Notes under the pieces: model-generated | What the model saw: only the letters and a program-made list of their open reading frames with translations | The model's database searches: none | Told to the model about the DNA's origin: nothing | Made by a program: the position numbers and the translations under genes | Shown here: positions 1 to 64,000 of the stretch, one piece after another | Numbering within the stretch: position 1 is the stretch's first letter | Layout: each line of letters begins with the position of its first letter | Virus record (IMG/VR): IMGVR_UViG_3300009537_002640 | Location: 1-64,000 of that record | Direction: 5' to 3' (one strand) | Length of the DNA stretch: 64,000 nucleotides

Positions 1-1460
1 TCGTGAACCTTCCATGCAATATTGCCGGTTTCTGGAAACTCTTGGGTGTACCAAAACCCCCTATCATAAAGATTAGGGAAAGTTTCCCATAATGCGTCTG
101 CTGGACTAGTCACTCTATTTGGCATCATAAGAACTCGTCCAGAACGTAGGAATTTTATCTGCGGTTGTCCCAATATTGAGGCTGTGCTATTACCCGTATC
201 GCCCTGAGATACCCATTGTGGGCTCCCCGGATGCGGCACTCCATTATCATCTAATTCCATGTACCATATATTTCTACCACTATCATCCCATACATATAGC
301 CTATTGTATTGAAATCCTGATATTTGTTTATCATAAAATGCTATGTTTTCGTGAGACACTCCCTCATATGGTAGCTCGGGAAAGCTAGGGTCTAAAGGAT
401 CCTGAGTAATCCTCCACGAATCTTCTTGAATAAAATAAACACCCCAATCAGGTGTATTTAGGCTGGAGCTTACTGCACTAAACCCGCCTCTAGTTAAGTA
501 AATATGGTTCCCCCCATCCCAGCAAATAGCATTGGATTGATTAAGCCCATCATCTTCGCTACTTGTAAACATTTCGCTAACAATACGTATGGGCCACGTT
601 GGAATGTTAGCTATATCTTCCCAAGATTCAGTTAATAGATTTAAACGAGCAGTTTCAGTTCTGCTACCACCTATTGCAAGAAGGTAAGGAACTCTAGTTA
701 CTCGGTCTTCATAATAACACAAATACATTACCGGAGTAAATGGAGAGGTGGAATATGTTTTAGTCCTACTAATTGTACTAAGGCTATACTCTCCGCCGCC
801 TCTTCGCATATCATAACGCTCAACGGTATTAGCTGCTATTGATGAAACATAAACATTAGCCTTCCCGTCTGTATCATGGGGAAAAAATGTGGTAACAAAG
901 ATGCTGGAATTTGTGGGTCCACTATTCTGACGAGTAAAATGATTATTCTCCTCAGTGATAGTATGCAGAGTGTCAGATGTGGGTGAGCTTTCAGAAGTCC
1001 CATTAATCTCTAATTGGCCGCCGCCAGCCATATGATTTATTTGTAATATTTCATGATGCCACACTCGGTAATCATCACCACCAGACATATGCATAAATCT
1101 TGGTCCAAATTTCCCTATTTCTGAGTAACCAGCATAGGCATCACCATCCTTAGGAAAATATACATATGATTGTATTATAACATAGCCAGTATCGCCACGG
1201 TTATGGTCATCATAATCATAATAATCAGCCCCTCGCACGAATGGTTCAGGCGGAGCAACTCTTACGCGCGCAAATATCTCATTTCTCCCGGAACTGCCGA
1301 GAGAACGATAAACCATATCGTACCCGTCATAATCGCTGCCAGTTCCATAGCCGTCTATATTGCTCCATAATTGCCAGCCAGGAACATTATCGGCTATGAA
1401 ATTGTGCAATTCACGGGTAAGCTCAAATGTATTTGATACTGTTCCACGCTTGAACGCCAT
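1..1460 (-). CDS. Large putative virion/surface protein, 3' end beyond the window; possible Kelch-like beta-propeller segments
   Basis: Not in the ORF track because it has no stop in the window. Manual translation from ATG 1460 (GAGG upstream) stays open to base 1: MAFKRGTVSNTFELTRELHNFIADNVPGWQLWSNIDGYGTGSDYDGYDMVY... It includes Kelch-like stretches (TARLNLLTESWEDIANIP, NAICWDGGNHIYLTRGG) and follows the 3634 aa gene directly. Confidence 0.75.
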   Translation of the reverse strand, partial: MAFKRGTVSNTFELTRELHNFIADNVPGWQLWSNIDGYGTGSDYDGYDMVYRSLGSSGRNEIFARVRVAPPEPFVRGADYYDYDDHNRGDTGYVIIQSYVYFPKDGDAYAGYSEIGKFGPRFMHMSGGDDYRVWHHEILQINHMAGGGQLEINGTSESSPTSDTLHTITEENNHFTRQNSGPTNSSIFVTTFFPHDTDGKANVYVSSIAANTVERYDMRRGGGEYSLSTISRTKTYSTSPFTPVMYLCYYEDRVTRVPYLLAIGGSRTETARLNLLTESWEDIANIPTWPIRIVSEMFTSSEDDGLNQSNAICWDGGNHIYLTRGGFSAVSSSLNTPDWGVYFIQEDSWRITQDPLDPSFPELPYEGVSHENIAFYDKQISGFQYNRLYVWDDSGRNIWYMELDDNGVPHPGSPQWVSQGDTGNSTASILGQPQIKFLRSGRVLMMPNRVTSPADALWETFPNLYDRGFWYTQEFPETGNIAWKVH

Positions 1461-1489
1461 GTGTATAAACCTCAGTATACGCTAATTTA

Positions 1490-4400
1490 TTATAAGTTTT
1501 TGACTATCACGTCTCTTACATCGTTGCTTATCAGAGTGCCAGCTTCTTGTGAAGCAAACTGGAACCTAGTATTGCTTGGTAGATTGATGATAGTAACTCC
1601 GCCACCTAAGGAAGAGTCCTTAGTTGCCACAAATGCCTGCTGCTGTTGTAGGTTTACATCTACAGCAACAACCCTGTCCACTTGTCCGCCGAGTATTTCA
1701 AAAGTAGTACCGGATCCTTCTGTTCCATATGTGAGACTAATACCACCAGTTTCACTAGAGCCAGGAATTGATTCATCTGTATGTATGACAGTGAGGCCAT
1801 AATCTGTTGCTACATATATGGTATTAGAATAGTCATCTATAATTGAAGTGTTATTTGTAATCTTTATTTGATTAATGATACTATTGGATATTTCTGGCGT
1901 CGTAGTTACACTGTAATACGCATCCGGAACTGTGCTATCAACAGCGTCCAAATGTACATTATAGTACACTTCAACCCTACCTAAGGTATTGTTAGCCAGA
2001 TAAAGCACACTACCGCCGTCGTCCATATGAATTGAGCTTATATCACTCCCCAAGCTATAGTTTACTCCCGAAGCATTGTCTTTTATCAATGTAGCACCAG
2101 CCACTGTTGCCACTGCCAGAAATCCATTACTTGCGTTCGTTGCAGTAAACAAATCATTAACCTCATTGGAAGGTATAGATGGCGATGTTCCTTCGTTAAA
2201 TGCATCTTGTACTCTCTCAGAACTATCCCTGTGCAAATCGTTGAATGATAACCTGCGGACACCATAGGCATCTTCCACGTAACCATCGCTACGGCCAAAG
2301 TATATATCTTCTGTATCAGCAGTGATAGCGTTAAAACCATAACCGTCCAGCACGAACCCTACATTCTCAAGTTCAATTTTAGACACCACGTCTATACCAC
2401 CACTGGTAGCCAGGTACCAATTTGTATGGTCCTCATACATTCTGCGCACTGCGTTTCTACTCTTTACTCGTCCAGTGATTCCGGAAAGTGCAGCAGTAGT
2501 TGGCTTCATTGTAACTACTCCATGATTGTAATAAAGGTCAAACTTGTTACCGAAATAATCTCTTATCTCATCACTAGCCACAAATACATCAAAGGTTGAA
2601 CGACCATAAAGCCTATCTACAGTTAACACAACCCTGTCTAATTCTTTAGGATCTGCAGTGACGGCTTTTACTATCGCACCATCACTTATATGATAGTTAT
2701 TAGGATTAGTAAGATTTGAATCCTGGGTCATAGCCTCATTGAACACAACTGTTACATTGACATTGAATGGTTCATTTACGGCAGCCAGAACTCTTGGACC
2801 CACAATATCAGGGTATCCAGAAAAATCAACGGACTCGTATCCGTCGTCTATAGTAAAACCAAACTCATTAACAATACCCACTGAATCCACAGTTACAGTG
2901 TAAATGACCAGTGCTTGCATTGGAACGTTAAAAGTTAATTCAAATGTATCGTCATCCTGTTGCGCTACAGCAATTACATTGATAGGATAATCTCCACCAC
3001 TAATAGTATAAGCGCCGGGACTAAGTTCTGTTCCACCTATCACTGGAGGATCGCTGAATGTTAGATCCACTGTTTTGATAGAGGTTGCTTCAGCAAATTG
3101 TGGACGGAAGATGCGACGTTCAGCCATAAAGGAACCGCGATAGATGCTAACATCCACTGTGCCACCAGCTGCAATTTGTCGGTCAAATACAATTTCATCT
3201 GTAGTATAACCATCCACCACTGCGGCACCGGTTCCAGCTATAATGGCTAAATCCCCAGAGGTAAGCTGATTAGAATCGATAAAGAATTCACCTACATCAA
3301 TTGTATTAAATCCTGTCACTGCTCCAGATGCGGCATCTATAAAGCCTCCTTCCTTACCAATCTTATTTACTGCCACATTGCCTCTGTTATCTGCTGCAGT
3401 AATCCTGAAAGTAAACACCGCAAAACTTTCAGCCTGTTCATCCTTGTACATATCTATTACATAACCATCACCATCAGGCTGATTGCTTATAACTCCGCTC
3501 CAACCATTTTGAAACTCATCTACCGGCTCATATGATACCAGGAATGGTTCATCGGCATTATTGGATACCTCTATAAGCAGAGTGCTAAGGTTTACTTCCC
3601 CATCTCCTCTATCACGAATACCAAAACTTACATGCAAAGGCTCGCCCTCTGCATCTACAGAATTAGGCTCTGGATGAAAATCAAATACTAAGGGGCCTTC
3701 ATCATCAATTATTGAGAATGTATACTCGAAATGGGTCTGGTTGCTGGCATAATCGTAACCATCAACAACAACTCGTACTAAATAAGAAGGATCAAATATT
3801 ACTGAAGAATCTATTGTTATATCGTAACCATCCAAACGCTGGATAACTTGGCTATATGGTCCATCAAACCCTGAACCAACCACAAACTCACCCTCTTCCA
3901 TGACCAGAATATTATCAATAGTCAGATTAAATCTATCGAAATCAACCCCAGTCTCATCATCTACAATACGTATCTCTATGGTTGGACTACGAGCAACCCC
4001 TCCCTGGGTATCCACTGGGTCGATAGGAATAATGGTAGGCCCATTTACATCAACTTTGGTCAAGAAATCGTACACGAAATGTACATGATTATCAGCATAA
4101 TCATAACCATCTATTATTACGGTTTGCAGCTCATTGTAATCGAAGTTGACAAACTGATCCAACACAACCCTATACCCATCAACAATAGGCGTTATGCCTG
4201 ACTCAGGGTCAGACCATGGTGCCTTTATCTCACCATCTGTAACCGCTGGCACATCATTGACATAAACATCTAACCTGGTCATATCTACACCAGAAACAGA
4301 GTCGGTGATATCAAATGCTATGTCAGTATCTACCGGAACTTCCACTTCGCCTGGGAATGGATCTAGGTTGGTAATAGATGGTGCGTCTACATCTGCAATA

Positions 4401-7400
4401 GTTGCAAACCAATAAACATCATTAGTATGGTTGTCAGCAAAATCATACCCATCTACAGTTACTACAATAATCTGATTAAAATCAAACTCCTGCGTTCCCA
4501 CGGGATCTACAACAATGTGATAACCATCAAATATAGGCTCTATGCCTGCGGAAGAACCATCATATCCTGGTTGAAATACTCCATTAATTACAGCTGGAAT
4601 GCTATCGATGTGAACATCTAACCTGTCTAAATCGACACCAGCAACAGCGTCAGTTATGTCGAAGGAGACATCTGAATCGAGGGACACTTCTACTTCGAAA
4701 CTATCAGGGTTGCGATTACTTACTACAGGACCAGCAGTATCCGCTATCGTGTAAAAATAATACTCAAAATGCACATGATTGTCAGAAAAATCGTATCCAT
4801 CCACAACCACCGTAACTTGTTGATTGTAGAAAAAATCAAATTCTGGATCAATTTCTACATGATACCCATCCACTATTTGTTCAATGCCGCTAGAAGTATC
4901 ATTGTAGCCAGGTTGTAATAGGCCATCGATTATTGCCGGATTGTTATCGATATGAACATCAAGTCTGCTTATATCTACATCGTATCCATCAATAATGTCA
5001 AAGACGACGCTGCTGTTAAGAGCTATTTCAATGTCATTAGGCGCAGGAACTAGATTAACAATCTCTGGTTCTTCCTCATCAATAAATGTATGGAAGGCAA
5101 AATCAGTCAGCATGTAGTTGCCATATGCATCGTATCCATCTATCAGCACTCTGATGTCACTATCTAAAGCATATCTGCTGTCAGAAGATATATGAAAATT
5201 GTATCCATCATATCCGTCTACCCATGTTTGCTCTATTATTGCATCCCAGCCCCCTTGTGTCTCTCCTAACACAATAGCATTTCGGTCATCTATCTGAACA
5301 TTAACGGTACTTAGTTGTAATCCTGAGCCACCAGTATCGTGTATGTCGAACACTATGTCAGTAAATGGATTTACTTGTATAGACCCATCTACAGGTAGTT
5401 CATTGTCAAGAACCGGCGAAGTAAAGTCATCGGTAGAGAACTGATATGTATATATAGTCTGGTTGGGGTCTATATCGTAACCATCCAATATAACCACAAT
5501 ATTCCTGAATTCGGGGAGCGGATAATCTAAGTCAACAACAATATTGTAGCCATCCACTATAGGGGTAACATATATATCCGACTCTACACCTAACCCATCT
5601 TCAACTACCAAATTGCCATCTATCGTGATATTCAGTGTGTCTATATCTGGGCCAGAATGTACATCAATAAAATCAAATACTATGTCGGTGCTTGTATCTA
5701 CTCTAATCTCTCCAGAAGCAGGAATAAAGTTAGAGAATACAGGCGGAGTTTCGTCCAGTGTGTTGAAAAAGTAACTTATGTACCCATCGTTTCCAGCATT
5801 ATCTGTAGCAAACAGGTCAACATAAACCGATGTAAATTCGGCAAACGAAGGGGACTGCCCTCTATTATACGAGTTAGCTATCGATGATATAGTCCTTGGC
5901 CCATCACTGATACGCAAATCGTCTATCTTTCCATTAAACACATCTATTATGGTACCGGCGAAAGGACTTACACGTGCACCTATCAGCACACGAGCAGTAG
6001 CGGGAGATCCTGAGGCCCCATTAGAATATACTATCGAAGATATAGGAAATGTGCTTGTGGCTACCACTGCACCGTCTACCAATAACTTAACAAAATCATG
6101 GGTGCGGCTTACCACAGCTGCAATATGTGTATATGAACCAGTGGGGACTAATCCTGGTGCAGAGGTTACTGAACTGAATGATGCATTTCCATCACCCAAA
6201 TCTATAGCTAAAGCGCCAGTTGATGTTATTTTGAATACCACGCCTCTAGATTCTGCAACAGTTTGACGAGGATTGTAAGTGTATATTACATGATTTCCGG
6301 TTAAAGTCGTAGGATTAATCCATGCCTCTATGGCAAAGTCTTGCATTCTAAGTTCTGAATCTGCAGAGACATCAACTCTGTCATTTATACCATCAAAACT
6401 TAATGCATTGTCGAACATTCCTGGTACTAATGTAGCGCCTACTATTATTCCGTCTAAAGCAGAATTACCTGTAGCCTCTAGCACAGTTCCAGAAGTATCC
6501 ATTCTCCACAAAGCAACAGTATCACTATCTATATCATGTGGCAATGGACCAACACTTTCTATTACTACCCTATAGCCGTCATCTATTTCTATAAATTCAG
6601 TAACAAAGCCGGTGGGTTTGATCACACCAGAATCTACATAGCTGGTTCCATCTATTGTTATACCTATGCTGTCAAAATCTACACCTGAGTGCGGGTCTAG
6701 AATGTCTGCATAAATTGGGCCGGTACCAGTTATTTTGGCATCGGGGAATCTAGGCACCAATCTGTCGAATACAGGTCCAGTCTCATCTGCTGTTATCCAT
6801 GAGTACTCAAAAAATGCAAAGTTTCCATCGTTATCGCTACCGCTAAGAACAATATCAATTGCCTCATACTCAGGAAATCGTTCAGGCATAAACAACTGTA
6901 CATCATAACCATCCTTGGCGTTAGGTGTAATCTCTACTACATACCCATCAAGAGCATTGCCATCTATAACTACAAAAGAGCCAAGTATTCTGATATCCAG
7001 AGTATCCTTATTTGTTCCGGAACCACCAGTGTCATTAAATTCAAAGCGAATAGCAGTGTCAGTTGGCACATCTATGGCATCTGGAGCAGGATAAATATGC
7101 TCAAACACAGGGCCCTGGACATCTTCAGTTAAGAATGAAAAATCAAATTGCGCTGAGTTCCCAACACAGTCTTCACCATATAAGGAGACAGTTATAGTGG
7201 CATGATTAGGCCATCCATCATTTGGATATACTGTTACATGATAACCGTCACCATAAGCATCTCTGAAATACTCTGTGAAACCGCTGTAACCATCTTGGAA
7301 TTCACCGCCTATTATGGCTTGAGTAATTCCAAGAGTTACGTCCAAGGTGCTTAGGAACGCTCCAGAGCCTATATCTATAAAGTCAAAGGTTAGAGGTCTA

Positions 7401-10400
7401 TCTAGCTCTACGTCCTCTTCATCAGGAAATGGATCAACGTTAGCAAATATAGGTGGGCCCGTATCATCTACGATAGAGAAAGCATAAGTTCTATCTCCCT
7501 CATTGCCCTCTAAATCTGCCGCATGAACTTGGACAGTTACAACACTGCTTAACTTAAAATCAGTTCTTCTATCAAATGTAAATCTGTAGCCGACATTTTG
7601 AATGGATATATATCCATCATATCCATCATCAAAATAACCATCCAGCTGATAACCGTCTGGTACAAAGTATCCATCTATGTATCCGTCTACATCCACATAT
7701 CCATCTATGTATCCGTCGAAATCATCGTCAGTATCTATGTATACTACTTCATGGAATGGCACAGGCGGATAAAAGGTGCCTACTGGAATATAAACTGGAA
7801 CTAAATCGGGGAAATGCCTAAATTCATCATCAGTTATTTCCTCTATGTCACTGTTAATATCATCGAACGGGAATAAGAAAGACCCATCTCTGAAAGCTGG
7901 TATACCATCAATGTCTACAGTGAGCCCATTAAGGTCCACACCGTTAATGTCTCTTACCTCAAATACCACATCTGTGTCTGTTGGTACATCTAGCTCACCT
8001 TCGAGAGGATCAATAGGAATAACTTGAGGCGGACCATGTTTCCCAACATCATAATAGTACTCGAACAACCCAGGATTACCATCAAATGTAATCGCTTCGA
8101 TGCTGACAAACACCATACTATATGGTTCGAAAGGAGGATGCTCTATTATTATGTTGTAGCCATCTTCGTTAGGGCTTATCTCAACGCTGTATCCATCTTG
8201 AGCTATACCGGCCAATATTACCGGTTGGAAATTCAGGTAGACATAAATAGAGTCAAAGAATATTCCATTATCAGCAGGATCATCTATTGTAAATGATATA
8301 TTCTCTTCTTCACTCTGATCTACTGAAAAGGGTGGAGGTGTAACGAATAGAAAATCAGGCGGGAACGCACTGACAGTTTTAAAAGTATAGTCAAATGTTC
8401 CCTCTATCCCATTATTATCCCTGCCGAATAATTCCACCACTACATTGTAAAACTCAGACAATGGCTCTTCTAGTTCAAGTGTAACCCTGTAACCATCAGT
8501 AATTGGTGCATAAGTGACTACATATCCATCTAGTGGCTGACCGCTTATTACAGCTGGCGCGCCGTTGATTAAAATTTCTAGGTCGTCAAGATTAACTCCA
8601 TAGGCGTCAGTGAAGTCAAACTCTATATCAGTATCTACAGGGACACTAATCTCAAATGGCACTGGACTGAAATTACTAAAAAGAGGAGGAATATATGCAC
8701 CAGTTAGGAGATATGATATAGATGTATAGTTTCCAGAGTTGTCATAGCCATCTAATACAATTTCTATTTCTTCGCCCTCAACGAATACTAATTCCTTTAC
8801 CTCTACAAAATAACCGCTGTCAATTACAGAAGTCTCTAACTGAATTCCTGGCTCGGGACTACCATTGGTGACCAAAGGAACACCATTAGCGGTGACACCA
8901 AGAGTATTTAAATCTGCGCCCGATGTGTAATCTATGAAATCAAAAGATAGATTGATGTGATTTGGAACATTGATATCAAAAGGCTCTGGCAGTATGGAAT
9001 CAAAGTCAGGACCAGTTACATCTGCCACATCAAATGAATAAGCAAAGGACCTAAGATTCCCCTCGATGTCTTGTAATTCTACACCTACAAGTGCAGTTTT
9101 ACCCTCAGCAAAATTAGAGCCGACTAATTCTATCTGGTATCCATCTACAACTGGCGTTATGTTGGCATCATAGCCATCTTGTAATTCTCCATTGATAATC
9201 GCTGGTTCATTATCAACAGTAACATTTACTGTATCCAAATCTACGCCCGAATAACCATCGAGTAAAATAAAGATAACATCTGTTAGCGGAGAAATTCCTG
9301 TATCTCCAGGATTTGGATATACGGTCTCTATTAGCGGAGGTGTCACATCAGCTGTGCGGAAAGAATACTGAAAGGACGTAAAATTGTCAGAAGAATCGTA
9401 GCCATCCAACTCCACTATAACTTCATAAAACTCTGGAAGAGAACTTGGCAGAAATACTTCAATATCGTAGCCATCAGAACCATTTTCACTAAATACTATG
9501 TTATAGCCATTTACGCCAAAACCATTTTCCACCGCCTGATTTCCATCTATGGTTATGTTCAGAGTAAATAAATTTGAATTTCCTATATAACCATCTGCGT
9601 CATTAAAAGAAAACGTTACAGCTGTATCAAATGGAACGCCGGTTTCTCCAGGTTCGGGAGAGAAATCATCGAAAATGGCAGGAGTGGTGTCTATAGTTGT
9701 GAAGAAGCTATAAGCTAGCTGAGAGAAATTCCCTACAGCATCGTAACCATCTATAATAACAAAGTGCTCTGAGCCTGGTACAAAGTAATCATCCCACCTT
9801 ACAAACACATTGTATCCATCAAATCCATTGACACTGGTTGGGTCTATTAAGCCTGCAAAGTGAGGTGCTATTTCGCCATCGATGATAGCAGGAACGCCAT
9901 CTACTGTCATCTGTAATCTTATTGGGTCTACACCTGTGCCACCAGAATCATGTATGCCAAATCTTATATATGGCCGAAGCGAGGATGTTTCGCCATCATC
10001 GGGGTCAAGATTAGTTATTACGGGTGCAACTTCATCCGCCACCTCAAATGTGTATGCTGCTGTAGATTCATTACCATAACCGTCCTTGGTGCTAACAAAG
10101 ACATCTACAAATGTTCCGAGGGTGAAGTCATCATCTGGATCTATGGTTATACTGTAACCATCAAAACCCTCTACGATAGATAGGTTAATAGACCCAGTAA
10201 ATCCCGCTTGAAATGTGCCATCAATAATGGCAGGCGTTCCATCAATAGTGACATTAAGCAAATCGGGTATGACGCCCACGCCCCCGGAATCATGAACTTG
10301 AAAAGTGACATCGGCCGCAGCAAATGCCTTTTCATTGTCATCTGGAACTCGATTGGTTATTACGGGACCACTTATGTCATCTACCGATACATAATAGAAT

Positions 10401-12394
10401 AGAGAATTGAAATTACCTTGATTGTCGGCGCCGCTTATTTCTATTCCCAATACTGCAAATTCGGTCCAGCCACCATCTTTAATTAACCTTATGCGGTAGC
10501 CCTCATCTAGATGGTCAAAGTTTACTTCATAACCAGGTAGTGCGTAACCATCATTGACCACGAGCCAATCGTTTATACTGATATCTATCGAATATGCATC
10601 TGGTCTTGAATATCCATCTAGTGCATCTATTACTATTTGAGAAAACGGGTCTATTCTTTGAGAATCAGGTTCAGGGATAAATGGTTCAAAGACAGGCGGA
10701 GTTTGGTCAACAGTCTGGAATGAAAAAGTTCTCTGCCTTACTTCATTAACCCTGTTTGTAATTACAACCTCTACATCTACCTCGGTATATTCTGGGAGAG
10801 TAGGTTGCTGTATAACTACCCTATACCCATCCTCCAATTCAGTATACACAAGCGAATGGCCGTTAATAGCTACGCCATTAACAATTGCTGGGATGCCCTC
10901 AATAACAACCTGAAGTTCTTCTTTATCTACACCAAAAATAGCGTCAGCAAACTCAAAGCTTACATCGGTGGTTCTAGAGACTTCTATATATCCGTCCCCA
11001 GGATATTCATTTTGTACAACTGGGCCGCCGCCCATCTTTATGTAGAAGCTTTCAATAGTGGACGTACCATTATTATCTTCGCCATATAGATTAACATGGA
11101 AATTGCGTCCTTCTCTCCATCCACCGGTTTTATTTAATGTAACGTTGAATCCATCGAATCCGTTTGCAGTTATGGTTCCAAAGAATCCGGGCTGAATTAC
11201 CCCATCAACCACTACGTCGTCACCATCTATGTGTACTTGCAAGGTAGAAAGATTCGCTCCCGATATAAGATCGGGGCCCGTATCATAACCGTCATTGAAT
11301 TGGAAAAATATAGGATCATTGGCGCCGTGGCCAGCAGAAAAAGGCTGCGGGTCAAAGTTTACAAACTTAGGCGGAGGATCTACAGAGGAAGCTGTAGCAA
11401 AACTGTAAGTTAGGTATGCGAAAGAGCCATAAGCATCGGCAGCATCTAGCTCCATATTTATGACGGAACGCTCTGGCAATCCATTGAGAAATTCTATTGT
11501 TACCTGGTATCCATCATAACCATCCGAAAGACCCTCAGAAAATTCTTCATAAGTAACAAAATATCCATCTGTAGTGACTAACCCATTTTCAATTATAGGG
11601 AAGTCGTTCATACTAACATTTAAAGTACTCAGGTCTGGATTTTCATCCGAGTATATGAATACTACTGGGGTGCCTACTAGTACTTTAGTTTCCCCATCCA
11701 CAGGACTAACTGGGAAAAATACAGGCGGGAAAGCGTCATAGGGAGTATCGTAGATAAGCTCTTTTACTTCTTCTGGAAGTAAGGCGTAATTGTATATTCT
11801 AACGTCATCAATGTATCCATCAAATGAACTATCCCATGCACTTGATTCAGAATAGTTACCAATAATTAGAGGTGCGGTACTTATAAATACATCAGATATC
11901 CCGCTAACCGTATTGTCTATAGGGGCGCCATCAATGTACAAATTGTAATCTTGCCCACTACGAGTAACAGTTATAAGATGCCACTGACCATCATTTACAG
12001 CAGTTGAGCTAGATACTTGTGATACATTAGTTGAGCCATCTGAGCTGGCCGAGAAATCTATTAACCCACTGGAATCTAAAATTAGAGAAAAGCTATTGTT
12101 ATTGGTAGTATCATCTCTTTTGGTTATGATACCCTTGCTAGATGATAGTACAGTGGTTGTACTAACCCAGGCCGAAAGAGTAAACTCATTATTAGTGAAT
12201 TCAAATAAGTCCAAATCTCCTATTTCAACTCTATCTTCAGACCCTGGAAAAAATACACGAGCATTACCAAGAACCCCAGGCTCTATAGCAGTGCCGGTGA
12301 CGTTACCATTGTTCTCATTGGAGGTGCTGTCATTCGCAATGGAGCCTGATGTTTCGTCAAATTTCCAGTGTCCTATAATTCGTTGATCTGTCAT
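1490..12394 (-). CDS. Giant (3634 aa) acidic putative virion/surface protein: N-terminal LamG domain, ~22 tandem Ig-like repeats, an internal LamG, C-terminal beta-rich domain
   Basis: LamG motifs (HWKFDE, WHLITVT, FDGYIDDVRIYNYAL; second copy FNGKIDDLRISD). About 22 units start with P-x-F/I-x4-P and run ~110-120 aa each. No signal peptide is evident. Confidence 0.8.
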   Translation of the reverse strand: MTDQRIIGHWKFDETSGSIANDSTSNENNGNVTGTAIEPGVLGNARVFFPGSEDRVEIGDLDLFEFTNNEFTLSAWVSTTTVLSSSKGIITKRDDTTNNNSFSLILDSSGLIDFSASSDGSTNVSQVSSSTAVNDGQWHLITVTRSGQDYNLYIDGAPIDNTVSGISDVFISTAPLIIGNYSESSAWDSSFDGYIDDVRIYNYALLPEEVKELIYDTPYDAFPPVFFPVSPVDGETKVLVGTPVVFIYSDENPDLSTLNVSMNDFPIIENGLVTTDGYFVTYEEFSEGLSDGYDGYQVTIEFLNGLPERSVINMELDAADAYGSFAYLTYSFATASSVDPPPKFVNFDPQPFSAGHGANDPIFFQFNDGYDTGPDLISGANLSTLQVHIDGDDVVVDGVIQPGFFGTITANGFDGFNVTLNKTGGWREGRNFHVNLYGEDNNGTSTIESFYIKMGGGPVVQNEYPGDGYIEVSRTTDVSFEFADAIFGVDKEELQVVIEGIPAIVNGVAINGHSLVYTELEDGYRVVIQQPTLPEYTEVDVEVVITNRVNEVRQRTFSFQTVDQTPPVFEPFIPEPDSQRIDPFSQIVIDALDGYSRPDAYSIDISINDWLVVNDGYALPGYEVNFDHLDEGYRIRLIKDGGWTEFAVLGIEISGADNQGNFNSLFYYVSVDDISGPVITNRVPDDNEKAFAAADVTFQVHDSGGVGVIPDLLNVTIDGTPAIIDGTFQAGFTGSINLSIVEGFDGYSITIDPDDDFTLGTFVDVFVSTKDGYGNESTAAYTFEVADEVAPVITNLDPDDGETSSLRPYIRFGIHDSGGTGVDPIRLQMTVDGVPAIIDGEIAPHFAGLIDPTSVNGFDGYNVFVRWDDYFVPGSEHFVIIDGYDAVGNFSQLAYSFFTTIDTTPAIFDDFSPEPGETGVPFDTAVTFSFNDADGYIGNSNLFTLNITIDGNQAVENGFGVNGYNIVFSENGSDGYDIEVFLPSSLPEFYEVIVELDGYDSSDNFTSFQYSFRTADVTPPLIETVYPNPGDTGISPLTDVIFILLDGYSGVDLDTVNVTVDNEPAIINGELQDGYDANITPVVDGYQIELVGSNFAEGKTALVGVELQDIEGNLRSFAYSFDVADVTGPDFDSILPEPFDINVPNHINLSFDFIDYTSGADLNTLGVTANGVPLVTNGSPEPGIQLETSVIDSGYFVEVKELVFVEGEEIEIVLDGYDNSGNYTSISYLLTGAYIPPLFSNFSPVPFEISVPVDTDIEFDFTDAYGVNLDDLEILINGAPAVISGQPLDGYVVTYAPITDGYRVTLELEEPLSEFYNVVVELFGRDNNGIEGTFDYTFKTVSAFPPDFLFVTPPPFSVDQSEEENISFTIDDPADNGIFFDSIYVYLNFQPVILAGIAQDGYSVEISPNEDGYNIIIEHPPFEPYSMVFVSIEAITFDGNPGLFEYYYDVGKHGPPQVIPIDPLEGELDVPTDTDVVFEVRDINGVDLNGLTVDIDGIPAFRDGSFLFPFDDINSDIEEITDDEFRHFPDLVPVYIPVGTFYPPVPFHEVVYIDTDDDFDGYIDGYVDVDGYIDGYFVPDGYQLDGYFDDGYDGYISIQNVGYRFTFDRRTDFKLSSVVTVQVHAADLEGNEGDRTYAFSIVDDTGPPIFANVDPFPDEEDVELDRPLTFDFIDIGSGAFLSTLDVTLGITQAIIGGEFQDGYSGFTEYFRDAYGDGYHVTVYPNDGWPNHATITVSLYGEDCVGNSAQFDFSFLTEDVQGPVFEHIYPAPDAIDVPTDTAIRFEFNDTGGSGTNKDTLDIRILGSFVVIDGNALDGYVVEITPNAKDGYDVQLFMPERFPEYEAIDIVLSGSDNDGNFAFFEYSWITADETGPVFDRLVPRFPDAKITGTGPIYADILDPHSGVDFDSIGITIDGTSYVDSGVIKPTGFVTEFIEIDDGYRVVIESVGPLPHDIDSDTVALWRMDTSGTVLEATGNSALDGIIVGATLVPGMFDNALSFDGINDRVDVSADSELRMQDFAIEAWINPTTLTGNHVIYTYNPRQTVAESRGVVFKITSTGALAIDLGDGNASFSSVTSAPGLVPTGSYTHIAAVVSRTHDFVKLLVDGAVVATSTFPISSIVYSNGASGSPATARVLIGARVSPFAGTIIDVFNGKIDDLRISDGPRTISSIANSYNRGQSPSFAEFTSVYVDLFATDNAGNDGYISYFFNTLDETPPVFSNFIPASGEIRVDTSTDIVFDFIDVHSGPDIDTLNITIDGNLVVEDGLGVESDIYVTPIVDGYNIVVDLDYPLPEFRNIVVILDGYDIDPNQTIYTYQFSTDDFTSPVLDNELPVDGSIQVNPFTDIVFDIHDTGGSGLQLSTVNVQIDDRNAIVLGETQGGWDAIIEQTWVDGYDGYNFHISSDSRYALDSDIRVLIDGYDAYGNYMLTDFAFHTFIDEEEPEIVNLVPAPNDIEIALNSSVVFDIIDGYDVDISRLDVHIDNNPAIIDGLLQPGYNDTSSGIEQIVDGYHVEIDPEFDFFYNQQVTVVVDGYDFSDNHVHFEYYFYTIADTAGPVVSNRNPDSFEVEVSLDSDVSFDITDAVAGVDLDRLDVHIDSIPAVINGVFQPGYDGSSAGIEPIFDGYHIVVDPVGTQEFDFNQIIVVTVDGYDFADNHTNDVYWFATIADVDAPSITNLDPFPGEVEVPVDTDIAFDITDSVSGVDMTRLDVYVNDVPAVTDGEIKAPWSDPESGITPIVDGYRVVLDQFVNFDYNELQTVIIDGYDYADNHVHFVYDFLTKVDVNGPTIIPIDPVDTQGGVARSPTIEIRIVDDETGVDFDRFNLTIDNILVMEEGEFVVGSGFDGPYSQVIQRLDGYDITIDSSVIFDPSYLVRVVVDGYDYASNQTHFEYTFSIIDDEGPLVFDFHPEPNSVDAEGEPLHVSFGIRDRGDGEVNLSTLLIEVSNNADEPFLVSYEPVDEFQNGWSGVISNQPDGDGYVIDMYKDEQAESFAVFTFRITAADNRGNVAVNKIGKEGGFIDAASGAVTGFNTIDVGEFFIDSNQLTSGDLAIIAGTGAAVVDGYTTDEIVFDRQIAAGGTVDVSIYRGSFMAERRIFRPQFAEATSIKTVDLTFSDPPVIGGTELSPGAYTISGGDYPINVIAVAQQDDDTFELTFNVPMQALVIYTVTVDSVGIVNEFGFTIDDGYESVDFSGYPDIVGPRVLAAVNEPFNVNVTVVFNEAMTQDSNLTNPNNYHISDGAIVKAVTADPKELDRVVLTVDRLYGRSTFDVFVASDEIRDYFGNKFDLYYNHGVVTMKPTTAALSGITGRVKSRNAVRRMYEDHTNWYLATSGGIDVVSKIELENVGFVLDGYGFNAITADTEDIYFGRSDGYVEDAYGVRRLSFNDLHRDSSERVQDAFNEGTSPSIPSNEVNDLFTATNASNGFLAVATVAGATLIKDNASGVNYSLGSDISSIHMDDGGSVLYLANNTLGRVEVYYNVHLDAVDSTVPDAYYSVTTTPEISNSIINQIKITNNTSIIDDYSNTIYVATDYGLTVIHTDESIPGSSETGGISLTYGTEGSGTTFEILGGQVDRVVAVDVNLQQQQAFVATKDSSLGGGVTIINLPSNTRFQFASQEAGTLISNDVRDVIVKNL
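7611..7720 (-). repeat. Intragenic tandem array encoding 8 DGY tripeptides (DFDGYIDGYVDVDGYIDGYFVPDGYQLDGYFDDGYDGY)
   Basis: Visible in the translation. An exact 20-bp DNA repeat tatccatctatgtatccgtc occurs at 7668-7687 and 7698-7717. Confidence 0.9.
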
Positions 12395-12396
12395 AG

Positions 12397-12897
12397 TTAA
12401 CCTACGTGGATAACATTATATCCGTATGCATCCAATATGAATCCCTCATTCATTAGTGATACTTTATTTACCACATCAACCCCTGATTCGGTTTTTATGT
12501 ACCATCTATCTTCATCTTCTTCTATCTCGATAACTGATGTGCCTGATTTTAGTCTACCATTTCCAACTGCTATAGATTGTACAGTATCAGATACATTAGG
12601 GCGGTAAGCTAGTGAAAAGGCATACGAGTTGTTGTTTGGATCTACCTCTTCTCCATTAAATGCTCTAACATTAGAGTCTACGGTAACAACAAAAGAATCA
12701 AATTCAAACAAATTTTCTACCGTTAATCTTACCTGTTTTTCATCTATTTGCGTCACTGATGTGGTAAAAGCACCATGAGTAAATGTGTAATTATCCGGGT
12801 CTATCAATTGATCATCAGATAGCATAACAGTATCAAAATGAACCTCTACGGTTACTGGCCATGGGCGATTGATAGCATTAATAACTTTTGGTCCCAT
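12397..12897 (-). CDS. 166 aa protein paralogous to a C-terminal segment of the giant protein (Ig-like plus beta-rich module)
   Basis: GPKVINAINRPW...EDEDRWYIKTESGVDVVNKVSLMNEGFILDAYGYNVI aligns by eye with GPRVLAAVNEPF...EDHTNWYLATSGGIDVVSKIELENVGFVLDGYGFNAI in the 3634 aa protein. Confidence 0.8.
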   Translation of the reverse strand: MGPKVINAINRPWPVTVEVHFDTVMLSDDQLIDPDNYTFTHGAFTTSVTQIDEKQVRLTVENLFEFDSFVVTVDSNVRAFNGEEVDPNNNSYAFSLAYRPNVSDTVQSIAVGNGRLKSGTSVIEIEEDEDRWYIKTESGVDVVNKVSLMNEGFILDAYGYNVIHVG

Positions 12898-15800
12898 TAT
12901 CGTTTCAACCTTGCCCCTTTGTATCTTTCGAATATCTCAGTAGAAGTACGAACAGAATTAGATACTCTTACGGCCCCTATAGAGCCATCAAAATATTCAT
13001 CCGTTGACGGCCAATATATCCCCATATACACATCAGCTGTACTAACATGGTTGCCCGTCATAAGCGAATTTTCTGTTTGTCCCAATTGTCGACCGTCAAG
13101 ATACAACGCTAATCTTTTGTCGGCAAAACTATACGTAAACGCTACATAGTGCCAAGCCCCAGCAGTAATTGTACCTAAAGTCAATTGAACGCTTTCTCCT
13201 ACATTATCCATAACTTCTGCAGCAAGATAGCCGTCTGAGCCAACACCTAGAGAAAAGCCTGCACCACCTACTTCTATGCGATTTAGCAATCTTCCATTAT
13301 GCAATGTATCAGCTTGAAACCAACATTCTACAGATAGGTCTTCGTGATCCCATTCAGAGTTAGCAGGTATAACTACGTAATCAGCTGTACCATCAAAAAT
13401 ACGGGCTTTCTCGCCGCTGGAAGAAACACTCAACAGTGGTTCACTTCTTGGAGAGCCGCCATGAATTTCGTTAAACAAATAGCCGTCGCGCTCATCATTG
13501 TTAAAACCCCTCACCTGCATATTATTCCATTCATAATCAAATGTTCCAGTGGTTGCATATTCGGCACGAAGGACATTTCCTATCTGAATCCAACAATCAT
13601 CTTCGGGTCCGGTTGCCTGCCCTAATAATGTTGTTGGTTCAGCCCCATTTATCCCGTAATATGTTCTCCACTTATTACCTTCTCTAGTAAAACGTGTGCT
13701 TATTGAACTAGGAACTACAGCTCCAAATTCAGTAGTGCTAATCGTACTGTACAGATAAGAATATATCCTATTTCTGTTGTTTGATCCATCAAACCATTCA
13801 TCATATACAATGTAAACTGCTACGCCCGATGCTGTTCGCATTCTAACTTCGGACCTATCGGTGCTGCTAGTTGCCCACGGTTGAGGTCTGCTTGGCAAGC
13901 TAGGCATATCTATTCTGAAATCAAAATTCCCAGTGACTCTTAATCCTCCCCGAGAATCTATGAAGACCTGAGAATAGTCTCCGCCTATGTGGTCATTTCT
14001 CAGAACTATATTGCCCCCGGATACAAAAACATCGTTGGAGCCATTTCCTAATAAAGAATCGCCTACTGCTGGGAAAAAACGACGAAAATCATCTGTATCG
14101 GCATAACTAGCCAAAGCGTTGTACGCTAATGGAATAGAGCGATTACTGGTCATTATTTGTCGTCCAGGATCTTCACTAAAATCCCAAATAACCATTGTGT
14201 GTTCGTCTTCTACAAACCCAATCTTGGGGTCATCTGCTGCATGATAAGTATTGTATATTTCCCATGGGGCCCGCACTACATTAGAGAAACGAATGTCGGC
14301 TATATCACCATCGAAATAAAATGTTGCAGATGAGCCTCGACGACCTACAGCGAATGAATTTGTAGTATTGGCGGTTATGCCTGCCGAAATAGTATCTACC
14401 AATTCGCCATCTAAATACCCAGAGAGGTTAGAACCATCGTGAGTCATAGCAAAATGATACCACCTATTGGTCAAAATCTGAGGGCCAGTGAGTGTAAAGC
14501 CAGAACCGTTAGCAGAATTGTACCTTATGTTCATATTTGCGTCGAGGTCGACCCCCCATCCATTAGAATTGTATGCCTCTTTGGAAACTATGTACTGATA
14601 ATCACCAGTAACGCTATGAGCCCTAAACCACCCCTCAATAGTAAATGGAGAACCAATATCAAATGCCGCATCGTCACTATACATATATCCCTGACTACCA
14701 TCAAATCTTGCGCAATGAGTAAAGGGCACTTCGTTATCATCTGCTAGTGCAAGATTACACCCAAGACGAGCCCGTAGGTCTAATGCAGAATTGCCCTTAA
14801 CATTAGTTCCTATTCGTTCTATGAATGGATTTGCTTCCATCAGTCTGAACGTATCAAACTCTGCAGATATAAAAGATGCACCAGTAAATGCGTTGCCAAG
14901 ATATAACGCAGTGCCACTAGTTGTTGTTGCCCAAGTCTGTTCCGTCAACTGATCATTTATGTATAGCTCAATATAATGACTACTAGTATTGCCAGGATCT
15001 AACTCATAACCCCTAACCTCTATTTCGGTCCAATCTTTGGTAAAATCAATTCCGTTCGGGAGTCCAAAGCTTATGGAGCCCTGATCATTAATAATAGTAA
15101 AAGTGTCAACTCCACCATAAACACGCCATCTAGTTCCATCTATAACACTATAGAGAATAGTGTGATTGCTTGCTGTAGGAGTGAAGGGGTTTACGTCTTC
15201 GTCCCTATGTCTAAATTTAATAGTAAAGCCATTAGAAAATTGAGGTACGTAACTAGAGTCATTGGAGCGCCACATGCGGCTATAACTCGATGTAACATTG
15301 AAATTATAGTAGGTCATAGTACCCTTAAATTCCGGTCTCAATGTTTCGCTACTTGAATCTCCAGTGAAATTACTAGGTGGATCATGAACATCACCACCAA
15401 TTGTACTGAAATCAAAATTAAGCTTTGGTGCAGAGCCAGTTGTTTGAGATTCTGCCCGAATTGTTTTATTCATAGGCCACAATGCTACAGTGTTCGCATC
15501 TACTTGCAATCTGCGACCAGAACGAGTAACTACAGGCTGGAGTGCTTGGGCAGCCTGAACGAGTGTAACAGTCACCTCGGGAGAATCAGGACTAGCCTGA
15601 GAAACAGATACGGCTCTAATTTTTGTCCCGGGCTCTTGATTAGAAAAAGGTATACTCATTGAGAATTGTCCATTCTCAGCCGCTATGGTGTACCCATCGG
15701 CAATCAGCCCCTCATCCGTATGTAATTCTGTATGAACGCCATTTAGTGGGGGTACTCTACCCTTGATGCTTACAACGCTAAAAACCTTATCACCGCTGTT

Positions 15801-17939
15801 AGGGTATTCATAATGTACTGGTATAGTAGTAAAATGCCACACATTGCCTGTCGTTCGTCCGCCATAACCAACAGTATCAATTCTCCAGTAATAAGTAGTC
15901 CCCGGATCAAGAGTAGGTAAAACAAAACTCAGCTCGGTTTGTGCACTTTGATAAGTACCCATAAGAATATCACTGGTTACCCCATCCTCATCTTTTCCAA
16001 AATACACCTCATAAGTATTGGCATCTACAGCCGCTCCCCAAGTTATAGACTTGCCTTCAAGCTCTACAAAAGTTGCGCCATTTTCTGGGGTAGGGCTATT
16101 AGGTTGCCCTGGAGGCGGAAGGAACACAACCGTGGTAAAGCTCCACACATCTCCAGTAGTAGTCCCACCTTCGCTAACCTCGTCGATTCTCCAATAATAA
16201 GTAGTGTTGAGTTCAAGAATACCTGGTTCATATGTTGTAGTAGCCTGATTACCTTTAAATGTACCGCCAGTACCATTAGTTACGTCGGTTTGATTGGTTC
16301 CAAAGTACACGTCACTGGTTAATGTGCCCTCACCAGTTACATCCCAACTCAAATCATCGGTAAGAAATATATCAGTGGCGCCATTAGACGGACTTGGGTT
16401 AGATGCCTGATCTGGAGGCGGCACAAATTCCTGGGTACTCATCACCAACAACATCATTTGCCTTAGATCATTTCCAGAAGTAGAAGGAGAGGTAGAATAT
16501 AGCTCCCAGGATTGTTCTACATTTGGAGTTTCACCAGTGAGCAATTCAAATATCCATGGACCAACTACGGAGCCGTCAGTGCCAGTGTAGTTAGAGTTGT
16601 CACCATGCCATTGAACAGCATATGATTGAGAATCCCATATCTTGGTTCCATCTCTGGTAACATCACCAGCAATACCTCTGCTAGTTGTGCTAAAACTTCC
16701 GTCACCTTCAGATTGCACAGAGCCAAATACTATAACTTCGCCTGTGGAGTCTGGAGTAAAACTAAGAGTAGAGCCGCGTTGGGTCCTATTAGTGTTAGCG
16801 GGTGGTGTAGAACCCTCATCAATATCGAAATATGTGAAATTAGCAAATGAATTTAGGCGTATAACAATAATTCTAGCTTCGTCTTTTTCGGCTGCTGAAA
16901 ATGAACGATATTCCGTAACAAGGGTAATTGGAGATGCTGGGGGAGCTGTCTTAATTCCCCATCCGGTATAGCAGTGTTCTTCGTTTCCTAAGTTACCGGT
17001 ACCGATACCTGATTGAAACACTGTGGTTGAGTTAGTAACGTCGCGAAGACGCATAATCATATTACCAGGTATGTTGTCAAAAGCCGCCACGCCTATACAC
17101 AAATAATCAGATGTACCGTCTGGAGTAAAGGTTAGTACTGCAGGATTCCAATCAGCAAATACCCAGGAAGAATTAGCTACTGTGTCAGATAGGTTTATTT
17201 TTTGGGACGCCCCGCTATTTGGTCTCACTAATGTATAGCTGGTACTTCCTTGTGTGCTAGCAAAAACGTTAAGTGGAGATGCTCCATTGATAGCATTAAT
17301 AATAGCCGTTCGTACAGTGCTAGAAGAATCCCCTGGATTCAGAGTAACAGCAATATTGCCAGGAGTTACCCCATCGCCACTAATATCGAATTCGAATGTC
17401 TGGACATTGCCTTCTGTGTCATCGATAGTAAATGTTTCACCATCAACTAGTGTAGACGCCGCCTGATTTTCAATTACAGCAGATGGTTGACTAAATGAAT
17501 GATGAACATGCTGTGAACGAGATGAATCGACAACGTGAAACCAGTCTTCATTCTCGACAAGTCCTGCAGAGTCTAGGTCTATAGCCATTAGTGAGCAGTT
17601 ACGAGCAACACCATTGTTTGAATTGCTGCGCTGAACTGTTAGAGTAATATCTTGCCCAGCTACAGCAGTCCACAATGTACAGCCTTTGTACTGGTGCACA
17701 TTGCTTCCGCCACCAGGAGAAGAATAATCACCACGGATATTATTGTCAGGAGATCCGCCGAAATTCAACCTACAGAATGCACCATGAGAGCCACCTAAGG
17801 TGTGAATAGTGCCAAAAACAAGATACCGGTGCCCTGCAACCAGTTCGGTGTTGCTGATAGTGCATACGGTTAATTCTGTAGAGCTTACAGAAAGCTGGGT
17901 GGTGTGATACGCCTTATCAAATAATACTGTAACAGCCAT
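12897..17939 (-). CDS. 1680 aa putative virion/receptor-binding protein with two FnIII-like repeats and several LamG (concanavalin-like) domains
   Basis: Two repeats ending TYYWRID...G.VW[SH]FTT. LamG motifs RWYHFAMTHDG...FDGDIADIRFSN and AWHYVAFTYS...FDGSIGAVRVSN. Confidence 0.75.
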   Translation of the reverse strand: MAVTVLFDKAYHTTQLSVSSTELTVCTISNTELVAGHRYLVFGTIHTLGGSHGAFCRLNFGGSPDNNIRGDYSSPGGGSNVHQYKGCTLWTAVAGQDITLTVQRSNSNNGVARNCSLMAIDLDSAGLVENEDWFHVVDSSRSQHVHHSFSQPSAVIENQAASTLVDGETFTIDDTEGNVQTFEFDISGDGVTPGNIAVTLNPGDSSSTVRTAIINAINGASPLNVFASTQGSTSYTLVRPNSGASQKINLSDTVANSSWVFADWNPAVLTFTPDGTSDYLCIGVAAFDNIPGNMIMRLRDVTNSTTVFQSGIGTGNLGNEEHCYTGWGIKTAPPASPITLVTEYRSFSAAEKDEARIIVIRLNSFANFTYFDIDEGSTPPANTNRTQRGSTLSFTPDSTGEVIVFGSVQSEGDGSFSTTSRGIAGDVTRDGTKIWDSQSYAVQWHGDNSNYTGTDGSVVGPWIFELLTGETPNVEQSWELYSTSPSTSGNDLRQMMLLVMSTQEFVPPPDQASNPSPSNGATDIFLTDDLSWDVTGEGTLTSDVYFGTNQTDVTNGTGGTFKGNQATTTYEPGILELNTTYYWRIDEVSEGGTTTGDVWSFTTVVFLPPPGQPNSPTPENGATFVELEGKSITWGAAVDANTYEVYFGKDEDGVTSDILMGTYQSAQTELSFVLPTLDPGTTYYWRIDTVGYGGRTTGNVWHFTTIPVHYEYPNSGDKVFSVVSIKGRVPPLNGVHTELHTDEGLIADGYTIAAENGQFSMSIPFSNQEPGTKIRAVSVSQASPDSPEVTVTLVQAAQALQPVVTRSGRRLQVDANTVALWPMNKTIRAESQTTGSAPKLNFDFSTIGGDVHDPPSNFTGDSSSETLRPEFKGTMTYYNFNVTSSYSRMWRSNDSSYVPQFSNGFTIKFRHRDEDVNPFTPTASNHTILYSVIDGTRWRVYGGVDTFTIINDQGSISFGLPNGIDFTKDWTEIEVRGYELDPGNTSSHYIELYINDQLTEQTWATTTSGTALYLGNAFTGASFISAEFDTFRLMEANPFIERIGTNVKGNSALDLRARLGCNLALADDNEVPFTHCARFDGSQGYMYSDDAAFDIGSPFTIEGWFRAHSVTGDYQYIVSKEAYNSNGWGVDLDANMNIRYNSANGSGFTLTGPQILTNRWYHFAMTHDGSNLSGYLDGELVDTISAGITANTTNSFAVGRRGSSATFYFDGDIADIRFSNVVRAPWEIYNTYHAADDPKIGFVEDEHTMVIWDFSEDPGRQIMTSNRSIPLAYNALASYADTDDFRRFFPAVGDSLLGNGSNDVFVSGGNIVLRNDHIGGDYSQVFIDSRGGLRVTGNFDFRIDMPSLPSRPQPWATSSTDRSEVRMRTASGVAVYIVYDEWFDGSNNRNRIYSYLYSTISTTEFGAVVPSSISTRFTREGNKWRTYYGINGAEPTTLLGQATGPEDDCWIQIGNVLRAEYATTGTFDYEWNNMQVRGFNNDERDGYLFNEIHGGSPRSEPLLSVSSSGEKARIFDGTADYVVIPANSEWDHEDLSVECWFQADTLHNGRLLNRIEVGGAGFSLGVGSDGYLAAEVMDNVGESVQLTLGTITAGAWHYVAFTYSFADKRLALYLDGRQLGQTENSLMTGNHVSTADVYMGIYWPSTDEYFDGSIGAVRVSNSVRTSTEIFERYKGARLKR

Positions 17940-18036
17940 ATATGGTTATTCCTGAAAGTGAATAGTAAAAGGCGGGACTGCTATTAAAAGCAGCATAAAA
18001 AGAAGGTTTTTAAAGCAGCACGCCTGAGAAAACTAC

Positions 18037-18096
18037 AAATAAAAATAGGCACTTAAAGACATAGTGATCCTCTTGCACCACGTCTTTAAGTGCCTA
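18037..18096 (-). terminator. Rho-independent terminator after phoH, separating the metabolic block from the structural block
   Basis: Perfect 15-bp inverted repeat (taggcacttaaagac 18046-18060 / gtctttaagtgccta 18082-18096). It extends to 21 bp with G-U pairs in minus-strand RNA, has a 9-nt loop, and is followed on the minus strand by TTTTTATTT. Confidence 0.85.
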
Positions 18097-18130
18097 CAAC
18101 ACGTACAAATAAGCAAAAATATTAATAGTT

Positions 18131-19429
18131 TCAGAGTAATTCGGCGGCCTTCGTAGCCAACTCAGAGCGTTCTCCCTTCTTCAAACCTACATGAGCCGCG
18201 ATTGGCTCATCTTTGAACTTTTCAATAACATATGAGAGCCCATTATCTACCGCGTCGATAAAAGGATTATCTATCTGGTAGATGTCGCCTGTCAGGACGA
18301 CCTTAGAATCCTCTCCTACACGAGTGATAATAGTCTTTATTTCATGCCTTGTTAAATTCTGGCATTCATCTACTATGATAAAAGTCTTTGGAATAGAGCG
18401 CCCTCTGATATAGGTTAGCGCCTCGACCTGCAATCTACCGCCACGAGACTGTTCTAAGTCTAGATAGTCTGCGCCCTTTTCTGAAAATAGTAGGTCTAAG
18501 TTATCCTGCAAAGGCGCCATCCAGGGCTGCATTTTCTCTTCCTTTGTACCTGGCAGAAATCCCAAGTCTCTGCCCAAAGGCATAATTGGACGGGACATGA
18601 TTATCTTACGATAGGTATGGCTATCGTAGACCTGGCTAACACCAGCAGCTGCAGCCAGAAGTGTCTTACCACAACCAGCTTTACCTGTCAGAGTAACCAA
18701 TCTAATGTCAGGATTAAAGAGAGCATCGAATGCAAACGCCTGCTCTTTGTTACGAGGGTTTATTCCCCACACATTTGCTTTAGGCTCTATCTTGTGCAGC
18801 TGTCCACAAGAAAATCTAGCTAAGCCTGAGTGCTTAGGATTAACTTCTGAGCTTAATAGAACATACTGATTCTCATGGAATTGATGGACGAATCCACCAT
18901 CCATAAAGCCTAAATTATGAAACGTATCAATGTGAGATTCTGGAACCTGAACCTGAACACAACCGCTGTATATAGCTTCAGCTGTTTCTGCCACAGAGTC
19001 AGTATTGTAATCCTCAGCATCTACATTTAGGGCGTCACACTTCACCCGCATATTGATATCTTTGGTGATTAGTGCAACCACGCAGTCAGGGTGCGCTGAT
19101 TGCAATCCTAATGTAACGCTTATGATACGATTATCTGCCCGAGATGGGTCAAGGTGGGAAGGAACATTGTCCTTATGATTGATTTCAACACGAACCGTTC
19201 CACCTGCTGGTGTAGGCACACCTTCATGCAAATTACCCTGCTCACGCATTTCATCGAGTGAACGGATAACCATTCTTGCATGGCGTGCTACCTCATCTGG
19301 TCCGCTTTTCTTCTTGTCTAATTCATCTAAAACTACTAGGGGTATTACTACTTCATTATCATCAAATGCAAATAATGCTCTTGGGTCATGCAATAGGACA
19401 TTCGTGTCCAATACAAATATTTTGCTCAT
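18131..19429 (-). CDS. phoH: PIN domain-PhoH ATPase fusion (PhoH2/YlaK-like)
   Basis: N-terminal PIN (FVLDTNVLLHDP, VVLDELD, ADNRII, TKDINMR). C-terminal PhoH ATPase (GKAGCGKT, LGFLPG, YIRGRS, IIVDECQN, LTGDIYQID, RSELA). Confidence 0.93.
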   Translation of the reverse strand: MSKIFVLDTNVLLHDPRALFAFDDNEVVIPLVVLDELDKKKSGPDEVARHARMVIRSLDEMREQGNLHEGVPTPAGGTVRVEINHKDNVPSHLDPSRADNRIISVTLGLQSAHPDCVVALITKDINMRVKCDALNVDAEDYNTDSVAETAEAIYSGCVQVQVPESHIDTFHNLGFMDGGFVHQFHENQYVLLSSEVNPKHSGLARFSCGQLHKIEPKANVWGINPRNKEQAFAFDALFNPDIRLVTLTGKAGCGKTLLAAAAGVSQVYDSHTYRKIIMSRPIMPLGRDLGFLPGTKEEKMQPWMAPLQDNLDLLFSEKGADYLDLEQSRGGRLQVEALTYIRGRSIPKTFIIVDECQNLTRHEIKTIITRVGEDSKVVLTGDIYQIDNPFIDAVDNGLSYVIEKFKDEPIAAHVGLKKGERSELATKAAELL

Positions 19430-19467
19430 TAAAGGCGGTCTCCTTATTTGTGGGATTACTATTCATT

Positions 19468-19938
19468 TTAGCCTCTTGCTCTACCTCTGCGTTCACGTCT
19501 AATTTGTGTACGCTTCAGTATATCCCTAACCTTTTTATATTCCTTTAAAGTGAGCGGTGATGGTAACACTACAGTTTTGAATTTCTTGCTTAATCTCTTG
19601 TAAGTCTTTTTCAAGATATCACTTAGCGAGGTTATATCCTCGCCGCTCGTAATCTGTAGGCAGAGGGCTTTCTCTTCAAGCTCCTCTTTATTCACCGCAT
19701 CAACATCAATCTGATAAGGGGTAACTATGACACTGACATCCTCTAACTCATTCAGGACATCAGCTCGTCTAAAGCTTTCCCACGTCTCATCAACATCACT
19801 AATGGATGCTGGATGCTCATCGGTGCCTACTCTTACGACAGCTAACTTGCCATTAAGGTCTTTAGTAAAGTACGAACTCAAACTCACTGGTAAAAATTCG
19901 CCACTTTTAGTTTTTATGTAAAATTCACTCATCATCAA
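19468..19938 (-). CDS. Hypothetical protein, basic C-terminus
   Basis: 156 aa ORF packed co-directionally and overlapping its neighbour; no motif recognised. Confidence 0.7.
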   Translation of the reverse strand: MMMSEFYIKTKSGEFLPVSLSSYFTKDLNGKLAVVRVGTDEHPASISDVDETWESFRRADVLNELEDVSVIVTPYQIDVDAVNKEELEEKALCLQITSGEDITSLSDILKKTYKRLSKKFKTVVLPSPLTLKEYKKVRDILKRTQIRRERRGRARG

Positions 19939-20314
19939 GCCTCATGTTAAAACTAGACCATTTATTTAGATGTACTTCATAATATACATCTTTTCCCTCT
20001 ACCTTTCTAACAAAGGTGGGAGGCTTCCAGTGGGCAATAATATTCTCTTTAGATGGATTCAGCCAGTCAACCTCTTCTCCATCTGGCCCACGATGCATTG
20101 TTTTCTTGTATATCAGTACTTCGCCGGTAGTCTTGTATTCTACCTCTATACCGAGCTGATTCATGAGGTACAGATATTCATCTATATCTTCCGCTGATGC
20201 TACAGTATCTTCAGACACACCAAGGCTCAAAAGAACCTCCTGAACCCAGAAGTTCTTTTCCTCTTCAACCACCTTGTTTGCATCGGAAATATTGCATAGA
20301 ATCACATCAGCCAT
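19925..20314 (-). CDS. Hypothetical protein, probably from a leaderless transcript
   Basis: The track starts at 20329, but ATG 20314 (MADVILC) lies 6 nt after a TATAAT box and has no SD. Confidence 0.7.
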   Translation of the reverse strand: MADVILCNISDANKVVEEEKNFWVQEVLLSLGVSEDTVASAEDIDEYLYLMNQLGIEVEYKTTGEVLIYKKTMHRGPDGEEVDWLNPSKENIIAHWKPPTFVRKVEGKDVYYEVHLNKWSSFNMRLDDE

Positions 20315-20349
20315 ATGTATATTATACACTCTTTAGAAGAAACTTTCAA
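20313..20349 (-). promoter_or_regulatory. sigma70-type promoter (TTGAAA-17 nt-TATAAT) overlapped by palindrome TGTATA-N-TATACA
   Basis: -35 at 20344-20349, -10 at 20321-20326, 17-nt spacer. The 17-mer GTGTATAATATACATAT is identical to the one at 30744-30760. Confidence 0.8.
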
Positions 20350-20587
20350 TGGAGGCAAGCTTGGTTGGCTCAATTTTAAATGAGCCGGTTAAAGCCTTGT
20401 AACAATCATCACACAGGTGAAACTCCTCCCTGTCACCATCTTTAACAGAGCCGTAACCAAAATCAGATTCCAGACGTGTGCCTTCGTAAAATCCATGGGA
20501 ATCTATAATTGTAGACTTCTCACACTTGTTACAGAGTATATCCTTAACACACTCTTTTTCTACCATTTTGGTTTCTCTAATGAACAT
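20333..20587 (-). CDS. Small hypothetical protein with two CxxC motifs (putative Zn-binding)
   Basis: CNKC and CDDC motifs. Confidence 0.7.
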   Translation of the reverse strand: MFIRETKMVEKECVKDILCNKCEKSTIIDSHGFYEGTRLESDFGYGSVKDGDREEFHLCDDCYKALTGSFKIEPTKLASIESFF

Positions 20588-21066
20588 TAAACACCTGTGC
20601 TTCCAAACCCAGCTGCTCCTCTTTCTGATGGCACTGAAAGTTCATCAACCTCAACTACCTCGATTTCGGGCAACTTGTTTACTACTAATTGGGCAATGCG
20701 ACCGCCTACACTTAGTTCAAAGGTCACGTGTCCCATATTGATTAGGATTACTCCTACTTCGTTTCTATAGCCTGCGTCGATTGTTCCAGGGCTATTCACA
20801 ACACTAATTCCATTCTTTAGCGCCAATCCACTCCTGGGTCTAACTTGAGCCTCATAACCAGGAGGTATAGCCATTCCAAAGCCTGCTTTCACCAATACTC
20901 TATTGCCTGGCTCCAATCTAAAGTTGGTGACATCTAGAGGTCTCAAAACGCCCCTGATGACTTCATGGAACGAATGGGCATACAAATCAAACCCAGCGTC
21001 CGTTTCATGTGCCTTTGTAGGCAGTATGGAATCTTCGTATAACTTCTTAAATTCTACTCTTGCCAT
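20587..21066 (-). CDS. dut: Trimeric dUTPase
   Basis: AGFDL, QVRPRSGLA, GTIDAGYR, RIAQLV, RGAAGFGSTG motifs. Confidence 0.97.
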   Translation of the reverse strand: MARVEFKKLYEDSILPTKAHETDAGFDLYAHSFHEVIRGVLRPLDVTNFRLEPGNRVLVKAGFGMAIPPGYEAQVRPRSGLALKNGISVVNSPGTIDAGYRNEVGVILINMGHVTFELSVGGRIAQLVVNKLPEIEVVEVDELSVPSERGAAGFGSTGV

Positions 21067-21068
21067 TT

Positions 21069-21254
21069 TTAGGACCCTTTCTTAAAATGCTCTAGAAGCT
21101 TTTCAGCCAATTTATCAGGCTCGTCTTCATTATCTTTCAGAATCTCTACCATCTCATACATATGGTCTTTTACTTTCTTCTGAAACTCTGGCCCCTTATC
21201 GGCAGAAGCCTCAACTAATCTATCAATTGCCTCTTCAAGCTCTTTAGTATCCAT
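21069..21254 (-). CDS. Small helical hypothetical protein
   Basis: 61 aa with a TAGGAG SD; fills the gap between nrdJ and dut. Confidence 0.7.
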   Translation of the reverse strand: MDTKELEEAIDRLVEASADKGPEFQKKVKDHMYEMVEILKDNEDEPDKLAEKLLEHFKKGS

Positions 21255-21263
21255 TTATATCTC

Positions 21264-23681
21264 CTAACTGCACTTAGACCATCCACAGTCTTGACAAGTT
21301 ACGCAGCCTTCTTGATATATCATCGCCTCTGATTCACAAGAAGGGCATGTTTTATCGGATGTAACTCTTGTCCCATCCTCTATGTATTTCTTTAGAACTC
21401 GCGCCAATACTTTTGAGAAGCTGGTTAAATCACTATCAGGGTCTTTCTGCAGTTGCTCAACCAAGAATGATGGCTTTGCCCCATGTCTCAATGCAAGTGA
21501 TACCATCCTAGTATGTGTTTGGTATAGCACGTTGTCAAATACCTTTGTCACATTACGTATAGCTCCGTCTTCTCCAAAAGATAAATCGTATTTACTTTGT
21601 TTCTTAGTACTGGATGCTTTGGTAAGAACACCATCAGAAAACTTACGCGGTATCTCAACCATTTCAGATAGCCCGCCGAATACCTCATATGGTCTTCCGT
21701 TCATAAGTCCAACCAGAATAGTCCACTTCTCGCCCTTAACAGTTGCTTGGTGAATATGGCAAGGTAAGTCTTTGGGACGCTTTACTGCATCTCTGTAATC
21801 AAACTTATCTTTGCTACTCTCAGTAACCAGCACCCCACTACGAGAACCGTCTACGTAAACAGTAACGCCCTTCAGCCCCTCTTTCCAGCCTGCCATGTAA
21901 AGCTCACCAACAACTTCTGGCGGTGTACCACTGGGAAGATTAATGGTGCTTGAGATAGCGTGGTCTATGTGCCTTTGAATAGTGCCTTGAATCTGTACTC
22001 GACGCAACCAATCTATTTGGTCACTCTCCACAAAGAACTCAGGCAACTCAGCATCAGGCTTCAGCCCCTTAATATCAAGCCACTGTTTTACGTTATGATG
22101 GAAAACCTTAAACTCTTCCCACCTATCGCCCATATCATCCACAAAGTCATCAGGGGAGCCAGCATCGTTATGTGAACGCTTCTTGCGTCGAATATGCGCA
22201 TTCCTAAATACAGGCTCTAATCCAGAGCTAGTTTGAGATACTAGTGATACACTTCCTGTTGGGGCGTTGGTAAGATTAGCTATATTGCGCCTGCCGTTTT
22301 CTTTAACCAACTTAAGTACATCTACTGGTAAGTTCTTAATAAACTCATTATCCTTTTCTTTGTTCCAGTCCCATACAGGAAACGTGCCTCGTTCTCCTGC
22401 TAACCTGGCACTTTCAGAATATGATACCACCTTGAGAGTTTCGTAAATCCTATCTACTACCTCAAGAGCTGCATCCGAATCATACCTTAGTTGCAAACAT
22501 GCTAAAACATCAGCCAGACCATGAGTACCCAATCCGGTTCTACGGCCATCTTGTGCAGCCTTTAGAAGCTTAGTCCACATTGCTTTTTCATCAGGGGTGT
22601 CAGATATATTTAGGATATTCTCTAGCTTCTCAATCTCTAACTCAACCAGGTCATCTGATAATCTTTGTGCCATTGATACTGTATTCTCGAATTCTTCAAA
22701 ATCAAAGAACGCCTCATCTGTGAATTCGCCATGTACAAAGTTCTTTAGGTTGATAGAAATCAACCTACATGAGTCGTAAGCTGATAGAGGAATCTCAGAG
22801 CATGGGTTGGTAGAGATAGTCTTAAAGCCCACATCAGCATAAGCTTCGGCTGGCATATACTTCAAAATGTTATCCCACATTAACAAACCTGGCTCTGCAT
22901 AATTAGTTGCAGACTCCACTATTGTCTTCCAAAGTTCCTTGGCGTGAACCTTACGAGTTATCACTGGGTCATCGGAATCAATAGGGAAGCGCAGAGTGAA
23001 CATCTCGTCCTTTTCTACCGCTTCCATAAACTCATCCACCAGCCTGACTGAAACATTAGCTCCAGTGACTTTGGTAAGGTCGTTCTTCATTGTAACAAAT
23101 TTGAAAATATCGGGGTGCCGTACATCCATACTAATCATAAGAGCACCACGACGACCGTGTTGCCCAATCATACGACATGTATAGGAATACAAATCAGCAA
23201 AAGACCAAGCTCCAGTTGTGGTGCCAGCAGAATTATTCACTAGCGAGCCTTCGGGACGCAAAGTGGATATATCTAACCCGACACCACAACGGCGCTTGAA
23301 TAGATTAGCCAGCTCTTTACTGGCATCAACAATAGAAGATATTGTATCTTTTGGAGATTCCACTACGACACAATTTGACAAGGATACATTGACATAGTTG
23401 TTGCCAATACCCATCATAGGAGAGCCCTGAGGAACAATGTGTTTAAAATGTGCAAGCTGTGCGTAAATCTGTTCTTCAGACAACGCACGGTTTCCCCCAA
23501 ATTTCTTCTCCATCCTGGCAAACTCTTTAGCTAAACGCCGATGCATATCATCTGGCGTCTTCTCCATAAGATTGCCCTCTTTATCTTTAAGAGCATACTT
23601 GCTCATCCAAACATTAGCGGCTAATTGGTCGCCGCCGAAATATTCAAGTGTACTTTCTAATACCTCATTCTTGTCGTGCAT
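21264..23681 (-). CDS. nrdJ: Class II (adenosylcobalamin-dependent) ribonucleotide reductase
   Basis: SLSNC, RRGALM, TNPCSEIPL, APTGS.S, DHAISSTINLP, KGVTVYVDGSR. C-terminal TSCPD-like domain and Zn ribbon (CPSC...EGCVTCQDCGWSKCS). No small subunit is present. Confidence 0.93.
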   Translation of the reverse strand: MHDKNEVLESTLEYFGGDQLAANVWMSKYALKDKEGNLMEKTPDDMHRRLAKEFARMEKKFGGNRALSEEQIYAQLAHFKHIVPQGSPMMGIGNNYVNVSLSNCVVVESPKDTISSIVDASKELANLFKRRCGVGLDISTLRPEGSLVNNSAGTTTGAWSFADLYSYTCRMIGQHGRRGALMISMDVRHPDIFKFVTMKNDLTKVTGANVSVRLVDEFMEAVEKDEMFTLRFPIDSDDPVITRKVHAKELWKTIVESATNYAEPGLLMWDNILKYMPAEAYADVGFKTISTNPCSEIPLSAYDSCRLISINLKNFVHGEFTDEAFFDFEEFENTVSMAQRLSDDLVELEIEKLENILNISDTPDEKAMWTKLLKAAQDGRRTGLGTHGLADVLACLQLRYDSDAALEVVDRIYETLKVVSYSESARLAGERGTFPVWDWNKEKDNEFIKNLPVDVLKLVKENGRRNIANLTNAPTGSVSLVSQTSSGLEPVFRNAHIRRKKRSHNDAGSPDDFVDDMGDRWEEFKVFHHNVKQWLDIKGLKPDAELPEFFVESDQIDWLRRVQIQGTIQRHIDHAISSTINLPSGTPPEVVGELYMAGWKEGLKGVTVYVDGSRSGVLVTESSKDKFDYRDAVKRPKDLPCHIHQATVKGEKWTILVGLMNGRPYEVFGGLSEMVEIPRKFSDGVLTKASSTKKQSKYDLSFGEDGAIRNVTKVFDNVLYQTHTRMVSLALRHGAKPSFLVEQLQKDPDSDLTSFSKVLARVLKKYIEDGTRVTSDKTCPSCESEAMIYQEGCVTCQDCGWSKCS

Positions 23682-23719
23682 TGTCCTTATTTCTCCTGGT
23701 AGTATATTTTAGATACACT

Positions 23720-23760
23720 AATCCCTACAAGGGGGATACAACCTTAAACTTGTAGGGATT
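23720..23760. other. Intergenic hairpin between the sigma factor gene and nrdJ
   Basis: 12-bp perfect inverted repeat aatccctacaag / cttgtagggatt with a 17-nt loop; no U-tract. Confidence 0.65.
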
Positions 23761-23765
23761 GAGAA

Positions 23766-24416
23766 TTATCCGCTAAGTTCGCCAAGTAGTTGACTCTTGC
23801 GCAACTTAGAGATTGCCTTATTCTTGATTTGTCGGATACGCTCGTGGGTAAGATTGAACATAGGCCCTATCTCACGCAAAGTTTGTGGCTGACGGCCATC
23901 CAAACCGAAGATAAGCCTTACAATCTCACGGTCACGTTCTGGAAGCTCGCCAAGCACTTCTGCTATACGCTCATCACGTTCCTTGACAAAGAATTGCTCT
24001 TCGGGAGTTTCCTCCACCTGCTCTTCTTCCTTGCCAATTTCAGAAGGCTCTGCGTACACAACGCGAGTCTTGTCGGGATTGTACACGACATCGAAACGAC
24101 TTGCTGCACGCTTTACACTATGGCGAATCCATTGCTCCGAAAAGACGAAGAAGTTTGGGAAACGGTTATGGTCAAAGCGACGTACTGCCTTCACAAGACC
24201 AATAAACCCTTCCTGGACCAAATCTTCATAATTAGGGAAACTTCTATATGGTTTAGTTACACTATATACCAAAAAAGAAAGTTCGGTAACTATTCTGTTC
24301 TGGACCTTTTCTACCTGCTTCTCCAATTGATCACTTGACAGAGTGCCATCGGCCTTCAAATCATCAATACTACGAAACAGGTTCATTGCCTCTTCGTTGC
24401 TCATGTAACGACTCAT
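23766..24416 (-). CDS. Compact sigma70-family RNA polymerase sigma factor (regions 2 and 4)
   Basis: Region 2 YEDLVQEGFIGLVKAVRRFD...WIR. RpoD-like region 4 TLREIGPMFNLTHERIRQIKNKAISKLR. 216 aa, region 3 largely absent. Confidence 0.93.
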   Translation of the reverse strand: MSRYMSNEEAMNLFRSIDDLKADGTLSSDQLEKQVEKVQNRIVTELSFLVYSVTKPYRSFPNYEDLVQEGFIGLVKAVRRFDHNRFPNFFVFSEQWIRHSVKRAASRFDVVYNPDKTRVVYAEPSEIGKEEEQVEETPEEQFFVKERDERIAEVLGELPERDREIVRLIFGLDGRQPQTLREIGPMFNLTHERIRQIKNKAISKLRKSQLLGELSG

Positions 24417-24419
24417 AAC

Positions 24420-24977
24420 TTACTCCTCTTCGCTTACATCTTCAACTCTAAATACTTCTTTTAATTTTCCATCTTTCCAAACACGCACTGTGTTGGTCTC
24501 CTCACTAAGAGTTAATACACCAATTACATCGTCGCGTAAAGAAAAACTTGCTGCGGCTTTATGACGTGTGCCACAATCTTCAGGTGTATCTAACATTGGG
24601 TTTGCAACAACTAGATACACCCCCGCCCCTACAATCTGCCCAGACCTATCGACAACAACAGCGCCGTCATGGGGTGGGCGTGAGTACTCTATGACACACT
24701 GCTTTCCTGCCTCTGTGTCTATCATTCTAAGAGCCTCAATCGGATTCTGCTTAGGCTTCATTTGAACCATGCCATCTACTCTAGGTTCTTTTTCAAAATC
24801 TCCTAAGACAACAAGAGCACCCAGCGGATCTTCTATACCAGATGCAACAGCTTTGGCTAAGTCTTTCAGAATTTCAAAGATAGTTCGTTCAAACTTCTCA
24901 TTATTCTTGGCAAAGCTAAATTGCATACTAAAGTCCACATAAGGTGCCTCACTTTGCTTACTCTTTTCTTCTGTCAT
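24420..24977 (-). CDS. Stand-alone diadenylate cyclase (DisA_N/DAC domain, DacZ-like)
   Basis: GALVVLGD, NP, catalytic HDGAVVV, GAGVYL, GTRHKAAA (RHR-like motif), LSEE...VRVWKDG. Confidence 0.85.
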   Translation of the reverse strand: MTEEKSKQSEAPYVDFSMQFSFAKNNEKFERTIFEILKDLAKAVASGIEDPLGALVVLGDFEKEPRVDGMVQMKPKQNPIEALRMIDTEAGKQCVIEYSRPPHDGAVVVDRSGQIVGAGVYLVVANPMLDTPEDCGTRHKAAASFSLRDDVIGVLTLSEETNTVRVWKDGKLKEVFRVEDVSEEE

Positions 24978-24978
24978 T

Positions 24979-25482
24979 TCATTTTCTTTCTGTATCCTCT
25001 TTGGTAACTATTTTCATAGTAAAACCATCTATTACCATACGGTTGTTATCAAAGGAATACTCAATCGTGTCGTATGTGTGTCCTTGTTTTCTTCCATCCC
25101 AAAATACCATGGTGAAATTAGAGTTTTCAACAATGTGCTCATTTACGGTATTATCAAAGAATCCTCTTCCGTCGTCTGTTGTGGGCTTAATAATGCTTAG
25201 TGCATCAGCATATTGGTAAACCCTATTTAAGTCCTCTTTCTGTTCTTCGTACCAGTGCTGTCCCAAAACCTCTGGCAGATAGGGGAGAAATAAATGATAT
25301 TGTTTCTTGGTCTTCAGGCAATGCTTAGCCGCCCAGAGACCGACCCCGATGTTCACAGATATGTTATACACCAACTCATCGCCATATTGAAAGCTCAAAG
25401 TGTCAAGAGTTTCCTGGACACGCTTATCCTCCGCCTGACTAAATACATCAGGCGTATGTCCAACTACACCAACCTTGTACAT
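24979..25482 (-). CDS. SLOG-superfamily protein (YspA/DUF1273-like)
   Basis: VGVVGH start, GVGLWAA, LFLPY, YADA, NEHIVENS..MVFWDG...GHT..TIEY pattern typical of YspA-type SLOG. Confidence 0.65.
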   Translation of the reverse strand: MYKVGVVGHTPDVFSQAEDKRVQETLDTLSFQYGDELVYNISVNIGVGLWAAKHCLKTKKQYHLFLPYLPEVLGQHWYEEQKEDLNRVYQYADALSIIKPTTDDGRGFFDNTVNEHIVENSNFTMVFWDGRKQGHTYDTIEYSFDNNRMVIDGFTMKIVTKEDTERK

Positions 25483-25491
25483 ATATACCCT

Positions 25492-25680
25492 CTACTTGTT
25501 ATTTTCTTCTAGTTCTTCGAGCATCGATTGTAACGCCAGCTGTATAATCTCCACATTCTGCGTACTCATTATAGATTGTAATCGCAGTTGGAGTGTCTTG
25601 GCGTCTATTTCGACTCTCTGTTTACCATTAGAGGTTTTGGTCGTTTTCCAAAGACCCATCCTATTCATTGTTATCCTCAC
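25492..25680 (-). CDS. Small hypothetical protein
   Basis: Fills the gap between spoVR and SLOG; likely start ATG downstream of GGTGAGG. Confidence 0.55.
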   Translation of the reverse strand: MRITMNRMGLWKTTKTSNGKQRVEIDAKTLQLRLQSIMSTQNVEIIQLALQSMLEELEENNK

Positions 25681-27150
25681 CTATAAGATGTCAAATCCCG
25701 CTTCATCAAATACAAATGCTACCGGGTCTGCATCATCACCATAAGTTTTAAGTTCGACTGGTCCTCCCCATAGTTCATATATATATCCCATGGTTTTCTC
25801 AGTATACTTCTCATCTAAAGGGCCAAAGTCGTCTGAATGTTGGAGCATTAATATATCTCCATCTACCTGATTTACTGTCACAAGAGGTGCTCCATAATTA
25901 ATGGTGGGGCGAATTATATTTTCGATAATCTTATCTAACTCTCTATCTTTCAATTCAATAATACCGTACTCTTCGGGCAAATCATCTTCGTCCATACCTG
26001 GTTCTCGTTCATGTCTATATCCATAGTTGAACAAGCCCAGACTTGTAGCTAACTCAGGTGTTAGATAGTTACGTAAGAACGATGCGTCATCTTCTTCAGC
26101 CGCGACCTCTATTACCTTTTGTATGCCAGTGATATCTGATTCACCATCTTTGTACTTCTTATCCCACCTCTCTCGAATATCAGTAAACACTTTGAACCCT
26201 AAATAGTAAGGATTGATTCGGAAAGGGTGTCCTGGACTTACCACTGAAGCGTGGCACTTACAAAACTCTAAATGTTCCTCCTCACTTGTTTCATGATACT
26301 TAAACATTAGCTCCGCATGCCAAAAGGAAGCAAAGCCTTCATTCATAATCTTGGTCATAACAATGGGATAGAAGTAGTACGACTCTTCTCGTATAATACC
26401 AAGTATATCCTTCTCCCATTCTTCTAACGGAGCATAATTAGTAAGAAACCAAAGCAGGTCTCGCTCAGGATGCGGAGGTAGCTTTTCACCTTCCACCCGA
26501 TATCTTATGCTTCTCTTATTATTGTTGATATTTAGTAGATCGTCGAACTCATCCCTATGTACTTTTTCTTCTATTATGTGCTTATCAGGATAGCGTTTTC
26601 TATATACGCCTTTATGCCAATCTATGTGATTATCTAAAGCAAAACCTATATCCATTAGGTGTTCTACTTTCTCTAACCCATATTGCTCTACATAATCATC
26701 AACTCTAGCTGCTCTTTCTGCAGCTCTATAAATCATATTTCGGTCTGAACCCTTAAACATATGATTGTGCTTAAAAAAATGCACATGCCCAAAGACATGT
26801 GCTGCGACCATGATGTTAATTACATCCAAATTTGTATTCAAAAGGAAAGCATAAGATGGGTCATTATTGAATACAATCTCATACACTTTTGATAGCCCCA
26901 TCTCACCATATATCTTTTGGTGGTCATAGGAGCGACCGTATGACCAGTGGCGCGCTCTAACTGGTAAGCCATATGAACAAGCCTCCAGCATGATGTCTCT
27001 ATTAACATATTCAAAGATAGTAGGGAAGAAATCTAATCCCTCTTTACGGGCTAGCTCTTCCATGTCTTTGATTGCTTTAAATACGTATTCTTGGCCCATA
27101 ATAAATATCCTTACACAAGCATTGTGCCTGCCATAGTTACTGTTTTCCAA
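25681..27150 (-). CDS. spoVR: SpoVR/YcgB family protein
   Basis: YGLPVRARHWSYG, YEIVFNNDPSYAFLL, AHVFGHVHFFKHN, TKIMNEGFASFWH, INPYYLG, FLRNYLT, LWGGPVELKT. Confidence 0.95.
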   Translation of the reverse strand: MENSNYGRHNACVRIFIMGQEYVFKAIKDMEELARKEGLDFFPTIFEYVNRDIMLEACSYGLPVRARHWSYGRSYDHQKIYGEMGLSKVYEIVFNNDPSYAFLLNTNLDVINIMVAAHVFGHVHFFKHNHMFKGSDRNMIYRAAERAARVDDYVEQYGLEKVEHLMDIGFALDNHIDWHKGVYRKRYPDKHIIEEKVHRDEFDDLLNINNNKRSIRYRVEGEKLPPHPERDLLWFLTNYAPLEEWEKDILGIIREESYYFYPIVMTKIMNEGFASFWHAELMFKYHETSEEEHLEFCKCHASVVSPGHPFRINPYYLGFKVFTDIRERWDKKYKDGESDITGIQKVIEVAAEEDDASFLRNYLTPELATSLGLFNYGYRHEREPGMDEDDLPEEYGIIELKDRELDKIIENIIRPTINYGAPLVTVNQVDGDILMLQHSDDFGPLDEKYTEKTMGYIYELWGGPVELKTYGDDADPVAFVFDEAGFDIL

Positions 27151-27545
27151 TCGTGATTTAACAACTCTCGTATAGCTGGTTTATCCACTCTCTGATACTC
27201 ATCAATTAGCAGGTGTATATCTCTTGTTCTAATCCCATCAAAGCATCTATCATACATAGAGGTTGCTGCTGTCACACGCATTCTATCCACCCCTGTTCTA
27301 TTAACAAAAGCTTTGACATATTTTTGGGTGGGAACTACCACCATAAAATACTCATTGCGTGAATCAAATATATAAGCAAGTTTGCCCAGCATATTAGTTT
27401 TGCCTGACTGCCGAGGTACAGTACTAACAAAAGCACCATATTCTTGCCACCAAATATCTATCGCGGATGTATACTTTTTGATAGAGGGTAGATAAATATC
27501 ATGATGATATTTCCATCTATACAGCTCTAAATCCATATAGTTCAT
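27111..27545 (-). CDS. Minimal P-loop NTPase (terminase/SF-helicase-like ATPase fold, 144 aa)
   Basis: Walker A VPRQSGKT, FMVVVPT strand, Walker B LLIDE; overlaps both neighbours. Confidence 0.7.
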   Translation of the reverse strand: MNYMDLELYRWKYHHDIYLPSIKKYTSAIDIWWQEYGAFVSTVPRQSGKTNMLGKLAYIFDSRNEYFMVVVPTQKYVKAFVNRTGVDRMRVTAATSMYDRCFDGIRTRDIHLLIDEYQRVDKPAIRELLNHDWKTVTMAGTMLV

Positions 27546-28717
27546 TCTTCCTTACCCTCGATTCCTAAGAACTGTTTCAAACAAGTATAAATGTCTTCTT
27601 TCTGCTCAATAGCTGCTGTAAGAAAACGCGGATGGTCTATACTCTTCTCAAACTCTTGATGAAGGGTAGACCATCTAAACCCACTGCCCCCATAGTTGTA
27701 AAAGCTATCAGTATTAATTTCTCCGTACCCCACCGCACTGCACAGTTCTAGCAACTCTTTTACCAGCTCAACGCACTTCTCATTATCAGATGGCCAGTTG
27801 TCCCCATCACTAAAAGAGAATACGTAATTGTTCCATTGAGCAGGGGGATGATTAGCCTCTATATGCTCTAAGGCCAGCTTGAATGCTGAGCTACACATCG
27901 TTCCACCAGAGTTAGATATCTTGAAGAAGTTCTCTTCAGGAACCACAGCAGCTCTGGTATCGTGAGCAATAAAGATTAACTCTACGAAGTTATACTTGGT
28001 CTTACAAAAGTGCGCCAACCAAAAGAAGAATGATTTAGCTATGTACTTCTTATCGTCATCCATACTGCCTGAGCGGTCCATTAGGAAATACACAGCGGCA
28101 TTGGAGTGATATTCTTTCTCTAAGTCCCATATCTTGTAACGTAAATCTTCTGGGCGGATGTTCTTAATTTCCGCCTTGCCCTTTTTAGCATTACGCTTCA
28201 TGTTCTCGAAGATGGTGCGCTTCTTGTCTACGTTAGACAATGGGCCAACTTCTGCCAAGTCAGTGAACTTAATGTTCTCTGTCTCAATCTCTACTGCACT
28301 ATCCTTAGCCTCAAGCCAGGGCAAGTCAAGGTCTTCTAGCATCATCTGTATGATTTCAGCTAGCTCTACTTCTTCCTCGTAGATTTCATCACCAGCCTGA
28401 TCATCTGCCTGATTGCCAGTGCCTTTACCCTTACGCCCTGTGCCATCATGAGCAATCATATCTCCGGGCTTAGCATCGCCTTCGCCTTGGCCTACACCCT
28501 CTTTATTCTTATCATCAGCGTGCTTAAACCTATACGTATCTAGAAACTTGATAGGAATCTTAACCTTCCTCTTTCCATCAGAGGAGATAATGCTGGCATC
28601 ACTAACCAAATCCTTCAGATTCTCTCGTATGGCCTTTTTAACACGCTGGGAGTGTCGTGCAGAGTCACGCTTGCCGCGTTTACGCATTCCCCAGATATCT
28701 AGTAAGCTATCGCTCAT
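27542..28717 (-). CDS. yhbH: YhbH/YeaH (DUF444) vWA-domain protein
   Basis: RHSQRVKKAIRENL, KVKIPI, GQGEG, LEDLDLPWL, MIDAS motif LMDRSGSM, SGGTMCSSA, FSDGDNW. Confidence 0.93.
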   Translation of the reverse strand: MSDSLLDIWGMRKRGKRDSARHSQRVKKAIRENLKDLVSDASIISSDGKRKVKIPIKFLDTYRFKHADDKNKEGVGQGEGDAKPGDMIAHDGTGRKGKGTGNQADDQAGDEIYEEEVELAEIIQMMLEDLDLPWLEAKDSAVEIETENIKFTDLAEVGPLSNVDKKRTIFENMKRNAKKGKAEIKNIRPEDLRYKIWDLEKEYHSNAAVYFLMDRSGSMDDDKKYIAKSFFFWLAHFCKTKYNFVELIFIAHDTRAAVVPEENFFKISNSGGTMCSSAFKLALEHIEANHPPAQWNNYVFSFSDGDNWPSDNEKCVELVKELLELCSAVGYGEINTDSFYNYGGSGFRWSTLHQEFEKSIDHPRFLTAAIEQKEDIYTCLKQFLGIEGKEE

Positions 28718-28724
28718 TTTAACC

Positions 28725-30719
28725 TCATGTGGTTTTAGACATTAGTGAGTTCACATATCGTAGCAATTGATTTGCTGAATCGACATTATACCCATACTTA
28801 TCAACCAACGTCTCGATAACCTGATTGATTTTCTTCAACGCCTCAGGGTCAGGATTACGTGAGCTAACGGTCAGACGAATGATATCTGCACGCTCGTCGA
28901 ACAGCTGCTTCTCAAGAGCCTCTTTCAATTTAGCATGACTCTGATAGTCAAACTCAACACCATCGCTTCTACGCTGAAGTACCTTACGAAGTGCTTCCTG
29001 CCTAAAACTATCCTTAGTAGCATCACTGATTCCTACCTTCTCTTCGATACTTCTCATTAGCCCATGGTCTGGTTCGTGGTGCTCACCAAACTCATCAACC
29101 AAATCTGTATCATCTAGATAGGCAGCTACGTTATCTACGTAGTTGTTCAACAGGTTGTTGATTTCCTTATCGAAGTTGACAAAGAATGCCTTCTGAACTT
29201 CGGTCTTAGCCATCTTGGTATATTCCTCAATGACAGTCATGATAATCTCATCAAAGCGTTCGAGGTCTTCCTTACCAAACTTGGCACTGCTCTCAAAGTT
29301 TTCCTTAATAGACCTCAGTACATCAATAGGAGTTATGCAACGCAAGTTGTGCTTACTGAAGCAATCTGCAATACAGTTAAAGATGTAACGTGGACTCACT
29401 CCATCCATACCCTCTCTATCTGCCTCTTCCTTAATGTCCTTCAAGTCTTCCTTAGTGAAGCCATCGACATCGCTACTGTTATATAGATGTAGTTTCTTTA
29501 GTAGAGTAAGATTCTGGTCCTTACCTGGCTCTAGACGACTCATAACTGCAAACATAGATGCTACCTTAAGAGTAAGTGGAGCAACATGTACATCACCGAA
29601 ATCGGCTTCAGCAACCAGCTTCTTGTAAATCTTCTCTTCTTCATCTAAGATTAAGTTATACGGAGCCTTCACAACAATGATACGGTCATGCAACGCTTCC
29701 ATCTTAGTGTCCGCCAAGAAACGAGTATATTCGGTTTCATTGGTGTGCGCAAGAATAAACTCATCAGCGTAAATAAGTGGGAAACGCTCAGTTTTAATGG
29801 TCTTTTCTTGTGCTAAGGTTAGTAGTACATGAAGAAACTTAGGGTCAACCTTTAGCATTTCTATCATTTCCATAATGCCACGGTTTGCTACGTTTAATTC
29901 GCCATCAAACTTGTAAGCACGGGGGTCTGATTCAACACCAAACTCGCCTAACTTACTAAAGTCTACAGAGCCTACAAGCTCGGTAATAGATTGGTTCTTA
30001 GTATCGCCTGGTAAGAATGTACCTATGCCGATACGATTGGTTTCTGAAATGAACAGGCGTTTCACTGGCAACTTTAGCCATTCGCCATTATATTTATGGT
30101 CTAGTAGGTGTTGCACTGGCGGGGATAGTCTTGCTAACGGGTCAATCTTAATGCCGTACTTTTCTCGAAACATTGGTCGTAGGTCGACCGGAACAGCATT
30201 AAGTGGATTCTCGTGCATTGGAGAATCTGTAAGGGCATAAATCGCACCTTCTTTAGTGCGAGACCACGCTTCAAGCCCGTGCTTTAGAAGTGTAGCCATT
30301 TGACTCTTACCAGAGCTTGTTGGCCCGTACAGTAGCAAAATACGACGGCCAACTTGAGAGCCACTGGCTGCAGCCTTTAGGTACTTCACTACCTTATGAA
30401 TCATGTTATCAACGCCAAACAACTCCTGGTTAAAAAACTTGTACCTGGGAATCGTTTGTGTTTTGTCTTCCTCATCGTAGTCCACACCTGCACTGAGTAT
30501 CATATCTAATACTCGGGAATGGGCTAACTGAGCAAGTTTAGGGTTTTCTTGAACCAAAGGAATGAATTCTTCCAGGGTACCTTCCCACTCATGAGTATCC
30601 TGTTTCCTGCTAAACTCGGCGATATCTTTAAAGATATCTTGTTTAGTTCCTTGTCCCTCTAATGTCTTTTCATCGGACATAGTATTACCTCCACTGTTAA
30701 GAACCTTGCTTCTTGACAT
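28725..30719 (-). CDS. prkA: PrkA/YeaG family AAA+ protein
   Basis: Walker A LYGPTSSGKS, SPMHENPL, ESDPRAYKFDGELNVANRG, AHTNETEY, EALHDR, EGMDGVSPRY. There is a second in-frame ATG at 30680, also with GGAGG. Confidence 0.95.
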   Translation of the reverse strand: MSRSKVLNSGGNTMSDEKTLEGQGTKQDIFKDIAEFSRKQDTHEWEGTLEEFIPLVQENPKLAQLAHSRVLDMILSAGVDYDEEDKTQTIPRYKFFNQELFGVDNMIHKVVKYLKAAASGSQVGRRILLLYGPTSSGKSQMATLLKHGLEAWSRTKEGAIYALTDSPMHENPLNAVPVDLRPMFREKYGIKIDPLARLSPPVQHLLDHKYNGEWLKLPVKRLFISETNRIGIGTFLPGDTKNQSITELVGSVDFSKLGEFGVESDPRAYKFDGELNVANRGIMEMIEMLKVDPKFLHVLLTLAQEKTIKTERFPLIYADEFILAHTNETEYTRFLADTKMEALHDRIIVVKAPYNLILDEEEKIYKKLVAEADFGDVHVAPLTLKVASMFAVMSRLEPGKDQNLTLLKKLHLYNSSDVDGFTKEDLKDIKEEADREGMDGVSPRYIFNCIADCFSKHNLRCITPIDVLRSIKENFESSAKFGKEDLERFDEIIMTVIEEYTKMAKTEVQKAFFVNFDKEINNLLNNYVDNVAAYLDDTDLVDEFGEHHEPDHGLMRSIEEKVGISDATKDSFRQEALRKVLQRRSDGVEFDYQSHAKLKEALEKQLFDERADIIRLTVSSRNPDPEALKKINQVIETLVDKYGYNVDSANQLLRYVNSLMSKTT

Positions 30720-30743
30720 ATTGATCCTCCGTCTAAATTGGGT

Positions 30744-30780
30744 ATATGTATATTATACACCAACTTTTTGGCACTCTTAA
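30744..30780 (-). promoter_or_regulatory. sigma70-type promoter (TTAAGA-17 nt-TATAAT) upstream of prkA, overlapped by palindrome TGTATA-N-TATACA
   Basis: -35 at 30775-30780, -10 at 30752-30757. The 17-mer is identical to 20313-20329. Confidence 0.78.
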
Positions 30781-31041
30781 CTATTTTTCGCCATATAAAT
30801 CTAAGAAATGCTTATCTTTTCCCTGGCCCATTTCTTTCCTAATGCGGTCAGCATCAGGTGCTATTTTCTGATTGTACAAATCTTTAGCACTTAGCCATGT
30901 TCTATTATTCCACGCAGATAAAAGCTTTTTAAACTCTGTGCATTCGCATTCTGGACATGTAATTTCCGGAGGATCCTTACCACGCTGGAACTTCTCTAAC
31001 ACGAGTTCACATTTTTGACACTGGAAATTAAATAACGGCAT
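30781..31041 (-). CDS. FmdB-family zinc-ribbon protein
   Basis: MPLFNFQCQKC...CPECEC motif. Confidence 0.8.
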   Translation of the reverse strand: MPLFNFQCQKCELVLEKFQRGKDPPEITCPECECTEFKKLLSAWNNRTWLSAKDLYNQKIAPDADRIRKEMGQGKDKHFLDLYGEK

Positions 31042-31042
31042 A

Positions 31043-31915
31043 TTACTCCTCTCCTAATAATCCCTTGATGACTTTCTCGGTGTCTGCTGGGCACGATACC
31101 TCTACGCATTCAATGCCCAGCTGCTTCACCGAATAATCATTCCCGCCAGGAAATAGAGCATCAGCCACAAAAAGAACCTGCTCGGGTAGTGTCTTGAGCT
31201 TTACATGCCTCCACTCATCCCAATCAAGAAACTTCTGCATCCCGTAAGCCTTATCTCTTCCCTTAAGGGTCACATCAATGGAGCTTGACCCGCCGACAGT
31301 AATTTCGTACTTGTCTTCTTGGCCAGCCTCTTTTAACAATCTCTTCATTTCTTTTGCCACCTCTAATCGTTTCTTTTGGTCAGGGTCCCAAGGCTTTTTG
31401 ATTTCCAAGGGCGCCTGTTGACCAAAAAAGGAAAAGGTAACCTGGCTATCTCTATCCTCGGCTACCTCTCCATATGAGCCAATAAGTGGCAATATGTTAA
31501 CGTTCTCACAGGCTTCATAAAATGTATTGTATATCTCGGTTTTCTCTCGTAAAACCAGAGCTTCTTTATACGCACACTTCCATCCTCCAGAACGGTCATA
31601 AAAGTAAAGCTGGGAGCCCGAGGCAGGCATCAAGAATGTTCGAGCCAAAATAGATTCTGCCCATACTTCTCTACCCCAAGCATCATTGTTTTCAACATGT
31701 TCCCAGAATGGCTCCAGAAACTGTTTTTCAAATTGTTCATAGGCACAACCAGAGATAATACCCAGTGAATAGTTCCACTCAGTAATATCCCCATTTTCAT
31801 CTAACTTACCATCACATAGCATAGCATGAAGCAGACGAGTCATCTCCTCGCTGATGTTAGTTTTACTTTCGCTTAGAGTGTCGTCCAAGTCAAACACTAT
31901 CATGTTTTTTTGCAT
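31043..31915 (-). CDS. HAD-superfamily subclass IIB hydrolase, phosphomannomutase-like
   Basis: FDLDDTL, IISG, EDRDSQVTFS..GQQAP, GGSSSIDVT..GRDKAYG, FVADALFPGGNDY. Confidence 0.85.
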   Translation of the reverse strand: MQKNMIVFDLDDTLSESKTNISEEMTRLLHAMLCDGKLDENGDITEWNYSLGIISGCAYEQFEKQFLEPFWEHVENNDAWGREVWAESILARTFLMPASGSQLYFYDRSGGWKCAYKEALVLREKTEIYNTFYEACENVNILPLIGSYGEVAEDRDSQVTFSFFGQQAPLEIKKPWDPDQKKRLEVAKEMKRLLKEAGQEDKYEITVGGSSSIDVTLKGRDKAYGMQKFLDWDEWRHVKLKTLPEQVLFVADALFPGGNDYSVKQLGIECVEVSCPADTEKVIKGLLGEE

Positions 31916-32084
31916 TTTCCCTCACCGTTTCCATTAATCTACTATGCATTGTGTGTACACCATTCCACTCTTCCTCTGTCCAATCCAGAGTGCAGGGCTT
32001 AGTATAGTTAGGCTCAAACCACTGCAAGACATTACCATTGTCACCCAATAGATTTGCATATATCCATAATACATCCTTACTCAT
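31890..32084 (-). CDS. Hypothetical protein
   Basis: Small ORF overlapping both neighbours. Confidence 0.55.
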   Translation of the reverse strand: MSKDVLWIYANLLGDNGNVLQWFEPNYTKPCTLDWTEEEWNGVHTMHSRLMETVRENAKKHDSV

Positions 32085-32286
32085 CTTTATTACTCTTGGA
32101 TGCTACTACCATCACATCTCTACCACTAATCGATATAATATCCTGAAAGCTCCTAGATGATAAGACATGGCGCTTAAACTTAGGGTCAGTAATCTCCATC
32201 ACCAAGCGTACCACACCAGTTTCTTCATCTTGCTCTACTCGGATTACTTTTCCGACCGGCTTAGATTCCAAGGTCATCGTCATCAT
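32077..32286 (-). CDS. Hypothetical protein
   Basis: Small ORF directly downstream of dnaB. Confidence 0.6.
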   Translation of the reverse strand: MMTMTLESKPVGKVIRVEQDEETGVVRLVMEITDPKFKRHVLSSRSFQDIISISGRDVMVVASKSNKDE

Positions 32287-33655
32287 CCCCTGCGAATGTC
32301 TCGTCTACCATATCAATAAGCTTCATTCGCGGGAAGTCCTTACTCAATACAAATGAACCCTTTTCGCCATCTCGCATCTTAATAATGTAGATGGGCATGT
32401 CGGCTCTTGCGTACTCATCATCACGACAGCCTATTTGAATAATGATATTTGCATTGTTGGTAACCATGTCCGAACGTGCAAGGCGGTCAGTAGAGTAGTG
32501 TTGTTTATTCGGGTCTTTTGGTCTGTTAACCTGAGAGCCTGTGATTACTGGTATGTTGTATACACGAGCAAACTCGTGCAAGTCTGCGGCAATCTTACCG
32601 AGTGCCAACCAGTCTGAATCCCCTGGCTCGTTAGGTGCCATAATACCAATGTAGTCTATGATAACCAAGTCTGGTTTAAACTTGGTCTCGCACAGTTCAA
32701 CAAACTTAAGCTCAATCTCTCTGGTAGTTGCGCCCTTTGGCATATCTACAATGTGAAAATTGTAAGGATATTCCATCTGGAACTTTAGTACTTCAAAATA
32801 CTTATCCTTCTCTTCCTCGGACAACTTACCATCCCTTATATAGTTGTAGATAAGACCACCCATACAGGAGTCAATACGTCGCTCCATAGAAGACTTAGGC
32901 ATCTCTAGAGAGAAGTACAGAACATTGTGTCCTTTGTTTAAAGCTGCCGCTACACCTTGGAATGGGTCATTTCTATTGAGATATGCATTGACACCTATGT
33001 TGTGCATAACAACAGATTTACCTGTTCCTGTCGCGCCTGCTACAATCATAAGCTCACCAGGATGGAGCCCGTTTGTAATCCTATCAAACTCAGTGAACCC
33101 TGTTAAGATGCCTCTGGCCATATCGGGGTTAGCTTCTAGTTCTCGATAGTAATCCTCTCTTGTCTGGGCACTTTCGCTGAGTGAACCCTCTTCATAAGTT
33201 TCTCTCTTATAAATAGAGTCTATGTCTACTACAGCTTCTCGCACAAGGCGATTCACCTTATCCAATGCATCCTCTTGTCCGCTCTTGATTATGTCCCTGG
33301 AATCTTTGATGAGCGACTTGTGCAGAATCTTGTTATATCTGACACGAAACTTGTCCAAAATCCAAGTGAACTCCCGGTTATCTATCTCCGTCGCTGCTAT
33401 CTGATCGTACAAACCCACCACATCATCGTCCAAGTCAGTATCTAGTTTAGATGCGTACTCAGCTATGATGTCTCGTGTTGGAATGGATTTGTACTTGGGA
33501 TTCTCAAAATGCTCCATAATGGTTTTATAGAGCCATCGGTACTGAGGCGCGAAATACTCTTCGGTAATGGAACTTGTGCTCAACTCCATTGCGATTGTTT
33601 TGTCTTTTAAAGCATAAGCAATGATTTTTTGATCAAGCGTTATTTCCTGAGTCAT
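32261..33655 (-). CDS. dnaB: Replicative DnaB-like helicase
   Basis: TGFTEFDRITNGLHPGELMIVAGATGTGKS, YFSLEM, VIIDYIGIM, GSQVNR, LARS, KMRDG. Confidence 0.92.
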   Translation of the reverse strand: MTQEITLDQKIIAYALKDKTIAMELSTSSITEEYFAPQYRWLYKTIMEHFENPKYKSIPTRDIIAEYASKLDTDLDDDVVGLYDQIAATEIDNREFTWILDKFRVRYNKILHKSLIKDSRDIIKSGQEDALDKVNRLVREAVVDIDSIYKRETYEEGSLSESAQTREDYYRELEANPDMARGILTGFTEFDRITNGLHPGELMIVAGATGTGKSVVMHNIGVNAYLNRNDPFQGVAAALNKGHNVLYFSLEMPKSSMERRIDSCMGGLIYNYIRDGKLSEEEKDKYFEVLKFQMEYPYNFHIVDMPKGATTREIELKFVELCETKFKPDLVIIDYIGIMAPNEPGDSDWLALGKIAADLHEFARVYNIPVITGSQVNRPKDPNKQHYSTDRLARSDMVTNNANIIIQIGCRDDEYARADMPIYIIKMRDGEKGSFVLSKDFPRMKLIDMVDETFAGDDDDDLGI

Positions 33656-34310
33656 CAGCTAACCTCTTTCTAAAGTCTTTCCCTACTACAGGATAGACCT
33701 TCAAATATTGATTGTTTAACGAATCTATACTCTGCACTCCTGGCCCATAAAACACCCTTAGAATGTCTTGTGTTTCATTTGTACAAAGTATAGTTGGTAA
33801 TTGATTGTGTGCTCTGTGCCTAAAGATAAGTTCATATTTACCACTAAAGAACTCTCTCATGCTATCACTGGTAAAGAATCTAGAATCCAACTCATCTATC
33901 ACCAAGAAGTCTACGTTCTTAAGATGTGAACGAATGCTGCTGGTTTCTTTATCAGATAAATCACTAAGCATATCAGCTGCAGTTGTATAATAGGCAGAGA
34001 AGTCTTTCTTCAGAGCTTCTTTAAGAATACATATGGACGACATAGTTTTGCCTGTGCCTTGATTACCGGCTAAACAAATAGAGCGTCCTTCCATATAGTA
34101 GTTTTGAAGATTGGCAACATAATCGTCAACTATCTCTTTAAGCTTAGGAGACCCTTCGAACTTATCCATAGTCAAGAACCAATAACCTGCCGGTATGTTA
34201 GCATCCGACATCTTGTCTATCATTCTATGTATCTTGGTGGTCTTGATTCCTTGCCCATGTTCAGCGAGAACTCTTGCCTTTATTAATTCTTTCTTTCTTC
34301 CAATAGTCAT
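33633..34310 (-). CDS. DnaC/IstB-like AAA+ helicase loader
   Basis: GNQGTGKT, LVIDEL, R..NQLPTILCTN; adjacent to dnaB. Confidence 0.85.
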   Translation of the reverse strand: MTIGRKKELIKARVLAEHGQGIKTTKIHRMIDKMSDANIPAGYWFLTMDKFEGSPKLKEIVDDYVANLQNYYMEGRSICLAGNQGTGKTMSSICILKEALKKDFSAYYTTAADMLSDLSDKETSSIRSHLKNVDFLVIDELDSRFFTSDSMREFFSGKYELIFRHRAHNQLPTILCTNETQDILRVFYGPGVQSIDSLNNQYLKVYPVVGKDFRKRLADDSGNNA

Positions 34311-34461
34311 TTCTGGCTCTTTCTTTCTGTAAAAGTGAGAAGCACTTATCGTGGTAGTAATCCACTTTATTGAGTGCCTTGTTGCCTAATTTGCGCCTGT
34401 ATGTGTCTATCTTAGCATTTTTATACACTACTTTGCCACAATGTGCACATATCATGTCCAT
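34261..34461 (-). CDS. Small protein with CxxC/HxxC (putative Zn-binding)
   Basis: CAHC and HDKC motifs. Confidence 0.6.
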   Translation of the reverse strand: MDMICAHCGKVVYKNAKIDTYRRKLGNKALNKVDYYHDKCFSLLQKERARNDYWKKERINKGKSSR

Positions 34462-35069
34462 TATTTATCCACTCCCTGTTTTCTGACGGCACTGTTTAAC
34501 ATATCGACCATCTGTTGGCCTGACATAAACTGCTTACCTAAATTACCGCCCATGCTAAATGTGTTTTGGCTTCCTGGATTAGACGGAGGAGTAATCTCCT
34601 CGCCTTCTTCCTCTTCGGTCACTGTAGTAATATACAACTTTCCTGGATGATACTCTACTTGTTTCTGTCTTCGTCCCGCCAAAATAGACTGTACATCTGG
34701 ATTGCCCAGCGCCACTCTCATAATATCATCACTAAAGACATCAGTCCTAAATGTTGATGGCGTAGGAATATCTATGATGTGGTCACCGTTGATGAATACA
34801 GTTAAGAAGCCCGGCTGCTGAACCTGTTGCTGTTGTGGTTGCGGTTGCTCCTGCTGTTCAGACTCATAAGTGGGTAGCACCCTTGACGTAGCAGAAAAAT
34901 TGTTGGTTACATAATATTTAACATTGTGCTTTGGAACTATGTATAGGTTTGTGCTGTTTTCCATTTGAATATATACATAGTATTCCTCTACATGTATAAG
35001 GATACCGCACAAAGTCTCCTCATCATTCTTTAGACTTACCCATACTTTATTACCTATCAAGTGTTCCAT
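34461..35069 (-). CDS. Protein with N-terminal Sm/LSm-like fold and Gln-rich linker
   Basis: LIGNKVWVSLKN...LCGILIHVEEYYVYIQ....YIVPKHNVKY resembles the Sm1/Sm2 pattern; followed by EQQEQPQPQQQQVQQ. Confidence 0.55.
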   Translation of the reverse strand: MEHLIGNKVWVSLKNDEETLCGILIHVEEYYVYIQMENSTNLYIVPKHNVKYYVTNNFSATSRVLPTYESEQQEQPQPQQQQVQQPGFLTVFINGDHIIDIPTPSTFRTDVFSDDIMRVALGNPDVQSILAGRRQKQVEYHPGKLYITTVTEEEEGEEITPPSNPGSQNTFSMGGNLGKQFMSGQQMVDMLNSAVRKQGVDK

Positions 35070-35070
35070 A

Positions 35071-35805
35071 TTAGCTCCTTATGTTAAGCATGTCATCTTT
35101 AATAAGATTCATTTTGGTTGCCTGCGCTATAACCCTAAACTCAGATGACTCGGGATTAATATCAGAGCTATAAGTCTTGACATACCCTAATAGCGCACCA
35201 AGGTCATTCATTGTATTAAGTTCGTAGTTAGTGAAAATCTCTGGTACATTATCGCCACACCAAGTAATGAAGTCTTTGGGCAACTTAGATGCCCTCGTAA
35301 AAGTCTTCTTCTTTTCTAAGTAGAGATTGTACTTACGCACAATGTTGGGTGTATTTAGATACGCAAAGCTGGTTATATCTGTATTTCTACCTATAGTTTT
35401 TGTGAAGAACCAATATATATATCTTCTTACCTCGTGTGCATCCCCTTGAAACGCACTTAAAAGAGACCAGGCATCTCGTACTTCTTTCGCACCATATGGA
35501 TTAGGATTTTGTGGAACAAACACATAATCTATATCGTAGTGCTTCTTGTACATACTACAAAAGAAGCCCACTATACAACTAACCTGGTGCTTCTTATTAT
35601 CCCAATTGTCCTTTATCTTGTACAGCTGGAGATAATCATTGTAGAACTTTTGCCATGTAAGCTCTTGCGCCCCGCATTTCTCACAGGTAAAAATAGGAGC
35701 ATTGTTTTCATGCGTAAGAAGATATTTACCAGGACACTTTACCCCTGCGATTACGTTTTTGCACTGGCTTACTCTTCTTCGCTTTCGCTTTTTGGTCTGT
35801 GTCAT
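35071..35805 (-). CDS. Hypothetical protein in the replication module, N-terminal Cys motifs
   Basis: 244 aa with a basic N-terminus and CEKC; lies between the SF2 helicase and the loader/helicase genes. Confidence 0.75.
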   Translation of the reverse strand: MTQTKKRKRRRVSQCKNVIAGVKCPGKYLLTHENNAPIFTCEKCGAQELTWQKFYNDYLQLYKIKDNWDNKKHQVSCIVGFFCSMYKKHYDIDYVFVPQNPNPYGAKEVRDAWSLLSAFQGDAHEVRRYIYWFFTKTIGRNTDITSFAYLNTPNIVRKYNLYLEKKKTFTRASKLPKDFITWCGDNVPEIFTNYELNTMNDLGALLGYVKTYSSDINPESSEFRVIAQATKMNLIKDDMLNIRS

Positions 35806-37288
35806 TAGTTAACCCTTTCTTGCTTGGTAGCTTGATTTTAAACCCTGCTTCGCTTCTATATATTTCTACTCTCTTTGCAGTATGGTTTAGCAGATATTTA
35901 GCATCGTCTATAAAATCTACTACTATTGCATCGGTCTTTCCTTTAGCAGGGCGAATAACCCTGCCAATACGCTGTAATGCCCTGGTTGAAGATTTGCCAG
36001 AGCCAGCTAATATTAGTGCATCCAGATTCGGAAGATTGATTCCCTGGTCATACACGACACTGGCAATGATTACATCTATCTTGCCACTAAGGAAATCCTG
36101 TCGAATCCTGTTGCGTTCTTCTGAGTCTACGTCGCCCCTTACAAAGTATATTACAAGATCTTCATCGAATTTGGAAAGTAAAATCTCCCCATGCTTGATA
36201 TTTTTTACTAAGATTAGGACTTTTCTGCCTTTTTCCAATAGCTTATTGGCGCACTTAACAATCTTGTCATTGCGCACATCATTCTCTACAACAAACGTCT
36301 TATATATAGAGGGGTATTTTTCAGGCAGAATCCCTTCATAGGCGGGAACATTAAGCAAATGAATAGTGGGCTGAACCAACCAACCATCTTTTATCAGCTC
36401 TGTGGCAGTAACCTCAACTATCTGTTTACCACAAACAGCCTCTAACAACAGATCAGCACCATCATCTCTAAATGGTGTGCCGCTAAACCCGTATTTGAAA
36501 TAGGCAGATTCGCTGGCGTTATTTATGGTTTGCATAGTTTGTGTTGCTAAGAATTGACATTCATCAAAGATAATCATCTCGGAAGCTTTAATCGCCTTTG
36601 CTATCTTTTCCTTGTTTTTGTCGTCGAACTTTTCTTTCTTAACAACATCTTCATCATCAAACGATTTATATTCTTCGCCCAGGGCACTTGCCGCTGTCCA
36701 TACGCTACATACATTTATCTTCTTAATGATAGCTTGTCCGTCACCGATGATGCCTACTTCTGTGCCAAGCATCTCCTCAAACGTTTCCTTCATTTGATAT
36801 AGCAGGTCTACGCCTATAACGTACACCATTGTCTTAACATTGGTTTCTGCTATGAGACGAGTAATCATTACAGACTTGCCACTACCTGTGGCTGCCTTAA
36901 CTATGCCTCCCTTGTGTTGTAGGCATGCTTGGTGCACTCGGTCTTGGTATGGCCTGCTTTCAATCTTTTTGGTTTTGATTTTGCGCTTGAGCTTAACTTC
37001 CTTGCGCTGGTCATCGATGGTGAACTTTACATTGTAGTTTTGAAGAATGTTGGTTACTTTGTGTAAAAGGCCAGTGTGAAAGCGCAACTTACCGTCCAGT
37101 AGGTGATTCCTACCATCCCATTTTTCCCACTTCTTGTTTTTGCTATTCCACCAGCCCGTCTTAAAAGCTTTGGTAAATTGATAGCCCTGAACATAGTAGC
37201 TTAATGCTTTATCTAACTTGTATTTAACATCACTACTTTCCAGTCCGTCAATCTTGGAATAGACGTTGTTTACAATTATAGTAACCAT
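35726..37288 (-). CDS. Superfamily 2 helicase (UvsW/RAD25-like)
   Basis: SRPYQ, AATGSGKS, IFDECQ, FGFSGTPFR, GINLPNL, LQRIGRVIR. Confidence 0.92.
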   Translation of the reverse strand: MVTIIVNNVYSKIDGLESSDVKYKLDKALSYYVQGYQFTKAFKTGWWNSKNKKWEKWDGRNHLLDGKLRFHTGLLHKVTNILQNYNVKFTIDDQRKEVKLKRKIKTKKIESRPYQDRVHQACLQHKGGIVKAATGSGKSVMITRLIAETNVKTMVYVIGVDLLYQMKETFEEMLGTEVGIIGDGQAIIKKINVCSVWTAASALGEEYKSFDDEDVVKKEKFDDKNKEKIAKAIKASEMIIFDECQFLATQTMQTINNASESAYFKYGFSGTPFRDDGADLLLEAVCGKQIVEVTATELIKDGWLVQPTIHLLNVPAYEGILPEKYPSIYKTFVVENDVRNDKIVKCANKLLEKGRKVLILVKNIKHGEILLSKFDEDLVIYFVRGDVDSEERNRIRQDFLSGKIDVIIASVVYDQGINLPNLDALILAGSGKSSTRALQRIGRVIRPAKGKTDAIVVDFIDDAKYLLNHTAKRVEIYRSEAGFKIKLPSKKGLTNDTDQKAKAKKSKPVQKRNRRGKVSW

Positions 37289-37294
37289 TACTCA

Positions 37295-38728
37295 TTAGCG
37301 TCTACGCCTATCTACCACCCTCTTAGAGTTCTTTGTTAGCTTGCCCATCGCAGAGTTCTTTGCGGTAATCTTCTTGTGCAATGCATCTGCTGCGCTAACA
37401 GTCTGAGTCTTTCCAAGGTCGATGTTCATAGTCTCCGCACGAGTACTTTCTTTACCCTCTAGTGCCTTCATATGACGCTCAGCCTCAGCCTTAAGTTCTT
37501 TCACTCGTTCCTCTGGTAGTCCCAATCCACTGAAGAAAGTATAAATCTTCAAACTGTCTTCGTGGCCCGGAACTTCATAAACACCACGGAACACACGAGT
37601 TCCCTCGTTGCATATCTTGCTTACCATAGCAAATCCGTATTCTAGGTTTGCTGCTGGAACTTCCTCAAGCGCCTTCTTGCTACCAGTAACAATAACACCA
37701 GCCGAACGAGTTTGACCTAGATTGAAGTCAGCAGACAACAGCCCGCTTTCTAAACTGGTTAGCATAGCCTCAGCTACTGCCTCGTCCTCTAGGTAATCTT
37801 CAACTTCAATCATACCGTATAGAGCACAGTCACCAGTTCCCACAAAGACTCTCGAAAAGTCCATTGGGTCTAGAGAAGTGTGTTCGGATGGATTAGCTGA
37901 AAGCTTGTTGAACAAGTGAATAGGCTCAACAATAGCAGTGTTTGCTGTCTTCCAGAATTGTGCCATGGACATACCAGGATACATAAGCTCAATCTTAGCA
38001 TTATCCACAACGAACAGTGAGTTGATTACATCACTGCTTGCCATCTTAGCCAACTTAGCTAAAGTTTGAATGGAGTTGTGCTTAGATAAGCTATCCTCAC
38101 TGGACATGGGTAGCACATATAGCACAGACAATGGCTTGCCTAATTGTGACATAAGGCTCACCATAGTTTCGGCAGAACCTGAACCAGTACCACCACCACC
38201 AGAGACGCATAACAAGAGAATCTCAGTATCCTCTAGATGCTCCTCTAGGTGTTTTAGAATTTCATCAGAATATGTCTCTGCTGCAGCTTTACCAGTATCT
38301 AGGTCCTTACCTGCACCGCCGAGAGCATAGTCCAAAAATAACTTTTGAGCCTCTGGAATATGAACATGCTTCAAATCCTGAGTAGCTGTGTTGATAGCAA
38401 CAGTGCTGTAGCCTCGACCATAAAACTCCTCGGCCAACTTAGACCCACACTGTCCAACACCAACAACTCCAAGATTAACGCTCCTATCCTGTTGCTCTAC
38501 TAACATAACGGTCATATCCTCTTCCTCCGTTGGTTGCTCTTGCTCTTTACGCATCTCTTGTTTTTCTTTTAGAACGTCATCAAGCGAAGCCATATTTGGC
38601 CTTCTAGCCTTTAGCTCTGCTTCAAGACGAGCATTTTCTTCTACAATCTCGCCATCTGTTTTGATTCTTTTTGGCTGCCCATCCGAATCAACTACGACAA
38701 CTCGATTTCCTTTTTCCTCTTCCGACAT
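37295..38728 (-). CDS. Tubulin/FtsZ-superfamily GTPase (PhuZ/TubZ/CetZ-like)
   Basis: GVVGVGQCGSKL, AINTATQDL, GAGKD, tubulin signature GGGTGSG, VVDN. Has a ~80 aa acidic N-terminal extension and a basic C-terminal tail. Confidence 0.9.
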   Translation of the reverse strand: MSEEEKGNRVVVVDSDGQPKRIKTDGEIVEENARLEAELKARRPNMASLDDVLKEKQEMRKEQEQPTEEEDMTVMLVEQQDRSVNLGVVGVGQCGSKLAEEFYGRGYSTVAINTATQDLKHVHIPEAQKLFLDYALGGAGKDLDTGKAAAETYSDEILKHLEEHLEDTEILLLCVSGGGGTGSGSAETMVSLMSQLGKPLSVLYVLPMSSEDSLSKHNSIQTLAKLAKMASSDVINSLFVVDNAKIELMYPGMSMAQFWKTANTAIVEPIHLFNKLSANPSEHTSLDPMDFSRVFVGTGDCALYGMIEVEDYLEDEAVAEAMLTSLESGLLSADFNLGQTRSAGVIVTGSKKALEEVPAANLEYGFAMVSKICNEGTRVFRGVYEVPGHEDSLKIYTFFSGLGLPEERVKELKAEAERHMKALEGKESTRAETMNIDLGKTQTVSAADALHKKITAKNSAMGKLTKNSKRVVDRRRR

Positions 38729-38729
38729 T

Positions 38730-39473
38730 TTAATCTCCTGTCACTAAGTCATAGAACTTATCATACTTAGTTGTGTCTAATGATACATCGTTTGGTAAGT
38801 CTACGTCCTTAATATCTGCTCTTGACATAGGCTTAACGTTAACGTTTCGTCTTCTTGCTAGTTCATAAATCGATTTTCTATCTGTACCCACATTGATAAT
38901 ACCAGTTAGCTCTGTGTCTGGAAAACAATGCAGCAAAAAGCTTATCTTGTCAGCTATAACATCAACATAGTCTGCTGAAGAGTACAAATCATCAAATGCC
39001 TTTGGGTATGGCCATGGTGTATTTGGCTTAAAGCTGGTTCTTATTATCAAGTCGTTAGCATCATACCATGCTTCTCCCATAAGCTTTGTGCAGGCATAGT
39101 AGTTTATGGGCCGCGTTCTATCTGTCTCTTTATATATTCCCTTGTCTCCAGGATAAACATAATCAGTGGAGATATATATCACAGGAAGCCCATATGTTCT
39201 GGCCCAACGCTTTACATTCATAGCGCCCTCTACATTTATCCTTACCGCCTGGAGCCTTCCCTCTTCAGTTTCTGCCCCAGGTACATTTGTATAGGCGGCA
39301 CAATGCACTATACCCCTGATTCGATGATAATTGCTTACCAAACTCTCAGGCGCATGTCTCAATAATACATCAGCATCATCGCTGCTGGGAGCTAAATAAC
39401 TGATGCCGTGTTCTGGAGCAATCTTTTGTAATTCGGTTCCTAGCACTCCGGAACCACCAGTCATAAAGTACAT
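38730..39473 (-). CDS. rmlD: dTDP-4-dehydrorhamnose reductase-like SDR
   Basis: TGGSGVLG, VHCAAYTNV, YISTDYVY, PINYYACTKLMGE. Confidence 0.88.
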   Translation of the reverse strand: MYFMTGGSGVLGTELQKIAPEHGISYLAPSSDDADVLLRHAPESLVSNYHRIRGIVHCAAYTNVPGAETEEGRLQAVRINVEGAMNVKRWARTYGLPVIYISTDYVYPGDKGIYKETDRTRPINYYACTKLMGEAWYDANDLIIRTSFKPNTPWPYPKAFDDLYSSADYVDVIADKISFLLHCFPDTELTGIINVGTDRKSIYELARRRNVNVKPMSRADIKDVDLPNDVSLDTTKYDKFYDLVTGD

Positions 39474-39643
39474 CTTCCATACTTCCTGAAGAAATCAAAA
39501 ATCTTCCTTGCTTGCTCATTAAACACAACAGCGGTATCAAGATAATCGCGCACAGCAATAGTGGCAGACTCGATAGATTGCTTTTGAGCTAATAGAGCCA
39601 CGTAAGTAAACCTAATCTCATTTTGAACGCCAGAACCACCCAT
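39461..39643 (-). CDS. Possible small hypothetical protein
   Basis: Fills the gap between rmlB and rmlD and overlaps both. Confidence 0.4.
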   Translation of the reverse strand: MGGSGVQNEIRFTYVALLAQKQSIESATIAVRDYLDTAVVFNEQARKIFDFFRKYGRCTL

Positions 39644-40613
39644 TTGCTTTGTACCATCCTATTGTGTGTGCTAGAGCCTCTTCAAAAGAATATAGGGGCT
39701 TCCAGCCAGTGTGTTCAGTAATCTTAGAGCAATCTACAGAATACCTTCTATCATGTCCGGGCCTGTCTTTAACATAGGTAAGCAGCTCTTTGCCACCCAT
39801 TATGTCAAAAATAGCCTCTAAAACTTCTACATTTTGTTTTTCGCATCCAGAACTAATATTGTATGTCTCGCCCACTACACCTTTTTTAACCAGGGCTACT
39901 AATGCACCAAAGTTATCCTTCACATATATCCACTCTCGACAGTTCTTTCCATCCCCATATAGCGGGATGCTTTTTCCGGTCAAGATATTTGTGATGGTTT
40001 TTGGAATGAACTTTTCTACATGTTGGCGAGGCCCATAGTTATTAGAGCAGCGAGTGGTAATTACGGGCAAGTTGTGGGTTATGTAATACGAATAGCCCAA
40101 TAGGTCGGCTGATGCTTTGGTGCTAGAGTATGGGCTTCTGGGTTGTAGGGGGTCAGTTTCTAATGAACTACCTTCCTCAACAGACCCATATACCTCATCG
40201 GTGCTTATGTTGATAAACTTCTGAGGGGTGTGCACGTGCAATGCTGCTTCTAACATACTATGAGTGCCTAAGACGTTGGTTTTAACGAACTCATCTGCAC
40301 TATTTATGGAATTATCCACATGAGATTCAGCAGCACCGTGTATCACTATATCGGGCTTTTCCATCTCGAAAACTTTATTGACAAAATGCTTATCACATAC
40401 ATCGCCCAGATAAAACTTGTGACGCTTGTTGAAGATATCACTATTGTGAGATATGTTGTATCGAGAGCCAGCATAAGTCAGCTTATCTATACTAACCAAA
40501 TCCCACTTAGTTTCTTGTAAAGCATATATGATAAAGTTGGAGAATATGAACCCGCAACTTCCTGTAACTAAAACTTTCATTCTTCTTCCTCGCATAAAAA
40601 CTTCTCTATCCAT
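39618..40613 (-). CDS. rmlB: dTDP-glucose 4,6-dehydratase (probable start ATG 40580)
   Basis: VTGSCGFI, DKLTYAG, HGAAESHVDNS, ISTDEVYG, PRSPYSSTKA, NNYGPRQ..EKFIP, DRPGHDRRYS. Confidence 0.95.
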   Translation of the reverse strand: MDREVFMRGRRMKVLVTGSCGFIFSNFIIYALQETKWDLVSIDKLTYAGSRYNISHNSDIFNKRHKFYLGDVCDKHFVNKVFEMEKPDIVIHGAAESHVDNSINSADEFVKTNVLGTHSMLEAALHVHTPQKFINISTDEVYGSVEEGSSLETDPLQPRSPYSSTKASADLLGYSYYITHNLPVITTRCSNNYGPRQHVEKFIPKTITNILTGKSIPLYGDGKNCREWIYVKDNFGALVALVKKGVVGETYNISSGCEKQNVEVLEAIFDIMGGKELLTYVKDRPGHDRRYSVDCSKITEHTGWKPLYSFEEALAHTIGWYKANGWFWRSK

Positions 40614-40825
40614 GTAACATACTGTGGCTTTTTCACAGGCGGCAATGACATTTTTAGAGTAGCTGGAGCAACATTGCTATTTAGCACCTTACTACGAAAC
40701 TCATCGTATTCTTTATAGAAACCTACAAGCTCTGAAACCTGTACTCTAATTCTATCTGGCTTCAGTAGAGCTTTGTATATCCACTTAAGTTCTCTTTTTA
40801 CTGGTATTCTTTTACTTGTCATCAA
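40577..40825 (-). CDS. Hypothetical protein
   Basis: ORF whose stop overlaps the rmlB start (ATGA). Confidence 0.6.
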   Translation of the reverse strand: MMTSKRIPVKRELKWIYKALLKPDRIRVQVSELVGFYKEYDEFRSKVLNSNVAPATLKMSLPPVKKPQYVTWIEKFLCEEEE

Positions 40826-41801
40826 AAACTATAGACCTAAAAGTATCGATTTCTTGAGCAGACACTTTTGCTTCCTTAGCACCATGCATATTACACTCTG
40901 CATAACGCTGAATGGAACCACCAGCATCTCCCCAGTATCCATTAACCATCTTATACGCCAGCTTGCCTTGCTTAGCGTAATAATCATTAACACTACTGAT
41001 TTCTAACTCGCCTCTTTCACTTGGGCTTGTTGTGTCGATAGTATTAAAAACATCATAGTCGAACATGTAAAGACCCACAACAGCTAAGTCACTCGCAGGA
41101 TTCTCTGGCTTCTCTACAATCTCCACTACCTTTTCATTCTCCACTTGAGCTACGCCATACGCCCTTGGGTTGTCTACATGCTTCAGCCACACACAAGCTT
41201 TGGTGTTTTCGTCTAGCTTAACCTGGTTGTCTATAGCACCAATATCGAATATATTGTCGCCCAAAATACACACTATCTCATCACCAGGTCTAGCAAAATC
41301 CTTAGCAAGATATAATGCTTCGGATACACCGCCCGCCCCTTCTTGAATCTTGTATGAAAAATCCATACCAAACTCTTTACCACTACCAAGCATTTTCATA
41401 GTAGCATTTGTGCCTTCACGGTCAGTAACCACTAAGGCTCGTTTAATACCAAAGTGCTGAAGGGTCTTTACTGGATAGAATATCATCGGAACTAGACCAA
41501 CAGGCAGGGTGTGTTTGTTCTGATACATAGTTAGCGGATACAGGCGTGTACCCTTTCCACCACAAAGTATAACACCAACCCTATCGTCTCTTCCAAAACT
41601 CTGCACCTTGGTTGCTATCTTAAAGCAATTACGACATCTTGTAACTAGGTTGGACAGGTGCCATGTTAATCTTCCCGCTCGTGGAACTAAAGGCTCTACT
41701 ATAAGGTCGTTTACCTCGTCTCCTGTAGTACCACAATGTCTGCATCGATGAGCATCTCTTTCTAAACATAATGCTTTCGCGTCATTTATACTATAACTCA
41801 T
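40812..41801 (-). CDS. rmlA: Glucose-1-phosphate thymidylyltransferase-like nucleotidyltransferase fused to an N-terminal degenerate HNH/Zn domain
   Basis: ILCGGKGTRLYPLT...NKH, LGDNIF, PRAYGVA, VEKP, AVVGLY, PSERGELEI. N-terminus has CRHCG...NLVTRCRNC. Confidence 0.88.
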   Translation of the reverse strand: MSYSINDAKALCLERDAHRCRHCGTTGDEVNDLIVEPLVPRAGRLTWHLSNLVTRCRNCFKIATKVQSFGRDDRVGVILCGGKGTRLYPLTMYQNKHTLPVGLVPMIFYPVKTLQHFGIKRALVVTDREGTNATMKMLGSGKEFGMDFSYKIQEGAGGVSEALYLAKDFARPGDEIVCILGDNIFDIGAIDNQVKLDENTKACVWLKHVDNPRAYGVAQVENEKVVEIVEKPENPASDLAVVGLYMFDYDVFNTIDTTSPSERGELEISSVNDYYAKQGKLAYKMVNGYWGDAGGSIQRYAECNMHGAKEAKVSAQEIDTFRSIVFDDK

Positions 41802-41802
41802 T

Positions 41803-42699
41803 CTACACCGCCTTATTACTTAATCCCAAGTCTATGGCATCTACTCTGCGTATATCCATCATTTGGGTATTCCTAATGCCTATCTTACCCAGTTTATTAA
41901 AGGCATTATCCAATACGTATATGTGCCCTGTGCGACGATTTCTGTTTTTTCTGATAGGGCTGATTCCTGAACTTCCTACCAAAATAAAATCCGATGATAC
42001 TGCCAATCCTCTTGTAAAGGATTTTTCATCGCACTCAAATACCACCTTTCCATTACACAATAACGTTCCTTCTTCCGAATTACAAATCAGCTCTTTTTCG
42101 TCGTCCTTATAGAAGTTATGAGCGCTAGAGCAATCAGTAAGTATCGATTCGCCTAGATTATGAAAAGTCTTGTCGTATACAAATACTTCGCTTTTCTTTC
42201 CAGTTTTGAAAGTCTCATTATGTGCCAAAACATAAGCCTTATCATCCGTGGCAAAAATAGAGTTCATATGACAATATTCTCGTCTAGGGGTCAGCCAACT
42301 AGCAAAATTGCTGAAACCCAAGACTTTATCGCTTAAATACGGCTCTCTAAAGGTCAATATACGATTCTCAAGCGTATCAGCAACTACCAGTTCATTACCA
42401 ATGAAGTCTATTTGATGTATGGCTTTACTCAAACCATCTATCCGCACTCTTAAATTATACCCCTTTTGATCTCTAATGTTAAACGATACCACGAAGCCTT
42501 TTTCATTATCTTGTGCGAATACCCACCACTCATCCTTATACTTAGTAATACCATAAGCCAGCGGAACACTTAGTATTTTCTTAAACTCTGTGCCATCGAA
42601 GTATAATATCCCATTACTCGTGGTTGAAACTAAAAAGTTAATAGGAGGGATATAACCATCTACATCAAACTTGGTAAAGCTCGAATTATCTAGCTCCAT
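41803..42699 (-). CDS. Beta-propeller-like hypothetical protein
   Basis: Short beta-strand repeats (HQIDF, CHMNSIF, SAHNF, FTRGLAV). Confidence 0.6.
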   Translation of the reverse strand: MELDNSSFTKFDVDGYIPPINFLVSTTSNGILYFDGTEFKKILSVPLAYGITKYKDEWWVFAQDNEKGFVVSFNIRDQKGYNLRVRIDGLSKAIHQIDFIGNELVVADTLENRILTFREPYLSDKVLGFSNFASWLTPRREYCHMNSIFATDDKAYVLAHNETFKTGKKSEVFVYDKTFHNLGESILTDCSSAHNFYKDDEKELICNSEEGTLLCNGKVVFECDEKSFTRGLAVSSDFILVGSSGISPIRKNRNRRTGHIYVLDNAFNKLGKIGIRNTQMMDIRRVDAIDLGLSNKAV

Positions 42700-43016
42700 T
42701 AGCTTGCCTCTATAACCACCTCGTCTTCAACAAGCTTAGTTCCTGTCTCTAAAATTGTAGCATCGCCTCTAACAGCTACAAATCCATGCATAACCTTAGG
42801 CGGTATGTGTATCTCTGTACCCTCATTGAGCAGCTTGCTTTGCCCCTCTATCTTAGCCTGAACTATTCCTTGCAAAACAAATATGGTCTTCTCTCGCACT
42901 TTATGGTACAAGTAAGGAGTCTTCTCTCCCTCTTTGATAACAAACACGCGACTTGAGTAGTTATCTCTGTCGGCACATACTATCTCGTGTCCCCATAAAT
43001 GCTTCTTGGTTTCCAT
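42699..43016 (-). CDS. Cupin-domain protein (sugar isomerase-like)
   Basis: HLWGHE, YH...EKT.FVLQG, IPPKVMH. Confidence 0.8.
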   Translation of the reverse strand: METKKHLWGHEIVCADRDNYSSRVFVIKEGEKTPYLYHKVREKTIFVLQGIVQAKIEGQSKLLNEGTEIHIPPKVMHGFVAVRGDATILETGTKLVEDEVVIEAS

Positions 43017-43888
43017 TATTCATCCTCGTCTTCTCTACTAACGGCGCTTGGAATCTCTTCCCAGTCTTTACTTGGTCTATCTTCCAAGTTCTGTTCCCAT
43101 GATGCCTCAAGTAACATAGGGTCTACACCACGGTTTCTAGCAAAAGCTATAAGTGCGTTTACATCTTTAGGGAAACATGCACCGGAATATCCTCTTTGCC
43201 CATCCCAGCCTGGCACGTTAGCATGTGAACGACCTATACGACCATCCGATAGTATCATATCTCGTACTTCATCAAAGTCTAGCCCTAATCCTTGGCATAG
43301 CTCATATATAAAGTTGAAGTAGGATATCTTGACAGCAAAGAAACAATTTGCTCCGTATTTGGTCAACTCTGCTGCCTCCCAACCGCAACGATAAATGGGA
43401 GTAGAGTTTCCAAACCTATAGCGATAGATTTCTTCCATTTTATCGCCTACCCATTGTTCCTCTGCACCTATGATAATTCTGGATGCGCAAATGAAATCTA
43501 GCCTGTTGTTTCTGGCAGTCAAAAATTCTGGATTCATAACAAAGTTCAGATTATCGTACTTGTTGGCAAACTGTCGTGTCGAGCCCGGGACAACCGTAGA
43601 CTTAATTACAACTATCTTCTTGTCTTCAGGTTTAGCCAACTCATTAATATTGGCAAGATTCTCATCTATTATGCTCAGGTCTATAGCCCCAGTATTCATA
43701 TTCATGGGCGTGGGTAGACCAATCCATATCACATCAGCATGGTCTACCACATCCTCGATACTGTCATAATCCATAAACTTGTCATGAATCTTAATATCGG
43801 CATGTAGTCCAAAGCCATGAGCAATGGCAGTTCCTAAAAACCCATACCCCACTAAACCAAAATTGTATTTCTTTACATCAACTGTCAT
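43016..43888 (-). CDS. ugd: UDP-glucose/GDP-mannose dehydrogenase family (short phage type)
   Basis: GYGFLG, GLPTP, IKSTVVPG, NPEFL, AELTKYGAN, GYSGACFPKD. Confidence 0.9.
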   Translation of the reverse strand: MTVDVKKYNFGLVGYGFLGTAIAHGFGLHADIKIHDKFMDYDSIEDVVDHADVIWIGLPTPMNMNTGAIDLSIIDENLANINELAKPEDKKIVVIKSTVVPGSTRQFANKYDNLNFVMNPEFLTARNNRLDFICASRIIIGAEEQWVGDKMEEIYRYRFGNSTPIYRCGWEAAELTKYGANCFFAVKISYFNFIYELCQGLGLDFDEVRDMILSDGRIGRSHANVPGWDGQRGYSGACFPKDVNALIAFARNRGVDPMLLEASWEQNLEDRPSKDWEEIPSAVSREDEDE

Positions 43889-43891
43889 TAC

Positions 43892-44125
43892 TTACCCCGT
43901 ATATCCGTATATCATAATGCATCCGCACTGTCCTTCAGGACATCCGCCGCAAGCTGATTCTGCATCTCGTCGAGAATATTCATCGAGTTGCCCAGCCAAT
44001 TGCAAATGCTTCAGAACTGTTAATACAGATGGTATTTCAGCATATGGCACTTTGATAACAAAATCACTGCTAGGATTATTTGAATCAGCATCTTTAAGTA
44101 ATGCCTCTACTTGGTGTCTACGCAT
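43892..44125 (-). CDS. Hypothetical protein, Cys-rich C-terminus
   Basis: CGGCPEGQCGC; tightly packed with neighbours. Confidence 0.55.
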   Translation of the reverse strand: MRRHQVEALLKDADSNNPSSDFVIKVPYAEIPSVLTVLKHLQLAGQLDEYSRRDAESACGGCPEGQCGCIMIYGYTG

Positions 44126-44126
44126 T

Positions 44127-44447
44127 TTATGCCTCCCTAAGAGTTTTATTTCGTTTTTCTACCTCTTCTTTAGCATCTTCCAATGTTCCAAAAACATTTT
44201 CTTCATAGCACCAATCTATAATGTCCTCATTACTATCTACAAGCGAGTAATGATAACCTTGGTCGTCTTGACTCACCCTATTGATCATAAGGATGTCTGG
44301 ATGAACTGCATATCTAGTATCTGTCTTGTGTTTTCCTGTTACTGGCACAGCATAAATCAAATAGGCCGATGCGCCTATCTTATGCTTACTATCATTTCTT
44401 TGCATGTTTACGCACCTCATTTCACTGGGCACCCCGATAGCCACCAC
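44127..44447 (-). CDS. Hypothetical protein
   Basis: Co-directional ORF that fills the gap. Confidence 0.6.
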   Translation of the reverse strand: MVAIGVPSEMRCVNMQRNDSKHKIGASAYLIYAVPVTGKHKTDTRYAVHPDILMINRVSQDDQGYHYSLVDSNEDIIDWCYEENVFGTLEDAKEEVEKRNKTLREA

Positions 44448-45376
44448 TCGGAGGTTAGCTTCATTCCTTCATCAAACTTTATGGTGGGATTATAGCCTAA
44501 AACTTTAACCGCCTTACTGATATCTGCGTGAGATTTTCTCGGGTCTCCTAATCTTGGCGGCGCGTTTTTGCGTTTCAGTGGAGTTTTAAGCAAACTCTGA
44601 ATTGCATCAAAAACATCATTTACGCTGTTATGCTCGCCGCAAGCAATATTAAACCTATCGCCGACAAAACGCTGAGTGCTAGTCGCAGCCAAAATGTTTG
44701 CTTGTACCACATTGTCCACATAACAAAAATCCCTCGACTGTCCCCCATCACCATCTACACGGCACTCTGTTCCAGTCATTCCCGCCTCGAAGAAAGCAGG
44801 TATCACTGTGGCGTATGCAGAATTAGCACGCTGATACTTTCCAAACACATTGAAGTATAGCAAGCTCACCGTATCCAACCCATGAAGTTCGCTGTAAAGC
44901 CTACAGTACTCTGCTCCAGTTTGTTTATGTAGAGCGTAAGGAGACTTTGGTGATGGTGGTGCTGTCTCCGGAGTAGGAAACTGAGCTACCCCGCCATATA
45001 CAGAACTAGAGCAGCTAAATACAACTCGCTTCACACCAGCCTGTCTAGCCGCCTCCAACACACTAAGGGTGCCATGAGTATTAGCAAAGTCTGCCGCGAG
45101 TGGTTCATCTATAGAGAACGATACTCTTGGAAGAGCTGCCAAATGAAACACAACATCGCACCCATGAAAAGCTTGTACTAATGCCTCGGTGTCAGTGATA
45201 TCCAACTTAGTAAACATGTAATGACCTGGCAATTCCATAACACGAATAGGGTCTGCCATTTCATCAAAACCAGTGGATAGATTATCAACACCTACCACAC
45301 ACCAGCCTTTCTTCAGGCAACCCTCTACTAAGTTAGAGCCTATAAATCCAGCACTACCAGTTATTGCTACTTTCAT
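44417..45376 (-). CDS. NAD-dependent nucleotide-sugar epimerase/dehydratase (WbpP/GalE-like)
   Basis: TGSAGFIGSNL, FHLAA, SPYALHK, YFNVFG, SAYATVIP, RDFCYVDNVV. Confidence 0.92.
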   Translation of the reverse strand: MKVAITGSAGFIGSNLVEGCLKKGWCVVGVDNLSTGFDEMADPIRVMELPGHYMFTKLDITDTEALVQAFHGCDVVFHLAALPRVSFSIDEPLAADFANTHGTLSVLEAARQAGVKRVVFSCSSSVYGGVAQFPTPETAPPSPKSPYALHKQTGAEYCRLYSELHGLDTVSLLYFNVFGKYQRANSAYATVIPAFFEAGMTGTECRVDGDGGQSRDFCYVDNVVQANILAATSTQRFVGDRFNIACGEHNSVNDVFDAIQSLLKTPLKRKNAPPRLGDPRKSHADISKAVKVLGYNPTIKFDEGMKLTSEWWLSGCPVK

Positions 45377-45383
45377 CTAAACC

Positions 45384-45683
45384 TCACACCAAATCGCTAA
45401 GTCTACTTCGCAACTGTTCCTCTGTCACCAATCCAACTATAGTGTCTACCACAGTGTCTCCATCAGAAAGCACGATGGTTGGTACAGCTGAAACACGTGC
45501 ATCTGCTGCTCTCTTAGAATCCTGGTCAATATCTACAACCTCAAACTCTATCTTACCCTGAAACTCTTGTGCCAACTTTGCCCAAATAGGCTGAAGCATT
45601 CTGCATGGGGCACACCACTCTGCTTCAAACTTTACTGCCTTAATCATTTTATTCTCTCCAAGTACATTAGCCATCCTTTGCAA
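45384..45683 (-). CDS. trxA: Thioredoxin
   Basis: WCAPC active site, VDID, VPT. Confidence 0.9.
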   Translation of the reverse strand: MQRMANVLGENKMIKAVKFEAEWCAPCRMLQPIWAKLAQEFQGKIEFEVVDIDQDSKRAADARVSAVPTIVLSDGDTVVDTIVGLVTEEQLRSRLSDLV

Positions 45684-45720
45684 ACTACCAGTATGACGGC
45701 TATCAATATAAGCTTTGTTA

Positions 45721-46329
45721 TCATTTTACGCATTTCACCATGTAAGTATAAGGGTCATAAATATTCGGCCCGCTTTCCTCAATAGTTACTTTACTAAAGT
45801 CTTCCGTAAGCAACTCCCAGCCATCTCTAGATATGCGCCAGTAGTCATACACCCTGTGCTTCTTGGGTGCCTTACCTGGAAAAGAACCTTCCCCAAACCA
45901 TCGATAGTTAAACGGTGAGTCTATGAAAAGAACTCCGCCTGGTTTAAGAACCCTGTGCAACTCCGACATAGCTTTGAATGGGTTCTTGAAACATTCCATA
46001 GCCTGGTTGCATATCACACAATCCCACTTATTAGTCCACTCTTTTGGCATACTATGAACATCACCGAAGTTATCAACCGGATTTTTGCTATCCCCGTAAA
46101 ACTTCTGGTCATAGGTTGCATAGGACTTTACACCAGGATTAGTTAATAGCTGCTTAGGCACTGGCCATCCGCCTGCAGCAACATTAAGGACATCACCTGT
46201 TACATTAGGCAGCTCTCGCTCAAGCCACTTAATAACAGCATAACGAGTCTCGCTATACATCTGTCCTCGCCACTTTTTATTCTTCGGTATCGGGTGTCCG
46301 TCCATCTTGTTTCTCTCTAAACTCTTCAA
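45721..46329 (-). CDS. Class I SAM-dependent methyltransferase
   Basis: VLNVAAG, DVHSMP...WDCVICNQAMEC, RVLKPGG. Confidence 0.85.
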   Translation of the reverse strand: MKSLERNKMDGHPIPKNKKWRGQMYSETRYAVIKWLERELPNVTGDVLNVAAGGWPVPKQLLTNPGVKSYATYDQKFYGDSKNPVDNFGDVHSMPKEWTNKWDCVICNQAMECFKNPFKAMSELHRVLKPGGVLFIDSPFNYRWFGEGSFPGKAPKKHRVYDYWRISRDGWELLTEDFSKVTIEESGPNIYDPYTYMVKCVK

Positions 46330-46897
46330 TATCGTTTTGCACTATCTTAATTTGCTCTTCTGTAAGTAGACCCTTGCTTTGTAATTCTACTAGAGCATTT
46401 TCTGCGTCCTCAAGAGTAGTAAGCTTTTGCATCTCTTGTTCAAGCACCTTATTCTTCTCATCCTGCTTGCCCAATTGCTTTGCTGCTTCTACCAATTTCT
46501 CATAGTCCTTTTCTGGGTCAAGCTCATTTGCTGCGGCCTCTATTTCGTCTCTCATCAGCTCAAGCTCATCCTCATAATCATTCTCGGAGGGACGAGAAAA
46601 CATCGGACCCTCCATTTCTTCTTCTGGCTCTTCACCAGGCTTACCATCGAATATTTGACTAAGTTTCTCGGTCATATTATTGACTTTAGCTCCAGTTAAC
46701 TTGTTAGATAAATCTGCGGCATACTCTGCTAACTTTGTGTTAGATAGCCCCGCCTCCGATTCTTTTACCGCCAAGTTCACCAAACCCTCTAGAGTTCCTG
46801 CCAGTATATGGTTCTGCAATAGACGATACAACAATATCCCTACAGCATCATCCACCAATAAAGCTGGTTTTTCTTCTTCTAACATATTGTCCCTCAC
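46277..46897 (-). CDS. Acidic coiled-coil hypothetical protein
   Basis: 206 aa, E/K-rich helical composition. Confidence 0.7.
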   Translation of the reverse strand: MRDNMLEEEKPALLVDDAVGILLYRLLQNHILAGTLEGLVNLAVKESEAGLSNTKLAEYAADLSNKLTGAKVNNMTEKLSQIFDGKPGEEPEEEMEGPMFSRPSENDYEDELELMRDEIEAAANELDPEKDYEKLVEAAKQLGKQDEKNKVLEQEMQKLTTLEDAENALVELQSKGLLTEEQIKIVQNDIEEFREKQDGRTPDTEE

Positions 46898-47937
46898 ATG
46901 AATGGGTATTTTGTACTAAAGCTTACGCCATGTTCAGACATCTTATCTAGCACAAACTTATAGGCACTATCGTGTCTCGCTATTCGCTCGGCAGGCAGCA
47001 CTCCTGTATGCGGAAAAACTCCACTCGCTATCAGTGCTGCGAAAGAAGAACAGGCATGAGCGGTTCCTTGAGACATAGCAGAATCTAAACCACCATCTAT
47101 CTTAAGCATGACTTCTTCGTCATCAACCTTAATAATCATAATCAGCATGTCCTGTACTTCACCAGATGACTTGAACGTGCTGGTTATCCCCTTAACAAAG
47201 TTTCCGCTTCTAAGAAGAGGGCTCACTACTTTCTCAATGTGTCCTGGCCATCTGATAGTTTTCTCGGCCATGAAATCTACTTGACCTTGGTAGCTCAACA
47301 AACTACGAAGCCCATCGGTATAATAAGAGTTAAACCTTCCTATGTTCGGAAAGATTAGATTCTCTTCTCCAGAAAGTGCCGGGACAGTTGTGACTAATCC
47401 ATTTTGAATAATTCGAGCTGGCCTCGTGTACTCTGCTTCTAAATCTTCTGGTGACCAACTAATAACATAGTCGTCTGCTTTATTGTGGGCTACACCACCA
47501 ACATGTACTTCGACTCGCTTAGGCTTCTTTAGCATGGCCCGACCAACAATAAGATTAGACAGTCCTGGGGCTATACCTGCGTCTGGAATAATGGTAATTT
47601 TCTTGTGTAGGGCAGAACTATCAAAATCCATGTAATCCTGCTCTAGAAACGAAAGATCAACATAATGAACACCTGCGTCAACTACAGCAAACATAGCTGT
47701 ATGCCCAAGCTTAGCTGGTAGACAGCCTATTACCAAATCATGTTGTTCGCATATCTTTCTTATTGCCTTGTAGTCACTTAGGTCGGCCTCTACATAATGG
47801 TAGGGGGTAAGATTGTTGTCTTTTTCATTACTCAAGTCTAAGTCTACAACACTGAGACTGGTCACACCTTTGGTTCGTGCCATGTCGTGAGCTACTATCT
47901 TGCCCTGTCTGCCGAATCCTAAAACTGCAACTTTCAT
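46894..47937 (-). CDS. Saccharopine dehydrogenase / lysine 6-dehydrogenase family oxidoreductase
   Basis: VLGFGRQG Rossmann fold, YVDLSF, DAGIAPGLSNL, VGG, SWSPEDL.EY, TDGLRSL, EKTIRWPGH. Confidence 0.85.
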   Translation of the reverse strand: MKVAVLGFGRQGKIVAHDMARTKGVTSLSVVDLDLSNEKDNNLTPYHYVEADLSDYKAIRKICEQHDLVIGCLPAKLGHTAMFAVVDAGVHYVDLSFLEQDYMDFDSSALHKKITIIPDAGIAPGLSNLIVGRAMLKKPKRVEVHVGGVAHNKADDYVISWSPEDLEAEYTRPARIIQNGLVTTVPALSGEENLIFPNIGRFNSYYTDGLRSLLSYQGQVDFMAEKTIRWPGHIEKVVSPLLRSGNFVKGITSTFKSSGEVQDMLIMIIKVDDEEVMLKIDGGLDSAMSQGTAHACSSFAALIASGVFPHTGVLPAERIARHDSAYKFVLDKMSEHGVSFSTKYPFM

Positions 47938-48650
47938 ACTAAATCCCCTATAAACCTAAAGTCTATCTTATCTGTTCCTTTCAAGCATTCAACTACCATG
48001 TTGAATCTTGTTTCGTCCATATAGTTATTAGTCCAATCAGACGTATGCCCGTAAGCAACTATGCAGTCTGATTTGGGCTTTGGGCCAACCAAGTCCCAGT
48101 TATATTGTACCCATTTTAACCCAGAAACTTTACCAGAAATACGATTAAAATAGTTGCCATCTCCTGCTATTACAAAGCCAGCATTAGTCAAAACCTTAGC
48201 GCTAGATACACTTATTTTCCAACCAGGCGGACGAAATGTTTTATGGCACCTTATACCAGCCTCTTCAAACTCATTTATCATATGAGATGCAAAAAGAGCA
48301 GCTTGTTGCTCATTTAAAAACTGCCATTCGTCATTGTTTGAATTGCCATGTTTAGTGCTAAGACGACGATGGTAATATCCATGAAAACATACTCTATAGT
48401 TAGCCGGGAGAGCATTTACCCTCTCTACCCATTCTTTATTCTTAGAAAGATGACAAGGATCCTCGCCAAGCCTACAGTAGGCTGCTGGGACAAACAAATC
48501 TATCTTAATATCAGGATACAGCTCTATCAGTTTATCACACCATTCTATCGATTCGAAATTCAATCCTGCCCTTGGATGAGGAGAAAAATCGTCGAGTGAA
48601 AGATTAAACTGCATGTAGGCTCTCCCAAACTTTGTCGTGTTCTTCAGCAA
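47934..48650 (-). CDS. Polysaccharide deacetylase (NodB/DUF2334-like)
   Basis: SLDD, CFHGYYH, FRPPGW, HTSDW. Confidence 0.8.
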   Translation of the reverse strand: MLKNTTKFGRAYMQFNLSLDDFSPHPRAGLNFESIEWCDKLIELYPDIKIDLFVPAAYCRLGEDPCHLSKNKEWVERVNALPANYRVCFHGYYHRRLSTKHGNSNNDEWQFLNEQQAALFASHMINEFEEAGIRCHKTFRPPGWKISVSSAKVLTNAGFVIAGDGNYFNRISGKVSGLKWVQYNWDLVGPKPKSDCIVAYGHTSDWTNNYMDETRFNMVVECLKGTDKIDFRFIGDLV

Positions 48651-49446
48651 AGCATTTCCATGTAAACTGCCCTACCTGTTCTCTTAATCTTTTGCCTACA
48701 TTATAATTATACCAAGTCTTATACGTTTTATTTCGCCACATATGTTTTAGCTTATCGACAAAAGCATCAGCATTGTTATATGGGATTCTAATCACACCAT
48801 CGTGAAACTCGTTCGCTACACCAACACCCTCAAAGCAAATCACTGGCACACCTACAGCTAAAGCCTCAGTAACTGCCATTGGGCCACCTTCAATTGTTGC
48901 TGGTGATACTACAAAATCCAAATCAGAATAGAAACTGGGAATTAGGTCTTGAGACATATTCCCGCCTGTGGTTCTAAACTCAACAAAGTCTAACTCGGCT
49001 ATTCGTTTTAATAATGTAGGATTCTTTCTGGCGGAAGATGTATATTGTCTACCTACATATCCAACCACCAGCTTGTCTCTATCAGGAGCATCCCAATAAC
49101 GCAACTTGAATTTATCTAAGTCTACACCAGGCATAATTTGTTTCGCTCCATATTGCTTAAGCAAATCAGCATACTTTTTACTATGACTCAATGGAACATC
49201 AACCAACTTAGCTACTGCATCAAACTTCGCTGCTAGGTCTTTACGAGCTTCCCTGTGCGACATCCAGGCTGTGCAAGGATTATCGGATGCAATTTTTTTA
49301 TCGTAAGTATAGTACGGCAAAAAATGCACAACATCAAAATCGCTCTTGAAATTACGAACTATTTCGTGCTTAGAGTGATTCTTGAACTCCAATATGAATT
49401 TATCATATATCCAGCCATGATCATCACACACAATATTTATTCGCAT
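48604..49446 (-). CDS. Glycosyltransferase, GT4-like
   Basis: PGVDLDKF, VGYVGR, FYSDLDFVVSPATIEGGPMAVTEALAVGVPVI. Confidence 0.88.
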   Translation of the reverse strand: MRINIVCDDHGWIYDKFILEFKNHSKHEIVRNFKSDFDVVHFLPYYTYDKKIASDNPCTAWMSHREARKDLAAKFDAVAKLVDVPLSHSKKYADLLKQYGAKQIMPGVDLDKFKLRYWDAPDRDKLVVGYVGRQYTSSARKNPTLLKRIAELDFVEFRTTGGNMSQDLIPSFYSDLDFVVSPATIEGGPMAVTEALAVGVPVICFEGVGVANEFHDGVIRIPYNNADAFVDKLKHMWRNKTYKTWYNYNVGKRLREQVGQFTWKCFAEEHDKVWESLHAV

Positions 49447-50243
49447 GGCCCTTTTCCTTTCATTATATTATCCGCTAATGTCTGTTTTCGCTCTAAATAT
49501 CTAGTAGATCCAGAATATAACAAAGATACTATTTTCCTGACATCTTCTTGTTTTCTATAGGATACAGTGTAAATATTACACCTTGGCATGATTTTACAAC
49601 GATTTATTGGTATTTCTTTATTAAGAAACTTCACAAATCCTTCAACCATATCCCTTGTGCCATTAAATGATACTGCCCAATATTTATTTCTATATGAGGT
49701 TATGCAACCATCTCCATCGAAACACCCTCTCCAAAAATGCCTCTTTATTTTTTCGTCTATATCTGGAGGACTTAATGAAAAAGACTTGTTGGGCGTGATG
49801 CCTAACTTTATCAAATCTTCTTTTAGCATTTTTGAACTAATAGATGCATACGCCTGATCGCTACCATTTCTATTAACAAAGTACACCTTAGATGTTGAGC
49901 CTATATCATCTATAAAATTTTGAATATGCTTTGTGTCTGATATCTGCAAGCTCAGTACTATTTCATTCCTACTCTTATCGCTCCTTATTGTCCCATCTGT
50001 TGCTATCATGCCCAGCCAATATGCTTGATATTCTGAGGCGATTTCTTTAAAGAATCTGTCATTTATCACATACCTGCTTCCCTGTTGCCTGATATAAACC
50101 TCATTCTCTCTAAGTATTCTGCTTATTGGCCTATTAGAACACCCTATAATCTTACTAATTTCTAGTATAGATTTGCCAGACTTGTACATAGAAACAATCT
50201 TGTCTGAATATTTATCATAGTTTACTTGCATTTCAAAGCCCAC
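49437..50243 (-). mobile_element. Free-standing double-motif LAGLIDADG homing endonuclease gene
   Basis: YWLGMIATDG and FWRGCFDGDGC motifs, N-terminal HTH (MYKSGKSILEISKIIGCS), C-terminal YLERK. Confidence 0.9.
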
Positions 50244-50518
50244 TTGTATAGCATTGTAGTATGCCCAAGAAGAGCCTCCTCCTCTGTTGCATACCTATTA
50301 CCATCCATATCTTGAAAACTATCGAGAGGGAACACCATAGTTTCAAACGTCATTGGCATACCAGTTAGTTTTTGAAAGTTATCGAGACCTGTCCACACGG
50401 TAGAGATTACACAATCATTAAGCTTAGAGTATGCTACTCGTTTGTAGCTATCATCACTCATTAGCTTCATCCACTCTTCTATCTCTATAAGGTTTCCCTG
50501 CTTATCCCAACAGTCCAT
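50222..50518 (-). CDS. Phage-type hypothetical protein
   Basis: ISTVWTGLD...FETMVF...YATEEEALLGH, a pattern recalled from phage hypotheticals. Confidence 0.7.
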   Translation of the reverse strand: MDCWDKQGNLIEIEEWMKLMSDDSYKRVAYSKLNDCVISTVWTGLDNFQKLTGMPMTFETMVFPLDSFQDMDGNRYATEEEALLGHTTMLYKWALKCK

Positions 50519-50761
50519 TTACTTCTCCGCTTTCTCCCCAAGAAATTCTCCGAGCCTATCAATCATAGCCCTTTTGATGTCATCTCTATCCTTGACATGC
50601 TTTATATGTATCAAGTGCCACGTATCACCATCCACAAAACCTAAATGCAACGTCCGAGGGTTATTTTTGGGCTTAGGGTCGATGGCATTACCTAGAGCAT
50701 ATACAAAAGCTGTAGCAGCTGTTCCACCACCATAGCCCTTCTCTTTAAGCTTTTCACTCAT
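50519..50761 (-). CDS. Hypothetical protein
   Basis: Packed ORF. Confidence 0.6.
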   Translation of the reverse strand: MSEKLKEKGYGGGTAATAFVYALGNAIDPKPKNNPRTLHLGFVDGDTWHLIHIKHVKDRDDIKRAMIDRLGEFLGEKAEK

Positions 50762-50999
50762 CGTTGCTCGTATCCTGACTATGATTTCCTAAGAGCAGTG
50801 TAAGAAACAATTCTCGTTCTTGCCCATCTGACTGCACTGCCTTTACAGCTACAGCCTTACTATCCACTAGAAACTTTGTCAGTGCCACGGCGTTGTTCAA
50901 AACCTCGACACGGCTCATTCCCAGGGCTTTAGACAGACTTCCCAGAGTTTCATACTGAGTCTTGGAAACCCTCATCTGCTTACTATCATTCTGCTTCAT
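50754..50999 (-). CDS. Putative ribbon-helix-helix DNA-binding protein
   Basis: QMRVSKTQYETLGSLSKALGMSRVEVLNNAV fits an RHH pattern; GAGG SD. Confidence 0.6.
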   Translation of the reverse strand: MKQNDSKQMRVSKTQYETLGSLSKALGMSRVEVLNNAVALTKFLVDSKAVAVKAVQSDGQERELFLTLLLGNHSQDTSNDE

Positions 51000-51092
51000 T
51001 GTATTTACCTCACTTGAAGGGTCTTACTATATGAGCCAAATATTAATAGGTTCCTGCCCCGCTGCTGACACAAAAATGATATACTTCTGATA

Positions 51093-52133
51093 TCAGGCAA
51101 GTAGGCGCTCGTATAGCTCTTTATACCTAAGTGCTTGTTTTTTAACGTTAAATTCTCGCTCTACCAGGTCCCTTCCGGCCTGTCCAAACTGCTGGCACTT
51201 TTTAGGACTATCCTTCAGCTTAATAATAGCGCGAGCGATGCTATTACTATCATTTGGCTTAACGAGAATGCCACTAGTGTCTGCAAGAACAATTTCATTA
51301 GTTTGACCCACATCTGTTGCTACTACTGGCTTACCCAGAGCAGCTGCTTCTATAATAGAGTTTGATATACCATGATGAAATGCTGAACATACATAGAGAT
51401 TAGCTCCTGCCATTATAGGAGCGGGATTATCTAAGGCACCAGTAAATACACAATCATCGCCCATAGGTTTAGCCAGTTTACGCAGTTTAGGACGAATATC
51501 CTCTGCCGAATGCTCTGGCTTATCTCCTATCAGTACTAGCTTTATGTCATGGGTCTTTCTTGCCTTTAGCACAGCATTTAGTAGAACCTCAAATCCCTGT
51601 CCAATACCGCCCATCCTTGCACAATAGCAGACCACAAAATCATCAGGCTTAAAGTGGAGACGGTCGGGTTGAACAGACTTGTAGTAATCAACATCTAGCC
51701 CATTGCGTATTACTTCCAATGGACCCTGATAGTTCTTGCGTATAAGTGGTACTGTTCCCTCATTAGATGCTACTACATAATCCACGCTGCTTCGCCCAAT
51801 ATTGCAAGAACGAGGACCTGCTGTGCGCTCAATCACAATAGGAGGATTCGGAACATTCTTAGCAATCTTTCCGAGCCACTCTTTATTTCCAAACTGCACT
51901 ATATCGGGCTTTTGAGTAATGAGCCTATGGTTGATTGCTTCGAAGTTACTACCCAGATATTCAGCCCTACCTAGCTGATGAAATCTGGAGTTGATGTTCT
52001 TGTTGTCTACTGCTATAAAGCTAAACTCAAAATCACTACATAGTTCCATGCATAGATTTATAAGAAAGGTTGGCCATCCTCCCATATGCAAATCACCAAT
52101 GAGATAGGTTATCTTTGGTTTCACCATGTCCAC
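51093..52133 (-). CDS. Glycosyltransferase family 4
   Basis: LHMGGW, IRNGLD, GISNSIIEAAALGKPVVATDVG. Confidence 0.92.
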   Translation of the reverse strand: MDMVKPKITYLIGDLHMGGWPTFLINLCMELCSDFEFSFIAVDNKNINSRFHQLGRAEYLGSNFEAINHRLITQKPDIVQFGNKEWLGKIAKNVPNPPIVIERTAGPRSCNIGRSSVDYVVASNEGTVPLIRKNYQGPLEVIRNGLDVDYYKSVQPDRLHFKPDDFVVCYCARMGGIGQGFEVLLNAVLKARKTHDIKLVLIGDKPEHSAEDIRPKLRKLAKPMGDDCVFTGALDNPAPIMAGANLYVCSAFHHGISNSIIEAAALGKPVVATDVGQTNEIVLADTSGILVKPNDSNSIARAIIKLKDSPKKCQQFGQAGRDLVEREFNVKKQALRYKELYERLLA

Positions 52134-52483
52134 TCGCCTGCAGCAATTGGACTATCAATTGGCCCAAACTTAATATCGGCGCCCCACAACATATTCTTTC
52201 TAATATGCTTCACAATGCCGGGGTCTTGGGATTGAACCTTAGCCTTAAAATCCTCTAACCACGCTAACGGCAGAACAATGACTAACGCAACGTTACCATG
52301 TTTATCGTGCTGCACCTTGGCTTCGGAAACTTGTCTAACCCAATCATCAGGCATCTCTACCTGTTCTATCTCAAGCTTAGGTTCTGGCCATGGAGCAATA
52401 TTTTCTGGATCAAGCCCTATATCATCTAGTTTCTTCTTTAGCTTGTCTAGTATTACCCGTCTTTCTTCTTTAGTTTTGGTCAT
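52121..52483 (-). CDS. Hypothetical protein
   Basis: Packed ORF. Confidence 0.65.
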   Translation of the reverse strand: MTKTKEERRVILDKLKKKLDDIGLDPENIAPWPEPKLEIEQVEMPDDWVRQVSEAKVQHDKHGNVALVIVLPLAWLEDFKAKVQSQDPGIVKHIRKNMLWGADIKFGPIDSPIAAGEWTW

Positions 52484-52953
52484 CTTTTACCCTTCCAAAA
52501 ACAAATAGTAAATCTATCATCAAGTATCTCTTCTAGCACAGGACGAACATCAACCCATCTAAGGTTTCCGTTATTAACCCCCGGTGCTGGTATCAAAACC
52601 TTCTTCCAGGAATTTGCATCAGCTATCTCAACTATCTGTTGGGCTGATTTTCTTATCAACTCAATATCACTATCTTCCCACGGAGAATGCTTTGTAGGAA
52701 AAGCTAGAACGCTCAGAAATCGTTTCTCTATCTTAAACGTCTCAATCACCTGACAGCGGTTTCCGTTTTTCTTTACCTTCTGTCCAGCAGTAATATCCAT
52801 ACCAGGAAACCTATCACGAAATTGCTTGGCAACCCCTGCACCCATTATAAGGGCGCCATTCTTCTTAATAGAACCATTAGAGGTGAAGCATATAGCATCT
52901 GCTTTGCTTAACGCCTCGGCTGAAAGAACGTTTAGTTTCCTTGCAATTTTCAT
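52480..52953 (-). CDS. Macrodomain (ADP-ribose binding/hydrolase) protein
   Basis: ADAICFTSNG...MGAGVAKQFRDRFP, FPTKH.W.DS...I, PAPGVNNGNL.W..V. Confidence 0.85.
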   Translation of the reverse strand: MKIARKLNVLSAEALSKADAICFTSNGSIKKNGALIMGAGVAKQFRDRFPGMDITAGQKVKKNGNRCQVIETFKIEKRFLSVLAFPTKHSPWEDSDIELIRKSAQQIVEIADANSWKKVLIPAPGVNNGNLRWVDVRPVLEEILDDRFTICFWKGKR

Positions 52954-53159
52954 CTCTTAAATTCCCACCAGCCATCTATCATTTCAAAAATCTTGATGGC
53001 TATATCATCGGCTTCCTTAATGGTAGTGTTATCTGGCAAATACTTCCACAACAAATCATTAATCTCTCGCTTGCCATTCTCTCGCCAACACTCGAACGCC
53101 TCTTCGTTATCAGAAGACTCCAATGCCTTCTCAAACTCATAATCTAAACTACTATCCAT
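52950..53159 (-). CDS. Hypothetical protein
   Basis: Packed ORF. Confidence 0.6.
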   Translation of the reverse strand: MDSSLDYEFEKALESSDNEEAFECWRENGKREINDLLWKYLPDNTTIKEADDIAIKIFEMIDGWWEFKR

Positions 53160-53445
53160 TTTCTAACCTCAGTTTAATAATAGGTGCGGGGCTTATGTGT
53201 GGAAACCTTAGCACCCTGCCCCTCATTCGTATCTTTAGTTTCTCTAACCAAGAAGGCTCATACAGCTCTGTATACACTAAAGTAAAGGGCTCGCCATATC
53301 TGTCCATATTGTAATACATGGCGTTCAGATGGCTTTCTTTTACATAAACATCTCCCTGCTTATATATCTTAACCATGCCAATATTTACATCGTGTTTTAG
53401 TAAGCCTAAATATGTGCCTACTACGCTGGTTCTAGTAAACATCAA
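53152..53445 (-). CDS. Hypothetical protein
   Basis: Packed ORF. Confidence 0.6.
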   Translation of the reverse strand: MMFTRTSVVGTYLGLLKHDVNIGMVKIYKQGDVYVKESHLNAMYYNMDRYGEPFTLVYTELYEPSWLEKLKIRMRGRVLRFPHISPAPIIKLRLENG

Positions 53446-53999
53446 ACCTCAATCACTTTCTCGAAGTAGTTGAATATAAACTCTGCCCTCTCTTCATCAG
53501 TGGTGGGCACTTCAATCAACGGAACCTTGTGCTTATCCAGAAATGACCTAAGCAACTTGTGATTTTCCTTCGACCCCTCTTCTGATTCAAATCTACCCCG
53601 CGTATCATATGGCTTGTTTCTCCTCAGCCAAAAGTTGTGATGAATAACCCCATTCTCTTGGGCATAATCCATAAAGTTGTGGACTGCTGGAGAAATAATT
53701 TCTTTACCCACATATCTCTGTTCATAGAATGCTGATAGCCACAAAGGACTATCGGTGATTATGTAGTCTACCTTATCATACAGGATGGACTCTCTCCGTG
53801 CCTGCTTTCCGAAAATGTACGCTTGATCAAATTTGCCCGGAAGACGTTGTTCCCAAGCCATCGTTTTTACATATTCGGAAACCAACTCTGTGTGCCTTCC
53901 TGCCATTTTAAACTTAGCAAATGTTGCAGCAGCTGTGGTTGATTTCCCAACTCCACTCGCACCGAATAAATTAACTACTTTTGTTACCATGTTTGGCAC
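53442..53999 (-). CDS. P-loop nucleotide kinase (NadR/AAA_28-like); likely start ATG 53990
   Basis: [33 protein letters not shown]. Confidence 0.82.
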
Positions 54000-54144
54000 C
54001 TTTAGATAAATTGTCTTTAGCCCATAGGGGCTGAAGGTTTGTATAATGGCAAGCCTTTTTGACTTGCTCTATGTCAGTTAAGTCAAACTTGGACAATGGA
54101 TTTATGTGGTCAATGTGCCACAACCCATAGTTTTCCCACGACAT
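53971..54144 (-). pseudogene. Isolated C-terminal HNH endonuclease domain (57 aa), probable homing-endonuclease remnant
   Basis: Below the track size cut-off. Manual translation: [58 protein letters not shown] stop lies 9 codons upstream, so there is no N-terminal DNA-binding region. Confidence 0.8.
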
Positions 54145-54175
54145 TTCTTCTCCGGTTTCAGGGAAACCTTATTCA

Positions 54176-55279
54176 TTATGCTTCGCCTTTTGCTACTTTT
54201 AATATTGCGTTAGCTGTTCTCTCATAAGCCTTTCCATCATCAGAAAAGCAATGCTTCTTTGCATAATCTTTGAATGCAGGAATATCATCGGGTTTGATTT
54301 CATAACTATATGAATTCAACACTGTGGCTAATTCCCCCATCTCTGCATCTATCATTGTTTTTGGGTCTGCTGGCCAGTTTGTTACATACTTGCGTCTATT
54401 GATATTCACAAGAGGCTTTGGAAACAAGCAGGTCTCCATAGCTATACTAGAACGAACATTTAGGACAACATCACATGCTCTAATGGCCCTGTATCCTTCT
54501 TCAGCTTTTACAACTGCTATTCCGGGTGCAAAATTCTGCCATGAATGTTTACCTTCATAATGTTGATTTTTGTGAACTATCCCTACCTGTGCTGGCATAC
54601 TAGCCGTGTAATCAAGAGGATGCGCCTTTACCATTATCTCATAGTCCGGGCATTGTTGTTTTACTATACTAACTATTTCGGAATATTCATTGTTTACACC
54701 ATGCTGATGTCCAAGCTCTCCAGGATTGGCAGGAGTGAGTATTGCAAGCTTCTTTTCTGGATTTAGCCCATAAGACTCCATGAATACCTTTCGATTTGCA
54801 GTAATCGTGGCCGCAGCGTCATAGTGTATTGTACCCGTTGTGAAGATATTTTTATAGGTTTTTGGAAACTTTTTCAGGGTGGCAAGCTTTAGTTCCTTGC
54901 TCTTTGCGGTGAGATAGTGAGCCGGGCATTGTCTTACACGAATATCAATTCCTGATGGGTCGTACATAAAAACTATTCTGCCAAACTTACGAGCCGATAG
55001 TGCGGCTTCACCTCCGGCACCCTTGTAAGCAAAACGAGAGACTATAATGTCACCTTTTTTAGTTAGCCTGTCGTCTGCTATATACATCGGTTTAGATATA
55101 GTTTTTATATTTAGCGCATTAAACCTTTCAGCGAATCTCGGTGTGGTTAACCTAATATCGCCCTCTTGTAACACATACGTCACATCAAGTCCGAGTTCTT
55201 CTAATTTGTGATAGAGCGGAAACTCTAAAAAAGGAAACGTGGGTAAAAACAAATCGCTGTATATAAACACTCTAGTCAT
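54176..55279 (-). CDS. GT-B fold transferase (CDP-glycerol phosphotransferase / capsule KpsS / UDP-GlcNAc epimerase-like)
   Basis: TGTIHYD, VKAHP, CDVVLNVRSSIAMETCLFPKPLV. Confidence 0.7.
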   Translation of the reverse strand: MTRVFIYSDLFLPTFPFLEFPLYHKLEELGLDVTYVLQEGDIRLTTPRFAERFNALNIKTISKPMYIADDRLTKKGDIIVSRFAYKGAGGEAALSARKFGRIVFMYDPSGIDIRVRQCPAHYLTAKSKELKLATLKKFPKTYKNIFTTGTIHYDAAATITANRKVFMESYGLNPEKKLAILTPANPGELGHQHGVNNEYSEIVSIVKQQCPDYEIMVKAHPLDYTASMPAQVGIVHKNQHYEGKHSWQNFAPGIAVVKAEEGYRAIRACDVVLNVRSSIAMETCLFPKPLVNINRRKYVTNWPADPKTMIDAEMGELATVLNSYSYEIKPDDIPAFKDYAKKHCFSDDGKAYERTANAILKVAKGEA

Positions 55280-55376
55280 ATTTCTTTTCTCTTAACATTA
55301 TCTTGCCTATTATAATAACTGACGCTGGCACCACTACTGCTGCAATCATTATGACTGCTCCTATATAACCTATCAT
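55272..55376 (-). CDS. Small single-pass membrane protein (34 aa)
   Basis: Manual translation MIGYIGAVIMIAAVVVPASVIIIGKIMLREKKYD; exactly bridges two genes. Confidence 0.55.
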   Translation of the reverse strand: MIGYIGAVIMIAAVVVPASVIIIGKIMLREKKYD

Positions 55377-55978
55377 CTCAATCCCTTAGCATTATGAGTT
55401 ATTGACTCATCATGCATTGTATAACGATAAAGAGGGATGGGTATGTTGTATATCCTATACTTCTTCAAAAATCTATTTCTGAAGTCTACATCCTCTCTCG
55501 GTAGCCTCTCATCATAAAGCCCAATATCTATCAATTGATCCACCCTATACATGACACCACAGGCTATTGGCCAAGTATCACCATTTCTACGACGCAAAAT
55601 ATTCTCTTTTAAATCCACTTCATAGTAATCTGAAGATGTGGCATCCATATCTTTATTTGATGCGAGAAACAGTTGGTGCACTTTTAGAAAATCTTGATTT
55701 ACATAATCATCTGCATCAACTCTAACTATCAATTTACCTAACGCTGCCTGAATAGCCTTATTACAGGTAGCCGCCAAGCCCAAATTTTCATCGTTGTATA
55801 TTGCTCGCACTTTGTCTTCATTCATAGAAATTATATCTCGACTATTGTCGGTGCTGCAATCATCAATAACAATAATTTCATACTCGTCACTATGATAGGA
55901 TTGGGTAAGGAGGGACCTTATACATCTTGGCAGAAATCTTCCATAATTATAATTAGTAACTATTACTGACACTTCCAT
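55373..55978 (-). CDS. Glycosyltransferase family 2
   Basis: VSVIVTNYNYGRFL, IDDCSTD, NLGLA, RVDADD. Confidence 0.92.
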   Translation of the reverse strand: MEVSVIVTNYNYGRFLPRCIRSLLTQSYHSDEYEIIVIDDCSTDNSRDIISMNEDKVRAIYNDENLGLAATCNKAIQAALGKLIVRVDADDYVNQDFLKVHQLFLASNKDMDATSSDYYEVDLKENILRRRNGDTWPIACGVMYRVDQLIDIGLYDERLPREDVDFRNRFLKKYRIYNIPIPLYRYTMHDESITHNAKGLR

Positions 55979-56328
55979 TATTTATTCCTCGGCAACATAG
56001 TTTGATACAGTACACGGGGCATGAAATCGCGCATATTGTTATATACCTGGCTGAAAATTTGTCCCTTGCATGCTTCACACTTTCTACTGCACTTTTGTCC
56101 ATCATACGCAATGTGAGTAACTATACGAATTTTCCATCTGGTTTCGCAGCACTTAGGACAATTGTTGGAACGCTTACAGAACTTTCCATTTACATGATTA
56201 TGTTTTAACTCATCACTAAATGCTGCCTCTTTGATTGCCAGAGTGCAGGATGCGCAATCACACTTTCTACGACTATAAACTCGTCCATGATGATACTTAC
56301 AGTTCTCTACCATGTATCCGTGATTCAT
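55978..56328 (-). CDS. Cys/His-rich hypothetical protein (putative Zn-binding)
   Basis: HGRVYSRRKCDCASC, CPKCC and CEAC motifs. Confidence 0.6.
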   Translation of the reverse strand: MNHGYMVENCKYHHGRVYSRRKCDCASCTLAIKEAAFSDELKHNHVNGKFCKRSNNCPKCCETRWKIRIVTHIAYDGQKCSRKCEACKGQIFSQVYNNMRDFMPRVLYQTMLPRNK

Positions 56329-56330
56329 CT

Positions 56331-57494
56331 TTAAACCCTTATTAGTTCTTTTATAGCTTGTAGTGCTCTCTTGTGGTGTTGCCCATCAAACGTTAAGCCC
56401 AAATCAAACATATGCTTATTTTGATTTTGTAGCTGCACTGCGTTGTCTGAATTAACTGCTGTGAGAATAATCTCTTCAAACACATCTTGGCTATCTGCAT
56501 GATATGCACAATCGTTCTTAATGGTATCCAGATTGTCGTTTCCTCCAGCAAATACATTATCTGCCACCCTAACTATAACAAGTGGCTTATTTGCTAAACA
56601 CGCCTCAATTTCTACAGTGGACCTTCCTGCCAGAACTATAACATCGGTGGCAGCAATAATAGGATAAGGATCACCAAAGGGCGCGACGAACTTAACATAA
56701 GGACTTTCTTTCAAAGACATAAATTCGTCTATAATCTCTACTGCCCAAGCTTCGCCTGACTTGGCCTTGATATCAATAAAGCTAAATGTATTTTCTTTTT
56801 TAGGTTTTACCACTAACAACCAGTTGTTTTTTTCTGCCAGTTTGGCCAATTTAATAACAGACAAATAAAAATCTACAGAGTGCGCTATGAAATCGCTTCG
56901 GCCATACTTGTGTCCAAAGATAGTTACAATCTTATTAGCCTGAGAGTTTTCTAACAAAGCCCTTCTACACTCATTACTTCGTTGTACTCTGTCATATAGT
57001 ACATCAAATTGTGGTAGGGCATTTAACACAATCTTCTCTGAGGGTACATTGGCATTGTTCATAAGCAAAGTTCTAAAATTATGTATGCCTCCCAGTAATA
57101 AATCAAAATTAGCCCAAGTTTCAGAGAATGATCGCTTTACATTAGCTGGGCTTGCGTCCCAAACTCCGTGACCAACATATACAATTTTCATACCATATTT
57201 TTTCATCTTAGTATGCCAAGTCCCAGAATTATGACACTGAACCACCACATTTGGCTTTTGATTCTTAAGAGAAAATTTGAAATGATAATCTATGTCATAT
57301 TTATAATGAGGCAATTGCAACCCTTTAGAAGAAATAAAGTTGGGTGTACATGCAAATTGCTTGATACCCTTCTCAGGCTTAAATGACTCGAAGACCCTAA
57401 CATGCTCTCTTTTCATAAAGTGGTACATTATGCGTTTCTGTTTTTCCACCTTTTTCTGTTCTGTCAACGTTGTGGCTTTCAATTTTTTGCCCAT
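56331..57494 (-). CDS. GT-B fold transferase (CDP-glycerol phosphotransferase/KpsS-like)
   Basis: VGHG, ALPQFD, VVKPK, TDVIVLAGRSTVEIEACLANKPLV. Confidence 0.7.
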   Translation of the reverse strand: MGKKLKATTLTEQKKVEKQKRIMYHFMKREHVRVFESFKPEKGIKQFACTPNFISSKGLQLPHYKYDIDYHFKFSLKNQKPNVVVQCHNSGTWHTKMKKYGMKIVYVGHGVWDASPANVKRSFSETWANFDLLLGGIHNFRTLLMNNANVPSEKIVLNALPQFDVLYDRVQRSNECRRALLENSQANKIVTIFGHKYGRSDFIAHSVDFYLSVIKLAKLAEKNNWLLVVKPKKENTFSFIDIKAKSGEAWAVEIIDEFMSLKESPYVKFVAPFGDPYPIIAATDVIVLAGRSTVEIEACLANKPLVIVRVADNVFAGGNDNLDTIKNDCAYHADSQDVFEEIILTAVNSDNAVQLQNQNKHMFDLGLTFDGQHHKRALQAIKELIRV

Positions 57495-57509
57495 TGGGAA
57501 CTCCCGGGT

Positions 57510-58187
57510 TTACACTTTTACAACCACTAACTCTCTCGCCCCATTAGTTTGTACTTCCTCTGGCAATGGAATTACTTGTGGGTCGTAGCCCAAATCCTTA
57601 TATATCGATACTAAATCAGGATTCCATTGCACCTGGTCTGACACTTTGTAGGTTGGCTTCATGTGCTTTGGCCCAGCAGCAACCTCATTATTTCCTAGTT
57701 GTTCTAGATGCATTACATACTTAAATGCAGCAGGAACTATCTGAACCTCTATCACATTTCGCATTGTTTCGGGCGGAACATGTATTAGCACACCAGAAGT
57801 AAATATAATGTCCGCCTCCCAGTTCACAAAGTCTAAATCATGCAAGTCTTCACATAGCAACCTAACATCTGAACCTAGTTTTTCTTGGGCGAATTTAACT
57901 GCCTTAGGGTTCACTTCTACGCCACTCACCTGTTTGTCTGGAAAGGCTTCCCTAATGTATCGTAAGTTTCTGCCAGCAAAGAAACCTACCTCACCTATAG
58001 AATCAAATTCATAATTTCTAAGTTGTTCCACAAACCACTTAGAGCGCTTGGTTGCTGGAGGCGAGTCCCAATACGACTGAATAATCTTTAAGTCTTTTCC
58101 TGCCCAATGTTGAGCCTGTGTTTTCTTATCTACCATTACACTCTCCCTTAATAGCTTCACATATTCTTTCGCACGCATGACCATCAA
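57510..58187 (-). CDS. Class I SAM methyltransferase (similar to pseudaminic-acid-associated methylases)
   Basis: EVGFFAGRNL, GVEVNPKAV, DIIFTSGVLIHVPP. Confidence 0.82.
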   Translation of the reverse strand: MMVMRAKEYVKLLRESVMVDKKTQAQHWAGKDLKIIQSYWDSPPATKRSKWFVEQLRNYEFDSIGEVGFFAGRNLRYIREAFPDKQVSGVEVNPKAVKFAQEKLGSDVRLLCEDLHDLDFVNWEADIIFTSGVLIHVPPETMRNVIEVQIVPAAFKYVMHLEQLGNNEVAAGPKHMKPTYKVSDQVQWNPDLVSIYKDLGYDPQVIPLPEEVQTNGARELVVVKV

Positions 58188-59208
58188 TATCGCATAGGTA
58201 GTGATTAACTAAACCTACGGTATCACAATCTATAGGATTAGACAAAATATCCAGCAATCCTTTTTGATCGTAGGCTACTGGCAAATACTGGTGATAATCA
58301 GGTAAACCATCAAAATCCCTGGATTCGCCAAATAAAATATATACGATGGGCTTATTGAGTATTGCCGCCTCTAATAACATAGTACTGGCGAACCCCGCAA
58401 CAACATCTGAGTGCACCAACAATTCTCGTGCCACTTGAGTAGATGATTCCCATATATCTGGGATAATCTTAATATCAACGCTTGGGTTGTCGAGCCTGGC
58501 CTTCATTACATCAGATACATACATATCGTATTTGCTATAGCTTTTCCAGGTTTGAGGATGAACTTTAATCACTATCTGGTGATTGCCCGTGCTTTTAGCA
58601 AAATGCTCCAGAGCTAATATTGAGTCGTCCCTTACTTTATCTATGTTGACGTCTACAATTTTTCCATTTGACTCTTGAGAAAATAGAGGCGGATAGTCGG
58701 GAAAGAATATCCATTTTCTAGATAGTTCTAAACCATACTTGTTCGCTACCTCTTCTCTAGATTGGTAGGAGTTATCCATATACAACTCAAATCTTGGGTA
58801 GCCTGTTATATATGTGGTAGTTAGGTCTTCCCAAAAATTGGCGTAATTTTGTCCTGGAGCAAATACTGCATCTGGCGTAAAAAAGTACTCTCCGTCTAAC
58901 TTATATTTCGGATGTCTAAACATCGCGCTCTCATGTGCACCGAACTTAAATGGTTCTCGGGGCAAAAGAAATATTTTTAACCCCTGCCCTCTAAGATGTT
59001 GTAGCGTTCGCCTAATAGGTTTTTCCCACACACTGGTTGTAATAGCAAACTTATACTTGCTGTTCACTCGTATGTTCTGTTTAGCTATACGAGATGCTTT
59101 AGTGGGCGGAAAGTCCATCTTAACCTCGAACTTATCTGGGTTCCAAAAAATCGATGGGTCTATATCTATTCCCCAAACTCTAGGATCTAAATATAGCCCA
59201 TGTAACAT
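58126..59208 (-). CDS. GT-B fold transferase (CDP-glycerol phosphotransferase/KpsS-like)
   Basis: TGYPRFE, IKVHP, SDVVAGFASTMLLEAAILNKPIV. Confidence 0.72.
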   Translation of the reverse strand: MLHGLYLDPRVWGIDIDPSIFWNPDKFEVKMDFPPTKASRIAKQNIRVNSKYKFAITTSVWEKPIRRTLQHLRGQGLKIFLLPREPFKFGAHESAMFRHPKYKLDGEYFFTPDAVFAPGQNYANFWEDLTTTYITGYPRFELYMDNSYQSREEVANKYGLELSRKWIFFPDYPPLFSQESNGKIVDVNIDKVRDDSILALEHFAKSTGNHQIVIKVHPQTWKSYSKYDMYVSDVMKARLDNPSVDIKIIPDIWESSTQVARELLVHSDVVAGFASTMLLEAAILNKPIVYILFGESRDFDGLPDYHQYLPVAYDQKGLLDILSNPIDCDTVGLVNHYLCDIDGHACERICEAIKGECNGR

Positions 59209-59855
59209 TATACTGCCTTTTGCATCAACATCTTACCTCTATTTATGTCTACCTGGATAATGTGTGACACATCTCTACCCCTTATGGCTGCTGGTAAACG
59301 ATTATGGGTGGCATAATAACCCAATTTAGCATAATAATCTATAAGGTTTGGTCTCCATTGAAACTTATCTGCTACGCGCTTAGGGTTTAATTCCTCTGAG
59401 CCCTTTAGTATAAAATCATCACTATACGCTTCAATATGCATCACATATTTGTTCGCTTTGTCGAGACATTTCTTAAGCGCCCTCAAGATTCCATCTGGAG
59501 GTATATGTATCAGGACCCCCATAGTAAACACCATATCATATTTTTTGGTAATATCCATATCATACACACTCTCTCTAGCAAAATCTCCATCTGGCATATT
59601 CTCTCGCGCCCAATCTACACTGTCTTGTGATACATCTATGCCACCGAAACTTTCTAGGGACATCTTGTTTTTAATCACATCCAGGTTCCTGCCGCCCATA
59701 ATACCAACCTCAAATAAAGATTCTATATCATACACCCTGATGTGATTACCAAGCCAATTTGCACGACGGACATGATTTTCATTGTTCCAGTAGGCTTCCA
59801 CCGCATTAGTGGTTTTGCCTCCCCACAATTGAGCCTGGATGTCCCTATATTCCAT
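59208..59855 (-). CDS. Class I SAM methyltransferase, paralog of 57510-58187
   Basis: EVGIMGGRNL, GIDVS, DMVFTMGVLIHIPP. Confidence 0.82.
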   Translation of the reverse strand: MEYRDIQAQLWGGKTTNAVEAYWNNENHVRRANWLGNHIRVYDIESLFEVGIMGGRNLDVIKNKMSLESFGGIDVSQDSVDWARENMPDGDFARESVYDMDITKKYDMVFTMGVLIHIPPDGILRALKKCLDKANKYVMHIEAYSDDFILKGSEELNPKRVADKFQWRPNLIDYYAKLGYYATHNRLPAAIRGRDVSHIIQVDINRGKMLMQKAV

Positions 59856-59856
59856 A

Positions 59857-60564
59857 TCATACCACCTTCTGCATCAGCCTGGAATACTTAACCAAATCTG
59901 CTAGTTCATCTGGAGTTATACTACAGATGTGGTCAAAGCCAGGAGTTGCCTTAGAGAGAGTAAAATGTTTCTCTATAAGCTTTGCTCCTCTTGCTACAGC
60001 TACCAATGATGCCTCTATCCCAAGTGTATGGTCAGAGAACCCATAGTAAAAATCTCCAAATACTGGAGGAAAGTTTAGACTCTTATACTCGGTAGGATAT
60101 TCTGATACGCAATAGAGATACTTTACATTATCAGGAGACTTATCTAATGCCACTGAATTAAATCCCAGAGACATATAGCATTCTTTTCCGGTTGCTACCA
60201 TCTTCTCAGCTAATGGCCTATTAAGCTTAGACACACGACTTGCTATTTTGTGTCGCTTAACACCCAAGTCTTCCATCCATTGTAGCCGCTCTTCATCAAA
60301 AACGCTACACATGAACTCGATGCCTTCTTCATCGCACCAGTCTTTAAGCTGTGCGAATTGCTCTTTGTTAAATTCTAGAGGTTTTACACCAGCATGAATT
60401 TCTGGGTTTGGGTCTTCTCCGTCAGGCCCAAAGAGAGCATCCACCGAATAAGCCTGAAACTTAGCAGCATCAGCTCCAGCAATTGCAGCCTGACGGATTA
60501 ATTCATGCGCCAGGTGTATATTGCCATTATGGTTAATTCCAATCTCAGCAATTATAAACACCAT
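59857..60564 (-). CDS. neuB: Nonulosonic acid synthase (NeuB/PseI/SpsE family), no C-terminal AFP domain
   Basis: IIAEIGINHNG, GADAAKFQ, HKIAS, YCVSEYPT, GFSDHT, IEKHFTL, DHICS. Confidence 0.9.
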   Translation of the reverse strand: MVFIIAEIGINHNGNIHLAHELIRQAAIAGADAAKFQAYSVDALFGPDGEDPNPEIHAGVKPLEFNKEQFAQLKDWCDEEGIEFMCSVFDEERLQWMEDLGVKRHKIASRVSKLNRPLAEKMVATGKECYMSLGFNSVALDKSPDNVKYLYCVSEYPTEYKSLNFPPVFGDFYYGFSDHTLGIEASLVAVARGAKLIEKHFTLSKATPGFDHICSITPDELADLVKYSRLMQKVV

Positions 60565-60574
60565 GTCTTTCTCC

Positions 60575-61300
60575 TCATCTTAATTTCAGTTCTGTTTTCA
60601 CATCACGGTAATCTATGTCGTCCTCATCGCAGGCTTTATCATAAGCCTCTTCGTCGAGTTCATATAGCTCATCCATATTCATACCGTCAGACTTTCTGAT
60701 TTCTTCTTCGTAGCCCACAATAGCCGTTGTGGCATCTTTCCAGCCAAACAACCTATCGTATCTACCATCAGCGCTAGCTAAATCTACAGGGTGCTTCATA
60801 GGCTCTGTAAAATCATAAAATCTAACTTCGTATGGACAAGCCCAATAACAACCTTCAACCGCGATGATGGTATTGTCGGGAGATAACTTAACATCTGCCC
60901 AACAGAAACCAAAACCTTTCTGCGCTGATTCTGGTAGGTAATCCAGACGCTTAGGGTCATCTAATCGAATTATTGTTTGTCCCTGATAGTTCTCACCACA
61001 CAGTAAGTAATCATGCCCATCAGGATGTCCTATCGCCCAGCACTTCCAAAAGCTATGATAGTTTCTATTAACTACCGCTATCACTTCTTTTGTCTTCTTA
61101 TTACGAACTGTGCCACGAGTATAGTTCCAGGTCCCCTTGCCAGTCTTGAAACTCTCGATGGCTAACTCGTATGTGCCACAAGGCGAATCTTCAAACTCTG
61201 TGCTTTCTAAGTTCTTCTTGCTATAGAACTTGCTCTTCTTAAATTCACTTGCATATTCTTTGATGCTTGTAATAAGCTTCTTTGCTAATACCTAAGTCAT
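60575..61300 (-). CDS. Hypothetical protein; the best-supported start is followed by an in-frame TAG at codon 3 (nonsense allele or amber readthrough)
   Basis: AAGGAG-7nt-ATG(61300) ACT TAG, then 69 sense codons with no ATG/GTG/TTG (...SPCGTYELAIESFKTGKGTWNYTRG...) continuing in frame into the track ORF 60575-61084. Confidence 0.65.
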
Positions 61301-61302
61301 TG

Positions 61303-61518
61303 TTAAACTCCTTTGATTTCATCTTCATAGATTGGGGTTGTGATGGGCTCAAAGTCTTCTGCCTCAAGCTTACTATATTCCTCTATAGTTATCTCGCCCC
61401 TAAGTAATTTACCATACCATTTCATAGCTTGAAAATTGGTCTGATATCCTATAACTTTGCGTTCTTGGTTCCGCTTACGACGCTTGGTGAATCTCTTCCA
61501 CCATGTTTCTCGAACCAT
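61303..61518 (-). CDS. Small hypothetical protein
   Basis: GGAGG SD before ATG; overlaps the GNAT gene by 70 nt. Confidence 0.55.
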   Translation of the reverse strand: MVRETWWKRFTKRRKRNQERKVIGYQTNFQAMKWYGKLLRGEITIEEYSKLEAEDFEPITTPIYEDEIKGV

Positions 61519-62093
61519 TCATCCTCCAATACACTAAGCATTGTAGAGTCTATATAGGTGCCATTGGTGAACTGGTTGTGTCGCAATTTGCCATCAACCT
61601 TCATACCAAGCGGCCCAGTGTAAACCCCTAATGCTACGTTGTTATCATATACTTCTGCCCATATCTTATGCAGGTTCATTTCTCTAAACCCAAAGTCAAA
61701 TAGCAGCGTAAGAGCCTCTTTACCTAATCCCTTGCCTCTTGCCTCGGGACTTAAAAAGATACCAAACTCTGCAGAACGTAAACGCCAGTCTACATAGTGT
61801 AAACCGCAGCAGCCAACTAAATCTGGTGCAGGGTTTTGCTTGCCAGTTCCGTAGTCTGTCCAACCCTGTAATGGTGGCGTTTGTACTGGCAGATTCTCAT
61901 GAATCTCAAAGTATACATGATTGTCCGCCATGTTGTTGCCACGGTTTTCGTACCACCACTGCTGTCGTGCCTTACTGATATCCTTCCATTCCCTAAAGTA
62001 TTTGCGCATCTCAGGATCATTCCTTTGCTCGCGCATCCACTCTACATTGGAAGGGTCTATCTCTTTCAGATATACTTTATCACCAACTATCAT
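61449..62093 (-). CDS. GNAT/RimJ-like N-acetyltransferase (PseH-like)
   Basis: WMREQRNDPEMRKYF, VGCCGL, AEFGIFL...RGKGLG, LHKIWAEV. Confidence 0.85.
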   Translation of the reverse strand: MIVGDKVYLKEIDPSNVEWMREQRNDPEMRKYFREWKDISKARQQWWYENRGNNMADNHVYFEIHENLPVQTPPLQGWTDYGTGKQNPAPDLVGCCGLHYVDWRLRSAEFGIFLSPEARGKGLGKEALTLLFDFGFREMNLHKIWAEVYDNNVALGVYTGPLGMKVDGKLRHNQFTNGTYIDSTMLSVLEDEWFEKHGGRDSPSVVSGTKNAKL

Positions 62094-62593
62094 CAGTTAG
62101 TCCTCTTGCTCGTTTTCTTTTTACGAGCGGGCTTCTTAGACGTCTTTTTCTTAGTAGTGGCCTGAGCTATCACCTTATCCTCTTCCGACATAACTATAGC
62201 TGGAGCTGTTTGCTCTTGCGGCAAATTCACCACTATAGGAGTTGTGCCCTTGCTTACAACATGAGTATCTTTATTGTCTTCATCTGAACCATATGCGGAA
62301 GATGGGTCATTAACAAACTCTATCACTATGCACTCAGTCTCGGCCTCTACTTGATGCATAAAACCTGGAGGAATTGATAGAGATGTTCCTGGTTCAAAAG
62401 GAATGCCCTTTATCTGCCCATTCTTAATTACTCTAATGGTAGCTTTTCCGCCCAGAAGATAAAGCACTTTCGTTAGCCTGGTATGAAACACCATGTCGGT
62501 TTTCTTACCTGCTTCTATCTTGTGTACGGCACCACCAACATTACGTGCCTTGTCCCAGACAACTGCCCTGGAACCATAACCTATCTCTGACAT
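62093..62593 (-). CDS. Cupin-domain protein with basic tail
   Basis: FH...KVLYLLGG, SIPPGFMHQVEA; C-terminal KKTSKKPARKKK. Confidence 0.72.
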   Translation of the reverse strand: MSEIGYGSRAVVWDKARNVGGAVHKIEAGKKTDMVFHTRLTKVLYLLGGKATIRVIKNGQIKGIPFEPGTSLSIPPGFMHQVEAETECIVIEFVNDPSSAYGSDEDNKDTHVVSKGTTPIVVNLPQEQTAPAIVMSEEDKVIAQATTKKKTSKKPARKKKTSKRTN

Positions 62594-62603
62594 TGTTTTC
62601 TCC

Positions 62604-63434
62604 TTAATATTTTCTTAGCTTCTCTATGATGGGCTGTTCACTTACATACACAGTCTTAATCCCATCACCCAATATAGTCTCAACCTCACGAGCATCACGG
62701 CACAACTTACGTAAACCGGTTGGCTCCAATGATGCTGCCTGGTCACTACCATACATTGTACGGTCTAAAGTAATGTGTCGTTCAACTACGGCTGCACCTA
62801 GAGATACAGCGAGCAAAGTTGGTAATAGTCCCTTTTCATGCCCGCTGAAGCCGACGCCCTTTGAATCTGGGTATCTTTCGGTGAGAGTCTTAACAACACG
62901 AATATTAGACTCCCTGATGTCGGTTGGGTATGTAGAAGTGCAATGCATAACTGTAAAAGGACACTTGTGCTTCCTAAATATTTCTACTGCATGGTCAACC
63001 TGTTCTAGGGTACTCATACCCGTAGATATATAGGTGTGCTTTCCTTCTTGAGCTACAGTCTCTAATAGCTCATCGTATGTCAAGAGCGCTGAAGCAATCT
63101 TATTAAACTCTAGGTCATACTGCTGTAAGAACTTCTGGCTTTCTAAATCCCAGGCGGATGCGCTCCATGCTATACCTTTCTCTTTACAGTATCTATCTAT
63201 CTCGTCGTATTCTTCTTTGCCAAACTCTAAGCCTTCTTTCTGCTGCCTGTTGATTGTTCCCCAAGGCGATTCGCGAGACTTATCTAGCTCTTCCTTTGTA
63301 TACACTAAATCAATAGTGCGCTTTTGAAACTTAACAGCATCACATCCTGCATCTACTGCCAGGTCGATTAGCTTCTTGGCAATTCCCAAGTCACCATTGT
63401 GATTAATGCCTATCTCGGCTATAATATAAACCAT
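62604..63434 (-). CDS. neuB: Second nonulosonic acid synthase (NeuB/SpsE family)
   Basis: IIAEIGINHNGD, GCDAVKFQKRT, KIASA, ISTGMST, MHCTSTYP, GFSGHE, ERHITLDRTMYGSDQAASLEP. Confidence 0.93.
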   Translation of the reverse strand: MVYIIAEIGINHNGDLGIAKKLIDLAVDAGCDAVKFQKRTIDLVYTKEELDKSRESPWGTINRQQKEGLEFGKEEYDEIDRYCKEKGIAWSASAWDLESQKFLQQYDLEFNKIASALLTYDELLETVAQEGKHTYISTGMSTLEQVDHAVEIFRKHKCPFTVMHCTSTYPTDIRESNIRVVKTLTERYPDSKGVGFSGHEKGLLPTLLAVSLGAAVVERHITLDRTMYGSDQAASLEPTGLRKLCRDAREVETILGDGIKTVYVSEQPIIEKLRKY

Positions 63435-63438
63435 AACT

Positions 63439-64000
63439 TTACCCCTTATTACAAACTAAAAAGATTGTATCGTGTTTTCTAATGGTTTTAAGAAATGCGG
63501 AATACGCCGCGTTCATAAAACTCAAGCTCTTAAATTTACCTGGCTTACCTCTTAGCAGCCAATACAAATGATTATCGAATGAATATCTCTGTAACCTTAT
63601 TTCTTTCTCTACTAAAAACCTCTCATTGTTTAGTAATTTGGTCAGCGATTTTGGTGTGAAGTATGAACAATGGGCGTTCTGAAAATAGAAGCTCTTGTAC
63701 TTCTCTAGCCCCACCAAGGCGTCATTGAGATTTGGAACCTCCACTATCAGACGACCATTATGACCTAACACATCATAAATATGATGCAAGAAAGGGGCTG
63801 GCTCAGGAATATGCTCTAATACATGAAAGAGGGTTACTGTATCTACCTCTTCCTTCCAATCAGAAATATTGCATAGCCTAACGTCCAGTCCTCTTTCTTG
63901 TGCGCTTCTAACTCGTGCCTCGCTAATATCTACGCCTATAGCTCCATCAATCAAACCAACAAAGTTAGAATAACCAGTGCCAACATCTAAAAGCTTGAGG
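63439..64000 (-). CDS. Class I SAM methyltransferase, 5' end beyond the window
   Basis: The frame stays open to the window edge (LKLLDVGTGYSNF...). Motifs FHVLEHIPEP and LIVEVPN. Confidence 0.85.
   Translation of the reverse strand, partial: LKLLDVGTGYSNFVGLIDGAIGVDISEARVRSAQERGLDVRLCNISDWKEEVDTVTLFHVLEHIPEPAPFLHHIYDVLGHNGRLIVEVPNLNDALVGLEKYKSFYFQNAHCSYFTPKSLTKLLNNERFLVEKEIRLQRYSFDNHLYWLLRGKPGKFKSLSFMNAAYSAFLKTIRKHDTIFLVCNKG

What the first reader, a model, noticed from the sequence alone, without database searches (positions are those of the whole stretch)
38730..64000. A 25 kb+ virus-encoded glycan biosynthesis locus
The locus holds nucleotide-sugar enzymes (RmlA/B/D, Ugd, epimerase, two cupins), two nonulosonate synthases, a PseH-like GNAT, two GT4, one GT2, three GT-B/KpsS-like transferases, four methyltransferases and a deacetylase, and it continues past the window. 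No flippase, polymerase, Wzc or ABC exporter is visible, unlike cellular capsule or O-antigen loci. This points to cytoplasmic glycosylation of virion proteins (as in Mimiviridae/chloroviruses) or of DNA, rather than an exported polysaccharide.
Basis: partly seen in the sequence, partly recalled or inferred. Interest (0 to 1): 0.72.

Follow-up and report, generated by a model that had tools for sequence, protein, structure and literature searches.

The report
Jumbo phage's 56-kb sugar-coat gene island
An uncultivated jumbo phage devotes about a quarter of its known genome to making rare bacterial sugars, including sialic-acid-like nine-carbon sugars, and attaching them inside the cell with no export machinery, most likely onto its own particle proteins.

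Summary
The window is the first 64 kb of a 206,495-bp IMG/VR phage contig, which is a fragment. It is a contractile-tailed phage whose capsid protein is 53.5% identical to that of Bacillus phage G.

The glycan locus starts at 38,730, right after a tubulin gene. It runs far past the window to contig position 94,945, ending at the tail-fibre and baseplate genes. That is 56 kb and about 48 glycan genes:
- three SAF-less NeuB synthases;
- a Pse-like set (PseB, C, H, G and F-like);
- two CMP-sugar synthetases, GlmS and an RmlA/B/D-like module;
- methyl-, acetyl- and pyruvyl-transferases;
- 16-19 glycosyltransferases, among them four TagF-like GT-B enzymes and a 251-aa "mini-Maf" with a sialyltransferase-like fold.

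No island protein has more than one predicted membrane segment. No Und-P priming transferase, flippase, polymerase or ABC-2 permease was found on the contig, and none except the untested polymerase in two CheckV-complete relatives.

Five relatives carry different glycan genes in the same slot.

Best reading (about 0.5): a self-contained cytoplasmic system that glycosylates virion proteins. Host-surface remodelling through host exporters remains a serious rival. DNA glycosylation is unlikely. The acceptor is not shown.

The parts
38730..39473 (-). RmlD-like NDP-4-keto-6-deoxyhexose reductase. It is short (247 aa) and only the N-terminal half of the RmlD model is matched.
   Evidence: PF04321 at E 1e-34. 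TIGR01214 scores 110 bits, below the 224 cut-off. 47% identical homologue in G002.
39618..40613 (-). dTDP-glucose 4,6-dehydratase (RmlB).
   Evidence: TIGR01181 scores 407 bits, above the 365 cut-off.
40812..41801 (-). RmlA-like sugar-1-phosphate nucleotidyltransferase with an N-terminal Cys-rich extension of about 75 aa.
   Evidence: PF00483 at E 6e-44 over residues 76-306. RmlA models score below their cut-offs. The sequence is shown.
41803..42699 (-). Unknown 298-aa protein with a weak DUF4915 match.
   Evidence: PF16261 at E 2e-4, below the cut-off.
42699..43016 (-). Small cupin (105 aa). It could be a sugar isomerase or epimerase, but this is unresolved.
   Evidence: Cupin_2 at E 7e-8. 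Only generic cupin and KdgF-like PDB matches. No canonical RmlC on the contig.
43016..43888 (-). Short NDP-sugar dehydrogenase-like protein (290 aa). It has the N-terminal and central domains and a GxGxxG motif, but no C-terminal domain.
   Evidence: PF00984 and PF03721. TIGR03026 scores 156 bits, below 189.8. Motif seen. 57% identical homologue in G002.
44417..45376 (-). NDP-sugar 4-epimerase of the TviC/GalE type.
   Evidence: PF01370 at E 2e-57. TviC and GalE models score below their cut-offs.
45384..45683 (-). Thioredoxin. It is embedded in the island, conserved in relatives, and its role is unknown.
   Evidence: PF00085 at E 3e-20. It is also present in the related islands.
45721..46329 (-). 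SAM-dependent methyltransferase.
   Evidence: Methyltransf_11/23/31.
46277..46897 (-). Unknown 206-aa protein.
   Evidence: No Pfam match. Absent from G002.
46894..47937 (-). Saccharopine-dehydrogenase-like oxidoreductase.
   Evidence: PF16653 and PF03435.
47934..48650 (-). DUF2334, a deacetylase-like protein.
   Evidence: PF10096 at E 1e-10.
48604..49446 (-). GT4-type glycosyltransferase (280 aa). It is complete, not split.
   Evidence: PF00534 and PF13692. Full-length 48% identical homologue in G002.
49437..50243 (-). Free-standing LAGLIDADG homing endonuclease. It is an insertion, not a glycan gene.
   Evidence: PF14528. Its homologue in G002 lies elsewhere in that genome.
51093..52133 (-). 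GT4 glycosyltransferase.
   Evidence: PF13692 at E 3e-27.
52480..53999 (-). Insertion holding a macro-domain protein (52480-52953), a 97-aa ORF and an AAA_28 NadR-like kinase (53442-53999). It is probably not glycan-related.
   Evidence: PF01661 and PF13521. No homologues in the G002 island.
54176..55279 (-). GT-B protein of the TagF/epimerase type, with an HP motif at residue 220.
   Evidence: PF04464 at E 3e-4 and PF02350 at E 6e-4, both below their cut-offs. Motif seen.
55373..55978 (-). GT2 glycosyltransferase.
   Evidence: PF00535 at E 4e-29.
56331..57494 (-). GT-B fold protein. It is either a hydrolysing NDP-sugar 2-epimerase (NeuC/LegG-type) or a transferase. Its paralogue lies at contig 67321-68445.
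   Evidence: No Pfam match. AF2 model with pLDDT 93.6. Foldseek top hits are a Rickettsia glycosyltransferase (7MI0), WecB-type UDP-GlcNAc 2-epimerases and TagF/TarL, E 1e-10 to 1e-13. Paralogue found.
57510..58187 (-). Methyltransferase, a paralogue of 59208-59855.
   Evidence: Methyltransf_25/11. Paralogy.
58126..59208 (-). TagF/TagB-like GT-B transferase and a candidate nonulosonic-acid transferase. It is 44% identical to its paralogue at contig 68442-69515.
   Evidence: PF04464 scores 28.2 bits, above the 22.1 cut-off. HP motif at residue 217. Precedent: TagB-like Pse/Leg transferases of Tannerella (PMC5420450).
59208..59855 (-). Methyltransferase.
   Evidence: Methyltransf_25/12/11.
59857..60564 (-). 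NeuB-family nonulosonate synthase 1 (235 aa, no SAF domain).
   Evidence: PF03102 at E 7e-49. TIGR03569 scores 186 bits and PseI 127, both below their cut-offs.
60575..61084 (-). Unknown 169-aa protein.
   Evidence: No Pfam match.
61449..62093 (-). GNAT N-acetyltransferase with weak similarity to PseH.
   Evidence: PF13302 at E 5e-16. TIGR03585 scores 38 bits, below 93.
62093..62593 (-). Cupin with a Lys-rich C-terminal tail.
   Evidence: Cupin_1 at E 2e-4, just below the cut-off. Sequence shown.
62604..63434 (-). NeuB-family nonulosonate synthase 2 (276 aa, no SAF domain).
   Evidence: PF03102 at E 4e-70. The best solved relative is 6NCS, a 290-aa NeuB.
63439..64000 (-). Methyltransferase. 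The gene runs on to contig position 64320. The island then continues to 94,945 outside the window.
   Evidence: Methyltransf_23 at E 1e-15.

Best explanation
The locus is the first 25 kb of a 56-kb phage-encoded glycan factory at contig 38,730-94,945. All its parts appear to be soluble.

Shown by family or fold assignment, it encodes the following.
1. A dTDP-6-deoxyhexose module: RmlA-like, RmlB and an RmlD-like reductase, with no canonical RmlC.
2. An NDP-uronic/amino-sugar module: a dehydrogenase-like protein, a 4-epimerase, GlmS, and DegT and class-III aminotransferases.
3. Up to three CMP-nonulosonic-acid routes:
   - PseB-, PseC-, PseH-, PseG- and PseF-like enzymes.
   - Three NeuB paralogues.
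   - A second CMP-transferase and a HAD phosphatase.
   - Two GT-B epimerase-like paralogues.
4. Tailoring enzymes: at least four methyltransferases, GNAT and hexapeptide acetyltransferases, a pyruvyl transferase and a deacetylase-like protein.
5. 16-19 transferases: 4 GT4, 7 GT2, 4 TagF-like GT-B and a 251-aa Maf/CstII-fold 'mini-Maf'.

Inferred: during infection these enzymes turn host hexose phosphates and UDP-GlcNAc into activated rare sugars. They then build one or more complex glycans, capped by nonulosonic acid and methylated, acetylated or pyruvylated, directly on an acceptor in the cytoplasm. No lipid carrier or export step is used.

The most likely acceptors are the phage's own virion proteins (fibres, baseplate or capsid decoration), whose genes abut the conserved transferase block. 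This would resemble Maf-dependent flagellin glycosylation in bacteria and fibril glycosylation in Megavirinae.

The variable content of the island among relatives suggests diversifying selection on a surface-exposed glycan.
For: Gene content:
- Searches give the family assignments.

The locus lies inside a phage:
- The island sits between tubulin and replication genes on one side and a 940-aa gene, a 2185-aa Laminin_G_3 gene, Baseplate_J and a sheath initiator on the other.
- The major head protein lies at contig 181 kb.

No membrane or export machinery:
- No island protein has more than one predicted membrane segment.
- Bac_transf, Glycos_transf_4, Wzx, Wzy_C and ABC2_membrane are absent from the contig.
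- All but Wzy_C were also searched in six relatives, two of them rated 100% complete by CheckV, and none was found.
- No tyrosine integrase was found on the contig or in those relatives, which argues against lysogenic conversion.

The mini-Maf:
- The AF2 model has pLDDT 93.7.
- The best solved match is the Maf flagellin glycosyltransferase 5MU5 (E 2e-6, probability 1.0, TM 0.60). CstII and other sialyltransferases follow.
- In other metagenomic contigs it always sits beside 2-3 NeuB genes.

TagB-like GT-B enzymes next to nonulosonic-acid genes are genetically implicated Pse/Leg transferases in Tannerella protein O-glycosylation (PMC5420450).

The slot is conserved in G002, G003, G004, G005 and G012:
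- The interval between tubulin and Baseplate_J always holds glycan genes.
- A GT4 homologue always lies directly beside the 940-aa gene.
- Sugar-pathway content differs between relatives.
Against: - No acceptor is identified, and no Ser/Thr-rich mucin-like tract stands out in the structural proteins.
- TagF/TagB-type enzymes classically act on lipid-linked acceptors at the membrane face.
- The contig is a fragment (CheckV estimate 25%) and the host is unknown. Host priming transferases and exporters could therefore be used.
- All Pse-pathway matches fall below the NCBIfam equivalog cut-offs, so the actual sugars are unknown.
- The mini-Maf lacks the N- and C-terminal domains of true Maf proteins.
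- There are no expression, proteomic or chemical data.
Confidence: 0.5

Rival explanations
1. Host-surface remodelling. The phage enzymes build or modify a capsule, LPS, teichoic-acid-like polymer or flagellar/S-layer glycan of the infected cell. They would rely on the host's lipid-carrier priming enzyme and exporters. The aim would be to block superinfection by other phages or to alter the virocell surface.
For: - TagF-like GT-B enzymes and a TagD/RfaE-like nucleotidyltransferase resemble teichoic-acid and ABC-dependent capsule chemistry. In that chemistry the synthetic enzymes are soluble or peripheral and only the exporters are membrane proteins.
- The island follows the tail-fibre genes, which is where seroconversion genes sit in many phages (own knowledge).
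- Large 'LPS gene' clusters in cyanomyoviruses have been interpreted this way (own knowledge).
Against: - No priming enzyme, flippase or ABC-2 permease was found on the contig or in two complete relatives, and no Wzy_C polymerase on the contig.
- No integrase was found.
- A glycan slot is conserved across relatives whose tubulin is only 40-54% identical. This points to a core phage function rather than a recently acquired add-on gene.
- A Maf/CstII-fold transferase suggests protein glycosylation. That said, the protein could be a host flagellin.
Confidence: 0.3
2. DNA hypermodification. The sugars are attached to phage DNA bases to evade restriction.
For: - Phage glycosyltransferases are classically DNA-modifying, and multi-sugar DNA glycans exist (Pyle 2024, cited in PMC12619734).
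- The absence of export genes is compatible with this reading.
Against: - No ThyA-type hydroxymethylase was found on the contig or in six relatives.
- Three nonulosonate synthases, a pyruvyl transferase and 16-19 transferases far exceed any known DNA glycosylation system.
- Maf/CstII and TagF folds have no known DNA substrates.
Confidence: 0.04
3. Not a phage feature. The locus is a cellular capsule or O-antigen locus joined to phage sequence by misassembly, or by a prophage boundary.
For: - IMG/VR labels some relatives 'provirus'.
- The contig has no terminal repeats.
Against: - Phage structural and replication genes flank the island on both sides, with gaps of at most about 360 bp between predicted ORFs and a single coding strand.
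- The same arrangement recurs in at least five independent contigs from different samples.
- GlmS is at most 44% identical to any bacterial genome in the scanned collection.
Confidence: 0.02

Closest known systems
Megavirinae (Mimivirus, Megavirus, Moumouvirus) fibril-glycosylation gene clusters (Notaro et al. 2022, PMC10117803; Chem Rev review PMC9614988)
   Same: - Virus-encoded nucleotide-sugar pathways for rare bacterial-type sugars, together with many glycosyltransferases.
- The genes are clustered and no export machinery is present.
- Cluster content is clade-specific.
   Different: - Those are eukaryote-infecting giant viruses with clusters of 6-33 genes. This one is a tailed phage with about 48 glycan genes in 56 kb.
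- That review mentions no nonulosonic acids, only a predicted Kdo route in CroV and Fadolivirus.
- Virion glycans were shown chemically there. They have not been shown here.
Bacterial flagellin O-glycosylation islands with Pse/Leg pathways and Maf transferases (Campylobacter, Helicobacter, Aeromonas, Magnetospirillum; Maf structure 5MU5)
   Same: - PseB/C/H/G/I/F-like enzymes, extra NeuB paralogues and methyl/acyl tailoring enzymes.
- A Maf-fold transferase.
- No flippase, because glycosylation is cytoplasmic.
   Different: - The phage protein is 251 aa and covers only the central catalytic domain. The solved Maf is 632 aa.
- The PF01973 match is below its cut-off.
- No flagellin gene is involved and the acceptor is unknown.
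TagB-like nonulosonic-acid transferases of Tannerella forsythia (Tomek et al. 2017, PMC5420450)
   Same: - GT-B/TagB-superfamily proteins encoded beside Pse/Leg biosynthesis genes.
- An HP motif is present.
   Different: - The Tannerella enzymes act on a lipid-linked oligosaccharide that is flipped and transferred in the periplasm.
- The D/E-D/E-G motif is seen in only one of the phage proteins.
Mycobacteriophage virion glycosylation (Freeman et al. 2023, cited in PMC12619734; the paper itself is not held)
   Same: Phage-encoded glycosyltransferases decorate capsid and tail-tube subunits in the cytoplasm.
   Different: Those phages carry only a few transferases and use host nucleotide sugars. 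They have no sugar-biosynthesis island and no nonulosonic acids.
Cafeteria roenbergensis virus 38-kb carbohydrate cluster
   Same: A large, bacterial-like glycan cluster in a virus, with a CMP-ulosonic-acid activation step, methyltransferases and glycosyltransferases.
   Different: - It is a eukaryotic virus and the predicted product is Kdo (8-carbon).
- It has 34 ORFs of which few are assignable, and it is unvalidated.

Membership tests
Pseudaminic acid pathway (PseB, C, H, G, I, F) | Each enzyme reaches its NCBIfam equivalog cut-off. | tested here: not met
   Scores against cut-offs:
- PseB 338 against 408.
- PseC 342 against 424.
- PseF 148 against 206.
- PseG 53 against 154.
- PseH 38 against 93.
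- The three NeuB score higher on NeuB_NnaB than on PseI, and all fall below both cut-offs.

A full set exists at family level only. The sugar made is undetermined.
NeuB family (PF03102) nonulosonate synthases | TIM-barrel NeuB domain above the Pfam gathering score. | tested here: met
   Scores are 167, 236 and 221 bits against a cut-off of 22.
NeuB family (PF03102) nonulosonate synthases | C-terminal SAF (antifreeze-like) domain, as in N. meningitidis NeuB. | tested here: not met
   The proteins are 235, 276 and 295 aa. No SAF match exists anywhere on the contig. A solved 290-aa NeuB (6NCS) is the best relative.
Maf (motility-associated factor) flagellin glycosyltransferases | MAF_flag10/MptE-like domain (PF01973) above the gathering score. 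| tested here: not met
   20.5 bits against 34.6. Several homologues carry a precomputed PF01973 hit.
Maf (motility-associated factor) flagellin glycosylyltransferases | Central sialyltransferase-like catalytic fold. | tested here: met
   AF2 model with pLDDT 93.7. Foldseek top hit is 5MU5 at E 2e-6 and TM 0.60, followed by CstII.
Maf (motility-associated factor) flagellin glycosyltransferases | Full three-domain architecture of about 600 aa with acceptor-binding flanking domains. | tested here: not met
   The protein is 251 aa and the target is 632 aa. Coverage of the target gives TM 0.26.
TagF/TagB CDP-glycerol glycerophosphotransferase family (PF04464) | Pfam gathering score reached. | tested here: met
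   58126-59208 scores 28.2 and contig 68442-69515 scores 32.0, against a cut-off of 22.1. 54176-55279 scores 20.4 and fails. Whether the donor is CDP-glycerol or a CMP-nonulosonic acid was not tested.
KpsS/KpsC capsule beta-Kdo transferases (PF05159) | Capsule_synth domain. | tested here: not met
   No PF05159 hit at E 0.01 or better for any island protein.
Cellular Wzx/Wzy-, ABC- or synthase-dependent polysaccharide loci | Priming phosphoglycosyltransferase plus a flippase, polymerase or ABC-2 permease. | tested here: not met
   None found on the contig. Four of the five families were searched in six relatives, two of them complete, and none was found; Wzy_C was not searched there.
dTDP-L-rhamnose pathway (RmlABCD) | All four enzymes present. 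| tested here: not met
   RmlB passes its cut-off. RmlA-like and RmlD-like fall below theirs. No dTDP_sugar_isom (RmlC) exists on the contig.
Virus-encoded autonomous virion-glycosylation clusters (Megavirinae type) | Clustered viral nucleotide-sugar pathways plus glycosyltransferases, with content varying between clades. | tested here: met
Virus-encoded autonomous virion-glycosylation clusters (Megavirinae type) | Glycans shown chemically on virion proteins. | not testable with these tools
   The phage is uncultivated. No sequencing run holding the sequence was listed.
Phage DNA glycosylation systems | Pyrimidine hydroxymethylase (ThyA homologue) that supplies the acceptor base. | tested here: not met
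   PF00303 is absent from the contig and from six relatives. Other acceptor chemistries were not tested.

The most novel reading that the evidence does not exclude
This family of uncultivated jumbo phages coats its virions with complex glycans capped by sialic-acid-like nonulosonic acids. The sugars are made entirely by phage enzymes and attached in the cytoplasm by a minimal Maf-type transferase together with TagF-like transferases.

If so, this would be the first phage I could find described as synthesising nonulosonic acids. Its glycosylation cluster would also be larger than those described for Megavirinae. The interchangeable sugar modules would act as a variable surface 'serotype' for the phage particle.
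Probability: 0.4. Interest if true: 0.85.

Novelty: new variant of a known kind. Interest (0 to 1): 0.72.

Why it matters
Known examples of phage glycobiology are mostly small. They include DNA glucosylation, a few seroconversion genes, and a few transferases that decorate mycobacteriophage capsids. The larger 'LPS gene' clusters of cyanomyoviruses are an exception (own knowledge).

This island has about 48 genes in 56 kb and three nonulosonate synthases. That puts a tailed phage at or beyond the scale of Mimivirus-type autonomous glycosylation.

- NeuB-like genes matched only 3 of 50,697 deposited phage records.
- Full-text searches found no paper on phage-encoded nonulosonic-acid synthesis.

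If the virions are glycosylated, that raises testable questions:
- Do phage particles use sialic-acid-like coats to shield themselves, to avoid sticking to decoys, or to change host range?
- Why is the sugar repertoire swapped between relatives while the transferase block next to the fibre genes is kept?

The island is also a compact source of soluble enzymes for rare sugars. These include SAF-less NeuBs, a 251-aa minimal Maf-fold transferase and several TagF-like transferases.

Tried and rejected
- **Relatives among deposited phages.** Megablast of 20-25 kb pieces against 50,697 phage records found nothing. tblastn with the tubulin and the mini-Maf also found nothing. The PrkA-like kinase hits Thermus and huge phages only, and says nothing about the host.
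- **Host inference.** GlmS is at most 44% identical to any of about 186,000 species genomes, spread over many phyla. There are no tRNAs and no Rfam match. No public sequencing run was listed. The host stays unknown.
- **Split genes.** I suspected that the LAGLIDADG gene split a GT4 and that the dehydrogenase-like gene was a truncated pseudogene. Both ideas were rejected. G002 has full-length collinear homologues, and the dehydrogenase-like protein keeps a GxGxxG motif.
- **Acceptor search.** I looked for Ser/Thr-rich acceptor tracts in the structural proteins and found nothing convincing.
- **Fibre proteins.** The 940-aa and 2185-aa proteins have no relatives among solved structures.
- **'Moraphage' lineage (PMC12619734).** The paper reports four core glycosyltransferase groups but mentions no tubulin, NeuB or sialic acid. 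I could not establish membership.
- **314-aa protein at contig 79370-80314.** It gave only a low-confidence helical-repeat lead.
- **Complex prediction.** I did not use it, because I claim no specific binding pair.

Full report
**What the sequence is.**
The window is bases 1-64,000 of a single 206,495-bp IMG/VR virus record. The record has no terminal repeat. CheckV rates it 'linear' and only about 25% complete, so it is a fragment.

- 172 of 180 ORFs lie on the minus strand. GC is 38-44% and GC skew is negative throughout.
- The contig carries a major head protein (phrog_2522, E 1e-78), Baseplate_J and a contractile-sheath initiator.
- It also carries RNR, PhoH, DnaB- and DnaC-like proteins, a UvsW-like helicase and a TubZ/PhuZ-like tubulin.
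- The nearest cultured relative by capsid protein is Bacillus phage G, at 53.5% identity.
- IMG/VR holds at least 184 related loci. The 80 listed have capsid proteins 65-93% identical, on contigs up to 442 kb.

This is therefore an uncultivated member of a large family of jumbo myoviruses. The host is unknown.

**Checking the observation.**
Two corrections apply.

- The three 'KpsS-like' proteins are GT-B proteins of the TagF/TagB or UDP-GlcNAc-2-epimerase type. None gave a PF05159 (KpsS) hit.
- The interval also holds non-glycan insertions: thioredoxin, a LAGLIDADG endonuclease, a macro domain and an AAA_28 kinase-like gene.

Only RmlB passes an equivalog cut-off. RmlA-like, RmlD-like, the short dehydrogenase-like protein and the epimerase are family-level assignments. 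No canonical RmlC exists on the contig. The product of the 'Rml' module therefore need not be L-rhamnose.

**The locus is much bigger than the window.**
These genes follow directly beyond 64 kb:

- a pyruvyl transferase;
- a PseF-like CMP-sugar synthetase and a HAD phosphatase;
- a 251-aa MptE/Maf-like protein;
- a paralogue of the 56331 GT-B protein, and a TagF-like paralogue (44% identical to 58126-59208);
- a hexapeptide acetyltransferase, a class-III aminotransferase and a second GNAT;
- a TagD/RfaE-II-like nucleotidyltransferase and a second CMP-transferase;
- a PseG-like protein, a third NeuB, GlmS and an SDR;
- a PseC-like DegT aminotransferase;
- a PseB-like dehydratase fused to an N-terminal MerR/excisionase-type HTH;
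- another TagF-like GT-B.

An uninterrupted transferase block then occupies 85,118-94,945: GT4, GT2, GT2, GT2, a 711-aa double GT2, GT2, GT2 and GT4. It is followed at once by a 940-aa protein, a 2185-aa Laminin_G_3 protein, Baseplate_J and the sheath initiator.

The island is thus 56.2 kb, or 27% of the contig. It has about 48 glycan-related genes, including 16-19 transferases.

**Structure-based assignments.**
- **Mini-Maf.** I modelled the 251-aa protein from 27 homologues (pLDDT 93.7). Its best solved match is the Maf flagellin glycosyltransferase of Magnetospirillum (5MU5; E 2e-6, TM 0.60). CstII and other sialyltransferases follow. It is a minimal Maf/GT42-like catalytic domain without Maf's flanking domains.
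- **The Pfam-silent 387-aa protein (56331-57494).** It belongs to a family with 345 representatives in the 50% library. The model has pLDDT 93.6 and a GT-B fold. Its top Foldseek hits are a Rickettsia glycosyltransferase, WecB-type UDP-GlcNAc 2-epimerases and TagF/TarL. It may be a hydrolysing 2-epimerase of the NeuC/LegG type that feeds the extra NeuBs, or it may be a transferase. I could not decide which.
- **The three NeuBs.** They are 33-36% identical to one another. All lack the SAF domain, and none is encoded separately. The best solved relative is a 290-aa NeuB, 6NCS.

**No export route.**
- A hydropathy scan finds no protein with more than one predicted membrane segment between 38.7 and 95 kb.
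- Six-frame HMM searches of the contig find no Bac_transf, Glycos_transf_4, Wzx, Wzy_C or ABC2_membrane, while control genomes score.
- Because the contig is incomplete, I repeated four of these searches (all but Wzy_C) in six relatives, two of them rated 100% complete. All were negative.
- Tyrosine integrase and ThyA-type enzymes are also absent from the contig and from these relatives.

**Comparative evidence.**
G002 (IMGVR_UViG_3300029288_007060, 158 kb) is collinear with this contig over nearly its whole length. It carries the island in the same place. The flanking modules are shared at 45-70% identity, but it has only one NeuB and a shorter middle.

The same pattern holds in G003, G004 and G012 (340-442 kb) and in G005:
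- The interval between tubulin and Baseplate_J is 29-35 kb in G003, G004 and G012, and it holds glycan genes in all four.
- A homologue of the 93,740 GT4 always lies next to the 940-aa gene.
- RmlA/B-like and DegT genes are often present.
- NeuB is present only in G005.

NeuB occurs in 2 of the 22 related contigs of 50 kb or more that I checked. Other metagenomic contigs carrying the mini-Maf show the same neighbourhood with swapped modules. These have 2-3 NeuB plus sulfotransferases, radical-SAM enzymes and a patatin.

The slot is ancient and conserved. Its sugar repertoire is fluid.

**Interpretation.**
The system is soluble. It includes a protein-glycosyltransferase fold, and its conserved transferase block abuts the fibre and baseplate genes. 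No sign of lysogeny was found, and the lineage carries no priming or export genes.

This best fits cytoplasmic glycosylation of phage proteins. The closest mechanistic analogue is Maf-dependent flagellin glycosylation. The closest viral analogue is the Megavirinae fibril-glycosylation clusters (PMC10117803).

Precedent also exists for TagB-like enzymes acting as Pse/Leg transferases (PMC5420450).

I give this reading about 0.5, because the acceptor is entirely inferred.

The main rival (about 0.3) is remodelling of the infected cell's surface using the host's lipid carrier and exporters. TagF-like chemistry and the position after the fibre genes are both compatible with it.

DNA glycosylation is unlikely (about 0.04), and an assembly chimera is very unlikely.

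**Novelty.**
Virus-encoded glycosylation clusters are a known kind, so this is a new variant rather than a new category. It is nonetheless unusual.

- NeuB-like genes matched only 3 of 50,697 phage records. One of those is a Moritella contig, and the other two are an uncultured huge phage and a marine virus recovered from a single-cell genome.
- The mini-Maf matched none of those records.
- The 2022 review of giant-virus glycans mentions no nonulosonic acids.
- My full-text searches found no report of phage-encoded nonulosonic-acid synthesis. The library is limited, so this is not proof of absence.

Noticed in passing
window 37295-38728 (-): A TubZ/PhuZ-like tubulin (PF00091 at E 5e-17, plus the TubZ C-terminal domain) lies directly upstream of the island. 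tblastn at E<=1e-5 finds no match among 50,697 phage records. It is conserved at 40-64% identity in five related IMG/VR contigs.
   Followed up: partly
window 25681-30719 (-): A PrkA-like serine kinase, a SpoVR-like protein and a third protein (phrog_35217) that may be YeaH-like form a three-gene set. The kinase's best phage matches are Thermus phages and huge uncultured phages.
   Followed up: partly
window 1490-12394 and 12897-17939 (-); contig 97952-104509, 136892-143434, 148296-159731: The contig encodes a series of giant proteins of 3634, 1680, 2185, 2180 and 3811 aa. The first has N-terminal similarity to virion structural proteins (phrog_8510). They are candidate fibres and possible glycan acceptors.
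   Followed up: no
window 49437-50243 (-): A free-standing LAGLIDADG homing endonuclease with an N-terminal HTH is inserted between island genes. Its homologue in G002 lies about 75 kb away from that phage's island.
   Followed up: partly
window 52480-53999 (-): A macro-domain protein and an AAA_28 (NadR-like kinase) protein form an insertion specific to this contig. They may be linked to NAD/ADP-ribose metabolism or to counter-defence.
   Followed up: no
L001 17567-18715 (contig 80567-81715, -): The PseB-like dehydratase carries an N-terminal MerR/excisionase-type HTH (PF00376 at E 3e-10). The fusion is conserved at 71% identity in G002. A DNA-binding sugar enzyme could regulate the island itself.
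   Followed up: partly
window 40812-41801 (-), residues 1-75: The RmlA-like enzyme has an N-terminal Cys-rich extension that looks like an HNH or zinc finger. G002 has it too, but G003, G004 and G005 do not.
   Followed up: partly
window 43889-44416: A 528-bp stretch between the epimerase and the dehydrogenase-like gene is absent from G002. It holds only a 106-aa minus-strand ORF and a 223-aa plus-strand ORF, and neither has a Pfam match.
   Followed up: partly
whole contig: The 206 kb contain no tRNA genes, and 96% of ORFs lie on one strand. CheckV completeness estimates are inconsistent among relatives: a 316-kb contig is rated 18% complete and a 158-kb contig 39%. Completeness values should therefore be read with caution.
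   Followed up: no
L192 (ENA ERZ27250004 contig, 51 kb) and L191 (JGI 3300033148 contig, 103 kb): Related islands carry two mini-Maf copies, sulfotransferases, a patatin-like lipase and a B12-binding radical-SAM enzyme beside 2-3 NeuB genes. This implies sulfated or C-methylated variants of the glycan.
   Followed up: partly

What the first reader, a model, noticed from the sequence alone, without database searches (positions are those of the whole stretch)
54176..63434. Two NeuB paralogs feeding alternating methyltransferase-GT-B gene pairs
In transcription order: neuB(276 aa) ... neuB(235 aa) - MTase - GT-B - MTase - GT-B ... GT-B. The two MTases are paralogs (EVG...GRNL; GVLIH.PP), and the three GT-B proteins share the D-V...S...E...KP motif. 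Both synthases lack the usual C-terminal AFP-like domain. Inference: two different sialic-acid-like sugars, each transferred and O-methylated by a dedicated pair, possibly for host-mimicking or receptor-masking virion glycans. The KpsS-like proteins would be candidate new nonulosonate transferases.
Basis: partly seen in the sequence, partly recalled or inferred. Interest (0 to 1): 0.62.

Follow-up and report, generated by a model that had tools for sequence, protein, structure and literature searches.

The report
Huge-phage nonulosonic-acid glycosylation island
The region is one end of a roughly 50-kb sugar-building island in a very large phage that carries three different sialic-acid-like sugar synthases and five teichoic-acid-type transferases, so the genes are real and unusual for a phage, but the neat "two sugars, two dedicated enzyme pairs" scheme does not hold.

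Summary
On the minus strand lie NeuB (276 aa), cupin, GNAT, a 169-aa ORF, NeuB (235 aa), MTase, GT-B, MTase, GT-B, a 116-aa ORF, a small GT2 and a third GT-B.

The window is the first 64 kb of a 206-kb IMG/VR phage record, and the locus continues past the window end. Further on are a third NeuB, PseB/PseC/PseG-like genes, GNATs, GlmS, two CMP-sugar synthetases, a TagD-like cytidylyltransferase, two more GT-Bs and a Maf-like gene.

- **NeuBs:** the three belong to three deep clades. All keep the metal and catalytic residues. All lack the SAF domain, which is common in environmental NeuBs.
- **GT-Bs:** they fall into three subfamilies, not one set of close paralogs. They are TagB/TagF-like, not KpsS-like. 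Their best family model is that of the Tannerella forsythia Pse/Leg transferase.
- **The GT-B pair between the MTases:** it is an extra copy of a conserved pair about 10 kb further along the record. Related phages keep NeuB-B and both MTases without it.
- **NeuB-B's conserved neighbour:** the small GT2.

Best reading: a soluble, cytoplasmic pathway for several nonulosonic-acid (NulO) sugars, with candidate CMP-NulO transferases. The acceptor is unknown; virion proteins are plausible.

The parts
63439..64000 (-). SAM-dependent methyltransferase, cut by the window end (full gene to genome 64320, 293 aa)
   Evidence: Methyltransf_23 E 1e-15. An ortholog sits at the same place in related phage L008 (50% identity).
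62604..63434 (-). NeuB-A, SAF-less NulO synthase (276 aa)
   Evidence: PF03102 236 bits. TIGR03569 245.9 bits against PseI 173.3, both below the equivalog cut-offs. Best solved structure 6NCS, E 2e-45. Sits in a 100%-supported clade with ~280-aa NeuBs of Alteromonas, Leptospirales and Lachnospiraceae (55-61% identity). H215, H236, E25 and E234 equivalents are kept.
62093..62593 (-). Cupin-like protein (166 aa), conserved between NeuB-A and the GNAT
   Evidence: Weak Cupin_1 hit. Orthologs in L008 and L009.
61449..62093 (-). GNAT N-acetyltransferase (214 aa), weakly PseH-like
   Evidence: Acetyltransf_3 E 5e-16; TIGR03585 PseH E 1.5e-9, below cut-off. 56% orthologs in L008 and L009.
60575..61084 (-). 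Conserved protein of unknown function (169 aa)
   Evidence: No Pfam or NCBIfam hit. A 52% ortholog lies next to the NeuB-B ortholog in L009. The Atlas feature search gave only unnamed clusters.
59857..60564 (-). NeuB-B, 'mini' NulO-synthase homolog (235 aa)
   Evidence: PF03102 167 bits. Member of a large conserved family of 235-250-aa NeuBs, more than 3000 hits, the best 120 at 56% identity or more. 100%-supported clade. Metal and catalytic residues are kept; Tyr at the NmNeuB H181 position in 105 of 120 family members, Arg at the G133 position in all.
59208..59855 (-). SAM methyltransferase 1 (215 aa)
   Evidence: TIGR03587 Pse_Me-ase 62.7 bits, below the cut-off of 112. Paralog of 57510-58187. 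Motifs confirmed.
58126..59208 (-). GT-B type I (360 aa), TagB/BFO_1060-like, candidate transferase using a CMP-linked donor
   Evidence: Glyphos_transf 28.2 bits; NF046086 37.5 bits. 44% identical to genome 68442-69515. AF2 pLDDT 93.4. Best folds TarL Z 20.5, 2-epimerase/NeuC Z 19-20, TagF Z 18. K-x-H-P is invariant in 31 homologs.
57510..58187 (-). SAM methyltransferase 2 (225 aa from the TTG; the true start is probably 17 codons later)
   Evidence: TIGR03587 46.1 bits. The alignment with orthologs begins at the internal Met. 55-64% orthologs follow the NeuB-B ortholog in L008 and L009.
56331..57494 (-). GT-B type II (387 aa), member of a rare family
   Evidence: No Pfam hit. 29% identical to genome 67321-68445. 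Only 74 representatives among 1.84 billion proteins. AF2 pLDDT 92.5. Folds: 2-epimerase Z 24.7, TagF Z 24.1, NeuC Z 21.7, TarL Z 21.1. Homologous to type I by hhalign, 98%. H109-G110 is nearly invariant or invariant, and K-P stands where type I has H-P.
55978..56328 (-). Small conserved ORF (116 aa), unknown function
   Evidence: No family hit. Weak ortholog between the two MTases in L008.
55373..55978 (-). Small soluble GT2 glycosyltransferase (201 aa), conserved partner of the mini-NeuB
   Evidence: Glycos_transf_2 E 4e-29. Solved-structure hit 6P61, E 7.5e-57. Lies immediately after the mini-NeuB in L017 (Omnitrophota MAG), L011 and L012, and near it in L008 and L009.
54176..55279 (-). GT-B type III (367 aa), TagB/BFO_1060-like
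   Evidence: NF046086 46.1 bits; Glyphos_transf 20.4 and Epimerase_2 19.2 bits, both below cut-off. hhalign to the type I profile 89%, with an HP motif (K-A-H-P). 57-61% orthologs in L008 and L009, downstream of the GT2.
51093..52133 (-). GT1/GT4-type glycosyltransferase (346 aa), downstream member of the island
   Evidence: Glyco_trans_1_4 E 3e-27. 41% ortholog in L008.

Best explanation
The region is the window-side end of a glycan island of about 50 kb (window ~38.7 kb to genome ~88 kb) in a very large phage.

The island supplies UDP-GlcNAc precursor through GlmS. It converts that precursor through a PseB/PseC/GNAT/PseG-type route, and condenses hexosamine derivatives with PEP using three divergent SAF-less NeuB-family synthases. 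Acyl-, amino-, pyruvyl- and methyl-transferases then tailor the products. Two CTP_transf_3 enzymes activate the sugars as CMP-sugars.

Five soluble TagB/BFO_1060-like GT-B enzymes are the likely transferases for CMP-linked donors. A small GT2, GT1s and a Maf-like DUF115 protein accompany them.

None of the 44 genes scanned has a convincing membrane segment, and no flippase, polymerase or lipid-priming transferase was recognised among the family-scanned genes. The glycan is therefore most likely assembled in the cytoplasm on a soluble acceptor. Phage (virion) proteins are the most economical guess.

- **Shown:** gene content, folds, paralogy, clade placement and synteny in related phages.
- **Inferred:** the donors (CMP-NulO), the number of distinct sugars, what is methylated, and the acceptor.
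For: **Phage origin**
- The window is bases 1-64000 of a 206,495-bp IMG/VR virus record with CheckV completeness 25%. It carries PhoH, RNR, DnaB and a tubulin-like gene.

**Gene content**
- Three NeuBs.
- PseB 338 bits, PseC 342 bits, a PseG-like gene, PseF 148 bits, a second CTP_transf_3, GlmS 662 bits, two GNATs, a hexapeptide acetyltransferase, a class-III aminotransferase, a pyruvyl transferase and a HAD phosphatase.
- Further sugar dehydratases, reductases, a dehydrogenase and GTs at 38.7-50 kb.

**NeuBs look functional and distinct**
- The NmNeuB E25, K53/Q55, K129/S132, H215, E234/H236 and D247 equivalents are present in all three.
- Each sits in its own conserved clade.
- The clade-typical substitutions are shared with many relatives.

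**GT-Bs**
- Confident GT-B models.
- The nearest solved folds are enzymes of CMP-releasing or nucleotide-sugar chemistry: TarL, TagF, the Cps polymerases and 2-epimerases.
- The best curated model is the BFO_1060 family, at 20-60 bits, for all five. That family's type member is needed for Pse/Leg addition in T. forsythia (PMC5420450).
- Type I homologs lie inside NulO gene clusters in every context sampled: L006/L007, L009, L010, L097 and this record twice. L098, a 4.4-kb fragment, shows only a DegT aminotransferase beside the gene.
- Structurally similar GT-B domains occur in viral proteins named cytidylyltransferase or acylneuraminate cytidylyltransferase (Hokovirus, an uncultured Caudovirales phage). 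The TM-scores are low.

**Maf-like gene**
- All 4 members of its family hit PF01973, best E 2.5e-8.

**Soluble pathway**
- None of the 44 proteins scanned has a convincing TM segment.
Against: - No enzyme here, and no member of the NeuB-A clade, the mini-NeuB family or GT-B types I to III, has been assayed to my knowledge.
- All NeuB, Pse-pathway, methylase and BFO_1060 scores fall below the curated equivalog cut-offs.
- A TagB-like GT-B next to NulO genes is not proof of function. B. subtilis SpsB has the same motifs and the same neighbourhood, yet is not required for legionaminic acid transfer (PMC7439481).
- The island also encodes a TagD/CCT/ECT-like cytidylyltransferase. Some GT-Bs could therefore use a CDP-alcohol donor instead.
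- There are three synthases but only two obvious CMP-NulO synthetases and one PseG-like hydrolase.
- The sampled contexts all come from one phage lineage, so the linkage evidence is not independent.
- Nothing bears directly on the acceptor.
Confidence: 0.55

Rival explanations
1. Some or all of the TagB/TagF-like GT-Bs are true alcohol-phosphate transferases, as in teichoic acid synthesis. They would use a CDP-activated alcohol (glycerol-, ribitol-, choline- or ethanolamine-phosphate or similar) made by the small HxGH cytidylyltransferase, and add phosphodiester-linked groups to the glycan. NulO transfer would then be done by the Maf-like, GT2 or GT1 enzymes.
For: - Top fold hits are TarL (Z 20.5) and TagF (Z 18-24).
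- Pfam Glyphos_transf is above its cut-off for type I (28.2 bits) and for its paralog (32 bits).
- A TagD/CCT/ECT-like cytidylyltransferase is conserved in the island and in L006, L009 and L010.
- Type II keeps an H-G pair in the N-domain. From my memory of TagF/TarL, their catalytic His sits there.
- SpsB is a precedent for a TagB-like enzyme that is not a Leg transferase.
Against: - BFO_1060-family scores exceed the TarB/TarF scores wherever both appear (59.6 against 33.1 and 29.8 bits).
- Type I has R-E where type II has H-G.
- Five such enzymes against one small cytidylyltransferase, but two CMP-NulO synthetases and three synthases.
Confidence: 0.2
2. The type II GT-Bs (56331-57494 and genome 67321-68445), and perhaps others, are not transferases. 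They would be NeuC/PseG-like nucleotide-sugar hydrolases or 2-epimerases that make the six-carbon substrates for NeuB-A and NeuB-B. Those two synthases otherwise lack a dedicated hydrolase.
For: - The best fold match of type II is UDP-GlcNAc 2-epimerase (Z 24.7), with NeuC at Z 21.7.
- Only one PseG-like gene is present for three synthases.
- Type III has a weak Epimerase_2 hit.
Against: - None of the 32 type II family members hits PF02350, whereas 2 hit Glyphos_transf and 5 hit Glyco_transf_4.
- TagF scores as well as the epimerase (Z 24.1, a tie).
- Type II is homologous to type I, which is BFO_1060/TagB-like.
Confidence: 0.12
3. The island remodels the host cell surface during infection or carriage, for receptor masking or superinfection exclusion. 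It would feed CMP-sugars and glycans into host export machinery rather than decorate virions.
For: - Surface-glycan modification is a common phage strategy (own knowledge).
- In the bacteria-like contigs L011 and L012 the mini-NeuB + GT2 pair sits beside an ABC exporter.
- Phage-borne NulO-modifying enzymes that act on host capsules are reported for Acinetobacter (PMC12053666 and PMC6586298, titles and abstracts).
Against: - The 44 island genes scanned include no membrane protein, and the family scans recognised no flippase, polymerase, priming phosphotransferase or exporter.
- A Maf-like protein-directed enzyme is present.
- The investment is very large for a phage with no sign of lysogeny in the window.
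Confidence: 0.3
4. One reading: two sialic-acid-like sugars, each with its own dedicated MTase plus GT-B pair.
For: The gene order NeuB - MTase - GT-B - MTase - GT-B is real, and the MTases are paralogs.
Against: - The two GT-Bs belong to different subfamilies. Each is closest to a gene of the adjacent pair at genome 67.3-69.5 kb.
- L008 has NeuB-B and both MTases without these GT-Bs, and L009 has one MTase.
- NeuB-A's conserved neighbours are a different MTase, a pyruvyl transferase and PseF. NeuB-B's conserved neighbour is the small GT2.
- There are three synthases, not two.
Confidence: 0.08

Closest known systems
Tannerella forsythia Pse/Leg-derivative transferases (Tanf_01245, TFUB4_00887, BFO_1060; NCBIfam NF046086)
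   Same: TagB-like GT-B proteins encoded beside a CMP-NulO pathway and a methyltransferase. They have an HP motif. This is the best curated family match for all five phage GT-Bs.
   Different: The phage proteins score only 20-60 bits against a 200-bit cut-off. They are 357-387 aa against 442-445 aa. Type II lacks the HP motif. No genetic or biochemical evidence exists for them.
TagF/TarL/TagB CDP-alditol phosphotransferases (Pfam PF04464)
   Same: Nearest solved folds (TarL Z 20.5-21.1, TagF Z 18-24.1). They share a C-terminal domain that binds a CMP-bearing donor, and the G-x-P-R-x-D and S-T-x-x-x-E-x...K-P stretches.
   Different: They sit in a NulO gene context, not a teichoic-acid context. 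Type I has R-E where type II has the H-G pair. The proteins are soluble, about 360 aa, and lack the membrane-binding N-terminal region of TagF/TarL.
Bacillus subtilis sps operon (SpsA GT2, SpsB TagB-like, SpsC-G legionaminic acid pathway)
   Same: The same gene kit: GT2, a TagB-like GT-B, a DegT aminotransferase, a GNAT, NeuB (SpsE) and a CTP_transf_3. It decorates a proteinaceous surface, the spore crust.
   Different: SpsE has a SAF domain. The operon has one synthase, not three. SpsB was shown not to be needed for Leg transfer, which is a warning for the phage GT-Bs.
SAF-less environmental NulO synthases (for example the solved structure 6NCS, 290 aa; 'group I' of PMC8208679)
   Same: NeuB TIM-barrel domain only. 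The position of NmNeuB E134 is non-acidic or Asp. NeuB-A is 55-61% identical to members from Alteromonas, Leptospirales and Lachnospiraceae.
   Different: NeuB-B is shorter still (235 aa, with a deletion after the S-x-G strand). It belongs to a separate mini-NeuB clade found mostly on metagenomic, largely phage-like, contigs.
Maf (motility-associated factor) flagellin NulO glycosyltransferases (Pfam PF01973, formerly DUF115)
   Same: The island gene at genome 66569-67324 and its three phage orthologs all hit PF01973 and lie in a NulO cluster.
   Different: It is 251 aa, the core domain only, whereas Maf proteins are much longer (own knowledge). Its own score of 20.5 bits is below the cut-off of 34.6. 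It lies outside the window.

Membership tests
NeuB / NulO synthase (PF03102) | NeuB TIM-barrel domain above the Pfam gathering score | tested here: met
   236.4, 166.8 and 221.1 bits against a cut-off of 22.1, for NeuB-A, NeuB-B and NeuB-C.
NeuB / NulO synthase (PF03102) | Metal ligands and catalytic or substrate residues (NmNeuB E25, K53, K129, H215, E234, H236, D247) | tested here: met
   All are present in all three (alignments). The E134 position is L, V and D in A, B and C. It is non-acidic in most of the 80 nearest cellular relatives too.
NeuB / NulO synthase (PF03102) | C-terminal SAF (antifreeze-like) domain contributing R314 | tested here: not met
   The proteins end at or just after the barrel (276, 235 and 295 aa). 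No PF08666 match was found anywhere in the record at E<=1. SAF is absent from about 30% of NulO synthases, so it is not strictly defining.
N-acetylneuraminate synthase (TIGR03569) or pseudaminic acid synthase (TIGR03586) equivalogs | Score above the curated equivalog cut-off | tested here: not met
   TIGR03569 gives 245.9, 185.6 and 255.7 bits against 399.65. TIGR03586 gives 173.3, 127.2 and 196.4 bits against 340.25. The product sugar cannot be assigned.
BFO_1060-family NulO transferase (NF046086) | Score above the curated cut-off of 200 bits | tested here: not met
   59.6 (genome 68442-69515), 46.1 (54176-55279), 37.5 (58126-59208) and 23.1 bits (56331-57494); none for genome 67321-68445.
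BFO_1060-family NulO transferase (NF046086) | GT-B fold with the HP motif of bacterial sialyltransferases | tested here: met
   Types I and III have K-x-H-P, invariant in 31 type I homologs. The GT-B fold is confident. Type II has K-P-K instead, so the feature is met for types I and III only.
BFO_1060-family NulO transferase (NF046086) | D/E-D/E-G motif | not tested
   No reference sequence was on hand to align. The invariant acidic residues of type I (D15, E85, D113) were not mapped to it.
BFO_1060-family NulO transferase (NF046086) | Transfers a CMP-activated NulO | not testable with these tools
   Only gene linkage to CMP-NulO pathway genes is available.
TagB/TagF/TarL glycerol- or ribitol-phosphate transferases (PF04464) | Pfam domain above the gathering score of 22.1 bits | tested here: inconclusive
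   Type I 28.2 bits and its paralog 32.0 bits pass. Type III at 20.4 bits fails. Type II has no hit, and 2 of 32 family members hit.
TagB/TagF/TarL glycerol- or ribitol-phosphate transferases (PF04464) | Catalytic His in the N-terminal domain (TarL H300, TagF H444) | tested here: inconclusive
   Type II has a nearly invariant H109 followed by G110, and type I aligns R84-E85 there. Residue-level superposition on TarL/TagF could not be done, and the placement of their His is from memory.
KpsS/KpsC capsule Kdo transferases (PF05159) | Capsule_synth domain | tested here: not met
   No PF05159 hit at E<=0.01 for any of the three window GT-Bs. One distant type I homolog, P0020, carries a precomputed PF05159 label.
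UDP-GlcNAc 2-epimerase / NeuC (PF02350) | Epimerase_2 domain above the cut-off of 30.6 bits | tested here: not met
   Only type III hits, at 19.2 bits. None of the 32 type II family members hits. The fold similarity is high (Z 19-25), but that is shared by all GT-B proteins of this branch.
Pse-associated methylase (TIGR03587) | Score above the cut-off of 112 bits | tested here: not met
   62.7 and 46.1 bits. It is the best family for both MTases, but they are not members.
Maf / DUF115 (PF01973) | Domain above the gathering score of 34.6 bits | tested here: inconclusive
   The record's own protein scores 20.5 bits. All 4 orthologs match, best E 2.5e-8. The L009 ortholog carries an unmarked precomputed hit.

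The most novel reading that the evidence does not exclude
A lineage of very large phages (contigs up to 468 kb) builds its own glycan from several NulO-type sugars in the host cytoplasm and attaches it to phage proteins. It would do this with transferase families that, as far as sampled, occur only on phage-like contigs: TagB-like GT-B types I and II, and a minimal Maf. The 235-aa mini-NeuB, which always travels with a 200-aa GT2, would define a new class of PEP-condensing ulosonic-acid synthase with a substrate other than those of Neu, Leg or Pse.

An even bolder version: the TagD-like cytidylyltransferase activates a phosphorylated ulosonic acid through its phosphate, and the TagF-like enzymes lay down phosphodiester-linked NulO units.
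Probability: 0.25. Interest if true: 0.8.

Novelty: new variant of a known kind. Interest (0 to 1): 0.55.

Why it matters
Few nonulosonic-acid (NulO) transferases are known (PMC5420450 calls knowledge of them scarce). The main examples are the classical sialyltransferase families, Maf and FlmG, and the T. forsythia TagB-like enzymes. This island offers five soluble, compact candidates of about 360 aa from three subfamilies, each with confident models, sitting beside their presumed donor pathways. That makes donor and acceptor specificity directly testable.

It also offers three untested SAF-less synthases. One of them represents a large mini-NeuB family of more than 3000 detectable relatives.

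In the collections searched, NeuB homologs were found in only 3 of 50,697 GenBank phage records, and type I GT-B homologs in none. My three literature searches found no description of such an island in large phages.

If the glycan ends up on virions, it would be a phage counterpart of giant-virus fibril glycosylation, with consequences for adsorption, stability and recognition. If it ends up on the host, it would be an unusually elaborate surface-conversion system.

Tried and rejected
- **Searches that found nothing.**
  - Megablast of the region against GenBank phages: no match.
  - Back-translated pattern scan for NeuB-B in IMG/VR: no relative. The same scan with the type I alignment found one locus, L010.
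  - tblastn of type I against GenBank phages: none. NeuB-B found only 3 distant hits.
  - Public sequencing runs: none was listed.
  - ESM Atlas fold library: not available.
  - Type I profile in five bacterial genomes that carry NeuB-A-like or NeuB-B-like genes: no match.
  - Type II profile against solved-structure sequences: nothing meaningful.
  - Terminase_6N in the record: none, and the record is a fragment.
- **An error of mine, corrected.** I first read the His-to-Tyr change in the L-H-C stretch of NeuB-B as loss of a metal ligand. Counting from the alignment, with residue numbers quoted in PMC8208679, shows it is NmNeuB H181. H215 and H236 are intact. "NeuB-B is inactive" is therefore rejected as unsupported.
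- **Rejected labels and claims.** The "KpsS-like" label (no PF05159 hit). "Loss of the AFP domain is unusual".
- **Not achieved.** A labelled Neu/Leg/Pse/Kdn phylogeny. No characterised reference sequences could be brought in by reference, so only clade placement relative to unlabelled cellular homologs was obtained. That tree is a quick IQ-TREE; the careful search did not finish.

Full report
**Where the region lies**

The window is bases 1-64000 of a 206,495-bp IMG/VR virus record. The record is classed as linear, with CheckV completeness of 25%, so it is a fragment of a much larger phage genome. Every gene in the window runs on the minus strand.

The window carries PhoH, a ribonucleotide reductase, a DnaB-like helicase, a TubZ/PhuZ-like tubulin and a PrkA kinase. 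The kinase is 37% identical to those of Thermus phage phiYS40 and of a 595-kb uncultured phage. I take the phage origin as settled. No terminase was found in this fragment.

**The observation**

ORFs and domains match the finding. In transcription order they are:

| Coordinates | Product |
|---|---|
| 62604-63434 | NeuB-A, 276 aa |
| 62093-62593 | cupin-like protein |
| 61449-62093 | GNAT |
| 60575-61084 | conserved 169-aa ORF |
| 59857-60564 | NeuB-B, 235 aa |
| 59208-59855 | MTase |
| 58126-59208 | GT-B type I |
| 57510-58187 | MTase |
| 56331-57494 | GT-B type II |
| 55978-56328 | 116-aa ORF |
| 55373-55978 | small GT2 |
| 54176-55279 | GT-B type III |

- The D-V...S/T...E...KP stretch is present in all three GT-Bs.
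- Both NeuBs end at the TIM barrel. No SAF domain exists anywhere in the record.

The locus runs off the window. Continuing past the window end, which is upstream in transcription, the record encodes, in this order:

- the rest of an MTase, a polysaccharide pyruvyl transferase and a PseF-like CMP-sugar synthetase;
- a HAD phosphatase and a DUF115/Maf-like protein;
- a second type II GT-B and a second type I GT-B;
- a hexapeptide acetyltransferase, a class-III aminotransferase and a GNAT;
- a small HxGH cytidylyltransferase and a second CTP_transf_3;
- a PseG-like protein, a third NeuB (NeuB-C, 295 aa) and GlmS;
- an SDR, PseC, and a PseB with an N-terminal MerR-type HTH.

On the other side, at 38.7-52 kb, there are further sugar genes: an RmlD-like reductase, two 4,6-dehydratase/epimerase-type enzymes, a truncated-looking UDP-glucose dehydrogenase, an MTase, DUF2334 and two GT1s. 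HNH and LAGLIDADG endonuclease genes interrupt this stretch.

More GT1/GT2-like genes lie at genome 85-88 kb. The island therefore spans roughly 50 kb.

**The synthases**

All three score better on the NeuB/NnaB model than on the PseI model, but all fall below both equivalog cut-offs. The product sugars therefore cannot be named.

The residues that matter are conserved in all three. In NmNeuB numbering these are E25, K53/Q55, K129/S132, H215 in S-x-H, E234 and H236 in E-K/R-H, and D247.

I first mistook the His-to-Tyr change in NeuB-B for loss of a metal ligand. It is H181, three residues before N184. Tyr is the family norm there, in 105 of 120 relatives.

The E134 position is Leu, Val and Asp in A, B and C. 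Among the 80 nearest cellular NeuBs it is Ser in 50 and Asp in 11. A published survey also notes E134 variation in environmental enzymes (PMC8208679).

The quick maximum-likelihood tree places the three as follows:

- **NeuB-B** falls in a 100%-supported clade of 235-250-aa "mini-NeuBs". The nearest species-representative genomes are an Omnitrophota MAG at 56% and a Gemmatimonadaceae MAG at 43%.
- **NeuB-A** falls in a 100%-supported clade with ~280-aa SAF-less enzymes of Alteromonas, Leptospirales and Lachnospiraceae, at 55-61% identity.
- **NeuB-C** sits on a long branch apart from both.

They are therefore not recent duplicates, which fits different substrates.

Lack of SAF is ordinary. About 60 of the 80 nearest cellular homologs are 274-320 aa, the best solved structure (6NCS) is 290 aa, and only 70% of 13,941 UniProt NulO synthases carry SAF.

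**The GT-B proteins**

They fall into three subfamilies.

*Type I* (58126-59208):
- It is 44% identical to genome 68442-69515.
- It has 46 relatives in the word search, all from metagenomes.
- K-x-H-P is invariant, and G-Y-P-R-F-D and S-T-M-x-x-E-A...K-P stretches are conserved.
- The model has pLDDT 93.4.

*Type II* (56331-57494):
- It is 29% identical to genome 67321-68445.
- The word search left it almost without relatives (5 hits), so I used the exhaustive search. That found only 74 representatives among 1.84 billion proteins.
- The model has pLDDT 92.5.

*Type III* (54176-55279):
- It matches the type I profile weakly (hhalign 89%) and has K-A-H-P.

Types I and II are homologous only at profile level (98%, E 4e-14). 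In that alignment type I has R84-E85 where type II has the conserved H109-G110, and type II has K-P where type I has H-P.

By fold, both are nearest to TarL, TagF, the TagF-like capsule polymerases and the UDP-GlcNAc 2-epimerase/NeuC group (Z 18-25). No classical sialyltransferase family and no KpsC/KpsS entry appears among the top rows, and no PF05159 hit exists. "KpsS-like" should therefore be replaced by "TagB/TagF-like".

The best curated family for all five is NF046086, at 20-60 bits against a cut-off of 200. That model is named after BFO_1060. Its T. forsythia orthologs are required for adding the terminal Pse or Leg derivative to the S-layer O-glycan, and they were noted to have a TagB domain and HP motif (PMC5420450).

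The warning case is B. subtilis SpsB. It is TagB-like, has HP and DEG motifs and lies next to the Leg pathway, yet it is dispensable for Leg transfer (PMC7439481).

**Synteny in relatives**

Related large-phage contigs share large parts of the island at 26-74% protein identity (most shared genes at 40% or more). They are L006 (167 kb), L008 (81 kb), L009 (468 kb), L010 (IMG/VR, 102 kb) and L097 (60 kb).

1. In L008 the order is NeuB-A, cupin, GNAT, NeuB-B, MTase, small ORF, MTase, GT2, GT-B III. No type I or II lies between the MTases. L009 has a single MTase after NeuB-B.
2. The pair that recurs in L009 and L010 is type I followed (not always directly) by type II and the Maf-like gene, corresponding to the copy at genome 66.6-69.5 kb; L008 shows the type II and Maf-like part. 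It is seen only in this phage and in near relatives (88% and 84% identical proteins on short contigs).
3. The mini-NeuB is followed directly by a homolog of the 201-aa GT2 in the Omnitrophota MAG and in two bacteria-like contigs, where an ABC exporter comes next. It also stays near it in the phages. That GT2 has a close solved relative, 6P61 (E 7.5e-57).

NeuB-A homologs in Alteromonas and a Leptospirales MAG sit beside a PseF-like gene.

The alternating MTase/GT-B pattern is therefore best read as an insertion of a duplicated GT-B pair into an older NeuB-B/MTase array. It is not two dedicated modules.

**Mechanism proposed**

- **Shown:** the gene kit for a UDP-GlcNAc to 2,4-diamino-2,4,6-trideoxyhexose to NulO to CMP-NulO route, with many tailoring enzymes.
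- **Inferred:** three synthases give up to three NulO-type sugars. CTP_transf_3 enzymes activate them. The TagB/BFO_1060-like GT-Bs, whose solved structural relatives bind CMP-bearing donors, transfer them. The MTases, whose best match is the Pse-associated methylase family, methylate the sugar or a substituent.

A hydrophobicity scan of 44 island proteins found no convincing membrane segment. The two windows above threshold lie in GlmS and in a GT-B core. No Wzx, Wzy, ABC exporter or priming phosphoglycosyltransferase was recognised among the family-scanned genes. Together with the Maf-like protein, this points to assembly on a soluble acceptor in the cytoplasm.

Virion proteins are a natural candidate. 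The window also encodes LamG/Big_5 giants of 3634 and 1680 aa that look like surface fibres. Nothing tests this.

The main rivals are set out in their own section. They are phospho-alcohol transfer from a CDP donor made by the TagD/CCT-like enzyme, a NeuC/PseG-like role for type II, and host-surface remodelling.

**Comparison with what is known, and novelty**

Every enzyme class here is known from bacteria. The closest overall analogues are the T. forsythia NulO locus and the B. subtilis sps operon.

What is unusual:
- **The carrier:** a lineage of very large phages.
- **The scale:** about 50 kb, three synthases, five TagB-like GT-Bs.
- **The distribution:** GT-B types I and II were found only on metagenomic contigs, and every context sampled was phage-like.

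Among 50,697 GenBank phage records, only three have any NeuB homolog and none has a type I homolog. Three literature searches found no description of such islands in large phages. That is absence in the library searched, not proof of absence.

I rate it a new variant of a known kind.

**Limits**

- No labelled Neu/Leg/Pse/Kdn phylogeny could be built.
- The tree is a quick one.
- Residue-level superposition on TarL and TagF was not possible.
- No sequencing run was listed, so there are no expression data.
- The linkage evidence comes from related phages and is not independent.

Noticed in passing
window 25681-30719 (- strand): A complete PrkA (AAA_PrkA + PrkA_C) / DUF444 (YhbH-like) / SpoVR triad is encoded by the phage. 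All three have strong Pfam scores (E 1e-97 to 1e-112). The kinase is 37% identical to those of Thermus phages phiYS40 and TMA, and to that of a 595-kb uncultured phage (LR756511).
   Followed up: partly
window 1490-12394 and 12897-17939 (- strand): Two giant ORFs (3634 and 1680 aa) carry Laminin_G_3/ConA-like lectin domains, and one also has a Big_5 domain. They may be virion fibres or adhesins, and so possible carriers or binders of the island's glycan.
   Followed up: partly
L004:3569-4324 (genome 66569-67324, outside the window): A compact 251-aa DUF115/MptE-like (Maf-like) protein is conserved next to the type II GT-B in L008, L009 and L010. All 4 orthologs hit PF01973 (best E 2.5e-8). It is a candidate protein-directed NulO transferase.
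   Followed up: partly
L004:17567-18715 (genome 80567-81715) and orthologs in L006 and L097: The PseB-like 4,6-dehydratase carries an N-terminal MerR/HTH_17-type DNA-binding domain. This fusion is conserved in the related phages, which hints at self-regulation of the island or at a lineage marker.
   Followed up: no
window 40812-41801 and 49437-50243 (- strand): HNH and LAGLIDADG homing-endonuclease-like genes sit among the sugar genes. The neighbouring UDP-glucose dehydrogenase-like ORF (43016-43888, 290 aa) has only the N-terminal and central domains, so it may be split or truncated.
   Followed up: no
window 52480-52953 and 53442-53999 (- strand): A macro-domain protein and an AAA_28 (NadR-type kinase-like) protein lie between the GT-B III and GT1 genes. 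This suggests ADP-ribose or nicotinamide-nucleotide chemistry inside the glycan island.
   Followed up: no
window 37295-38728 (- strand): A tubulin/FtsZ-family GTPase with a TubZ-like C-terminal domain (PhuZ-like), as in phages that organise their replication compartment with a spindle.
   Followed up: no
L011 and L012 (metagenomic contigs), L017 (Omnitrophota MAG): A conserved bacterial module: mini-NeuB (235 aa) followed by a ~205-aa GT2, and in L011 and L012 then by an ABC exporter. It suggests an uncharacterised ulosonic-acid pathway, from which the phage pair NeuB-B + GT2 may derive.
   Followed up: partly
BFVD hits to the type I model: The top viral structural neighbours include a 585-aa Hokovirus 'cytidylyltransferase' and a 545-aa 'acylneuraminate cytidylyltransferase' of an uncultured Caudovirales phage. 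These may be fusions of a CMP-NulO synthetase with a GT-B domain. The TM-scores are low and the domain layout was not checked.
   Followed up: no
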